Positions 1-64,000 of a stretch of 64,000 bases of DNA are shown in pieces. Below the pieces are notes generated by a model, which was given only the letters and a program-made list of their open reading frames with translations, was not told where the DNA came from and did not search any database. The position numbers and the translations under genes are program-made. The stretch is from Octopus vulgaris. Its lineage: Eukaryota. Each line of letters begins with the position of its first letter. Position 1 is the stretch's first letter. The stretch covers positions 29,140,001 through 29,204,000 of the forward strand of contig OX597821.1 of NCBI GenBank assembly GCA_951406725.2. Reading direction: 5' to 3'.

Positions 1-518
1 TAATAATGGTTCCAGTTTTTGACAGGGCCAGCAGTTTTTTTATATATATATTTTTTTTTAAGGGTTGGGGAAGACAATTACATTGACCTCAGTACTTGTG
101 TGATATTTATTATACTGACCCTGAAAATATGAGACAGTAAGTTGACCTAGGCAGAACTTGAACTTGGAACATAACGGTGTATAAAATGCCACTAATCACT
201 TTGTCTGGCATGCTAATTATTCTGCCAGCTTGCCACCTTGATGATAATAAAAACAAATCTTTCTAATATAAGCTCAAGGCCTGAAATTTAAGAGGTGGCT
301 GGGGTGGGGGTGGCTAATCGATTACATAGACCCAAGTGCTCAACTGGTGCTTATTTTATCGCCCTCAGAAGGATGAAAGGGAAAACTGGCTTCAGCGAAA
401 TTTGAACTCAGAATGTAAAGACGGATGAAATGTCACTAAGCATTTTGTCTGGCATGCTAAACAATTTTGCCAACTCACTGGTTTAATAATAATAATAATG
501 ATGATGATGATGATGATG

Positions 519-554
<36 letters not shown>

Positions 555-1960
555 TCATCATCATTTACCGTCCACTTTCCATGCTGGCATGGGTTAGACG
601 GTTTGACTAGAACTGGTAAGCTGGAGAGCTGCACCAAATTCCAGTCTGGTTTGGCATGGTTTCTACAGCTGGATGCCCTTCCTAACAATAATTATAATGA
701 TGATAATGATGATGATTTAAGTACAAGGCTGTGAATTGAGAAGGGAAGGGATAAGTTGTTATCACCCCTCATACTGGGATACTATTTTATTTTATCAATC
801 CCAGAGGGATGAAAGTTAAAGTCGACCCTGGTGTGAACTAAAGACAATGTAAGGCGCTACTACAAATATGGCAAGGCATTTTTACTGATGATCTAATGCT
901 TATGCTTCTCCACTGCCATGATAATGATGATGATGATGATGAAAATGATTCTAACACTTTCTAAGTATTTCTTACCTAGGACAATGATCAGAAATTCAAT
1001 GGGCAGGGATAAGTCAATAAATGTGGTCCTACATTATTTACATTGGACGGATATGTGTCCTCATCTTGTTTGTTGTTACCACAACATTTTAGCCGATTTA
1101 CTCTCCAGCCTTCATCAGATGTCCAGGTAAAATTTTGAACCCAACCCTGTGTTCTCAAAATTCCACCTGGACACCTGATGAAGGCTGGAGAATAAATCAG
1201 CTGAAACATCATGGCAACAACAAACAGGATGAGGACACATATTCGTCCAATGTAAATAATGTAAATAGTGTACAGAATTCCTCATTTCTAAAATATACAA
1301 CAGTAAGATGATCCTAATATTTGACTGATACTTATTTTATCAACCCTGAAAGACTGGATTTGAACACCAAACCTAAAGGGCCAGAACAAATATCATATGA
1401 TATTTTGTCCAATGCTCTAAAATTCTGTCAATCCACTGTAACAATAATAATTGTTTTTAACAAGTACACAAGACCTGAAATACTAAGGAAGGGGTTAGTC
1501 AATTATGCTGATCCTATTATTTGAATGGTACTTTATTTGACCCCACAAATCTGAAAGTAAGGTTGACCATGGCAGGTTTTGAATTCAGAACATAAAGAGC
1601 TGGAGGAATTATCACAAAGTATTTTATCCAAGACACTAATGCTTTCATTAATCCACCACCCTTCAGAAAAATAGTCCTTACTGCTATAAGAATAAGACCT
1701 GAAATTTTGTGAGAAAAATATATATTTCTTTACTGCCCACAAGGGGCTAAACATAGAGGAGACAAACAAGGACAGACGAAGGGATCGAGTCGATTATATC
1801 ACCCCCAGTGCGAAACTGGTACTTTATTTATCGACCCCAAAAGGATGAAAGGCAAAGTTGACCTATGCACAATTTTAACACAAAATGTAAAGATGGGTGA
1901 AAAGCTGCGGAGTATTTTGTCTGGTGAGCAAATGATTCTGCCAGCTAGCTGCTTTTATTA
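1..1960 (-). mobile_element. Cluster of ~6 same-orientation tRNA-derived SINE copies (family with 'gaggtcgactttgcctttcatcctttcggggtcgataaa' core, resembling Sauria/Meta-type domain) separated by (AAT)n/(GAT)n
   Basis: Repeated blocks 'actggtacttattttatcgaccccgaaaggatgaaaggcaaagtcgacc...gaatttgaactcagaa...ttctgccagct' at ~90-240, 340-480, 770-920, 1320-1435, 1525-1660, 1810-1950. Confidence 0.8.
1031..1298. mobile_element. Fold-back element with hammerhead-ribozyme-like motif in each arm (Penelope-like pLTR remnant) inserted in a SINE
   Basis: Inverted arms 1031-~1140 / ~1151-1263. Plus arm has CTGATGA(1175)-aggctg...cagct-GAAAC(1203); the minus arm carries a decayed mirror copy. Confidence 0.65.
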
Positions 1961-2135
1961 TAATAATAAAAAGAAGACAAGAAGTGAGAGAAGGAAAAGA
2001 CAGACACACACTTAATCACTTTGACTCTTTATTTTGAGAAGAGCAATTATTCAAAGACCAACAGAGAATCATGATTGTGATTATCATCACCATCTTTGAA
2101 TTTCTAAGACTCGATATTCACTTGGTCATGTATAC

Positions 2136-2284
2136 CTGTAGGTTGAAATTTGAATAACATATGGATATTTACAAAGCAGACATCTGATAAATAGGCTGGA
2201 AGTAGTGATAAAACTGGCAAAGATTATTACAGAGTCTGGTTGGCTGCTTTCTTAAAAATTTCATTCAGATTCCACATGTGCCAA
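2136..2284 (-). other. Candidate 149-nt non-coding/5'UTR exon of a gene continuing left of the window
   Basis: Acceptor tattttattttcgtttttattttTAG| and donor CAG|GTATAC bracket unique sequence between repeats; stops in all three frames near its start. Confidence 0.3.
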
Positions 2285-2329
2285 CTAAAAATAAAAACGA
2301 AAATAAAATAAGCCATTGGCTATTTGCCT

Positions 2330-2798
2330 TTAACCCTTTCTGCATTTAAACCAGCCATATCCGGCCCGAATACTTTGCTTATTTTATGTTCACACTGGCC
2401 AGATTTTGAACATAAAAAAAGAATAAACCTCACACACCTATCCTTCAATGTCATTCTGAAAATAAACAATCAGGCATGACTGTGTGGTAAGAAGATTATT
2501 TCCCAACCACATGGTTCTGGGTTCAGTCCCACTGTGTGGCACCTTAAGCAAGTGTGTTCTACTATAGCCTCAGGCTGACCAAAGCCTTGTGAGTGGATTT
2601 GGTAGATGGAAACTGAAAGAAGCCCATAATGTGTATATATATATATATATAGCAAATATATATATTGGTGGTATATATATATTGGCCTGCTTGCTTAGCC
2701 AGCGGGATGGCGTCATTCGAAGGGTAAAACAATGCGAACGCATTGTGACCAGCGATGTGCAACTACATCTGATGGACTGGTCGGTCACGTGATGGTGA

Positions 2799-2835
<37 letters not shown>

Positions 2836-3535
2836 GTTTCCATCTACCATTCTTCCCAAACCTTCTAGCAGTTCAAAACAACTGAATATTCTGAATATTC
2901 TTCAGCCAGTTGATAAACTCTACTACCTCAAATGTTCTTAAAATTTAAATCTACATCTTTGTCTATATATCTACCTTCTCTATAATGTGATCAATTGATA
3001 TGAAAATTATGTATTAATGGAAAACTTCTATTAATGGCTGTTGAGTGCTCAGCATTTTAAAACTGTTGTAATACTTACAACATTTAATAAAATGATGTAG
3101 CGTGAAACGATTGTACCAAATTACCGAAGTTATTCTTGTTGCTTATTTTGATTATATATATATATACATACACATATATGAATATATACATATGTGTGCA
3201 TGACTTTGTGTCTGTGTTTGTTACCCACATCATCAATTGACAACTGATATTGGTGTATTTACGGCCCCCATAACTTAGCAGCTTGGCAAAAGAGACTGAT
3301 AGAATAAGTACTAGGCTAACAAAGAATAAGTCTTGGGGTTGATTTCTTCAACTAAAAAAAGCCCTTTGAGGTGGTGCTCCAGCATGGCTGCAGTCAAGTA
3401 ACTGAAACAAGTACAAGAGTAAAAGTAATTACATCATCAAAATCTTGAAGCTGCAAGATAATGCATGGCCAATTCAAAAGAATGCGAATGAACTAGTATT
3501 ACATTTTACAGAATAATCTGAAAACTAAAGGGTTG
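2330..3535 (+). mobile_element. TTAA-CCCTT (piggyBac-type) MITE split by nested SINE insertions
   Basis: Starts ttaaccctttctgcatttaaaccagcc and ends ...tctgaaaactaaagggtt; homologous to the uninterrupted copy at 13621-13835; SINE pieces occupy ~2471-3425. Confidence 0.6.
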
Positions 3536-3549
3536 CGTTGCATATAGGT

Positions 3550-3956
3550 GTGCAGGCATGGCTGTGTGGTAAGAAGCTTTCATCCCAGCCACATGGTTCT
3601 GAGTTCAGTCCCACTGTGTGACATGTTGGCCATGTGTCTTCTACTATAGCTTCGTGCCAACCAAAGCCTTGTGAGTGGATTTGGTAGACAGAAACTGAAA
3701 GAAGCCTGTTGTGAATATATATATATGTATATATATTTGTGTGTTTGTCTTTGTGTCTGTGTTTGTCCTCCCACCATTGCTTGACAACTTATGTTGGTGT
3801 GTGTATGTCCTTGTAACTTAGCAGTTCAGCAAAAGGGACCGATAGAACAAGTACTAGGCTTACGAAGAATAAGTTCTGGGGTCGATTTCTAAAACCCTTC
3901 AACAGGGTGGTCCAGCATGGCTCCAGTCAAATGAGTAAAATGTGAAAAAGAATAAA
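3550..3956 (+). mobile_element. tRNA-derived SINE family A (head + 'ggcaccttgggcaagtg' CORE-like box + internal TA/TG microsatellite + tail)
   Basis: Matches copies at 4505-4930, 8897-9288, 18415-18780, 29485-29892 and 60505-60897. Confidence 0.85.
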
Positions 3957-4504
3957 AGGCTATCCAAAGACTGTGACACATCATTCATCTCTACTCCAAT
4001 TATCCTCCATATTTGTGTCCACTCCTCTTGATCCTGAATTAACCACTAGTCTCATTCTTTGACCTCCAGAACCTCAGACCTCCAGGGATTTATTTTCCCT
4101 TACTGGTAAAACTTGCAACTATTTGCGAGAGAAATGTTAACCCTATAGATTTTTCCAGTCGCAGGGGGCCTACAAAGGCCATAAGATCAGCCACTTCATC
4201 CAAACTAAACAAAATAATTCAAAGAGAAAAATTAATAATAAATAAAGATAATCATCATCATCTTAATCATCATTGTTTTAACATTATCTTGTTCATGCTT
4301 ATACACATTAGATAAAATGCATTCAGGCAGAAATTCTACAGCAGGATTCTATTCTTGTCACAAGCCCTCATCTATTTTCAAGCAGTTTGATATTTCCACC
4401 CTGCCCTGGGTCGCTTTTAAGCATGGAAATTGCTTATATACAAACATCAATGTGTGCATAATGGTCATGTTTCATCCATTCTTTTTTCTTTGTATACAAT
4501 TATA

Positions 4505-4666
4505 GGCATAGGAGTGGCTGTGTGGTAAGTAGCTTGCTTACCAACCACATGGTTCCGGGTTCAGTCCCACTGCGTGGCACCTTGGGCAAGTGTCTTCTGC
4601 TATAGCCTCGGGCCAACCAAAGCCTTGTGAGTGGATTTGGTAGACGGAAACTGAAAGAAGCCCGTC

Positions 4667-4711
<45 letters not shown>

Positions 4712-4930
4712 TGTGTGCGTGTATATGTTTATGTGTCTGTGTTTGCCCCCCTCTCCCAACATCGCTTGACAACCGATGCTGGTGTGTTTACGTCCCCATA
4801 ACTGAGCGGTTTGGCAAAAGAGACTGATAGAATAAGTACTAGGCTTACAAAGAATAAGTCCAGGGGTCGATTTCCTCGACTAAAGGCCGTGCTCCAGCAT
4901 GGCCACAGTCGAATGACTGAAACGACTAAA
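4505..4930 (+). mobile_element. tRNA-derived SINE family A, young full-length copy
   Basis: A-box-like tggctgtgtggt, B-box-like gggttcagtccc, CpG-rich and little decayed. Confidence 0.9.
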
Positions 4931-5589
4931 TGAATAAATGAATAAATAAATTAGTAGAAAATTAAAAGGACACACGCACTTACATACAGAGTACATGTAT
5001 ATGATGGCCTGCTTTCTAGATGGGTTGCCACTATCATTTCTATACAAGACAAAGTCAATGCAGAGAACTTTACCAAGTTGTGCTTCTTTGAAAGGGAGGG
5101 GAAGGAGAAGCAACCAATTTGTCATAGTATGTTTCCAAAGAATATTTTAATATACATACTGACATCTTTGATAAAAAAATTTCCCAGTTAGACATGCCAT
5201 GTGATGTTTCCAAACTCTGACTAAACTCAGGAGAGCTTATTAAAACAAATTTGTTATTTTAGGAAGAGTTGAATCAAATATCATTTAAAAAAATTTTTTC
5301 TAATATCCAAACAATTCTTCAAAAGTGGCCAATCTTCATGAATATCAAAAGAAGGATGAGGCTTGATAGTTTAAAAGTGATGATATGATTTTCCCCCAAG
5401 ATGAATTATTTACAACTTAAAAAGTTACATTATTCCAAGGTTTAAAATATTAACAAGACACCTGGGCATGATGGAATGCGAAAGACTATCAAATCTTATA
5501 TTTAGTTTACTAACAAACATGTGAAATGAAAATACAGATTTAAAGATACAAACATTTTTTATGAAATTTCAAATAAAATAAAAAGAAAT

Positions 5590-5675
5590 TATATATATAT
5601 GTACATATATACATACATATATATACATAAATATATACATATACATAGATTTATATACATATATATACATACATT

Positions 5676-5715
<40 letters not shown>

Positions 5716-5744
5716 CATACATACATACATATATATATACATAC

Positions 5745-5775
<31 letters not shown>

Positions 5776-5819
5776 CACATATATATACATATATACACAT
5801 AAAAATATATGCATATATT

Positions 5820-5875
<56 letters not shown>

Positions 5876-5922
5876 TATATGCATATATATACACATATAC
5901 ATATATATACACACACATATAA

Positions 5923-5957
<35 letters not shown>

Positions 5958-6060
5958 TATATATGTATATACATACACACACACACATATACATACACAC
6001 ACACATATATATGTATACACACACATATGCATACACACACACACACACACACATATATAT
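5590..6060. repeat. Compound (TA)n/(CA)n/(TACA)n microsatellite
   Basis: Directly visible; source of spurious YI/YM ORFs. Confidence 0.95.
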
Positions 6061-6844
6061 GAAAGATAGCAACATGTGATTAGCCCTCCGCAGATTATAG
6101 AGAATAGGAACAGAAACTTCTATTGGACTGGTTTTTATGGGCAGAAGCCGCTCATTGCAAGATTACAATCAAGAATTGTGTTGAAGTGGACAAAACATCA
6201 TAAAATATTAAGCCACCCTCTCTACCGACGCCAGCAGTGGTGAACAATGAAAGGACGGTCCACAGCAAGTGCTTCGTTTTCTCTCTCTCTCTCTGCCTCT
6301 CTGGCATAGCATAAAGTGAATCGATAACTAGGTAAGTTTATTATTATTTTTTCCTCCCCGCTTTTCTCAAACAGCCTTTCGAACCATTATTCTGATGCTG
6401 GTGTTAGTTCACATTATAGTTCTGTTTATGTGAATATTAACATGAAAAATGTCAGAGATAGTGCTTTTGAAGAATAGATAACATTTATCGCACCACATAG
6501 TCAGCTATTAAGCTGAATCACAACAACAACGTCTATAGCGTTATTATTATCATCATCAATAATAATAATAATAATAACAACAACAATATAAAATTTCACA
6601 ACAACAACGACAATGATGACGATGGATGATGATGATGATAACATTGATTTCTTATGCAGGCAAAAGCAAGGCACGTGTGGTAGAGGAGGTAGAAATGATT
6701 GATTGATCGATTAAATCGGACCTAGTACATTACTGATACTCTCTGTACTATTCCACCCCCCTCCTGTACATCCCTTCACCACCAAACACCACACCAGCAA
6801 ATGCATAAGACTGATTCTGATCTGATGATGGGGTACTAAGGTTA

Positions 6845-6879
6845 TATATATATATGATATATATGTATATATATAGATA

Positions 6880-6912
<33 letters not shown>

Positions 6913-6915
6913 GTG

Positions 6916-6956
<41 letters not shown>

Positions 6957-7323
6957 TTGTGTGTATATATGTGTTTGTGTATATATATATATATATATAA
7001 ACACAAACACATATATTCATATATATATACAAACATATATATACACATATACATATATATCATCATCACCATGGCGTAATGTCCATCTTGCATGGATATG
7101 CATACATCTATACACACACAATTTATATATATATATATATAGATATACATATATGAAAGAGAGAGAGAGAGAATGAGAGAGAGAGAGAAAGAGAGAGCTA
7201 GTTACATGCTGCTATTACTGCTATCTTGTCACTCTGATATCTCCTAACACAAAACAATCATCATGTAAATTTAAAGATGACGATGATGTAGCAGTAGTAG
7301 TAGTTGTAGTAGTAGTAGTAGTT

Positions 7324-7362
<39 letters not shown>

Positions 7363-7365
7363 ACA
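6845..7365. repeat. (TA)n/(TG)n, (GA)n and (GTA)n microsatellites
   Basis: Directly visible. Confidence 0.9.
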
Positions 7366-7753
7366 ACAACAACAACCCAATCAATATATAAAAATACATT
7401 TTTATTTGAAGTGAAGCATAAATTTATCATTTATGATAGCTGCATTTCACAATTAGAAATGACTCATATTTTTTTTTTTACCTAATTTGCTTATAATATT
7501 AATATATTTTGATTTATTTAGTTTTATATATATATATATATGTATACACACACACGCATACACACCACACACACATATACTTTATTAATAAGGCTGTATT
7601 TATGTGCTTATTCTGGCATATATATAATATATATATATATATATATACACACACATATATATATATATATATATATTTCAAAAAGATAGTTTAGTTTTAA
7701 AAACTTTCTACATTTAAACAATTTTTATACAGTTCTATCACATGCATATATAC

Positions 7754-7789
<36 letters not shown>

Positions 7790-7843
7790 AATAAACCACA
7801 TCTGATGACAATATTGTTGGGAATGCAGTATAATTAGTAAACG

Positions 7844-8093
7844 ATACAGGTATGGAGGCATACATACAAGACTAAGTTCCTGTGTCAACAATTCAATGAT
7901 TTTTGCAGGTCTTCAGCTGGTGCAAACCCATTCAACATAGCACCATCAATTGGTTACAAAACACAAGAAGCAAAATCACAGGCAAACTGATGGTTCTATG
8001 TGCACCAGGCTTGCACCAGCTAAGGGCTTGCAATGATCACTGAAATGTTGACTATAAACTTAAAGTTGCGAATGTAAGTCTCAACAACTGTAT
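7844..8093. repeat. Old imperfect inverted repeat (fold-back/MITE-like)
   Basis: gtcaacaattcaatgatttttgcaggtcttcagctggtgcaaacc pairs with ggcttgcaccagctaagggcttgcaatgatcactgaaatgttgac; the inner accatca/tgatggt also pair. Confidence 0.7.
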
Positions 8094-8122
8094 TATTTAA
8101 AACACATACACACACAAATATA

Positions 8123-8650
8123 TATGCAAAGTCTGATCAGTAGAGCTTTGAGATCATTGTGATGGTATATGGAATGAAGGTACTTGGTACAGATTGACCT
8201 TGAACATGATCATGTATGCACACTGAGATATAACGTTCTTACTGACTTCTGTTGTTTATTGGGAGTAAAGCGTGTCGAGTGTGGCTGTCTCAAAACAAAG
8301 ATTGGGTTGCAAGTGTGCAGCATCTTCTTTCGATGCTGTTGAGGAAGATGCAAACTTTTTGAAAATGGTCATAACAAGTGACAAATTGTAGATCTATGAT
8401 CATGACCCTGAAACTAAGGCTCAGTTTTCAACTGTGGAACACACAGAATATATTTCAAGATGTTGAGGAAATCCAGGTGAATATGATGAGACAGCTGCTT
8501 GCTCTCCCAAAAAGGAGTTCCAGGAATTCTTCAGTCAATGAAAATGATGCTGGATAAAGTGTGTAGCTTCAGACTTCTTCATAGGAGAATAAATACAAAA
8601 TTAATTGAGTTATAGTTGTACCAGTCCCAAATTTTTTATTAGACCTCATA
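8123..8650 (+). mobile_element. Internally deleted, decayed mariner transposon
   Basis: Translates EEDANFLKMVITSDKL*IYDHDPETKAQ (mariner ITGDETW..YDPETK) and FQDVEEIQ...*CWIKCV (C-terminal RWxKCV); degenerate TIRs with TA flanks. Confidence 0.8.
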
Positions 8651-8896
8651 TGTATACTATATTCTCTGTGGCTGGACATAGCCTCTTTTTAATTTGGCAA
8701 TCTCTAGGATATAGACATGCGTGCACGTACATACTCACACACATAGAAAGTCATTTTCTAGATAGCAATATTCAGCTATCACCTTGGAAATTTAGTCAAT
8801 GAAACGAAGCTTAGCACTTGGTTTTAAGTTGGGTAATAATTCTACATGTAACTTTTTGTTGAACTACTAGGTATATAGATGAAAACAATCCAATAC

Positions 8897-9288
8897 TCTT
8901 TTACTTGTTTCACTCATTTGACTGTAGCCATGCTGGAGCACCACCTTTAGTCGAGCAAAGTGACCCCAGGACTTATTCTTTGTAAGCCCAGTACTTATTC
9001 TATCGGTCTCTTTTGCCAAACCGCTAAGTTACGGGGACGTAAACACACCAGCGTCGGTTGTCAAGCAATGCTAGGGGGACAAACACAGACACACAAACAC
9101 ACACATACATATATATATATACATATATATAACAGGCTTCTTTCAGTTTCCGTCTACCAAATCCACTCACAAGGCATTGGTCGACCCGGGGCTATAGCAG
9201 AAGATATTTGCCCAAGATGCCACGCAGTGGGACTGAACTCGGAACCATGTGGCTGGTTAGCAAGCTTCTTACCACACAGCCACTCCTG
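8897..9288 (-). mobile_element. tRNA-derived SINE family A, full-length
   Basis: Reverse complement of 4505-4930. Confidence 0.9.
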
Positions 9289-9679
9289 TATCTATAGAAA
9301 GTCATCAACAAAAGAATCACAAACATCTCACACACATACATATAAAATGGGCTTCTCTTTATCAAATTTACTTATAATGAAAACTGACAAGTGAAAGCTG
9401 ACTAATGTCAATTTAGGATTGCCCAAGATGCCATACAGTAGAAATGAACCTGAAACCAGGTACTTATTTATAGTAAATGCACTTAATATTGCAGAGAATA
9501 AATATGAAAACATCAAATAATGTACTATCTTTTTGAAGAGTGTCCTCCTTGACATAACAACTCACTAATTCTCATGTTGCATACTAATATTTTATTAAAC
9601 TTACCAATCTATAAATTATATATTCACTTGGTAATTCTCTCACTTTTATCAGAACTTGATAACAAACATGACAAAAGTC

Positions 9680-9735
9680 TATGCTTTCCTGATGAGGTCA
9701 TAATAAGACCAAAATTTGTGAAGGTTTGTTTCCTT
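9680..9735 (+). ncRNA. Decayed minimal hammerhead-like motif (Penelope-type)
   Basis: CTGATGA(9689)-GGTC-ataataa-GACC-aAAA; GAAA lost by a CpG-type G>A change. Confidence 0.4.
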
Positions 9736-9894
9736 TACTTGCCAAAAAAATAAAATATAATACCAGTCATCGACTTATATCATTTCTTGCTCATTAAAAA
9801 AATCATCTCAGAAGGAAAAAAAGGACTGGTCATAGTGATTAGTGTAGAATCTAGGGTGGAGATGGACAAGACAAAGGGAGACAAGTGGAGTGGG

Positions 9895-10181
9895 TTGTGG
9901 AGGCACATGGCCTAGTGGTTAGAGCAGCGAACTCGCGGTCGAGGGATCGCAGGTTCGAATCTCAGACCGGGTGATGTGTGTGTTTATGAATGAAAACACC
10001 TAAGCTCCACGCGGCGAACTTCTGCTGACTCTTTCGCCACAACTTTCTCTCACTCTTTCCTCCTGCATCTTGCAGCTCACCTGCAATGTACCGGCGTCCC
10101 GTCCAGGTGGAGAACCTGTACGCCAAAAAAACCAGGAAATTGGCCCTTATGAGCCAGGCATGGCTCGAGAAGGAACAAACA
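9895..10181 (+). mobile_element. tRNA(Arg)-like SINE family B (octopus OR-type) with 14-bp TSD
   Basis: Head ggcctagtggttagagcagcg...ggttcgaatc, (AAC) tail; TSD acaagtggagtggg at 9881-9894 and 10182-10195; minus copy at 30640-30950. Confidence 0.9.
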
Positions 10182-10384
10182 ACAAGTGGAGTGGGAATAC
10201 CTGAGAACAGAAGCAGTGATAGTAACAGCAGATACTTATATTTAAGCAGAACATAAGTAGATGGGAATATAATTTTTATCTCTCTAAGCTTTGTGGTTAT
10301 TAGTCTGAGGTAGAGGTGTATTGAGTACAAGAAGTTATCCTAATTTTTTTAGAAATAAATCATTTAAACCCGCTACGATACATA

Positions 10385-10750
10385 TAGGTGCATGTCTGGC
10401 TGAGTCGTAAGAAGCTTGCTTCTCAACCACACAGTCCAGGGTTCAGTCCCACTGAGTGACACCTTGGGCAAGTGTTTTCGGCTATAGCCTTGGGCTGACC
10501 AAGGCCTTGAGTGGAATTGGTAAACGGAAACTGAAAGAAGCCTGTCATATATATATATATGTGCCGGTGGCACGTAAAAAGCACCCACTACACTCTCAGA
10601 GTGGTTGGTGTTAGGAAGGGCATCTAGCTGTAGAAACTCTGCCAGATCAAGACTGGAGCCTGGTGCAGCCATCTGGTTCGCCAGCCCTCAGTCAAAATCG
10701 TCCAACCCATGCTAGCATGGAAAGCGGATGTTAAATGATGATGATGATGA
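10385..10750 (+). mobile_element. SINE family A head joined to an alternative tail ending (GAT)n
   Basis: The tail 'ggcacgtaaaaagcacccactacactc...aggaagggcatc...gtccaacccatgctagcatggaaagcggatgttaaatgatgat' recurs at 17390-17585, 27180-27545, 28300-28430, 31090-31262 and (minus) 555-685. Confidence 0.8.
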
Positions 10751-11444
10751 TATATGTAAACATTGCAAGTGATGGACCCTTGCTGAAATTGCAGTACTAG
10801 AATGCATGATTGCATATAAAGCATTATACAGTTCCTGCAGTAGAAATGTTTTGGTCATTGTTATATATGCTGTAGAAAACTTTTTTTTTAAATGTTTTGG
10901 ATGTGAATAAAACCCCATTCTCCTATGTGTGTGTCTTTCTGTCTGTGTTTGTCTCTCCATCACTGCTTGTCAACAGGTGCTGATGGGTGTGTGTGTCCCT
11001 GTAACTTAGCGGTTCGGCAAAAGAGACCGATAGAATAAGTACCAAGCTTTAAATAACATAAATACTGAGGTTGATTCATTTGACTAAAAAAAATTCAAGG
11101 CAGTGCCCCAGCATGGCTGCAGTCTAATGACTGAAACAAGTAAAAAATAAAAGATATTTTAAATATATAAAAAAAAAAATTCAGTCAGAAATAGAATACG
11201 AGTCAGTGGTATTGTGTTAACAGTAAAAAAAAAAAAACCCGATTAATGACATGCAATGGTTTAATACTGTTTAATTACTTCTGTAATAATTTAATACATG
11301 AAGCATTAATCAATGCAAATATCTAAAGAGGCATATGCTGGTTGGTATTGTACAAGAAAATATGGAAAATAAACCACTGCACAAAATTTGCTTTTGCTTA
11401 ATTAATAATGCTTATTTTTATTTACCTATTTTATTATTATTATG

Positions 11445-11665
11445 AGCCGGCTGAGTTGTTAGCATGCTGGGCAAAATGCTTTGCGGTATTTCATCTATCT
11501 TCACGTTCTGAGTTTAAAAGTTAGCCTCCGCTGAGGTCAACTTTGCCTTTCATCCTTTCAGGGTTGATTAAAAAAAAAAATTAAGTACCAGTTGAGTACT
11601 GGGGACAATATAATCAACTAGCCCCCTCCCCCAAAATTTCAGGCCTTGAGCCTATAGTAGAAAGA

Positions 11666-11702
<37 letters not shown>
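11445..11702 (+). mobile_element. Meta/Sauria-like SINE full copy with (ATT)n tail
   Basis: Reverse complement of the copies at 1-1960; another copy at 63570-63822. Confidence 0.85.
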
Positions 11703-11704
<2 letters not shown>

Positions 11705-11867
11705 AATCTGGAGACAAGTTACATATAATGGAGTAAAAGAGTCTCATATAGTTGCAATAATCAAGGAAAATAAATTAGTGGTCCTTGAGTTTGTCATTAT
11801 GATTCATTCAATAATCTTATTTGGAAACAAATCATCACATCCTGATGAAGAAATATATATATATATC

Positions 11868-12172
11868 ATGTGATCACATGACCGACCAGACCATCAGATG
11901 TTGCTACACATCGCTGGTCACAATGCGTTCGCATTGTTTTTAGCCTTCGAATGACGCCACCCTGCTGGCTAAGCGAGCAGGCCAACAGAAGAAAGAGTGA
12001 GAGAAAGAGTGGTGAAAGAGTACAGCAGGGATCACCACACCCTGCCGGAGCCTCGTGGAGCTTTTAGGTGTTTTCGCTCAATAAACACACACAATGCCCG
12101 GTCTGGGAATTGAAACCACGATCCTGCGACCGCGAGTCCGCTGCCCTAACCACTGGGCCATTGCGCCTCCAC
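11868..12172 (-). mobile_element. tRNA(Arg)-like SINE, same head as family B with a different tail
   Basis: rc: gtggaggcgcaatggcccagtggttagggcagcggactcgcggtcg...; its tail matches the plus fragment at 2683-2800. Confidence 0.85.
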
Positions 12173-12350
12173 ACATATATATATATAAGAGTACCATATG
12201 AGTGAGATTGTTGCCTAAGCCAGAAATTGGCCTTCGTGCCGGTGGCATGTTAAGCACACCATTCGAGCGTGATCATTACCGCGTCACCTTACTAGCACTT
12301 ATGCTGGTGGTACGTGAAACATTTGAGTGAGGACATCGCCAATGCCGCTG

Positions 12351-12720
12351 TTTCTTTATTACCCACAAGGGGCTAAACACAGAGAAGACAAACAAGGACA
12401 AATGGATTAAGTCGATTATATTGATCCCAATGCATAACTGGTACTTACTTAATTGACTCCGAAAGGATGAAAGGCAAAGTCAACCTTGGTGGAATTTGAA
12501 CTCAGAACGTAGCAGCAGACGAAATACCTATTTCTTTACTACTTACAAGGGGCTAAACACAGAGGGGACAAACAAGGACAGACAAACGGATTAAGTCGAT
12601 TATATTGACCCCAGTGCATAACTGGTACTTACTTAATTGACTTCGAAAGGATGAAAGGCAAAGTCAACCTCGGTGGAATTTGAACTCAGAACACAGCTAA
12701 TGATTCTGCCAGCTTGCCGG
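12351..12720 (-). repeat. Tandem 180-bp duplication of a Meta-like SINE body
   Basis: 12351-12530 and 12531-~12693 are near-identical. Confidence 0.9.
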
Positions 12721-13001
12721 CTTCATGCAATTTCTGCTTATCAACTTCCCTCGCATAGCTACATCTGGCGCTGTAGTAGAAGATGCCGAAGGTGCTGTGT
12801 AGTAGGACTGAACCCAGAAACCATGTGGCTGTGAAGAGAACTTCTGTATTACACAGCTATGTATGTGATGGTACAAATCTTTTGATTCTCTTTCTTTATA
12901 CAAACATGCACGTTTTCATAGGTGTTATTTATATCATTCAGAAGGTGAATATATGTGAATGTACACATAAGAAATGTGCAACTGTATATAGATAAACACC
13001 A

Positions 13002-13036
<35 letters not shown>

Positions 13037-13620
13037 CAGAGAGAGTATAGATGTATATGATATATATGTAATACATTATTAAAATTACGATCATGTTACT
13101 ACAGTTTGTCATTGCTAGAGGCACTTATCTTGAGCTATGTGGTTTTGTATATTTACAAATAGTTGTCTGAACAGATATTGTTAGGACTAAAGCAACAAAA
13201 AGAATATCAAATTCAGCTTGAATAAGCTGACATTGATTAGAAGCAGCAAAGATAAACGAAATAGCAGACGCTAAATTTATATCAGGGTTCTTGAATGATT
13301 AGCTCGGAGCTTTGTTAAACAATCAAGAATGGATTTTCTCTTTTCTCTCACTGAGTCCACATGGCAATGACGAAAGAAAGGAGCTGCCATTCATTTGAAT
13401 GCTCCTTTCTTCATCTCTTCAGTGAGAAAGAAAGAAAGAAAGAGTGAGAGAGAAGGGGGAGGAGTGGGGAAGGGAGCAGAGATGACCTCAGTTCTTAAGC
13501 GGTTTTACTGATCTCAAATGAATAAAAGTTGAAGTCAGCCTTGGTGGGATCTGAACTCAGAACACAGAGTACTGGAAGAAAAAAAAACGATGCTGTAATT
13601 TACTCAGCCAGTTCGCTATT

Positions 13621-13835
13621 TTAACCTTTTAGCATTCAAACCAGCCATATCTAGCCTATTTAAGTGTTTTAATATCAAACAAACTAACCAGATCTGACCT
13701 TTCACATCAACCTACAATGTTATTCTAAAAATTATATCATTATCTTGAAGCTACAAGATATTGCATGTTTAATTTAAGATAATGTTAATAAACAAGCATT
13801 ACGTTTCACGGAGTAATCTGAATGCATAAAAGTTA
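13621..13835 (+). mobile_element. TTAA piggyBac-type MITE
   Basis: ttaaccttttagcattcaaacc...tctgaatgcataaaagtta; reverse-orientation relative at 28871-29075. Confidence 0.65.
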
Positions 13836-14454
13836 CAGAAAGGATGCAAGAGATTGAGGGATACTGTCAGAACCCCTAATGCTAGGGTTTCACCTCCAAG
13901 GATCATACTTAATTATATCAGCCAAGGTACTTATAGATTGGATAATGTGCTTTACATGCATATTAACTGCAAATACGGAATGTGGTGGTCAAGGCTGGAT
14001 ACTGTTTGACCAAAGGTGTCTGCCCAATAATGGTTGACAAGGGGCCAAACAACCATAAATATTCTAGTGCTAATAATGTAGAAGAAACACTAGAATAGGC
14101 AACAGAATGGCAAAAATCACACACAAAGGCACTCACATACACACGTGGTATTTGTAGTTTTTGTGCACAAAATCACAGTTGTGTGTGTGTATACACAATA
14201 ATGTAATTGCTCTTAAATTTGATGAAAGAATCTGACCAAAATTCCATCTGAAAAGTCTCTAAATGTACCTTACTGAATTATTTTTTAGTGTTTTCAAGTG
14301 ATCCCTCTCCATCAAGTAGCCTCTATATATCTTAAAAGAGAAGCGGGTATACAGAATGATATAGTCCTTGAAATTTAGAAGAGTTAATGTGAAATGCATT
14401 TGATAATATATCTAAATGATTTGGGCAGCCACACGGCCAAAGGACAATAACAAC

Positions 14455-14872
14455 GGATCTTTTCAGTTTGAACGGCAATTTTTTCTAGCAGTGTCATATG
14501 AAATTGTCACCCATAATTATGACCCTAGTATCGATCTATTGCATTTCAATCTATTTTAGGGTTAGGGTTAGGGGTGGGGGAAGAGTATCTTTTTTTCTTC
14601 ACAAATGTAAATAAACCCAATCTGTTTCTTAAACGAGGGACATATTCATACAGCACAGAATGTTTTTTTTACCTCAATAGACGTCACTAATAGGTTGAAA
14701 TTGCAGAAATTGAAGAAAATATAGAACAAATATCTTACAAACTATAGGATTTTCTCAATAAAACCAAGAGAAAAAGATGTTTTATAAACACATTCTACCA
14801 GTGTACGAAGTTTAAAATTTTTCAGTTACCTAGAAATTATGTTAAAAACTGCCGTTCAAACCGAAAAGATCC
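14455..14872 (+). mobile_element. 418-bp MITE with GG...CC TIRs and 8-bp TSD (Merlin-like)
   Basis: TIR ggatcttttc(a/g)gtttgaacggca / tgccgttcaaaccgaaaagatcc; TSD ataacaac on both sides; internal TTAGGG repeats. Confidence 0.85.
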
Positions 14873-15714
14873 ATAACAACATCCCTGAGCTCTGGATTAA
14901 ATGTGTGCAAAGAATTCTTTAACCAAGATAGAGCAGCCTCCATCCACCAAACCTACTTGATCCTGCAGCATCACTTGATCTAACTTGATCAGCACACATC
15001 ATTATACAGTATAGATGAGACTAATGATGAAGAAGACACACTAAAATAGCCAAGAAAATGGCATAAATCATACACACACGGAAGCACTCACATAAACACA
15101 CGTGTGTGATATTTGTAGCCTTTGTGTACAAAATCACAGTTGTGTATGTGTGTGTGTGTACACATACTGATGTATTTATAATGTAATTCAGACGTTAAAA
15201 TTTAAACAAACTGTCCTAATGATCAAATGAATGACCAGACAGAAACTTGTAAAATTTTAATTTCCATCATGAATAAACAATTTCTTTTGACTAGACACAA
15301 AGCCAATTTATTTTGCATTTGTTCCCAGACAATTGAATTGACTCCCCGCATATAATTGATGCTTATTTTTATCAGCTCAGTAGAGTATTGTACTCAAAAT
15401 GTAGAGGGTCAAACCTAAAACACTGTGAGTATGACAGAGACGTTTAGTCTAAGATTTTAATTCGTCAAACTTGCTTTTTATTTCTTTTATCATTCAATCT
15501 TTCACTTGCGTCAGTCGTTGGACTGCTGCCATCCTGTGGCACTGCCTTGAAGAATTTCAGTCAAACAAATCAATAATCCCAGTACTTATATTTTTAAGCC
15601 TGGTACTTATTTCATTGGTCTGTTATTCTGGACTATGGGGATGTAAACACACCAGCACCAGTTGGCAAGTGGTAATAGAGGGGTGTTTGGAGTAAGACAG
15701 ACACAGTTACAAAG

Positions 15715-15754
<40 letters not shown>

Positions 15755-15798
15755 TCTATTCGTTCAACTATTCTAGTACCTTCGAATTATCGTGGAAA

Positions 15799-15884
15799 AC
15801 CATGCTGATGAAGAATATGGTTAGTAAAGTATATTTTTTTATATTCATTATGAGAAACCTAATTCAGAAACGCGCATCCATGGA
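15799..15884 (+). ncRNA. Minimal type-I hammerhead-like ribozyme (Penelope-type), one CpG decay
   Basis: Stem I ccatg/catgg; CTGATGA 15805-15811; stem II gaat...attc; GAAAC 15867-15871; palindromic GCGC loop; aTC (from GTC) cleavage triplet. Confidence 0.6.
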
Positions 15885-16839
15885 CGACCAGATATTGATT
15901 GATTTTCGTTGTTTTATTCTCTGCCAGTGTGAATAACCTTCAAGTATTTTGGTTTCTCTGGAAGACCCTTTTTAAAGTAGAAGAAATAGCTAAGATTTTT
16001 GGCTGCTATTTCTTAACTTCGGTGTGTGGTGAAGCAAATCTTTGCTGAACCCTTTTATTAGTATATATATATATAAATATCCATGATGGATTTCTCTCAG
16101 TTTCCATCTACCACATTCACTCACCAGGCTTTGGTTGGTCCAAGGTGATAGCAAAAGACACTTGCCCAAGGTGCCACACAGTGGGACTGAACTGAGAGCT
16201 ATGTGGTTTGGAAGCAAACTTCTTACCACATAGCCACACTTGTTTTTCCCTTTGCTTGGTCTGTAATAAGGGACAACAGCCAAAATAATTTAGATCAGTG
16301 AATTCAATTATTTAGAATTGCATTTTGGTTTATATTTATTTAATTTTCTACTTGCTGGGTTTAGAAGAAGGCGCAGTACCAAAGATTGTTGGCAAGCCCT
16401 TTCAAGTCAGTGAATTTCATGCCGTTAATGTTCTTAGGGAATCAGCTTTGTAACTCAACACTAGCAGAGAGAGAATTACAGAGGTCTAACATTCTAGGAA
16501 GGAAAATACTGGGATAAAATTATTAGTGCAGGATCTGGGATGGAAATGGATGTGACAAGCATGATGAGAAGTGAGGTGTGGGCTAAAGTTGCTTGAGTGG
16601 AGATCACATGAGTGCAGCTTGCTCCAAAGAACAGAAGAAAAGAGAGAACATACATGTGGTCCAGATGCTTGACTGTGTCTGTGAGTGACTTTATGCCAAT
16701 TAGGTAATTAATCAAATGTTTGGAAAAGAAATTTTGATTTTAATATTTTCAACTAGAGTGAATGTAAATATTTTAAAAAGCAATTTCATTTCCAAAGTTG
16801 AGGTTAATAGTGGGGAAAATTTATCTTCTTAACCATACA

Positions 16840-17946
16840 TAGCACTAGATTAACCGTTAAGCAAGCTAAACATGTGCTTAGGGCGTCAAGGGAAGTGAGA
16901 CACCACAGAAATGGTAAAAGGTTTACAGCACAAAAGAAATCACTTTAAACTTACTGAAATAATATTTAAACTGGTTTATATGATTGGAAATATAATGCAG
17001 AAATGTCCATGGTGTCACAGCGAGGATCTGATCAAAGACTTTGCAATTAAAAAAAGTAAGAGAAAACTTTTCAAATATAAATAAAGAGGAAGTATAGAAA
17101 AATAAACATTATTTTTCATCTTACTGCTAGTTTAGTTTTATTTTGAGAACAAAAATATATTTTTATCGTTTAATGCTGTTTATTATTTTAAACTACATAT
17201 CTGTGTGCATGTGTGTATATATATATATACATTTACGTGTACACATACAGGAAGGTCCATATTCGACAGCAGAAGTGTTAAGACTGGTCCCTCTAGTTGG
17301 TGCAATGCAGACATGGTAGTGCCATATCAAAATGCTAGTGAGGTGTCATGTAAAAGTGCCTGTGCAGTGCCACATAATGGTGCTTGTAAGATGTCACATA
17401 AAAGTGCCCGTGAAGTGCCATGTAAAAGCACCCAGTTCACTCTGTAAAGTGGCAGGCATTAGGAAGGGCATCCAACTGTAGAAACCAGGCCAAATCAGAC
17501 TGGTGTAGCTCTCCAGCTCTGGTCAAAGCCGTCCAACCCATGCCAGCATAGACAACAGATGTTAACTGATGAGGCTGATGATGATTTATATATATATATA
17601 TATATATATATAATTTACAAGATAAGGGCAAAAGAATAATTCTATTGCCAAATATGCCGAAAAAAAGACAAAAATTGTCAATAACCATTATAATTTATAA
17701 TTATAATGGTTATTGACAATTTTTGTCTTTTTTTCGGCATATTTGGTGTTAGAATTTTTCTTTTGCCCTTATCTTGTAAATTATTAATAAATTTAACCTT
17801 TAAAGGTATTTTTTGATATGCTGGCCATTGATAAGATTTTTTTCCTGAAAAAAATTTTATCCTACATTAGTTATATATGCATATACATAGGAGCACCAAA
17901 AACCTTTAAGTGCATTAGGGCCTCTATGAGTCTTAATCTGGCACTG
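16840..17946. mobile_element. hAT-like non-autonomous DNA element hosting a SINE tail and a fold-back insertion
   Basis: Ends agcactagattaac ... cttaatctggcactg resemble CAGTGCCGGATTAA-type TIRs (degenerate). Confidence 0.4.
17611..17866 (-). mobile_element. Fold-back element (near-perfect ~174-bp palindrome + unique terminal segment)
   Basis: Arms 17611-~17695 / ~17699-17784; terminal segment ends ttttatcctaca. Confidence 0.75.
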
Positions 17947-18414
17947 GCCACACATAACACAGATTTAGACTTTTACCAGCTGGTCCACTGTGTACCTCTA
18001 TTTGCCAACTCATGAGACAACTGTAAATTAATACAAAGTCTAATAGCTGCATTGAGAACTCTGAACATTGAAAATTCTACAGCCTACAACCTAAGGATCA
18101 TGATTACTCATCTCTTTTCCTATTCTCAGACCAAGAACCTAAAACCTAAGGTTTTACTCTTCACCCAGTAACAGCACTTATCAAATTCCATGGATTCCCA
18201 AATTAGCAAATTACTGCAGACAGAGGCCAATGCCTATTTGCTTAGTTGACAGATTATATTCTTCTAAATATGGTGGTTGTCCATTAACAAAGACTTTTAC
18301 TGATATCGTCATTTCTAGGTCAGCGAATGACTTTCACATCCATTTTGAAACAAAGTGTTTTTAAGATGCCTCTTTAGGCACACATACATGTAAGCACATG
18401 AATGCAAACAGATA

Positions 18415-18780
18415 TCTTTTACTTGTTTCAGTCGTTTGACTGCAGCCATGCTAAAGCACTGTCTTTAGTCGAGCAAATCGACCCCGGTACTTATTCTTTG
18501 TAAGCCCAGTACTTATTCTATTGGGGACGTAAACACACCAGCATCGGTTGTCAAGCAATGCTAGGGGGACAAACACAGACACACATGCATACATATATAT
18601 ATATATATATATATATGACAGGCTTCTTTCAGTTTCCGTCTACCAAATCCACTCACAAGGCTTTGGTTGGCCCAGGGCTTTAGTTGAAGACACTTGCCCA
18701 AGGTGCCACGCGGTGGGACTGAACCTGGAACCATGTGGTTCGTAAGCAAGCTACTTACCACACAGCCACTCCTACGCCTA
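18415..18780 (-). mobile_element. tRNA-derived SINE family A
   Basis: Reverse complement of 4505-4930 with a small internal deletion. Confidence 0.9.
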
Positions 18781-19173
18781 TATGATAAATTCTACATAAG
18801 TTGCAAATAATTCTTGTTCTATATTTCTTAGATTTCTCACTTATAATTCTGTATGGTGAATTGGCAGAATCATTAAACCCATCCAGTAAAATGCCATGTC
18901 GGATTCATTCTGGTTCTTTACTTCTAAGTTCAAATCTTACTGGAACCAACTTTTCAATTTTTTTTTTTTTTTTTTTGCCACATAAACACATGCACTAAAC
19001 TTTGAAAGAAGTATCTATAAAATTAGTTTTTATACATTGAATGGTTACGGGGGTCCAACAGAATAAAATAGTAATCAAATAGGTAAAAAATGGTCGAAAA
19101 CCACTGATCTATGAAATTGAAGCATACATTAAATTAAATTAAAACAGGCAACTATATGTAATTCATGTATATA

Positions 19174-19507
19174 TATTAGAGGGAAACCACCATGTGGACA
19201 CACATATGCTAGAAATAGATCCGCTACGGTCTCACCACCAAGAAATGCTCTCAAGAAAAATTTAGCAAAATTTCTTGATTATGTTTCGGTTGTTTCACTA
19301 AATTTTTCTGGAGAACATTTCTTGGTGGTGAGACCGTAGCGGATCTATTTCTAGTATATGGGTGTCCACATGGTGGCTTCCCTCTAATATATATATATAT
19401 AATACAGTTTTACTGAACTTTCAGTTTTTTTTTATGCTAGACCACTGGTGTGAAATCGATGTTAATTAAATTAATATCTAATTTCTCACCCTTATTTTAA
19501 ATTTAGA
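19174..19507 (-). mobile_element. Fold-back retro-insertion with 17-bp target-site duplication
   Basis: Palindrome 19174-19392 plus terminal segment ...aatttctcacccttatt; flanked by atgtaattcatgtatat at 19157-19173 and 19508-19524. Confidence 0.8.
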
Positions 19508-19759
19508 ATGTAATTCATGTATATGTACACTGGTAAGTTCCTTCAATATATACAGTTTTTAATGACTTATGAAAACGTTTAATATACTTTGTAGCATATT
19601 ACGGTTGCATAATGAAATACTGTGTGCCTACAAGTCCTTGATATTTACATACCAGCTTCCAGGAATGTGTTTAATATGTAAATTAGTAAATCCAATAATG
19701 CTGCATGGCTATATGTAGTGGCTATTTAATCAATCAGTTCATGCATGATTAATGGACTA

Positions 19760-19810
19760 GATGGATGCTGATGAAGGAGGAAAAATTCTCGAAATATGGC
19801 GTATATGCCC
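19760..19810 (+). ncRNA. Decayed hammerhead-like motif
   Basis: CTGATGA(19768)-aggag...ttctc-GAAA-tatggcgta-TA. Confidence 0.4.
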
Positions 19811-19994
19811 CTCACCCATTTCTTCATCTTCAGTCTCATTGTTTGTTTGTTTACATCGGACATTTGGATATGAAACATCGCAACAAAATCAGTGCTGGTT
19901 ATAATTTCTTATAGAAAATCTGTAGAGATGACTTTAACACTTAATAGTGTTTTTAATACAGCTCACCCCAAAAGATTTTATCTAAAATGAAAAT

Positions 19995-20412
19995 GGATCT
20001 TTTCGGTTTGAACGGCAGTTTTTAACATAATTTCTAGGTAACTAAAAAATTTTAAACTTCGTATACTGGTAGAATGTGTTTATAAAACATCTTTTTCTCT
20101 TGGCTTTATTGAGAATATTCTATAGTTTGTAAGATATTTGTTGTTTTTTTTTTTTCAATTTCTGCAATTTCAACCAATCAGTGACGTCTATTGAGGTAAA
20201 AAAAATTCTGTGCCGTATGAATATGTCCCTCGTCTAAGAAACAGATTGGGCTTATTTACATTTGTGAAGAAAAAAAGATACTCTTCCCCCACCCCCAAAC
20301 CCTAACCCTAAAATAGATTGAAATGCAATAGATCGATACTAGGGTCATAATTATGGGTGACAATTTCATATGACACTGCTAGAAAAGACTGCCATTCAAA
20401 CCGAAAAGATCC
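19995..20412 (-). mobile_element. Second Merlin-like MITE copy, inverted relative to 14455-14872
   Basis: Same TIRs, reverse-complement body; degenerate TSD atgaaaat/atggaaac. Confidence 0.85.
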
Positions 20413-21699
20413 ATGGAAACTGCAATAACTTGCCTGCCAATAATAGTGTATATACAGAACTATGATACATAGTTTCTTATGTGTTTTAGTATTGGTTATT
20501 TATAAGATTACCAGTGAAAAGGAGTGTGTTTTCCAAGTCCAGGATGTTATGTTTTACTAGTGACTTAATTGATATTTTGTAATGTTTTGCTGTAAACTGC
20601 TTCAAATTGGGAGCTATTTTGAGTTTTGCATTTTCTATTCCACTTGCAATAGAACAGTTTGTTTCTTTTCTTCTTTTTTTCTCTTTAATTTCAGCTTCTT
20701 TGAATCTCTGTTTGGACTATAATATTGTTTTTTGATTTCTGAATATTGCAGCCTTGTGTATATGACAGGTTATACAAAATAAATAAATAAATAAAAGGGA
20801 TTATAACAATAAATTAAATTTTTCTTTCTTTTTAAATTCAAAAAAATTTCAAGAAACACCAAAGATGCTTTCCTCTTACATATATGTAAGTTTATCATCA
20901 TATCAATAAACAGATAAATAAACTAAAATATAGTTTGAAAAGAAAAAAAATAAGGATTTGGGAAAGATGAAGTGTGAGTCGATGACAGAAGTAGTAATAC
21001 TGTAGGCAATATTAATGATATTGCTGATGTTGGCAAAACTATTGACAACAACAATAACAATGGCAGTGATGGACACATGCTGAAAGCAACAGCAATAACA
21101 TGATTCACCAGACAAGTAAGGGAGTGGGAGGAATTCTATTTCACAGTGACCCCAGGAAAGAGAAAACAATGGATGAAGAGGTGCACTATGGGAGACTAAG
21201 ACATTTTGTCTGCAGAATCTGTCATGCAGAGGAAAAAAGACAAAAGTGATGCATGTTTGCTTTCCTTGAAAAGCAGTCATGGTTACAACATGTCCCTTCA
21301 AGCATAATTAAAAAAAAGAAGCCTGTCTGTTATGCAATAAAGGTCTGTTTGTTATGTCAGACAAAAGCTAGGGCTTTGGCTCAATGCTCGACGTGAGATG
21401 TCGTTAAATAAATTATAATTTTGCTCACAATTAAAGTCTTATTTTGAGAGCTTATTTACGATAGTTATATCTACAACAGCAAAAATAATGGCTCTTAGTT
21501 TTCCTGCCAATGTTGATGATATATCTTCCATAATTTTTAGCAATAAGTATTCTCTTGTTGAATCGAGTGTCATTATCAATTGTCTGTTCTAAGTTCACAT
21601 TGACCGTTCTGTTAAAGAAATACATAGGAAATACTGAGAGCATTTGTTTGTATGTAGAGCTCTTGCCAATAGCTCCCAGTGCTGCTGCTGTCACATTCA

Positions 21700-22060
21700 T
21701 TCTATCACCACAGGGCTCCCCACTTCTTTGAACAAAATACTTTTGGATAGTGAGTAAGGCAGTTGGTGTCGCTCCCCTCCCTCATCAGACTGCCTCTCTG
21801 GACCTCCACACCAAGTACCAAGTGATGTGCAAGCAAGCATGGTCAATGATGAGACTGCTCCACAGTAGCAGCTCACTTGATAGTTGATGCCCAACCATTG
21901 TGTGATGGTACAGATCTTTCACTTGACCACAATAACCGTCAAACTGTTACTCTAGGACTCCTCCACTTTGTTGGTTATCCAGCGTCCAGCAAATGATGTC
22001 TTCACTGTATACCTGGCACAGGAGGCCAAGGTGCCATCCCAGTCTACAGATAGAAGGGGT
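21700..22060 (+). mobile_element. Possible decayed Gypsy integrase C-terminal (GPY/F) remnant
   Basis: Frameshifted pieces LDLHT..PSDVQAS.MV.DE and LLVIQRPANDVFTVYL...STDR resemble the LLGLRT..KEDL..S..EMVYGE and FLV.R..K.FT....VSIDR motifs; recognition by eye only. Confidence 0.3.
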
Positions 22061-23040
22061 GACTTACTCTCTCTTTTATGGCCTGTCACTTGATGTTAAA
22101 TCAACATGAAAATGGTTGAGTATTCCACAGACGTTTGTACCGAAGTAATTCTGAGGGTGGTCCATCGTGGCTATACATAAGGCTGAACCTTTGAATTACA
22201 TGTACAACTCTTCATCTGACGGACTTCTGTACAATTTCCAGTCACCCAATTTAGTCACATGATTTGGGTTGATCTGATGAAATTTGCCAAACATGCTACA
22301 ATTTACTGAATATTTGTTTTAGTTGCCAAGAGTTTGCTTGCTTCACAACCATGAGGTTCTGGGATCAAACTCAGACATTATAATTGCAAAGCAAACTATT
22401 TAACCATTCAAACTGCTACTATAAACTACTGCTGTTATGTAGATGATATGAAGGGAGGCTGTCAGAGTTGTTAAAACTACTAAAACTTCGATGTGTGTCA
22501 CTACAATATTTATCACCACCTCCACCACTATTAGAACTTAGTTACCCAGAACCCAGGTAGCAATGCTACCCATTCATTTTACTATGTATTGCTAATGCAG
22601 TTACATGGCGTGGGAATCTGTTACAATTGCTGTTTCCTACTGCAACTGTTTGTACAATTCATCTGTCATTATTATTATTGTTTATCCCCTACACCAACCT
22701 CAATCAAGCAGAGCAGCAATAAACTGAAACATTGCAACTATGTCTGTCCCCTCTTTTGCTTCATAAATGTTTTATGAACAACTAAAAAATATGATGCTTT
22801 CTGTTCAAATAGGGTATTAGGCGTAACGTTGGAGAAAAATTCAGCTGCTATTTCTAGCAGACCAAGTGACCACACATTGGTTTGGGTGGATGTGGGTAAA
22901 GGTTATCAACCAATCATTACAGCACATTTCATTGTTATTTCTCAGTATTATACACACATCAACTGATTAACTCCTTCTCTCATTTACATATTCTTTTATT
23001 TGTTTTAGTCAAGGGACTGCAGCCATGCTGAAGCACAATC

Positions 23041-23214
23041 TTAACCCTTTCATTACCAACCTGGCCGAAACCGGTGCTGTCTCTGAGTACAAATGTCTTG
23101 TTTTCATAACTTTTGAATTAAAATCTTCCACCAAACTTTAGTCACAATTTATATTTAAAGTAATTCAAAGAAACACAGAGCATCTCAAAATAAATATAGT
23201 AATGAAAGGGTTAA
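23041..23214. mobile_element. piggyBac-type MITE with TTAA ends, inserted in a SINE family A copy
   Basis: Perfect 16-nt inverted ends ttaaccctttcattac / gtaatgaaagggttaa; relative at ~38016-38250. Confidence 0.85.
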
Positions 23215-26200
23215 ATAGCTTAATTGTTCAAATTAATCCTGATACTCATTTTCAGTCTAGTACATATTTCTATTAGTTTTTTGTTTTTTTAATTGCTCCC
23301 TTACAGGGATATAAACAAACCTACACCAGTCACAAAGCATTAAGACACACAAACATATAAATTTCTATAAAACAAGTTCCCATACAGTTTCTGTCTACTA
23401 AATTCACTCATAATGCATTGGCTTGTCCTGGGCTATATTAGAAGCCACTTGAAAAGATTCCACAGTGGGACTGAAACATCTGGTTGCAAAACAAACTTCT
23501 CGACCACATAGCTAAACCCTATACATGGTGACTGCTTCATCTTCACAGATGATTCCCATCTCTCAGAGCTTCTTTATTGTCAATGGGATTTCTGCCCATG
23601 GCCTCTCAAATGACTATTCAGTCCTACTGAAGATCTACATGGTTTGAAGCACAGATGAGAGGAAAGTTGTAACTTTCACTGGACTGAATGGATCATTTTG
23701 TGAGATATAATCTCTGTCAACTGCCTTATGTGTCTCTTGAAACCTGAAATTAACTTGCAAGTCCTTTCACACACTACACACACCGAATCACCCAGACTAG
23801 GAGGAAGGACATTGCATATAGTTTATCTTTCATGGGACATTAGTTGGTTGATGTATCCAGCCTTCAAAAGGAGTACATGGTGCAGATGGTGACTATCTCA
23901 GGAAAAAAAAATATAGAGTATTTATTTTTTGAGATGTATTTGTCAAATTTGGATCAGTTTATCTTCATGACATGTTCTATCAATCTCACATGATGAACCT
24001 GCTTTTAGCCTCAATGACAGGCTCCAGGCAACCTTGGAACAGGTCACAGGCCTTCATCACTATTTCCTATTTTAGGCCTCTGAAAGCCCTGGTAATTCTA
24101 GCCCCCAGCTCATTCTTCTTGTCGCAGCTGGATTTGTTAGTCACTCATTCCACCGTGCCTCACACAAATGTCGAGGGGGTTGCAGTCAGGTGAGCTGGAA
24201 GACCAAATGTCAAGTGCTGTTGTGACATGGCCACACATTTCAACCTCCAACAATTTACTGATGACAGCTCTCCTAAAGTCAACACTTTAGACTTTCATGC
24301 TTAAGGTGACCCTCTTCAAACATTTTGCAGCCTTCCTTCATACGCTTTCTCAACTCAGCTCTTTCCAAAGTTCTTCCCAGTTCTTTATATTGATCTGGAG
24401 TTCCTTCAGGTTGCCTTTTATTATGCTTTTGTATGTACATTCATACGTACATATATTTTATATTTTTACTTTTTCCAGGCTGTCAGTCATGATGGCTATG
24501 CCAGGGCACTACCATTAATGTTGCTTCCATTAAATTTCCACAACATCTCTCCCTTGTTGGTTCTTGATGAATGAGAGGCTTGGATATTGTCACCCTTAGT
24601 TCTGTTTCATGCCTTGTTAGGGATCTTGGAGAGAAAGAAGTTTAAGTTTTCATTTGAAAACACCGGCATTCACATCTAGTAGATCTTTTGAGTTTTCCGG
24701 CAAAGTACTAACAAGTCATGGGCCTTGAAACTGAAACTTGAAGCTGTCACAGTATAACGCTCTGACTCTAGATAAGGATAGTGGTGCCTTAGGTAGTATG
24801 CAGTGGCATGCAGTTCAGGGACTGATACTGCTTTTTTAGACCCAAAGTTTGATATTAGACCTTCCAGGAACTTCCATATACGTTTGAGTAAATATATAAA
24901 TGTGTGTGTGTATGTGTGCAGACGTGATTGTGTGGTTAAGAAGTTCTTCCAAAGTATATGGTATCAGGTTCAGTCCCATTGTATGGCACTGAGGGCAAGT
25001 GTCTTCTACTGTGGCCTTGGCTGACCAAAGCCTTATGAGTGAATTTGATAGACAGGAACTAAAAGAAACCTGTCTTATATATACGTGTGTGTGTGTGTGT
25101 GTGCATGCATGGGTATTTTATTTCTCTTTATCTTGTTATCACATAACAGTTGTAAACAAGAGTCACCATTATACAAGTGGTGTTGTTTTCAATTTTCAGT
25201 GGATACATGCCCAGCTGTAGACATATATTACATTACTTAGAAACAGGTGGGTGTTGTCTATAGAAAGGGCATTATTCAATAGAGAAAATCTGCTTTGGCT
25301 AAAAATACGCGCCTTCACTAGCAGTTAAGGTGAGATGGTGTCACGTGACAACTTGCTGGGGCTGCCTGCTGCAGCCTAGCGGCAGGTATTTAAAGGGAAA
25401 TATTTGACAAGCAGTCAGTCACCGGCTGACACTTACTGATGATACATCGAAGAGGCCAGGGAACAGAAGAAAGAAGACATGCATCCAACACCAGAGCTGA
25501 AGACACCTCCGAAAGGGAGGGCCCTGCCACGCCAAAACGGTAGGGGAGTAGGGGCCGAAACCAGATGTGGTTCCTCCTGATGATGTCTTGAGCTAACTGG
25601 ATCCTATAAAAGGAGCTGTTGTGGTAGCAGACGATGAAACACGGTTGTAATTCCTGTGTGACTTATGAAGACACAGAAAAATGAACATTAAAATGATGAC
25701 AATGATATACATATAGATATAAGATTTTTATAAAAGGATGACTTTTAAGAAACTGAACTCAATTCTCTACAAAATTTGTCAAATATAGCAGAGAGGTTAT
25801 GAGGTTGTTGTTTTTTTTTTCTCCTAATAATATATACAACCACTCTGCTTCTATGCACTCAGTTTTCTGTTTTAAATTATTGATCTTTCCTCATTTATTT
25901 TTCGTAATGGAAACAGCCAACATTAACAACAACACACACAGAGGCACCATCCTTATATACGAACATAATTAATTCATATGTTCCATGATGTGTAACATAA
26001 TTATTGTCATATACCCATTACTAAATTGGCACTAGTAGCAGATACATTTCAGGATTGTTTTGTTTCAGATATCGGAAATAAATAAACAAATAATTAACCA
26101 TATAAAAAAAAAATAAAGATTCTGACTGAGTGAGCAAGTCTATATTGGACAGCAATGAAAGAGAGGGAGAGAGGTGAGTGCTTCTCTGAGACAAAGCAAT

Positions 26201-26283
26201 GATCTTTAGTTACAGGACCTGGATGCTGTTGTGTCTATTGTCTTTGTTGGGCAGACTTACAATTAAAACTGCTCCAGCCAGCA

Positions 26284-26521
26284 GAAAATCATGCAGCCAT
26301 ACTGTCTTTCAGATAAATGTAACCATGATATTCATGGGGGGAGGGGACTTTGTGTGACTAGTAATGTGCTAGAAATAACAGTCGAATTTTTCTCAAATTT
26401 ACTGAAAATCATGCAGCCATACTGTCTTTTAGATAAATGTGACCATGATATTCATGGGGGGAAACTTTGTGTGACTAGTAATGTGCTAGAAATAACAGTC
26501 GAATTTTTCTCAAATTTACTC
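26284..26521. repeat. Tandem duplication, ~119-bp unit x2
   Basis: gaaaatcatgcagccatactgtc...tttttctcaaatttact repeated. Confidence 0.95.
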
Positions 26522-27116
26522 TAGGTTGTTTTTACAAAAAAAGAAACACACTATAATGTAGTTAATCTGCTACTTGAAAACAAAATATTTTACTTCTTGA
26601 TTAAGGATTAATCTGGTATTAAGCAATTATAATGAAACATGTCATGCATTGCATACCTACAGTATCTAGGAGTATATATTATTAATGTGTCCTTCTCTTT
26701 TTAAGATGTTAGGATGTAATTTGTAGTAGATTATTTCAAACAACTTGACTGACCAGTGACAGTGTATTTGAGATAGTAAACAAAAAAATTACAATTAAAC
26801 ATTCATCCTTCATGATGACAGCAATCAGAATCAAAATCATTTAATTCAAGAAAAATTTTAAAAAGGCAGACCAAGACAAACTCAAATTTTATCATCAACA
26901 CCATTTAACATTTTACTTTTGCATGCCTGCATGGGTCAGACAGAATTTTACTAAGGCAGATATTCTACAGCCAGATGCCATTCCTCTTGTCAGTCCTCAC
27001 CTGTTTCCAGGTAAGGTAACCAGACATGCATTCATGGGAGACTAAAAAAATGAACAAATCTAAATTTTAATTAATTAAAATTAATCCTTTAACTGTGAAA
27101 TTAAATTCCATGGTTG

Positions 27117-27545
27117 ACTGGCACAGGGATCACAACTATAATTTCTACAAAATCAATGGAAATTGTAGTTGTGATCCCAGTGCCGGTGGCACATAAAAAG
27201 CACCATCCGAATGTGGCCGATGCCAGCACCGCCTTGACTAGCTTCCCTGCCGGTGGCACGTAAAAAACACCAACCAATCGTGGCCGTTGCCAGCCTCACC
27301 TGGCACGTAAAAAGCACCAACCGATCGTGGCCGTTGCCAGCCTCACCTGGCACCTGTGCTGGTGGCACGTAAAAAGCACCCACTACACTCACGGAGTGGT
27401 TGGCATTAGGAAGGGCATCCAGCTGTAGAAACACTGCCAGATCAGACTGGAGCCTGGTGCAGCCTCCTGGCTTCCCAGATCCTGGTTGAACCGTCCAACC
27501 CATGCTAGCATGGTAAGCGGATGTTAAACGATGATGATGATGATT
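27117..27545 (+). mobile_element. SINE tail with internal ~47-bp tandem subunits and a short 5' inversion
   Basis: tggcacgtaaaaagcaccaaccgatcgtggccgttgccagcctcacc repeated; hairpin at 27117-27186. Confidence 0.8.
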
Positions 27546-28786
27546 TCAAATGATGCTAAATATATATCAAAAAATTAAAGCTGGTATTTTCTGCAAGACA
27601 CGTTGCATCAATTAGCTAGATGTATCACAATGAAAATTAGTTTCAAATACGAAATTACTCAACAACAGACAGATTGGTATTTAAAATTGCTTTCAGCATT
27701 TAAGGCCAATGAAATTTTGAGGGGATATATTTGATTTCTGCAATAAAAGGGTTAATAAGCCTTTCTGACACCAATGCACCTACTGCCGTCAAAGATTGTA
27801 TTATACAAAATCCTTCCAGACGTAAAGCGTTCATATATAAATTTAAACCTTCAATTAATTATAATTTTATTTAGTGAACATTGCTTCAGTTATTGTTTCA
27901 TCAGAGCATCAGATAGACTGCCTTGCAATATTTGTTCTGACTCACTGCACTGGTGCAAGAATGTGGGCCAGGTTTCAGATGAGGGAGGGAAGCAGATACC
28001 TCCCTCCCTCCCTCCTTCCCACTAGTCTTATAGACTCAGTAAAAGGCCTTCAACAGTATCTTCTGTCCTGACAAAATAAATGTGTGGAAGTGTTGGACCC
28101 CAGAAGGTGTGGATTAAAATGGTCAAAAAAGATCTTCTGGTGTTGAGCACCACAGAAGGGATGACAGGGGACTAAGATTCCTGGCAGTTTACTTTGCTTG
28201 GGAAGACACATCAAGCTAAGTACACACATGGTTGTCCTTGCATGCAGGCAAGTCCCCTGCATTCTTATTCACCTGAGCATTCCTAATCTTGTGAGCTTGT
28301 GGGTGCCAGTGCTATGAAAAAGCACCCATGCCGGTACCACATAAAAGCACTTGTGCTGGTGCTGCATAAATGCACCCATTACATTCTGTAAAGTGGTTGG
28401 TGCTAGGAAGGGCATCCTGTCATAGAAACAATATCAAAAAGAAAATTAAAAAATATTTTTGTTGTTAAAAAATATTTTTGTAAAATCTCAGAAAATAAGT
28501 AAAAATTCACATTTTTTATCAAATTATTTTGTTATATTTGTCTATCTATCCAACTGTAAACATTTTAAATATTTCACTAACTTTTTGTTATAACTTGCCC
28601 AGGTAGCTCTCTAGATCCTGTCAAACTATCCAACCTATGCCAGCATGGAAACCAGACATTAAATGATGACGATGATGATTTACTAAATTCGTGCAAGAAC
28701 TTCATAAAAAGTAAGCAACAATAAATAAATAAATATATGGATTCTATGTTATCTTTCTCCTTATTCTTTAATTTCAGATCCAAACC

Positions 28787-28852
28787 TCTAATCCCACCAA
28801 ATATGATAAAGAAGTGATAATCATTTCCTTATCATATTCGGTGAGATTACAG
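28787..28852. repeat. 66-nt near-perfect hairpin
   Basis: ctctaatcccaccaaatatgataaagaagtgat / atcatttccttatcatattcggtgagattacag. Confidence 0.85.
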
Positions 28853-30639
28853 ATATGATAGGATGGTGGTTTAAGCCTTTAGCATTCAAATTACTGTCAA
28901 ATGTAATGGTTATTTATTCAAATTGGTTTGAATTAAGCATGTAAGACTTCAATGATGTGATTGTTTATTTTTACTCTGACATTGTAGAGTAAGTGAAAGA
29001 GGCTGGATTTGGTCAGTTTGGACATAAGACAATATTTGGGCTGGATGTGGCTGGTCTAAATGCTACAATGTTAACTTTCTCCTACACAAAAGTTTAGAAC
29101 TTTTCATAGTTTTTACAAGTAATAATAATAAAAATAAGAACAAATGTTTCATATTATCTGGAATGTGCAGTTGTAGTGAAATGGTGATGCATTAGGAGCT
29201 GAATGGGTAGATGTGGACAGGAAGGACAAATCTGATTAAAAAGTAACAAAATGTTTAACATTGTAAAAATAACACAAACACACACAGTAGCCCAATAACC
29301 CTTTTTTCTAGATAAATCTTGTTATTTTGAATACTATGGTCTTAAAACCACAAAATGACAAAAACAAACTTGAAGTCTGGTAGACCTCTAAAGATTGAAT
29401 ATTTGAATGATATCATTACATGCAAGTAATTATATTGGCCAGTTGTAGACATTTCAATAATAAATATGGAGTGGGGATGCATGCAGACATGGCTATGTGA
29501 TAAGAAGCTTCTCAACCACATGGCTGTGTTTCGAGTTCAGTCCCACTGCATATCACCTTGCACAGGTGTTTTCAACTATAGCCCCAGGCTGACCAAAGCC
29601 TTGTGAAGGGATTTGCTTGATGGAACTGAAAGAAGTTCACTGTATATATATATTCATGTGTGTGTGTGAATTTGTACCTGTCCTTGTGTTTGTCCCCACA
29701 ACCTCTACTTGACAACTGGTGTTGATTTGTTTACAGCCCAGCAACTTAGCTGTTCAGCAAAAATAACTGATAAAATAAGTACCAAGTTTAAGATAAGTAC
29801 TAGGGCTGAGCTGACTTGCTTGACTAATTTCTTCAAGATGGTGGCTCAGCATGGCTGCAGTCCAATGACTGGAAAAAGTAAAAGAGTAGAAGATATATAT
29901 ATGAACTTTGACATACTCCAGAGGCAAAGACAATTACAGTAAACCATGATGTACCCTATGATGTAGGGTATCTGATATGCCTGTATTTGTCTATGTTGTT
30001 CATATGCATGCCATTGGTATTTCTCTTAGTTCATTTTTGTACAATATATGCAAATTACCTCAGCCATAAATGTGTTCTATTCTTTTTCTATATGTCTAGA
30101 TCTCCTTTGCTGTAAGAGATGGTAAGGATAATTACTGTGCTGATAGACACCTACTGAGGCTGAAGTTTTTTCTGAGCAGCAGAGAGTAAACCTGCCCTTC
30201 CCTAAACAACATGACAGCTTTGGAAAGTTCTTGATTCTTGATGTTATCGCCACTTCTCCAATGGAGCTAACTTCAACTGTGATTTGAGAATTGTGACATA
30301 TCCTCTAGGGGCAGAGATAATTCTAATAAGTCAAGAATTTATGTTGTATGGTATTTGATATATCTGTATTTGCATATGCTGCCCATATACATGCTGTTGG
30401 CCATTCTGAATTATTTCTAATAGGCTATTTTTGCTCATACATACATATGTATGTGTTCAGCAAGTAATGAGATAGACAACTAGTTGTGAAGACTAAATTA
30501 TAACCCCAGTGAAAGATTTGTACTCAAATTAAGGACTTGTGATAAATGACAACAGTATAAAGTTAATGTTAATTGTGAAAGTACCTTGTTTTTTGTTATT
30601 TGTACTTGCTTTATATATGTGTGTGTGTGTGTATGTGTT

Positions 30640-30950
30640 TTGTTGTTTGTTTGTTCCTTCTTGAGCCATGCCTGGCTCATGAAGGCCAGTTTCCTGGTTT
30701 CTTGGCGTATAGATTCCCCTCCTGGACGGGACACCGGTCTGTCGCAGGTGAGCTGTGAAATGCAGGAGGAAAGAGTGAGAGAAAGTTGTGGCGAAAGAGT
30801 CAGCAGAAGTTCGCCATTACCTTCTGCCGGAGCCGCATGGAGCTTAGGTGTTTCGCTCATAAACACACACATCGCCCGGTCTGAAATTTGAATCCGCGAT
30901 CCCTTGACCGCTAGTCCGCTGCTCTAACCACTAGCCCATGTGCCTCCACT
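30640..30950 (-). mobile_element. tRNA(Arg)-like SINE family B
   Basis: Reverse complement of 9895-10181, more complete. Confidence 0.9.
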
Positions 30951-31669
30951 GTGTGTATGTGTGTGCATGCGTGTGTGTATCCTAGCATAAAGATATTTCC
31001 CTTGCCGCTGTCAGCCCACTCAGTTGAAAGGGATCTTAGTGTCACAAACGGCATGACAATCACGCTAACGAGAGTTCAAAGAGAAAAATGCGTCCAGTAC
31101 ATTCTGTAAAATGGTTGACATTAGGAAGGGCATCTGGTTATTGAAAACATGCCGGAGAAGACATTGGAGCAGGAAGCAGACCTTGGACACATTGGATACT
31201 GTCAAACCATCCAAGACATACCAGCAAGGAAAATGGAAGTATGATGATGATGATGATGATGATATATAACAGCTTTGTTACAAAGAAGAAAACCTGAAAA
31301 GATTAGAGAAATTAAGTTTGGCACCAAAATATATCAGGTGCCCCAATGGTCTTCAGAATAATCAAGATGTATTCAACTGGGTCAGTCTACATTCTCTGAA
31401 GAACCGAACCATTGTATCATTCATACCAGAGCCTGCGAGTGGTAGAGAGAGTGATCCTACTCTCTAAATTGGTGAACTGTAGTAACAACAAGAACAACAT
31501 GAAAACAGTCAACACAAGAAATGTTCCATTGTGCCGCAAATCAAAAGAGACAAATCGGTTTCTAAGCAAAGTCATTTTATTCATTTATGTATTTATTTAT
31601 TTATTCAGTTGGTTCTTCTCTCATATACAAACCTATAATATATGTTTACACATACACACACATAAACAC

Positions 31670-31714
<45 letters not shown>

Positions 31715-31721
<7 letters not shown>

Positions 31722-31773
31722 TATAATGTACATTATATATATACATGTATTAATATAGCACATTTGCATATAC

Positions 31774-31810
<37 letters not shown>

Positions 31811-31877
31811 TATAAGCATTATATATCGTACATGTACAGTATATATATATATACATGTATTAATATAGCACATTTGC

Positions 31878-31922
<45 letters not shown>

Positions 31923-32020
31923 TATGCATATAAGCATTATATATCGTAAATGTACAGTATATACATATACATGTATTAATATAGCACATTTGCATATACA
32001 TATGTGTATATATATATATA
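31715..32020. repeat. Minisatellite, ~115-bp unit (~2.5 copies) containing variable (TA)n
   Basis: atacatgtattaatatagcacatttgcatatacatat...gcatataagcattatatatcgtacatgtacagt repeated. Confidence 0.9.
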
Positions 32021-32249
32021 CACACATATATATATATATATACATACAGACACACACACATGCACACACACACATATAAAATGTTCTTTCATATACCATC
32101 ACAACAAAGAAAATGCATATCGTCATGGATACCAGTATGAACAATTCTTTAGTTGCCAGATGAAATAAGCATCCCCACCACCCTCCACTACCAATTCACC
32201 TACCTCAAGCGGTAGACTAGTTTATATACATACATATATGCACATATAT

Positions 32250-32281
<32 letters not shown>

Positions 32282-32507
32282 ATATATATCTATGAAGTCA
32301 TTAAAAGTTTGTGAGATTTTGCAAAGCAGATTCCAAGAATAGGGTGTTTATGAGACCTTTGAAATAATACCATGCAAACACCAAAGTTTTATCTCGATTT
32401 CTTCTGCCTTGTTTTTTTTTTTTTTAAATCTCTTTTTCATTCTCCCCCACCTCCCCACCCACCTTCACATCATCACCCTTTTGAAACATGAAAAACAAGT
32501 CTTTTTC

Positions 32508-32551
<44 letters not shown>

Positions 32552-32993
32552 ATTTTTTTCCATGAATATATCTCAACCAAAGAAAATATAATTTACTGGG
32601 TAATATCAAAATTCAGATCAGTCACTTTCTGAGCGATAACATTATATTTAAAAAAAACCAAAAAAAAAAAAAACAATAAAAATAAAAACTGGGGTGGAGG
32701 TGGGGGGGTTGATTTATAATTAAATGGAAACAACTAAAATATAAATTCATGTGTAACTGTGTTTTTTTTTTTTTTTCTTTTTTGTCCCTTTTTATAGCCA
32801 AATCTTTTCTCTGCTTCTGTTCTTATCCTTTTTAACTTAAATGTAACGTGTGTTGTGCTGTTTTTGGTTTTGGCTTTTTTTATATTCCTGTTGCATAACA
32901 ATAACAATAATGGCAACAATGACAGTAAAAATAATAACAATAACAATACTAACCATAATGAAAATAAAAATAACAATAATGATGATGATAATG

Positions 32994-33027
<34 letters not shown>

Positions 33028-33280
33028 AAGGGGCGAAAATAATATGTTGTTATATACCAGTTCACAGGCTTGTCAAATCATAACAAAGAAGGGTTTTGGA
33101 CAAAAGGATATTAACTAAACAATGGCTTGTAATTTATTACTGGCTACTGTTTACAACAATAATCATGGGGAACACAGAGAAAAAATAATGTAATAATAAT
33201 AATAATAATAATAATGAAAACAATAATACCAATAAAATATAAATAATGATAACAACAGCAATAAGAAGAAAATTCTAATG

Positions 33281-33318
<38 letters not shown>

Positions 33319-33584
33319 GCAATGATAAAGCTAAACAACAAAGGGATTGAGAAAGCAACATGAAACAGCAATTATAAGTACAACAATAAAGATGATCAGT
33401 TCCAATATGAGCTCTGGCTTGAGTAAATTGGAATAAAATAGGTAAAAATAAAATCATTGAAATTCCAGATTTTATTGAGGACAATCTTTAATCTTTAATC
33501 TCATGTTGGATTTAATGACAAAACATAATTCAAACAATAACTATCACATGAGTGTGCCTGGATATTTTGATTTGAATTTAAATC

Positions 33585-33844
33585 ACTTATACATACATAC
33601 ATACATACATACGTACATACATACATACATATGCACACACACACACATATATAGAGATATATACACACACCTACATACAAGGTATACACATGCATTTATA
33701 CAAATATATATGTACATATAAATGCATATACCTATGTGCATATATATGTATGTATGTATATATATATATATATATATATAAATATGTATGTATATATATA
33801 TATGTATATATATATGTATGTATGTATATATATATGTATATATA

Positions 33845-33877
<33 letters not shown>

Positions 33878-34797
33878 GTAATGCCTTTGCATGTTACAAT
33901 GTATTTGATCCATCTGTGTGCCACTGACCCACTTGATTTATTTCCCTTAGCCTATTATGACTTACTTAATATCAGCCAATTGATAAAGTGTTACATTTCC
34001 CTTTACTTTACCAACAATATTCCATTAAACTTGAAAAAAAAAAAAAAAAAAGAAGGAACAAGGAAAGGTGTGACTGCATCACTTATAGCAGTTTAATGAT
34101 GATCAGGGTTCCACTAATCATATGAATTAAATTTTGCAGAATTACATTTTTATGTTGGAAAATTATCACTCGTTTTCTTTGGAGGTCACTAACAACCGGA
34201 GCTAGGATTGATTTTTCTGCATGATCAAACTGAACCAAATTTCATGATTAGAATTATTTTCACTTCTTTTGTATTTTAGAAGTAGGGGCTCACCATTTAA
34301 GACATTATCCCTAAATTCATGATACAGGTGTATTTAAAACATATCCATTAGCTTCCATTTTGTAATTAGAGCACGGGCAAATTTTTAGCATTATTATTTT
34401 AGCATTATTAAAGATATTCTTCTTCTTCAGTGCCAGTGTCATGATAAACTCGACCAATTCCGTGCTGCAAAGTGGTTTCTGATTGGAATTTCATTCAGCC
34501 ATTAAAAAAACCTACACTAATGAATATAAAATGAAACTGCAAAGGAGCCAATAATATGTAGTCATGGCAGAGTTAACGGTACCAATGCTAATAGAATTAA
34601 AGACAAATCTAGGTGTTCCATAAATAAGATGGATTAGTGAAGTGAAGGGCACCAAGTTTTGGAAATGATGATGGTATAGCAACACACAGAATAAAGTTAA
34701 CCCACTTAATATTTATAGCTGTGTATGAAAAGGATGTGGAGAGTGTGTGTATGTACATGTATATACATATATATTTCTTGCTCTCTCTCTCTCTCTC

Positions 34798-34843
<46 letters not shown>

Positions 34844-35130
34844 CACACATATACATATATTTATATAGACATATATAAACATGGAAGACATTAAATTTTA
34901 CACACACACACACATATATATATACATACATCTGTGTATAAGTACATAGATGCTTTATATATACTTATATACACATAGATAATTATACACAACCACATAC
35001 ATATATGAGCGTGTGTGTATGTATAGTTATATATATGTATGTATATATATATGTATATAAATATACATATGTATATATATATAAATATATATATATATGT
35101 ATGTATGTATGTATATATATATACACACAT
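33585..35130. repeat. (TA)n/(TATG)n/(CT)n microsatellite blocks
   Basis: Visible at 33585-33880 and 34740-35130. Confidence 0.85.
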
Positions 35131-36214
35131 GCATATGTAAGATAAGAGTTCCAGTTATGCATTATATATGTTTGTGTATATATACAATAGAGATTCATAT
35201 ATCAACTCCTCTTTAACACACATGCACAAACTTATATTTATCCCTGATTCCCAAAATATATGGTGCTATAAAAAAATGACCATGATAAAGAACTATGTTA
35301 ATAATAAAGATAATTTTTTCTTAGAAAATTAAAAAACATAACTGCTGATATTATATTTCTGCTTTGAAATATAGTTATTATTGTGATTATTATAATTATT
35401 ATTATTATTATTATCATCAATACTATTATCATTATTATTATTGTTATTATTATCATAATTATTATTATTATTAATATTATTATTATTATTATTTACATTT
35501 TTATTCAATGCAATCTTGAAGAGGAGCTAGACACCTTAGAGTATCATTTTTTTTTTTGCATGTCTTTCTTTTTTTTTTTTTACTTTATATGCAGTTTATC
35601 TTCTTTCATTGTTAAAGAAAAAATTCCGTCTACAAAAAATTTCAGAATGTTCATGTTTCTTAATTATTTTAACATCTGTTAATTAGTTTATTCAATAGCG
35701 TTTGGTTTTTATTTTACTGATTTTTCTTTATACTTTAGTTTCTTTGGAAGTTTACGTAGGTTCAATGAAGATTACTTCCTTTTGGTTTTTTCTTTTAAAC
35801 CAAACCCCAACAATTTGCTACAGGCATGTATGTGTCTTATGCGTTCACACACACATACACACACACATATATATATATATATATACACATTCACACATAC
35901 TCTCAACTAAAAAGTAATGTCTGTGTGTGTACTTATATATACATAATATTAAATATTTACAAAATAAAAGTAATAATAAACATATATTTGCAAGGTACTG
36001 TGTCTCACAAACTTCCTTTAGCTTGTTACAAAATATTGCGCTCTTTTTATTTCTTTCTTCCTTTCACTTTTTTTTAGTGCAAAATATAAACAGCGCAACA
36101 TCAAAAATAAATACAGGAACTAAGGTGGTGGCAACAAAAAAATTTAGGAAAACAACAAGAAAAAAATTATAGGCTAAAAGGGGCTATGTATATTTGTGTG
36201 TGCATGTATGTATG

Positions 36215-36261
<47 letters not shown>

Positions 36262-39200
36262 CAAAAATAAATATCTTGCAAATACAGTGAAAATATTTTT
36301 TCTGTGTAAAACATTTTAGCAAAGAGCTCAATAAAAATTAACAATTTTGATCTAGGGTGATAATATAATAATATAGAAAGATGGCTAAGAGGAATAAAAC
36401 ACTAAAAACCAGGTAGACATGTATTTATTAAACAGATGTATAAAGGTGTCTTCATTTTCAAGTGTTTATTCAGTTTAGCCAGTCATTTTATATTATAAAC
36501 TACAGAAAAAGTTTTACAAATCAAGAAAAAAAAAAATTAAAAAAGGGCAATGAAGAAAAATAAAAAAAAAGTGTATAAAACAAACACAGTGGAAGACACC
36601 AACCCGAACTCTCCAAAATAATCATAAACAAAAAGAAAAAATAACTGGGAGAAGGCTTAGGCAAGAGAGGAAGGAACTGTTACCAAAATGCAGCTGTCTA
36701 CATGGTGAAAACTGTGGATGTTAGTTAATTAGTTGATTAATTAATTATTTAGTTAGTTAAAATATGCATTGTTTATTTTCTTTAATTTTTATTCTTTCTG
36801 TAGCATGCAACAAGACATGGCGTGGATACAAGAAAGAAAGAATAAAAACTATACATATTCAACATTGTGTTGTGTGTTAACATCAGAAAGGAAATAGAGA
36901 AGGTAGAAAGTCTGTCCTTTCAAGACTTATTTTATTGATAACTTCATTTCTGCATTGTTTATTCTTTAAAAAAAAAAGCACAAATTAAGAGAAAAAAACA
37001 AATAGAAGACACACTCCAAAAGAGGGTGAAGAATATATATCATAAGAAATATAGATTCTTGTAATATAAAATGTCATGCGTATGTGTTGCTGTATAAGAA
37101 ATCAACTATGTATAGAGGAGCAACTCCAGAGTAACAAACCAATGGATCAGCAAAATTTTATACACACACACACATCCATTGTATTTCACAATGTCACATC
37201 CAGGAGTGGTTGGATATTAGGTGTCACTGTCTGAATAAGAGCTAAATAAGGACGGAAGAACAAGATTTCACCAAAATACAAAGGGAGATCATATTTTATT
37301 CATAAAATTGTTATTAAGGTGAAGTAGATGATGATGAGAATGATGAGGACTTGTCTTTTTATATTGGCACTGGACACTTGGCCTTAAATTCAAGGGAAAT
37401 TTGCTTTAGGTGTGATACCCCTTTATTTACCAAATGAATCTGTTGCACAAATGAGTTGCTGAAAATTTTAAGTAAGGTGTGGGCTGTGATTATTAAAACC
37501 TTAAGAACTTTTCCAATTGTGATCTCTGGTCCTTGCTTAGGCAGAGAGGCCAGAACAACAGTTAGAAAATGAAACTTCAGTAGTTAAAATCTTCCCTTAC
37601 TTTATAGCCTAAACCCATCTATGAAACTAGAAGAGCTATTATCAAATTCATTGCTCTCTACCACATTTCAAACACAAGCACTGAGTACATTACATTAAAA
37701 TGGCTCAAAAGCACTTTTTTTGGTTTATAGTGGTAGGATGCACAAGAGCAAAAAAAGAAATCTATCACAGTAAATAATTGGTGTTCATTGACACTATGGG
37801 GATAAAATGCAGAGTGGTCTTCAGTAAAAATCTCAACTCATATTGAAAGAAGACGGACCAAAATATGGGGCCATTGGAAAAAATTATTTTGCATTGAAGA
37901 AAAGAGAATTTTAATTCTTTAGTTGATGCACATCAATGCAAATTTTCTTGAAATCTACTGTTTTACTTTGATATGAAAGTGCTACTTGGACACAGTAGTA
38001 TTTCTACTTGCATCTTTGACCCTTCTGATATCAACCTGCCTGAAACTATACCTGGTGCTATGATACAAACTTCATGTTTAAAGTGATCAAAATGAGAGTT
38101 CTATCAAAATTTCATGTTAATCTCTATTCCAAACATCAAACTAATAATAATATTTTAAAAAATTATTTTACAAAATTCTTTATTATTTTGAAAATTAATT
38201 AAAACAAAAGCAATACATTTCAACAGAAATGTGGTAACGAAGGGGCTAAATGATGACATTTACAAAGATTTTCATCCTAAACTCATCATTGTCAGCTGCT
38301 TGAACTAAATAAATGACAACAACTACATCCAAGCTCAGTGACAGCAACACCACTGAGGAATTAACAGAATGTTTCTTCCAAGTAGGTGAAGAACATATCG
38401 AGTTAATCAATTGTGAGCTGAGACAACGAATCAGAGAGTAGTGATGGCAAAGCAGAATCTCGGATCTCTTTTTATATAGTTAAGAAAAATACTTGAGTTT
38501 TTTTCTCTCCCACCACCATTATCTTGTTTGGTTACTTGAGGAGGAAAGGAAATGGCTCATCAATTTTGCAGGCCCCCTTAGATCTGTAATCTTGACACCA
38601 TTTATGTTTCATCTAGAATGTCATAGATCAACACCCTACAAGAAAGACATGAGCACAGTGATGAGAGTTGTAAGGAAGAGTGAATTAAGGATGCCTGAGT
38701 GGTGGAGTTATGAAACTAGCCAGCTCTGAGGCACAGAAGTCATTATAGTAGTGATAGGCAAGACAGAGAGGAAACAGCATAAGGATCATAGTGATATCTA
38801 CGATGCCTTTATGGTTTAGATATCAGTTTGCAGGTCTGAAGACCCTTACCTGCTTCCTTGCAGTGCATTCATATGATCTCTTTACAATACAGTTCTTGGG
38901 TACAAAATTTAATGCTTAGTTTAGCTTCCATTGATGGCTGTTGGGTAACTTTAGGCCAGAACTCCCATCTAAAGATAACTGCTTCCTTCCTTCACACACG
39001 TTGCAGAAGGACTGTAAAGAGGGAAAAGATTCTTGCAGCACTTTCTTCTACTTAAAAAAAAAAATTGCAAATAAAGAAATATCGAGGAGAGACGTTATAA
39101 AACATGATACTTCTTTATCATACACATCTATTTTGCCTTCTAAATATTCAGTCAGCCAAACAAAGTTGGCAACATGTAACATATAATACCAACATAGGTG

Positions 39201-41037
39201 TGGCTGTAGCCAAGTGACCCTTGATATTATAAAAGAGCACTTGCATGCATATTTTTAACACACTGTTATAATGAACTGTAGAGTCTGCTCTTGTTAACTA
39301 ACATCCCCATGAAATGTTAATTGATATGTAGCAAAGCTCAAAACACTCCCCATCCACAATCCACCCACATATCCATCTCCAAGTGATTGTAACGACTGCC
39401 AACCTCACTACTGTCAGACAGAGAGAACTTCTAAAAACACACTGAGATCTAGAGAATCTCCAAAGACAATTAATTTAACAAAGAGATGGAGGGATTTAAG
39501 AGAACACATTATCAGAAACATAACAGTGACAAAACAAAAGAGTGATGCCACAGTGCTAATATCATTTATCATAATATGATTATAAACGGAAGTGAAAAGC
39601 AGAATTGATAGATTGCCAGGCATAATCCCTTGCAGTATTTGATTAGATTCTATGCATTGTAGTTCAAATCTCACTGGAATTAACCTTCACTTTCAGTTCA
39701 CCCAGGGGTTGAGGAAATAAGAAGCAGCAAATTTTATTGACAGTGCTTGACTTCAACATTTGAGACTGTGTGTCTACATTAAGAATTATTGCTAATTATA
39801 TAATGATAATGAGTAATACTAATTGTAAGAAAATCAAAATTACTAAATGAAATATAATTCTAGAAATAAGGAAATAAATCTAATCACTTCTAAACCCTTT
39901 ACAGATGTGTTTATATTAAATAAGATCGAAAATCATTGTTATGAAGTAAAAAATAAATAAGGGAGCAGTTATTAAGAAAAAATATTTTCAGTATAAATAA
40001 ATAACTACTTTAATAATGATAAAAATAATAATGGTTAATTGTTGATATTCCTGAAGTAAAACTGAAAATTAAATTAACATATGAATAGGATATTAGAGAC
40101 AATATGGCCTCTGGAATGTGAAGTGATGAAAATCTGACTAGGAATAGAAACTAGGGGCAGTTGTTACAGTAATAATTCTTTCTGCCATATGCACATAGCT
40201 TGAAAGCATAAAAGACATAGTAATCTCAGTGGAATTTGAACACCAAACGTATAACCAGAAGAAATACTGCAAAGCGTTTTGTCTAGTATGCTAACAACTC
40301 TGCAAGCTTGCCACCTAAATTGTCACAATGATAATAAGAATTCCTTGCTTTAGAATATGTGTGTGTGTTTGTGTGTGTATACATGCACGCATCAGAAAGG
40401 AAAAGAGATACAAAAGGAGAGTTGAAAGGAGAAGAAACGTGAAGAGAAGGGAAGTGATAATGTATGAAAGATGAGATAAAAGGCAAGTAAGGAAAATAGA
40501 GATAAGAAGAAGAGATAATAGATGGGAGATGAAATGAAAGGAAGTTAAAGATGAGAAGAATCAGAGAAAAAAAAAAAACTTGAGATGAAAGATGAAAATC
40601 TTTGACAACAGTAACCATTGTCAAAAGGCAGTAAGGAAATGTTTTTGAAAAATTTAGAAACGGGGAAAAGAATTGACCCTAGACTGCAGAATCCTCTTAT
40701 GGGTGGAGCTTACCCTTTATGTGTCTATAGCCTGAGTAAAAAAAAAAAAAATTCAACAGGAAAATAAAGTTAAGAAAACTGATTAGGTGAGGAGAAAGTG
40801 CAAAACAAAATCATCTTGAGTTGAATGGCTATTTAAAGATGGATATCAGAAACAAAAATTTGAATCAAATAAAAGCTGAAGGTGTTGGAATTAATAACAT
40901 AGATTTGAAGAAAAAAAAAATATAAAGAAAAAGAAAAATAAAGGTGGAAAAAAAGAAACAAACTAAGTAGATGAATACTTGTTTCTAAGAATACTATATA
41001 ACACTATATTTTATGGTAATATACATATATATTAAAT

Positions 41038-41081
<44 letters not shown>

Positions 41082-41488
41082 GTGTATACATATATAATGT
41101 AAATATTATATATAATGTACACATAACATATATTAAATGTAATATATATATGCATTATATATATATATATTCATATTGTATATAATATATATATATATTA
41201 TTACATATACATTATATATATATATATACCTTATATATATATATATATATATATAAGCATAAAATATATATACATACAGTACATATATAGAGAGCAAAAG
41301 AAACAGACAAATGGACTGAGGGATAAAGACATCTACATACAGGGTAAACATGATATACTGCACAAATATATGCATATATTGGTGCACGTGTCACTATTGT
41401 CAAACATGTTTTCACTGTAATATGTGTATCCTTGTATCTGTGATATGATATGAATTATAAAACATGCGTGCATAGATAATACATACAT

Positions 41489-41547
<59 letters not shown>

Positions 41548-42829
41548 GTAGGTGTTTGTGTCAATAGGATTGATCATCTGTTAATCTTTCATTCTGACCA
41601 TGGAATGCCAAATGACTATTTAGCTTATACTAATGCTTATGATAGATAAATAATCTTGCTATTACAAGCAGCAAATACACACATGCACACTTATATGCAT
41701 AATATATATGTGTGCATGTTGTGTGCATATGCATTTCTTTTCTATACATGTGTATACTTATATAATGTACAGAGTAGTTTCTGTTCAAGTGTTATCACAC
41801 ACAAAAATATATAAACTTGTACAAGGAAAGGTTAATAGTAACTTCAAAGTTTCTGCATACTAAGCATCATCAAATGATGGCTAGTATGCCTTTTCCTTAC
41901 AAAAATTGATAAGTACTCCACTAGTACGTACTGAGAAATCCTGCACGCCCATATATATACATATATAAAAACATACATACACACTTCAAGAATATGCAAT
42001 ATTCCTGAAGTATATACCAGTTGTTTATATCTAAATGTATTATATATACACACATTTATGAATAATCTTCTTATGTATAAATTATTGAAATTATATACTT
42101 ACTGCTTGATATGTTGATATGAAACATCTACTTATTTATGACACTTTCAAAGACCAATCTAGGGGAATTTTGAAGACATATTCTCTCACCAAGAAGAGTT
42201 TGCTAACAGGAAGGTTCTACGTGCTAATTAAGCTTATTTTACTGTATATAATTATATTCATGAAACTGAATTGGGTAGTTTGTACTTTATAAAATTTAGT
42301 ATTATATGTAGCGAATGTTTGGTACCTACATAAGTTTACTGACTGCCAACTGATGGTCATTTTTAAAGACAAAACCTGCAAGGTGTAGATTGCGCTATTG
42401 TTTTACATGATGAACAACACATAGAAACATGTGGGTGCATAACTAGAAAGCTAAAGTAAGTGTGTGCATGTGAGTAAATTTAATTAGTTGATAAACAAAA
42501 ACCTAGAGAACTTACAGCTCAAATTAATCTAAAAGGGTCCCTTTATACTAATTATAAAGTTAGCTTAGCAGAGTGCTATGACATCCATGCAGCCTTCTTC
42601 AGAGAAGTAAAAGCAGGGAGACAACTCAAGTGTTAACATTTCTGAAATAATTGAATTTACTAAGAAATGCCTAAACAGTGTTAAATATATTTGATATTGC
42701 TGAGATTTCATGTGATAGGTGTATATGAATGGATTAGCAGGTATATATGAGTAGGAGTGATATTTATTAAACATGTGATCAATATGATTTTGTGCATTTG
42801 TTCTTTTATATACGTATATAGATAGAAAG

Positions 42830-42910
<81 letters not shown>

Positions 42911-42936
42911 TAGATAGATAGATAGATATAGATATA

Positions 42937-43185
42937 TAGGGTAAAAAATTACTAATTTGATAATTAACAATTTCACCAAGTAGTTTGGAATGGAAAAAAA
43001 ACCATTATCGGTAAAACTTATATAAAAAGTTTTTTTTATAATTATAAACATAATTAAGGGATCAGCAAAATTTGTTTCACCACATACCAAAATTTAGAAA
43101 TAGCAGTCAAAAATTAGTAGTTTGACTGCTATTTCTAAGTTTTGGTATGTGGTGATGCAACTTTTGCTGAATCCCTTAATTATGT
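42937..43185 (+). mobile_element. Fold-back element ('tagggtaaaa' terminal segment + 138-bp palindrome)
   Basis: Palindrome 43048-43185 centred on tagaaatagcagtcaaa...tttgactgctatttcta; inserted in (TA)n. Confidence 0.75.
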
Positions 43186-43448
43186 ATATATATATATGTA
43201 CACATATACATATATATATATCTTCAAAGTTTTGAAGTTTGATTTTCCATGTTTGCATGGGTCACATGGAAATTATCTAGGTAGATCTTCAACAGCCCAA
43301 TACCTTTCCTATCACCAACACTCACTTGTTTTCAAGCAAAATTATAGCTTCCCGGTAGAAAACATGCTTACATGTAAGACTGAAAACAAATGACACCACT
43401 TAGATGACAGTGACATTTTTTAAAACTATTGTGCCATGTCAAGAGTCA

Positions 43449-43449
<1 letters not shown>

Positions 43450-43497
<48 letters not shown>

Positions 43498-43864
43498 CAT
43501 ATATATATACATATATATGGGGAGCTTCTTTCAGTTTCTGTCTACTAAATCTAATCACAATTCTTTGGTTGGCCCAGAACTGCTGTTCGAAACAATGTAT
43601 CACTCAGTGGGGCTGAACCAGGAACAGTGTATATACATACATACACACACACATATAGATATATATATACATACATATATATATATATATACATATACAT
43701 ACATATATATACATATATATACACATACATATATATACATATATATATATATACACATACATATACACATACATATACATATATATATATATACATATAC
43801 ATATACACATACATATACATATATATATATATACATATATATGTATATATATATGTATACATGT

Positions 43865-43950
<86 letters not shown>
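43450..43950. repeat. (TA)n/(TACA)n/(GA)n microsatellite with a SINE head fragment (43515-43625, minus)
   Basis: Directly visible. Confidence 0.9.
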
Positions 43951-43952
<2 letters not shown>

Positions 43953-43980
43953 TTTAATAGACAGATTAGAGATGCATAAT

Positions 43981-44940
43981 ATAAAATTTTATCAAATTAA
44001 TATCTAGAATTCTTATTCTGAATCCTATAAATTATATAGAGTATGTACGTTTCATGAGCCTTTTACGTCTTGAGCTTATTGCTGAAAAAGGTCTCGAAAT
44101 TCAATACCGTATCAATTCAACTATGTTACCAATCTTTAGGTCTGGATTATATAAAACTATTTTTCTATTTACATCCAATATAAAAACATTTTAGTATTGA
44201 CATCCAATATAAAGACATGACAATTACAATATTCTAAAATGTATTGGTTTAGTAATTTGGTGTACTTGTTTGCCTATCTTTATGTATGGTTGTTTGTTGA
44301 TGTAGGCATATTAAATAAAATAAATGAACCACGTAAAAATTTGACTATTCCCATCATACAGTTATTTTCGGCTTCTAGTTTTTTATCACTTACTTCCCTC
44401 ACATGGTAAATATATAAAATAGTAAATATATTTTAAGAACTCTTAAATGTTAATTTGTTATTTTCGGCTTCTAGTTTTTTATCACTTACTTCCCTCACAT
44501 GGTAAATATATAAAATAGTAAATATATTTTAAGAACTCTTAAATGTTAATTTGAATTATATCCCATACACCGTAGCTCTCAAAGTTGGATTTATGTTCTT
44601 TACTAGGAAGCCATGATTAATTTACGGCGAGGAATTACCAAAAAGATAAGTTAACATTTCTTGTTCATATTTTTTAAATTTTTATCTCTTAGTAATGAAA
44701 AATTATTTTCGAAGATTTATAGTTGTATAATTGTGATTGTCATGTCTTTATGTTAAATAGTAATATAGTTTTATATAATCTAGACCTGAAGATCGGCAGT
44801 ATAGTCAGATTAATATGGTATTGAATTTCGAGACCTATTTCAGCAATACCGATAGATATTGTCATGAAACACGTGTAGTCTATATAATTTAATATAGGAT
44901 TCAGAATAAAAATTGTAGATATTAATTTGATAAAATTTAA
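43981..44940. mobile_element. ~960-bp element with long diverged inverted arms carrying a hammerhead motif (inverted Penelope-like pLTRs)
   Basis: 43981-~44230 is the imperfect reverse complement of ~44725-44940; internal 96-bp tandem duplication 44361-44456/44457-44552. Confidence 0.7.
44781..44882 (+). ncRNA. Type-I hammerhead-like ribozyme with enlarged loop II
   Basis: Stem I TAGAC/GTCTA perfect; CTGAAGA 44786-44792; GAAAC 44866-44870; palindromic ACGT loop; GTA cleavage triplet 44875-44877; stem II imperfect. Confidence 0.6.
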
Positions 44941-45106
44941 TATATATATCTATCATAAATAATGTCGTTCAATGTAGATTGAGTTGCTTGGAGGTGGTTC
45001 TGTCTCTTAAACCTATCTATTTATATAATACAGGGAGTAATTCATTTTAGTACCACTAAATTGAATTTCTCTCCCCTGTGGACTCAGAAATAACTTCCCT
45101 AATATT

Positions 45107-45149
<43 letters not shown>

Positions 45150-45235
45150 TTGAAATTTAGAGAAAAACAAAAGACGAAGACAAGTGTATAAATAACAATC
45201 AGGGGTATTAGTTTAATGTTTGTGAAGGTGAGAAA

Positions 45236-45275
45236 GTCTTTCACGTTTCGAGCCTACGCTCTTCAACAGAAAGGA
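45236..45275 (-). ncRNA. Minimal hammerhead-like variant within a Penelope-type 3' end (~45145-45330)
   Basis: rc: cttt-CTGtTGA-a-GAGC-gtag-GCTC-GAAAC-GTg-aaag. Confidence 0.45.
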
Positions 45276-45834
45276 ACATGAGGAAATAAAAAAAAACTTT
45301 TGGAGCTAGCGGCCAATCTGTTGAATGATATGATTTAATCTAGGGAAACCCTGAGGGGGCACTTCTATGAACAAAGGTATTTCAGTTGTTATCATACTTA
45401 CATAATTGTGTGAAGGTTACACAGAATTACATTGTCTAAAATGTCCATTCCTTATTTCAGACAACACAGGGTCATTTAAAAAGATGTAGGTGCTATTTCT
45501 AGTGAATCCATTAAACACATAAAAGCTCTCTCATTGGCTCAATGCATACTATTCATATTCATTCAGTCACATATTTATGCTTCAGATTTGTTTCATTTAA
45601 TGTATTGTTATGCTTCTGTACACAAATAAATATTTATCGAGGATATGGTCATGTCCATTTTAAATATGTATATAGTAGTCTAATATCTTTTTATTAAAAT
45701 AATTCTTATCATATTTTTTTTTTACATATGGACTTCTGAATCCTATTTTTCATGATTTTATGGTTTACACTGTATTTTAATTAGCCCTTACCTTTAATCA
45801 TCTTTATTCATCTTATATACACACTTGCCCACCC

Positions 45835-45891
<57 letters not shown>

Positions 45892-45901
45892 AATATACAC
45901 G

Positions 45902-45957
<56 letters not shown>

Positions 45958-47910
45958 TACACACACACACAAATCTTCTAGAATGGCCTGCATGTAATGG
46001 TTCATATATATGAAATCTTTATATCCTGCCCCTTATTTGAAAAGGAGAATCTTGCCCAAAATATTATAGGATCATTAAAGAACCTAGCAAGGTAATGCAT
46101 ATTCTTTCCTTTGTTTTCATGCATTGACATCACCTTACATATATTGCCTAATTTCTCACCTGTATTATTCTAATGTCCTTTTATAAGCTAATATATATAT
46201 ATATATATGTTGAGAGAGACACACATACATACAGAAACACATATGTATACATATTTCTTTAAGCTGTGTTTGTATTCAGAACCTTTATTTCTAATGACAG
46301 GTGTAAGACAATAACACAATGGTTAATGTGCATTAAAAACTTCCATTGGGAACAAATTTTCTGAGATGAAAAAATCCAGCCCAGAGAATATGTATAATTG
46401 TATAAGCTAGAAAAAACTTTGATCGGATTCAAATGCAGGGTGAAAAAATATATAGATATATATAAAAAATATATATTAAAAAAGTCTATGTAAGATGTGT
46501 TAATAATGTTAATCTTAATATTGATATTAATTATTATTACTATTATTGTTATTATCATTATTATTATTATTATTATTATTATGGAGATATGACAAAAAGC
46601 TTGGTTTATATTGTTTTTCTTTTATATTAAGCTCATATAAGAAGTACATTCTTAATCATTCATTTAGCAGCCAAGCTATTGAAGAACATAAATGGCACAA
46701 CATTAAATTGGTCAACAAACATTCTGTAAATTTGAACAGGAAAATGAGTTAGTGTATGTGTGTATGTGTGAACACAGATTTCTTTGAATGCTGACAAAGG
46801 GGGTGGGTTGGGGATGATGCTACCTCAAAGAATGTCACATTAAGAAGATGCCTACTGTCCACACTGAAGATACAGTGTGTATAGTTGGTTGAGCTGAAGC
46901 ATGTAGATTTAAGTGTTTGTAAAGGAAACTCATAAACACCATACATTCAAACTCAAAACCCACAAGCTGAAATCTAATATTTTATTCATTTGGTTACTGT
47001 GCAGAAAAGTTATTGAATGTATAAACTATGGATACTTAAATTAGTTGGTAAGGACGAGTCTATATTCATTAAATAGATATGGGTGTGTGTGTGTTTTTGT
47101 GTGTGTGAGTGTATGTGTGTGTGTGTGTGTAAAGCATAATTCTCTCAAGGTTTCTCGATATGATTCTCTGAGAAATAGATATTTATCTACTGATATTTCT
47201 GATGCCTGATGAAATGCCAGGTGATTTCTGATTGCATAATGCATCAATTATGAATAAATTACCATACTGTTAAGACATTGTAACATGTGTTCAATTGTTA
47301 TTATCTATTCGGCTTTTTATTTGATATGTATAAACACACACACACACAATCATCATTTTACCTCTCTCAGTACTGAAATAGGTCAGACAAGTATAACAAT
47401 GCTTTGCTAGTTTATGAAAGAAAAATAAAAAAAATTTTGTGTGTTTTTTTACAATTTTTCATGTCTGGATACCTGTCTCTTCACCAACTCCTTACAGAAT
47501 GGAGAAAACAGATTGAATTGTGCAATCACCCCTAGTTAAGCGGATGTCTACAAATAGTTATAGATATATGAATAGGTACATATGAGTTTATATATACTGT
47601 AGATATGTTATTCCATCATTAGACTAGACTATAAGTCTATATGCCTTGCATTACCTGAATGAACAGAATAAGAAGTAATATTGGGAATATGTTTTCTCTT
47701 TCAGCGTATTTGATGCTGTGGGAGGCAAAAGTAATTTGTTCCAAAGCAAGGATATGTATATACACATACACATGTAAGTAATTATCTATTATCAAATGTG
47801 TGTGTGTGTGTGTGTGTGTATTGGAAACATAATAAAATTCTAATTTCATTTTCTTTATAAAGGAGCTTTTCTGGCCCTTGTAGTTGGGTGTAATAAAATT
47901 CTTAAGTTAA

Positions 47911-47953
47911 TCATCAACATTTGTAGAACTTCACATTCTCATCTTCAGGATGA
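47911..47953 (-). ncRNA. Decayed hammerhead-like motif
   Basis: rc: tcatc-CTGAAGA-tg-agaa...ttct-ac-aaat-GTT-gatga (stem I tcatc/gatga intact, GAAA decayed). Confidence 0.35.
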
Positions 47954-48028
47954 AGTGAAGTTGGCATATGCTGTTGACTTTTCCTGCACTACTTCTGCAC
48001 TACAATGCTTCAAGTGAACTACAATGCT

Positions 48029-48071
<43 letters not shown>

Positions 48072-49127
48072 TTTGCACACACACTCACAAGAAGCCATGT
48101 CTAATGGAAAACTTTAAATTTTTTCTTTCTGTTCATTAGCTGGTTTGGAATTTAAATTAAAATTCTTCACGTTTCACTTGAGTGAAATCCAATATATAAA
48201 ATCATTCCTTTAACAAGTATATTTTGATGAGCTTTAATCATTAATATTTGATAAGTTTCTTTTGAAAATAAAAGAACCCCCTCCACTCCAAAGGATAAAA
48301 ATAGCAATAATATTAAATTGATACTAAAATATCTGGAGAAGTTTCACTTGGGTGTTAAACCAGGTGAAATCTCTAAAGCCGTAGCAGTAGCCAAATGGTA
48401 TGCGAATGCTATCATATTTAAGGTATGAAGCAACAGACAGATAACTAGAAATAAATTTGCAGTGAGCAAAAAGCAATATCAGTCAAAGAATAACATGTTT
48501 ACCTGGCAAGTTTTCTAGAAATATGGGAAACAACTCTGGGCATATTATTCTGACCTTCTTAGAAAATCATAAAATTTATAGTGGTTGCTAAATTGGGGAT
48601 GAATAAATCACTAAATATGTACAAGACTTCATTTATATTAGTGTAGAAAAATAGATGTTTGTTGTTTTTAAAAAAAAAAAAAAAAATTGCACTCAGGCAT
48701 ACACACTCACATGTAAATAATACAAAGTCAATGTCTAGATAATGTAACCAAATGGTTGATTGTTCACAAGATTTAATTCACCTTCCAATAACCAAGTGTC
48801 AGGAGCAACTAGAGATTTCTTCGAGCCAACATGGAGGCTTGATTCAACTAGAAATAGCAGCTAAATTTCCCATAAATTACACATCCTTAACATCTTTGGA
48901 ATGCTTTTAAATATAGATCTGTTCACTTATGGTTGACCTAAAAACAGTTATTTTATTAAAAGAACCTGTAATATTTACTGGGAGTAAATACCACATTTCC
49001 ATTTGCTTGCCAGGTTGAGTTTATATGGTAACGTGTCCTCAAGGAGGGCCTGAAAAATTTAAACAACAGCAGGCTACTCTAGTAGCCACATGATGGTCAT
49101 TCAATACAGATACTTGTCCTGATTGCA

Positions 49128-49345
49128 GGTTGCATGTGACAATATGTGATAAGAAGCTGCATGTGACAACATGGTATATGTGATAACAAGTTGCATGTAA
49201 CAACACATGATACTACTATGAACAAGCTGAATGTAACAACACATGATGCATATGGTAATAGACAGCATGTAATGATAATATCTGACACATATGATAACAG
49301 GTGGCAGCATGTCATACATGGGATAAACAGGTAGCATTTTATGAC
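49128..49345. repeat. Degenerate minisatellite, ~29-33-bp unit
   Basis: gcatgtgacaac...atatgtgataacaagtt repeated ~6-7 times. Confidence 0.8.
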
Positions 49346-51591
49346 ACCAGTTGTCCCTCATTATGTTAATCATGCACAGAAAATCATAATGAAGTGGCTA
49401 TCTTACACATATAGAGGAATTCCACAAACAAGTATTACATCATGGTAATTGCCAATATTTGTCAAGTGTGATATGCCATAACAAAACAGGCGGTGGGGAA
49501 ATAGGAAGCTAATATGGCAGCAAATGCAGTAATTATATTAAATTAACAAATAAAATTCAAAGAAAATAATGACATATTTTTGCAATTTGCAAAAAAAAAA
49601 AAAAAAAATTTGTAATTCTAACTTGTCCATTTGAAATGGGGAATTTTCTTACATAATTAATTATTGCTGTTAAACCCTTTTAATACCAACCCACCTGAGA
49701 CAAGCCATATGTGAATATATGTTTTTACAAAAATTTAGTTTCAAATCTATGAACATGAGAGATGTCATGAAATTTCCCTTGGTTGACACAAGCAAAATGC
49801 ATGCCAATTTATGAAGTCACAGGATTTACCTTAAACTTCACCAAAGTCTCAGTAATATTGAAAATCTAATGAAAACTATATAGAATAATAGAATAATACC
49901 ATAAGAAATAGTCACAAAAGAATGGTAAATCCCAGTTGTGACCATCCTATCGTTTTCCGTTTTGGCAGATTAGGATTATCACAGTCTATATAATCCAATG
50001 TATCCATCCATTTTATTATTTCTATATCAGAAGGGTGTGATTGCAAAGATGTTTGGTTCCTATTTCTAGCAGGATGAGTGGTTGAATAAATGCTTTCCAC
50101 ACTGGCTTACATTGTTTTAATGGGCTTCCTTTAAAGGGTATGTGTGTGTATAGATACATATACATATCTGCATGAATTAGGAAACGGTGCTGATTAAAAT
50201 TTTGTAAATAGAATTACAAGCTTTCAATTCTACAAAAATAACTATAAGTGTATGTATATATAGATATATACATCATCATCATCATCGTTTAATGTCCGTT
50301 CGCCATGCTAGCATGGGTTGGACGGTCATATGCATATCTTTACATACATGAATATATATACACACAATATATATATATATATAGATAGATATATATATAT
50401 AGATATATGTGTGTGTGTATGTATACATGAATGTATGTATAATTTAATTTTTCATTTGTGTTTCTATTCTTACATGGAATGAGATACTGTGTTGCTAGAA
50501 CAAAAGAACATGTCAATTCTTACAGAAACCACTGGATACCATATCCATTGCTAAATGCACAGATATACAAATGAGCGCACCTAGATTTATGTCAGACAAG
50601 AAACCTAGAGAAGGTAGAAATATGGCTGCTTCAGTTGGAAGAAGAAGCCATTGTGATTGTGAAAGAATTTATTAATTAGCATTGTGGCCAATAGACCAAT
50701 ACCTTCACACTTAAGGGCCAAGAATCTCTTATTAATAGTGATTTCAAACACATGTGCAAGGCCACAAATACTTCTAATATATTTTTCTTGTTGCAGGGGC
50801 AGAGAGAAACGGTCACTTATATCAACCCTAGTACTTTATTGGTACCTATTTCATCTACCCTGAAGCCATTATGATTATTATTATTACTATAACTGAATTT
50901 TCCAGAATACAAGTCAAGATTTTAAGACCCAAATTTGTAGTCAAAAAGGCAGGTCGACTTATATACCAAGATGACTTTGGTGGGCTAAAAATTTTAAGTG
51001 AAATGTAATAGGATTTAGAAAGATAGTGCTGGTGTTTGAACGTTTACACTATGACTGGTATGCCCGAAAATACATTAACCATCATCATCATCATCGTCAT
51101 CATCATAACCAAAGTCCAATTTTGCTTTCTCTGGGGTTGATAAAATTAAAGTACCAGTCAAGTACTGGTGCTGATAATATTGACTAACACCCTCCCATCA
51201 AGATTGCTGGCCAAGTGCCTAAATCAGAAACCATTGCTGTTCTTGTTTTTTTTTTTTTTTTTTTTTTTTTGCGGATTAACTTGGCAATGCATCCTGTATT
51301 CTTTCCTTTACTTCTTTCTTTAACTGCATTAGGTCTGTGAGAGAGCAAGAAAGAGAGAGACAGACAGAGAGAAATAGAGTGGAGATGGTGGTGGGGAATA
51401 ACTATTACGTAGTTTACTTCTTATTTTGCCTGTCTGTCTTCCTTACCTGCCAGAATATAAAGATGTTATTGTGAATGGGAAATGACAGTAAGACACTAAC
51501 AGATTTCTATGAGTGAATGGACTTGATTTCCTTCTGACTCTTATACACCTTAACATATGTATTCCTATGCATGTAAATAGCCACTTGGACA

Positions 51592-51622
<31 letters not shown>

Positions 51623-51966
51623 ATGTACTCAATGATTACATTTGGTACTTTTTGTAGTGCTTTTTTAAATTTTATTTTAGCCAGTTTTCACATGTTGCCA
51701 TATGCATGTATTGGTGCATTTTATTTTAGAAAAAAAAAAAAGGAAAAAGAAACATAACTAAATACAGTAAAAGCAACAACTAACAAATACAGTAGCAGAG
51801 CAGCAGCGGGCATGTAGCAGCAGCAGCGAGCAAGTAGCAGCAGCAGCGGTACTGCAATGGGCGGGAGGGCAGCAGTGGGAGAGCACAGGCGTTCTTGGAG
51901 TCCAAAAAAAAGTTTAAAAAAAAAAGAAAACAATGAAAATATGGAATATGAGTAAAAGGTACTTAC

Positions 51967-53926
51967 ACTAGAGAAGTGGGCTAGTGAGCCAAGCTGCTTT
52001 GAGTCCGCATACTTTGGGAAACTATAGGGTAGGACACCAAGGGAGAATTCTGGGCAGACAGGGGTAAGCTTTGGTGGGGCGTTCGTTGCGCAAGGCTAAC
52101 TGGGGGTGGCAAGTTCTGCTGAAGAGACGCTGGGGTGAGAGAGACGGCTGAAATGTTACTTTGTGGTAGTGAGACAGGCACTATTGTGGGGGGGTTAATC
52201 GTGACTGAAGGACTTAAAGACTGCGCCGACAGGCTGCACTGCGCTTGTGGAGGTGGGCCAAGCTGTTCTCTCGCGATGCGCTGCTGCAAAGCGTGCTGGG
52301 AAACTAAGTCATTGTTCATAGCTATTTGCTGCGCCAGGCTGTTATTTATATGGTTCAATTGCTGTTGGCTCGGCGTCGGTGCAACTCCTCCAGTTGCAAC
52401 CCCCGCCGCCGCAAGACTCTGACTAACTGATAGCGCTTGACTCACGGGTACATTAATTGTTTGAACATGGTTTGATTTGCTAACGCGGTAGCGGGCATTT
52501 TGCTCGAGCAGAACTTCATTGGCTGCAGTCAAATCTGCAACCTGCTTTTTCATCTCTTCCACTTTGCGTCTCAACATATTGTTCTCCTCATCCAGTAGTT
52601 GGTAGCTAAGTGGACGAATTGTTGTGTAGCGGGCTTCAAATGATGAAGTGAATCCATCGAGATCTGCACGTCTGCGTTTCAGTGCGCTGTGTCCATAATC
52701 AAACCTGTTATCAAAACGATCAAAGTCGTCTTCTGCTGGGTCATAAGAGTTTTGAGTCTGATGATTGGGGCGATGATCAGTGGTTGACTTTCTTAGTTCA
52801 TATTCATATTCTGCAACAGATAGGTGCCGGAACTTGCATTTTGCTCCACGTTTGCACTCACCCTTCAAGAAGTCTTTGCAAATTGGGATCTCACCTTTCA
52901 GTAATGGAAGTTCATGGGGTGCAACGCCAATACCAAGAGCTGCAGCCTGTTGCAATCGTACTGGAAGCTGTGCAGTTTGCTTGTAGTACTCCTCCTCTTC
53001 GCGAGTGCAGTGGAGAAACTTGCAGTTGAGACGACGACATCTGGTATTTTGGTAATCATGACAGAAGGTATACTCATGTTGCTTCCCCAACTCTTTGGCT
53101 TCACCAGCTTCAGGATGCCTGTATCTGCAGTGCTTGCCACGCCTGCAAACATTGCGCAAGAAGTCTCTGCAAATATCATCTCCTTTGCCATTTAATTTCT
53201 CATATTTATCCTCACTCCCGCTTTCACTGTTTCGGTCTGACATGGTGTGTGTCAAAAACGCAGTGTTGGACGGTAACCCTCGAGTCATGCAAGTAGATTT
53301 TGCGTGTGTCCTCTTCTTGACGAATTGGTCAAATTCAATGAGATATTCTTGTGCTTCAAGCTGTTGCTTAGTGATCAATGAGTCGCTGTTGTTGCTGCTG
53401 CTGTTAGTGTTATTTTAAAATTTTCCTTTGGATACTTCTGTATAAACTACAATGAAAACGTCAGTATTTTGACTATATATATCATATACGTATATATTTT
53501 TTCTCCTTTTATATATTTCTTCAAACAATTTTTATTTTCAATGTTTTTTTAATTTAGTTGTTAGCTTATTTATTTATCATTTTGAGATTTGGATTGATGC
53601 ACTTTTGAAATATTTTGTTCATTTTACAGTTTATATTTTGCATATTTATATACATGTGTATGGACATATATAAATATATATATAATGATATATTTACATA
53701 TACATGGGTATATATATATATATTCTTTTTGCAGTTCTTTCTCTTTGTATTTTTCGAGTTTTGCTTTCTCTTGGAGTTATTTCATCGCAAGGAAATGGTT
53801 GTTTTTTTTAAAAAAAAATAGGAAAATTAGGAGAGCAAAGGAAAAAGCCTGCAGCCGCAGGGATGAATGCAAGGTCGCCAAATCAACTTAGCCTGACTTC
53901 AGAATAAACCTGCAGCGTTCATGAGA
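51967..53926 (-). other. ZC3H10: Predicted ZC3H10 coding exon (5'UTR part + whole CDS + 14 nt of 3'UTR)
   Basis: Minus-strand acceptor ataattttgtctttctattttcAG| (AG at 53928-53927) and donor AGT|GTAAGT (51966-51961). Confidence 0.6.
51981..53243 (-). CDS. ZC3H10: Zinc finger CCCH domain-containing protein 10 (RNA-binding, 3 CCCH fingers, coiled coil, Q/P/S-rich tail), ~420 aa, CDS in a single exon
   Basis: ORF 51981..53378. Fingers CRDFLRNVCRRGKHCRYRH, CHDYQNTRCRRLNCKFLH and CKDFLKGECKRGAKCKFRH, the linker LPVRLQQAAALGIG and the coiled coil LDEENNMLRRKVEEMKKQVADLTAANEVLLEQNA match vertebrate ZC3H10 as I recall it. The ATG at 53243 (MSDRNS, cf. human MPDRDS) has good Kozak context CACACC-ATG. 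The ORF-track start at 53378 is a TTG. Confidence 0.95.
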   Translation of the reverse strand: MSDRNSESGSEDKYEKLNGKGDDICRDFLRNVCRRGKHCRYRHPEAGEAKELGKQHEYTFCHDYQNTRCRRLNCKFLHCTREEEEYYKQTAQLPVRLQQAAALGIGVAPHELPLLKGEIPICKDFLKGECKRGAKCKFRHLSVAEYEYELRKSTTDHRPNHQTQNSYDPAEDDFDRFDNRFDYGHSALKRRRADLDGFTSSFEARYTTIRPLSYQLLDEENNMLRRKVEEMKKQVADLTAANEVLLEQNARYRVSKSNHVQTINVPVSQALSVSQSLAAAGVATGGVAPTPSQQQLNHINNSLAQQIAMNNDLVSQHALQQRIAREQLGPPPQAQCSLSAQSLSPSVTINPPTIVPVSLPQSNISAVSLTPASLQQNLPPPVSLAQRTPHQSLPLSAQNSPLVSYPIVSQSMRTQSSLAH

Positions 53927-54145
53927 CTGAAAATAGAAAGACAAAATTATGTTAAATATCTGTGAGATATCAGCACCACTCAGAACGAGCACAGCATACC
54001 ATTCCTAAGAAATTAAACACACACATACACACACACACACATAAACACACAAATTTAGAGAAAATAAAATCATGAATTTTAATTTTATATATTAAAAAAA
54101 ATATGTATGGACAAACAGAAAAGACTAAAAAATGCATTACATATA

Positions 54146-54191
<46 letters not shown>

Positions 54192-54354
54192 GTTACGTAC
54201 TTTTGTAAATATACATACATATATATATATATATATGTGCATGTGTATATATATACACACACCTATATATGTATATATACATAATTGAACATATATATAT
54301 ATATATAGATATATGTGTGTACATGTTCAAATATATGTATGTTTGTATAATATA

Positions 54355-56578
54355 GCCAGGCTGGTGCAAAAATAGTGGCAGTTTTTATTTTAAACTTTGA
54401 TGCTCATGTTATACCTGCCCGTATATAATACAGTCGTCTAATACATACCCATACAACATACACTCGGATAATATATGTCCATATGATACACACATATAAT
54501 ATATAGCCGCAAATTCTATGCACATGTAATACTTTGAAGATCAGACTCGAGACTATTGATCTGTGAGGGGGTACCCAAAAGTAACCAGAAACGTTCTCTG
54601 TGGGACAAGCCTTTTGTAGTTCAGGCTTCCTCCACTCGAAGCCACTTGATGCAACCCTCAGGCATCAGTCTGTTGACTGGTGTCATCGAGTGATGTTGTA
54701 CTGCCATGATGTGGTGCGTCTTTGTTTTGCAGTGCTTCTTCTTGGTTCACTGGTTATTGCAATGGCTGAAATGAAGGAACAGCTTGCTTCCATGAAATTC
54801 TGTTTACTGCTGGGGAAAATGGCAGCTAAAACAGTTGTCATGCCTCAAGCAATTTACTAAGATGCTGCCATGAGCAAAACACTAATTTATCAGTGGTTTT
54901 CATGCTTCAGGAATGGTCATTTGTCATTTGAGGACCAACACTGTTCAGGGTCATTGATCTCCTGAAAGAATGAAAACATCATGAAAATTCATGAACTGAT
55001 CTTGGAAGACGATCACTGGACAATCAATGAACTTGTTGATATGATTAGTGTGTCCTGAAGCTCCTACCAATGAATTTTGAGTGAGGAATTGCAAATGAAA
55101 AGAGTTGCAGCAAAATTTGTGCCTCACTTGTTCACGGAAGATCAAAAGCAGTCGTGACTGAATGCACATTGTGAACAGAAAGAACAATTGGAAGTTGATC
55201 CAAAGATCATCACTGGTGATGAAAGTTGGTACTACCTAATTTGCAAATGTGGAAGAGATAAAGAAAAAAAAACGATAGACGTTAAAAAGCATCACTTTGC
55301 AAGAGTTCCAGGACTGCTTCGAACAGTGAACAGTGAACACATCTGGACCAATGCATTACTTGAACTGGAGAATACTTTGAAGGCAATAAAATATTAAACA
55401 TGTAAAACTAAGTAAATATAATAACACTGCAAAATTTCGGTTTCTTTTGGGTACCCCTTGTATACTAAAAGTTGTTTCCTTTATTTTTTGTCTATTTTGT
55501 ACCGTCAAATTAAAGTGGCAGTGTGTGCAGAAAAAGCAAATATTAGCATTTTAAGATATAAGCTGGACATGGAAAGGAAGTCAACAGAAACAGCTTGCAT
55601 TATTAACTAAACATTTGAACAGGAGGCTTTCAATGTATGCAAAGCTCATCAGTTGAAAAAATTTCAATGTAAAGGAGATCTTTGAGGTCAAGTGAATCAT
55701 AAAGGACTTCCTGTCATTGACAATGATCTCTTAAGGGCCACTGTTGAAGTGAACCCATGCAAACAAGTCAGGAAGTTGTGGAAGAACAAACCCAGTCTGA
55801 CCACCCAAGGGAAACAAATATTTGAGAAATCCAAAACAACAAAATACTACAAATAGTCACATTAGATGAATGAACATCACTAAATTACAATGTCTGTTTT
55901 GCATGAATTTATGCACAATGATGATCAATTTCTCAACTGCAACATAATGTGACGAGAAATATATTCTGTAGCAGAAATAATGGTACTCTGCACAGTGGTT
56001 TGACAAGAAGGAACACCGAAACACTTTTTGAATTTGCAACAAAACGAAGTTACAATCACTAGTCGGTGATTAGCTAGAGGAATCAATCTTAACTATTTCT
56101 TGAATCCTGGTGATATTTTCACAGGAGAGAAGTACTGCTAGGAAATAGAGAAAATGTAATATTGTAACATTTACACTGAACATTGGCCGTTCAAGAATTC
56201 TTCTCCTTGACAACATGCGATCACATACATAACAAATAACTCTGCAGGAATGGGACAAATTGGGTCAGGAAACTCTACCTGACTCAGCTTGCTTCTTTGA
56301 CTAGCCACTAACCAACTATCACATTTGTTTTCAAGCAACTTGTCGACTTCCTAACTATGCAGCAAACTCAAAATACTTTCAGAAAATTCATTCAGTTATA
56401 AGATTCCACAATCCTAAGAAACTGGGATGAAGAAATTTGTTTCTGGCTGGGGAAAAAATGTTTAAATTCTCTTGAATATACTGACATATAATTTAATTGA
56501 TCAAAATTTATTCAAAGTTCACATATAGTGTTTAAAATTAATGATAAAAAACTTCCATGGATTTTTGCACCACTCAGC
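54355..56578 (+). mobile_element. Decayed Hsmar1/cecropia-type mariner interrupted by a second mariner
   Basis: TIR-like ggctggtgcaaaaatagtggcagttttt / aaaaaacttccatggatttttgcaccact; remnants RKSTETACIIN..F, KKF..KGD, VIDNDLLRATVEVNP, CDEKYIL, SAQWFD at 55570-56010. Confidence 0.75.
54562..55462 (+). mobile_element. Internally deleted mariner (pseudogenised transposase) nested in the older mariner
   Basis: TIRs gaggggtacccaaaagtaacc / ggtttcttttgggtaccccttgta; HTH MKEQLASMKFCLLLGK..AKT..M, QWFSCFRNG, VAAKFVPHL, KIITGDESW; stops and frameshifts. Confidence 0.9.
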
Positions 56579-56609
56579 TACATAAGTGTGTGTGTACTAC
56601 ACACATACT

Positions 56610-56642
<33 letters not shown>

Positions 56643-58370
56643 GTGTGTATATATGTATACACACATACACACACACGTACAGAGACACAGACATCTAATT
56701 TAGATCTTAAATTCCTTTTGAGTGTCAGAGACAAGGCCTTGCTAGGGCACCCCCAATGTTATTGCATATTTCAGTTATTGAGTATCTAGCTGGTGATACT
56801 CTAATTGATAAAGGGTGTTCTGACTGGATTAGTTTTAGCAAAAGGCTGAAGTTAAAGGACAGAGAGTGCTAAATAATGAAAACAGAGTGACAGAATATTT
56901 CAAAAGCTGAAACTTCACAAATTTTACTCCCAAGTTGTTTTCATTTTCAATATTCAGACAATTTATAAAAAAGTGAAACATAAGACTTGGTTTATAATAA
57001 GCAAACAGTAAAAGTTTATGAATATCAGAGCGAACACTGGTTAGATGGCATGCTATGAGGCTACCTTATTGAATAGTAATATTATTTGAAAAATTCAGAT
57101 GGGTGTTGTCACCTTGAGTTGAAAATAAAAGAATAAATTACACACACAATAACAGATAAAAAACAAAACAAAACAAAATACATATTTGTGCAAAAATGCA
57201 AACATTTTGACATTTGTGTGAATAAAAATTGTAATGCTGCCATGGAAATAGCTTGGGGCATTGAAATGTATTTAAAAATATTTAAAACTGGAAGTGATAA
57301 ATATCATATTATTCTTAGATTTCTGAATTTTCAGCCATTTATAGTATGTACTGCTACTGGAAATTGCTACTTGGATGTACATAAGTGTTAAGTATATACT
57401 TCAAAAAATTCTCTACAGTGGCATGATATCTTTACATGTTTGTGTAATCCACTTTTGCTTGTTTCCAAATATAATATAATATAATATAAATAAATTCTCA
57501 CAAAATCAGACTAGAATAAGTATATTTCAACGAAATCTGCTATAGAAACATGGGGATGCATTGCAACAAATAATTTACTTGATTTTGATGCCACCAAGTG
57601 TGATCCTTTTAAAAATCTAATATGCTTGGAAAAGGCTTATAAGAATTGCTTTTTCTTCTTGCTTAAATATACGAGTGTGCTGATTAAAAACCAACTTTAA
57701 GGCAATTCTTGGTGAAAACAATATAATTACAGGGACCACTGTTGTAACTGTGCTGGACATTATAAAGTAGCATTTGAAAGGCTATTACCACTACGAGAGA
57801 AATTGTTTGGGCTAATACTGCTGCAAGTAGGAGAATATATTTTATCATAGCTGAAATGTTTTCTAATGATACAATATGTAAGTCTTATGGTACTGATTGT
57901 TCAAAAGAAAATTGAAAAAATCTTATTAAAGAAACCACTGGTAATATGTGTATGTCTACTTGTACAAAAGATTAGGTTATACCACAAAGTATTTCTTGGT
58001 CAATTTTCATGCTAGGAGTACTGCAGATTGAGCACTGCATGTTACTTGTGAAGCCACTTATACTGATTGTGTTTTTTGTAAGTGCTAATGAACACAGCGT
58101 CTGATATATTTATGAATATCAAATACTACATTTGTAACTAAGGCACAATTTTTACACACACAAAACAAACCAAATATTTGTATTTTTGGAAGAGTATAAA
58201 CTGTTCATTCACACATTTTCATCTGCCCATAATGTTGTTTTGATACAGTTTCTAATTCACAAACAACAGCAGCTCTATCAGAATACAATAAGATGCGATC
58301 ATTCTACATCAACAAACAAGTGTTTGTAATATTCTAATATATATATATATATATATATACTTTCAACAAT

Positions 58371-58673
58371 TGAGGGTAAAATTAATTAATTAATTATTAA
58401 TCAATTTCACCAAGTGTTCAGTATGTAAAGGGACCATTTAAGGCGAATTCAAATTATTACATTATATAAAGGGCTTAGTAAAATAAATTACTTTGCCACA
58501 TACTGAACTCATTAGAAATAGTAGCTAAAAAAACTTTTTTAAAACTATTTCTAATACTATTTCTAATATTAGAAATAGTTTTAAAAAAGTTTTTTTAGCT
58601 ACTATTTCTAATGAGTTCAGTATGTGGCAAAGTAATTTATTTTACTAAGCCCTTTTATATAATGTAATAATTT
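58371..58673 (+). mobile_element. Fold-back element ('gagggtaaaa' terminal segment + near-perfect 223-bp palindrome)
   Basis: Arms 58451-~58556 / ~58568-58673 with one extra ctatttctaata copy at the axis; followed by TA-rich repeat. Confidence 0.8.
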
Positions 58674-58674
58674 A

Positions 58675-59097
58675 TATATATATATATATAATATATATAT
58701 TATACATAATATACATGTAATATACATTCAATATATATATATATATAATACATAATATACATTCAATATATATATATATATATAATATATATATAATATA
58801 TAATATACATGTAATATACATGATATATATATATATATAATATATAATATACATTTAATATATATATATAATATAATATACATGTAATATACATGATATA
58901 TATATATATATAATACATAATATACATTTAATATATATACATATTAATATATATATACATATATAATATGTAGAATATATATATATGTAATATATATAAT
59001 ATATATGTAATACATATATAATACACACATATATAATCTATAATATATGCTATATCTATATATATATATGTATGTAATACACACATATATATATATA
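58675..59097. repeat. TA-rich compound micro/minisatellite
   Basis: Directly visible. Confidence 0.9.
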
Positions 59098-60504
59098 CTG
59101 GAGTAAGCACATAAATGTGAAACAAGGTGCTTTGGCATAGTTTCTATAACTGGATGCCCTTCTAAATGCCAACCACTTTACGTGTATAGTAAGTGTGTGT
59201 ATTTGTTGGTGGATGGGTGAATGGTTACATGTACATTATGAGAACTCAATATATAAAATTAGCTTACTACAAGATTTACTGAGAGGCCCTGGGTTTTCTT
59301 TTCTAATATAACTCTCTAGATCCCTAAGTAACTCTTGTAGTCATCACAGTTCTTATATATATATATGCTTGTACACACACACACACATGCAGTATATAAA
59401 TTTGTATGATAAAAAAAAAATGACTGACAATTTAAAGACATAGTAAAAATATCTATGAATGCATAATAACTGTGCATGTAAAAATTTTCTTAAATATATG
59501 TTGAAGGTATGAAATGAATGTACTGAAAACATGGAATGAAAATACCACAAATAAAGGATGAATTATATATAGCTGAAATTATGTATGAAAGGAACAGAAG
59601 TAATCCCTCCCCTGCCCTCCACACCAGCACCGTGTACTTCCAAAAAAAGCATGACCAACGTAAATTAAACTCTTTTATACATATCAATTGAAAGTGGAGT
59701 GCGAACTTTGGTTTGTGTAGCACAAATCGCTGCAGAAATTTGGCGCTCATCAGAAAGAATATTACATATATACATAAGAGAAAAATATGATTTTAATAAT
59801 CTTAGAACAAGTGATATACAATAATTATTGCATATAACCTGATTATTAATGGCTGAAAGTACTAATGATTACTTAGCCTTATCATTAGCAGACTAAACAT
59901 ATTCTTTGCTAATGAGATCAGAATAATTCAGAAACATGTCCAAATGGAGTTGTCTATGGTAGTTGCTGTAGAAATGGGAAATAGTATTGATCTTTGACTA
60001 ATATCAGTTACTTCTAATTAGCTTTTTAATCCTTCATGTCGTAGCCCTTAATTGAAGAATTTTACTAAGGGAACACTTTGCATTTGTTTTTTGTTCAGTT
60101 GGGAAGTGATGAAGAATTTTGAAAGAATTAGTAATTGCTTTCTTTTTTTTTTTTCCATTATCACACTAGCATTCTGAATGTAATTAACTTAAAGAAATTT
60201 CTTATCCATAAAATATGATGGAAGGCTTTAATTTATATGCAAACATCTTCAAATTGCCAGTTCTGCATCCAAGAAAATCAAGCAGACCTGGGCAAGCAAG
60301 ATAGTTTAAATGCATTACACCAATTAGTCAACATTAATAAACAACTAAGCTTAATAAATAAATTCATAAAATTAGCATTGCAAAAGTAAAAAAAAAACCT
60401 TTAATTGATAATTTAAGAAGAGATGAAATAACCTGAGCAGGGAAAGAATGAATTGAGCAACAGGTTAATGTTCCAGGTGTTTGAATTGCTATATACATTA
60501 TATA

Positions 60505-60897
60505 TGTGTAGGTGTAGCCAGGTGGTAAAAAGTTTGCTTCTCAACCACATGGCTTCGGGTTCAGTCCCACTATGAGGCACTTTGGGCAAATGTCCTCTAC
60601 AATAGCACAGAGCTGACCAAAGCCTTGTGAGTGCATTTGGTAGACAGACTAAAGAAGCCTGTGCATGTGTGTGTGTGTGTGTGTGTTTGTTTCTTCTTGC
60701 AACACATGAAAACTGGTATTGTTTCATTTTGTGCCTGTAACTAATCAGTTTTGTAAAAAAAAAAAAAAAAGAGACCGATAGAATAAGTACCAGACATTTG
60801 GAAAAAGAAAAAAGTACTGGAGTAAATTTGTTCAACTAAAAAAAAAGACCTGAAGGTAGAGCCCCTGCTTGGCTGCAGCCCAATGATTGAAACAAAG
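60505..60897 (+). mobile_element. tRNA-derived SINE family A, older copy
   Basis: Head ggttcagtcccactatgaggcactttgggcaaatg and tail gagaccgatagaataagtacc. Confidence 0.85.
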
Positions 60898-63569
60898 ATG
60901 TTTTATTATTATATTCAGTTGTGTGACATTACATTCTAACAGATCTTAAGACTGGAATGATGGAGATGTAGATTTTTGTGGAATGTCACCAGCAATAAAC
61001 TACAGCCCTAGTTCTAAAAAAAAATTACTCATTGATTGACATAGACAATAAACTAAAATTAACTCTTTGCCTTTCCAAAGTATTTTCGTAATTTCATTCT
61101 AAATGTCCATACTTGCTTTAACACATTTAGTTGTCCCTTCTTTCTTCTGTTCTGAGTAATAAAAAGCTTTCCTTTTTAAACTGCAAGTTGGTAAAAATTA
61201 GGAATGTGTATCATATATGATGTATCACATGTAGTACACAGGACAGGCAATGAATCAAGTAAGGACCATCAAATATAGTATTTTTTAACTTTATGTTGGT
61301 ATTTATTATTAGAAGTGGTAAGGTGCAGAAACAAAAATATTGCAATATTCAGATCTGTCCATCATTTCTCTTCAGGATCAAGAAAATGAGAGCTGGTAAT
61401 ATACTAAAGGAGATCTAATTCTCTACCTACACTTTTCTTTGGCTGGTTGGGGTCATTGACTCCTCTAGCTTCTAATGCAAATCTTCATAATCTGGTAAAA
61501 ATAAGAAAAAATGAAGCTCTATTTATAGTCTATGAGGAACCAATTATGAATTATGGGAGGGCTTTTTTTGGACAGATATTTGCAGATGTGCCACAAATAA
61601 ATTTAAGCATCAAATCTTTGGTAAATACTCAGTCCTAATAATAGCAAAAAAAAAACTTTTCTTCAACATAAAGATTATGTTTAGGTTGAGACCATTTTAC
61701 AAGACAAATTTGGTTTCAGTGCTTTTTGCTATTGTTAGTTGATGTTTAATAAAATGATAACCTACCAAAAACAGGTTGGTTCAAATACTTCAAAAGAATA
61801 TTAGATGTGCTTAATTAACAGAGATATAAATTGATAGGTTCTTTTGCATTGCCTAGTAGTTAAGGATATTTGTCTCGTGATTATAATGAGGTGGATTCAA
61901 TTCTTTGACTGGGTAGTGCACTGAGTCCTTGAGAAAAGTACTACATTTCACATTGCTCCAGTCTACTCAGCTGAAACTGAGTATCAGAAGGGTGTTAGAG
62001 TAGCCCTGTTTCCCTCCAGTTATAAAGGTAAGAAGGTCAAGAGGCTATCTGTGCATAGTTGCAACAACAAACATATCTGAAACAAAAAGCAACAGCATGG
62101 TAAATATTACCAAGTCACACTAGAAAAAGACAGCTGGATGTTATGTAACACGTGTGCGTGTGTGTGTGTGTGTGTGTGCATGGAGACCTGTGTTAGTGGG
62201 GTTACGTGAATGTTTTAACTCACTAGACAACTGGAATAAAATTATAGAATACAACTATTCTGTCACTATTTTCTTAAAGAAATGCATGACCCATTTTTTT
62301 CCTATTCAGAAATATGAAGAGACAAGCAAAATGCCCCCCGTCCAATGGACGGTGCTGAGTTGTCAAACACTTAAACCAAATTTTCTCAAAACAACTTGTC
62401 CGACCATCCCAAAGCCTCCCCTTTGAGAAACACTGATTTAACCTAAATTTGAGACACCAACAAAAGAAGAAATAAAGACAGACTTTTTTCTATTCTAAAG
62501 AAAAACGATTTTATGCACACAAATATGCAACCGAAGAGTTTTAAAGTACCTGTAAGTACATCGCAACAGCTGATGTACTTGCGCATACAAATGCATGTTC
62601 TCACGGCTTTATCGATCGTATTCTCACCTGGAATCAATTTTTGTAATTTTTTCAAGACTTATACATGCCCTGATACTGTTGATATCTACATATGCAATTT
62701 GAGCACAATTGGATGGAGGATGCCCAAGATCCAAGAAGACACACACACACACAGACAGAACAGATTTTATATAATAGATATAGTAACGGAATAAATAAAC
62801 TTGCCACCACTAATCAGATGTTTGGAATGAAAGTTAACAAATGGTTTTTAAAATTGAGATGTAAGAGTCTAATTTAAATATGAAGTATTTAAGAAGGATG
62901 ATTTAGTATCAAAAAATAAGAGGATATTATTGAGGAAGTTTAGATCAAAAGGGTTAAAGTTACATAGATTAATTTTGTATAATTCCTTTTAATACTTATG
63001 TACACAACTTTTAAGAAGGTCTTTTACTTGCTTCTTCCGCTAGCACATGGGTAGCAGCTGGCAAAACAGGTAGGATTCCAAGGAGAAAGTTTCAAATATC
63101 TTGAAACATTTTTGCAACCCATTATGCTTTTGAATTCAAATTTTGCTGGAATCAGATTTACTTTTCATAAAACCTGGATTAACAAAGAATCATTGCAGCA
63201 CTAAAGATAATAAAAATCAACCAAATTTTTCTCAAAATATTAACCCTTTTGTTCTTTCTTTTTTTTGGAATACACTGCATTTGTTTCAATTGATTTTGGA
63301 AGAATTTACTAAAATAAATTTGTCATTATTAATGACATTATTATTTGGAACATAAACAAACAAGGAATTTTGAAAGACTGGTTTACTTCAGATCAGAATA
63401 AAACTGGAAGTTTGCAGGATGGTATCAAAAGAGTCGATGGACTTTCTTGTGCCTATGTAAAGAAATCCTTCCTAAGTCAACAAATTAAAATATCAGTCAA
63501 ATACTGGGATCAATACAACTGAATGCTCAATGCCTGCCAAATTTCTGGTCTTGTGGATACGTTAAAATC

Positions 63570-63930
63570 AACTGGAAGAAGCAGTAACATGCTGGGGAAA
63601 ATGCTTAGCAACATTTCATCCATCTTTATGTTCTGAGTTCAAATTCCACCGAAGACAACTTTGCCTTTCATCCCTTTTTTTGTGTGTGTGTGTATTGAAG
63701 TAGGAGATTGTGAAAAAAAGTACCAATTCAGCCCTGAGATTGTTGTAATCAATAAGTCACTTCCCTCAAACTTTAGGCCATGTGCTTTTTGTAGAAAGGA
63801 TTATCATCATCATTATTATTATTAAGGCGGTGAACTGGCAGAATCATTACCACGGGCATATGGTGTAGTGGTTAAGAGCGCGGGCTACTAACCCTAAGAT
63901 TCAGAGTTTGATTCCAGGCAGTGACCTTAA
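63570..63930 (+). mobile_element. Meta-like SINE, a second truncated head, then a tRNA-like SINE head (63855-63927)
   Basis: Core gacaactttgcctttcatccc; then gggcatatggtgtagtggttaagagcgcgggctactaacc...gtttgattcc with A/B boxes but no acceptor-stem closure. Confidence 0.7.
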
Positions 63931-64000
63931 TAATAATAATAATCATTACAACATTAAAAATACCTTAGGAATGAGAACCCAGGTTCAAAATTTTCCCAAG

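What the first reader, a model, noticed from the sequence alone, without database searches (positions are those of the whole stretch)
1031..47953. At least 7 sequence-diverse minimal hammerhead-ribozyme motifs with no RT/GIY-YIG ORF: a candidate non-autonomous Penelope/retrozyme-like system
Seen: CUGANGA...GAAA(C)...UH cores at 1175(+, mirrored on -), 9689, 15805, 19768, 44786, 45236-45275(-) and 47911-47953(-). Several have correct stem I pairing and short palindromic stem III (GCGC, ACGT, CG). Established: Penelope-like elements carry minimal type-I hammerheads in their pseudo-LTRs, with palindromic stem III thought to allow dimeric cleavage, and often leave inverted pLTRs. Inference: the flanks are unrelated between copies, so many independent families have left roughly one such motif per 7-9 kb here, mostly ORF-less. 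I am not aware of this being catalogued in octopus but cannot check.
Basis: partly seen in the sequence, partly recalled or inferred. Interest (0 to 1): 0.72.

Follow-up and report, generated by a model that had tools for sequence, protein, structure and literature searches.

The report
Penelope retroelement stubs carrying hammerhead ribozymes
The seven motifs are worn copies of seven genome-wide repeat families with a hammerhead self-cutting-RNA shape: three are tail ends of protein-coding Penelope-type jumping genes, three are short non-coding units that likely borrow the same enzymes, and one is unresolved, which is a known arrangement rather than a new system.

Summary
All seven cores exist, and each belongs to its own interspersed repeat family. 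Alone they are not above chance: a strict descriptor finds 0-1 in the window, and 4 of the 8 motifs carry a core substitution. Family rows found by homology restore the type-I hammerhead, F2 stem I covaries, and 580 kb of arbitrary genome gives 9 strict hits against 0.1 in shuffles. The window has no Penelope ORF, but 'non-autonomous' fails for three: F1, F3 and F4 lie downstream of Penelope-like RT/GIY-YIG ORFs elsewhere. F2 (573 nt), F6 (about 400 nt) and, more weakly, F5 (312 nt) are ORF-less head-to-tail units; F7 is unresolved. Likely mechanism: target-primed reverse transcription by Penelope enzymes, in cis or trans. No pile-up of copy starts at the cut site was seen; cleavage is untested. 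Known: Cervera 2014, Craig 2021 (lists an octopus Hydra hammerhead), Li 2026 preprint. The scan found this pattern before on other DNA of this genome. New members of a known kind.

The parts
1029..1157 (-). F1 left arm: inverted 3' stub of a coding Penelope-like element; hammerhead 1079-1123 with G12 to A
1150..1309 (+). F1 right arm with one-sided tail; hammerhead 1170-1214, core intact, stem I and palindrome decayed
9588..9801 (+). F5 old copy; hammerhead 9684-9725 with two core changes; family probably a 312-nt ORF-less unit
15758..16064 (+). F2 copy = positions 166-473 of a 573-nt ORF-less head-to-tail unit (94.5%), between (TA)n runs; hammerhead 15800-15883
19560..19946 (+). F6 copy, nearly one turn of a 397-407-nt ORF-less unit; hammerhead 19761-19812
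43967..44189 (-).
44228..45144 (+). F3 right arm: 3' UTR, hammerhead 44781-44882 and tail of a Hydra-type Penelope-like element
45131..45318 (-). F4 3' stub of a GIY-YIG-coding (Neptune-like) element in the (TA)n next to the F3 tail; hammerhead 45238-45273, U at position 6, H17 is G
47881..47982 (-). F7 old copy; hammerhead 47911-47953 with G12 to C; coding parent suggested but not shown
48511..48594 (-). further F5-like remnant (profile E 2.6e-9; no blastn support)
59895..59979 (+). further F5-like remnant (profile E 4.9e-9)
63854..64000 (+). F1-family 3' piece: tRNA-like segment and (AAT)n; its internally deleted hammerhead lies at and beyond the window end

Best explanation
The motifs are decayed copies of seven repeat families with a type-I minimal hammerhead, three of them 3' ends of protein-coding Penelope-like elements and three short ORF-less head-to-tail units, all likely inserted by Penelope-type target-primed reverse transcription. 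Shown: family membership, core and stems at family level, ORFs upstream of F1, F3 and F4, the fixed head-to-tail junction of F2 and the tandem units of F6 and F5, inverted arms, one-sided tails, (TA)n sites for F2, F3 and F4. Inferred: a GIY-YIG nick primes copying from a start inside the tail; most copies stop early or invert, which leaves hammerhead-bearing stubs; the ORF-less units would be read through from a head-to-tail dimer and copied in trans. The hammerhead would cut weakly, as a dimer through its palindrome or with protein help, and the cut is probably not needed for insertion. The copies in this window are likely inert. F7 is probably a fourth coding family.
For: F1: RT (RVT_1, E 1e-9) and a C-terminal domain whose 55 long relatives mostly carry RVT_1, 3 of them PF01541; the F1 hammerhead follows the ORF end in the same sense in 21 of 31 distinct loci (22 of 32 rows, one duplicate). 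F3: L160 has inverted hammerhead, RT (64-76% to an intact 838-aa ORF), C-terminal domain, UTR and hammerhead; the window's 44228-45144 matches its UTR at 82-87%; the intact ORF has KWK, DKT and CxCX5C as described for Hydra. F4: sense-strand ORF remnants upstream in 4 of 28 loci; ESM Atlas GIY-YIG clusters at 0.96. F2: of 30 loci, 25 reach the unit start; 19 have the unit's own tail directly upstream (17 by regex, 2 by eye), 6 are cut or inverted at the junction, none has another shared upstream; longest stop-free frame 83 codons. F6: upstream repeats downstream in 4 of 16 loci, F5 in 2 of 17, F3 and F7 in 0 of 17 and 0 of 16. F2 stem I: three core-near pairs change on both sides in 5, 1 and 4 of 33 rows; 0 of 500 shuffles reach the score. 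Intact cores in 30 of 43 F1, 14 of 16 F2, 18 of 19 F3, 9 of 19 F6, 11 of 16 F7 copies. Literature: PMC4209133, PMC11167929, 10.64898/2026.07.22.740005.
Against: No partner ORF was found for F2, F5 or F6; the intact Hydra families and the young Neptune-like family examined carry other hammerheads. F5 has 0 of 19 intact cores (the ancestral G12 is inferred from opposite CpG-decay products), and F4 only 1 of 30 under the canonical core. In F2 the G10.1-C11.1 pair holds in only 6 of 33 rows. The F1 alignment shows no obvious compensatory change (28 rows, read by eye). The covariation control ignores relatedness. Searches scored only the best 40 or 150 candidates, so a coding parent of F2 or F6 could have been missed. 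F7's ORF signal is weak (best E 0.012 at the expected place; similar noise in the control families). No intact F1, F3 or F4 ORF was seen. Nothing was tested at the bench.
Confidence: 0.8

Rival explanations
1. The ORF-less units (F2, F6, F5) are true retrozymes: the hammerhead cuts tandem transcripts into monomers, these are ligated into circles, and Penelope RT copies the circle more than once round.
For: Longer-than-unit copies with one fixed junction; stem I covariation in F2; circles are shown for coral, mussel and axolotl units (PMC7229834, passages).
Against: A read-through dimer gives the same junction. Copy starts within -3..+5 of the cut: 0 of 13 F1, 0 of 23 F4 copies that span the hammerhead, 0 of 25 F8, 1 of 58 F2 (the F2 set was chosen by other queries and is biased). 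Only 1 of 9 frog dimers cleaved in vitro. Dead hammerhead mutants still insert in the PAc assay.
Confidence: 0.3
2. All seven are 3' stubs of coding Penelope-like elements; the tandem junctions are local duplications, and the parents of F2, F5 and F6 were simply not sampled.
For: True for F1, F3, F4; most stubs show no ORF either (F1: own ORF in 1 of 30 hammerhead-picked loci); searches were capped.
Against: The same F2 junction recurs in 19 of 25 loci on many chromosomes and no other upstream sequence was seen; F6 shows the same in 4 loci.
Confidence: 0.1
3. All seven form one non-autonomous, ORF-free retrozyme-like system.
For: No ORF in the window; three families are ORF-less units.
Against: F1, F3 and F4 follow RT/EN ORFs elsewhere in the genome.
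Confidence: 0.04
4. The motifs are chance matches in AT-rich DNA.
For: Not above shuffles in the window alone; 6 of 8 window copies fold no better than shuffles at z above -2; Rfam Hammerhead_1 gave only 15.1 bits (cut-off 34) on an intact F2 copy and no hit on an intact F1 copy.
Against: Homology-found family rows restore the changed core letters; 9 strict hits in 580 kb against 0-1 in 10 shuffles; covariation.
Confidence: 0.01

Closest known systems
Minimal hammerheads in pLTRs of metazoan Penelope-like elements (Cervera and de la Pena 2014, PMC4209133; parts 1-2 of 4 read, supplement passages seen, one supplement file not searchable)
   Same: Type I, unpaired base between 9 and 10.1, palindromic positions 15.2-16.2, many families per genome, mostly single motifs of truncated elements, opposite-strand pairs 100-700 bp apart; mollusc examples (Lottia, Crassostrea) in the supplement.
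   Different: These families are not listed there; F2 and F3 have 55-75-nt helix II inserts; F4 has U at position 6.
Hydra clade of Penelope-like elements (Craig et al. 2021, PMC8557442; passages, section 11 and supplement rows seen)
   Same: KWK/DKT/CxCX5C, C-terminal EN, (TA)n insertion, hammerhead; Hydra-1_Obim with a hammerhead is listed for Octopus bimaculoides.
   Different: The F3 hammerhead differs from the listed Hydra-1_oBim motif; the elements here are longer than 3 kb with Asn-rich inserts. No tree against reference elements was built.
Animal non-LTR retrozymes (Cervera and de la Pena 2020, PMC7229834, passages; Li, Clavereau and Pollet 2026, 10.64898/2026.07.22.740005, parts 1-3 of 5, supplements not seen)
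   Same: ORF-less head-to-tail units of 300-570 nt with one type-I hammerhead, low GC, beside active Penelope-like elements; proposed in print to be their non-autonomous derivatives.
   Different: F2, F5 and F6 are mostly dispersed one- to two-unit insertions with inversions and tails, not long arrays; RNA circles and cleavage are not shown; Li et al. sampled no mollusc (31 vertebrates, three insects, one anthozoan).
PAc Poseidon element of Anolis (Frangieh et al. 2024, PMC11167929; passages)
   Same: Tail from two internal RT starts, AT-rich targets, hammerhead in the pLTR.
   Different: Biochemistry done there only; F1's hammerhead sits behind a tRNA-like segment and an (AAT)n run.

Membership tests
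Minimal type-I hammerhead (PLE type) | Core CUGANGA, GAAA, UH in type-I order | tested here: met
   Family rows of F1, F2, F3, F6, F7; 4 of 8 window copies fail it
Minimal type-I hammerhead (PLE type) | Same core in F4 and F5 | tested here: not met
   F4: U6 in 22 of 30 copies, 1 of 30 canonical; F5: 0 of 19 intact, G12 inferred from CpG decay
Minimal type-I hammerhead (PLE type) | Helix I and II pairing with compensatory change | tested here: met
   F2, (6 of 15 pairs change on both sides); none evident in F1; other families not counted
Minimal type-I hammerhead (PLE type) | Palindromic helix III able to pair between two copies | tested here: met
   Family rows; self-duplex -3.5 to -13.3 kcal/mol for family-type palindromes
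Minimal type-I hammerhead (PLE type) | G10.1-C11.1 pair | tested here: inconclusive
   Present in F1, F4, F5; paired in 6 of 33 F2 rows; U-U in F3
Rfam Hammerhead_1 (RF00163) | Gathering score 34 bits | tested here: not met
   15.1 bits on an F2 copy; no hit on an F1 copy or on window 44700-45400
Minimal type-I hammerhead (PLE type) | Self-cleavage as monomer or dimer | not testable with these tools
   Needs in vitro transcription
EN+ Penelope-like element (F1, F3, F4) | RT followed by C-terminal GIY-YIG upstream of the hammerhead | tested here: met
   all linked ORFs are broken
EN+ Penelope-like element (F1, F3, F4) | 5' truncation, inverted arm, one-sided tail | tested here: met
   Window F1 and F3 pairs; inverted second hits in many F1 loci
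Hydra clade (F3) | RWK-like, DKT, CxCX5C motifs, (TA)n target | tested here: met
   Intact relative L174 against the text; L160 keeps CxCX5C
Penelope/Poseidon (F1) and Neptune (F4) clades | Placement in an RT tree with reference elements | not tested
   Clade names rest on recalled motif patterns (absence or presence of the Cys linker)
EN+ Penelope-like element (F7) | ORF upstream | tested here: inconclusive
   Collinear upstream homology to -730 in 3 loci; best protein match E 0.012
Non-LTR retrozyme (F2, F6, F5) | ORF-less head-to-tail unit with one type-I hammerhead | tested here: met
   F2 19 of 25 junctions; F6 4 of 16, F5 2 of 17 loci
Non-LTR retrozyme (F2, F6, F5) | Expression as unit-length linear and circular RNA | not testable with these tools
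   Only contigs of runs guessed to be RNA were available

The most novel reading that the evidence does not exclude
In this genome the hammerhead fold is kept as a binding or positioning signal for the Penelope RT rather than as a cutter: F4 spread to roughly 40,000 copies (9 hits in 580 kb) with U fixed at core position 6, the youngest F2 subfamily lost the G10.1-C11.1 pair while its stem I kept covarying, and no family's copies start at the cut site. Together with young intact Hydra and Neptune-like ORFs in the same genome, the ORF-less F2 and F6 units would give a natural test of what the ribozyme does in Penelope transposition.
Probability: 0.2. Interest if true: 0.6.

Novelty: new member of a known kind. 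Interest (0 to 1): 0.27.

Why it matters
Modest. It adds cephalopod-like families to a known association and shows that, in one 64-kb stretch, hammerhead motifs come from both coding Penelope-like elements of probably three clades and non-coding derivatives. The genome also holds many near-identical intact ORFs of 780-960 codons, so it is a practical place to test trans-mobilisation of retrozyme-like units and whether the ribozyme must cut. The window's own copies are unlikely to do anything.

Tried and rejected
Rfam on the whole window gave microsatellite noise; the repeat finder was swamped by microsatellites. Pfam and NCBIfam did not recognise the endonuclease pieces; no solved structure matched the F1 protein. 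Search for a coding partner of F2: intact Hydra families A and B and a young Neptune-like family (784 codons) carry different hammerheads and share no unit sequence; the F2 3' part is shared with other abundant TA-inserted repeats whose parent was not found. RNA: no RNA holder listed; contigs of four runs laid on an F2 locus cannot show strand, ends or level. Cut-site start test was negative; in F4 439 of 462 hits were microsatellite matches and were dropped before counting. F7 ORF test inconclusive. Lunse et al. (PMC5785218) is not held and is known here only through a review's citation. Paper searches for an octopus or cephalopod hammerhead catalogue found only Craig et al. 2021 as relevant; subscription papers and bioRxiv supplements were not searchable. 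Sequence look-ups of F2 and F6 in earlier scan notes found nothing, nor did the near-place look-up. The re-ordered hammerhead of other scan notes does not apply: all seven are in canonical order.
Full report
Observation. The window is AT-rich animal DNA from a 2.8-Gb genome. All cited cores are present. Four of the eight motifs (seven plus the mirror) keep the invariant core (1175, 15805, 19768, 44786); four carry a core substitution (1118 G12A; 9689 G12A and H17G; 45238-45273 H17G; 47911-47953 G12C). In the window alone the motifs are not above chance: 1 strict hit against a mean of 0.08 in 12 shuffles, and with a second descriptor 0 hits with, and 1 without, the palindrome rule, the latter reached by 8 of 100 shuffles. 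Rfam listed no hammerhead among the 150 shown of 272 matches.

Family level. Each motif used as a DNA query returned a genome-wide family: F1 (1175) 2732 first-look candidates, F2 (15805) 271, F3 (44786) 360, F4 (45236) 1574, F5 (9689) 34, F6 (19768) 261, F7 (47911) 32 (at most 40 scored each). These copies were picked by homology to worn window copies, not by a ribozyme descriptor, yet their majority rows restore the changed letters: G12 in F1 and F7, the palindrome in F1, F2 and F3, H17 in F4 and F5. Intact cores: 30 of 43 F1, 14 of 16 F2, 18 of 19 F3, 9 of 19 F6, 11 of 16 F7; F5 0 of 19 (G12 inferred from the two opposite CpG-decay products); F4 1 of 30, because U sits at position 6 in 22 of 30 copies. 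In F2 (33 rows) three core-near stem I pairs change on both sides in 5, 1 and 4 rows; 0 of 500 shuffles reach the score, a control that ignores relatedness; G10.1-C11.1 is paired in only 6 rows. F1 shows no evident compensatory change. In 58 arbitrary 10-kb stretches a strict descriptor found 9 hits against 0-1 in 10 shuffles, and profiles found 14 F1, 9 F4, 11 of a further family (F8) and one each of F2, F3, F5, F6, none of F7: about one per 15 kb as a lower bound.

Coding parents. The window has no Penelope ORF remnant. Elsewhere, F1 follows an RT (RVT_1) and a C-terminal domain (55 long relatives, most with RVT_1, 3 with PF01541); the hammerhead lies within 800 nt downstream, same sense, in 21 of 31 distinct loci. 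Between ORF and hammerhead lie a tRNA-like segment (weak ARAGORN calls in 3 of 11 loci at that place) and an (AAT)n run. F3: locus L160 reads inverted hammerhead, broken RT and C-terminal domain, UTR, hammerhead, tail, and window 44228-45144 matches its UTR at 82-87%. Its RT is 64-76% identical to an intact 838-codon ORF with KWK, DKT and CxCX5C, the Hydra marks given in PMC8557442 section 11; L189 is a second ORF with an F3-like motif downstream. F4 has sense-strand ORF remnants upstream in 4 of 28 loci, matched to GIY-YIG clusters at 0.96. 'Poseidon' for F1 and 'Neptune' for F4 are recalled from motif patterns, not tested by a tree. F7 shares upstream sequence to about -730 in three loci, with one weak protein match at the expected place (E 0.012): unresolved.

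ORF-less units. F2 is a 573-nt unit. Of 30 loci fetched with its 5' part (two from one array), 25 reach the start; 19 have the unit's own tail directly upstream (17 by regex, L203 and L208 by eye), 6 are cut or inverted at the junction, and none has another shared upstream; the longest stop-free frame round the circle is 83 codons. F6 has tandem hammerheads 397 and 407 nt apart in two loci and upstream that repeats downstream in 4 of 16; F5 has a 312-nt tandem and 2 of 17; F3 and F7 have 0 of 17 and 0 of 16, and the single hits in F1 (1 of 46) and F4 (1 of 28) were not examined. No coding partner was found: the intact Hydra families and a young 784-codon Neptune-like family carry other hammerheads.

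Mechanism. Shown: inverted arm pairs for F1 and F3 in the window, tails on one arm, 5' truncation, (TA)n sites for F2, F3, F4. Inferred from PMC8557442 and PMC11167929 (passages): a GIY-YIG nick primes reverse transcription that starts inside the tail; early stops and inversions leave hammerhead-bearing stubs; ORF-less units would be copied in trans from a transcript that crosses the junction. I favour an uncut read-through dimer over a ribozyme-made circle, because copy starts do not gather at the cut (0 of 13 F1, 0 of 23 F4, 0 of 25 F8, 1 of 58 F2), dead mutants still insert in the PAc assay, and drifted cores spread widely; an A6C natural variant has low activity (PMC3088659, passages). The junction data cannot separate the two, so the circle stays at 0.3.

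Known work. Cervera and de la Pena 2014 describe thousands of such motifs per metazoan genome, mostly single and tied to truncated elements, with opposite-strand pairs and mollusc examples. Craig et al. 2021 list Hydra-1_Obim and its hammerhead. Li et al. 2026 argue that animal retrozymes are non-autonomous Penelope derivatives. Four paper searches found no catalogue of these particular families. Earlier scan notes report the same mixture on other DNA of this genome; my reading was recorded before I saw them, and they are not independent support.

Verdict. Real features, partly misread: three coding stubs, three non-coding units, one open. New members of a known kind; interest 0.27.

Noticed in passing
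window 51981-53414 (-): Single long frame of a ZC3H10-like CCCH zinc-finger gene; best named relatives are molluscan at 57-61% identity.
   Followed up: partly
window 63854-63930 and F1 loci such as L065, L067, L152: A tRNA-like segment sits between the F1 ORF end and the hammerhead; possible pol III promoter. Noted before by the scan.
   Followed up: partly
L174-L184, L190 (one search list): At least two young Hydra-type families with intact 820-960-codon ORFs, Asn-rich inserts and hammerheads on both sides of the ORF in L184 and L190.
   Followed up: partly
L231, L233, L243 (one search list): Young Neptune-like family with many 784-codon frames whose hammerhead has the U3-A8 core swap reported for Schistosoma.
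   Followed up: partly
L180:1295, L045, L299, L307 and others: A further abundant hammerhead family (F8, 11 hits in 580 kb) related in shape to F4, with C3-to-U4 region variants in about half of the copies; not present in the window.
   Followed up: partly
window 43056-43177 and 58373-58531: Hairpin-like remnants that share the F2 3' part and tail but lack its hammerhead; an abundant TA-inserted group with no known parent.
   Followed up: partly
L168:1400-2170: A full F2 unit inserted at the central TA of a long palindromic element.
   Followed up: no
L258, L279, L282, L286, L300, L307, L313: Strict descriptor hits from at least seven further hammerhead families, several as inverted pairs.
   Followed up: no
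L152:5601-6985: Gag-like and protease-like frames of an LTR retroelement beside an F1 copy.
   Followed up: no
window 4501-4717, 9080-9296, 18569-18782: Three copies of a tRNA-headed SINE-like repeat, 86-90% alike.
   Followed up: no
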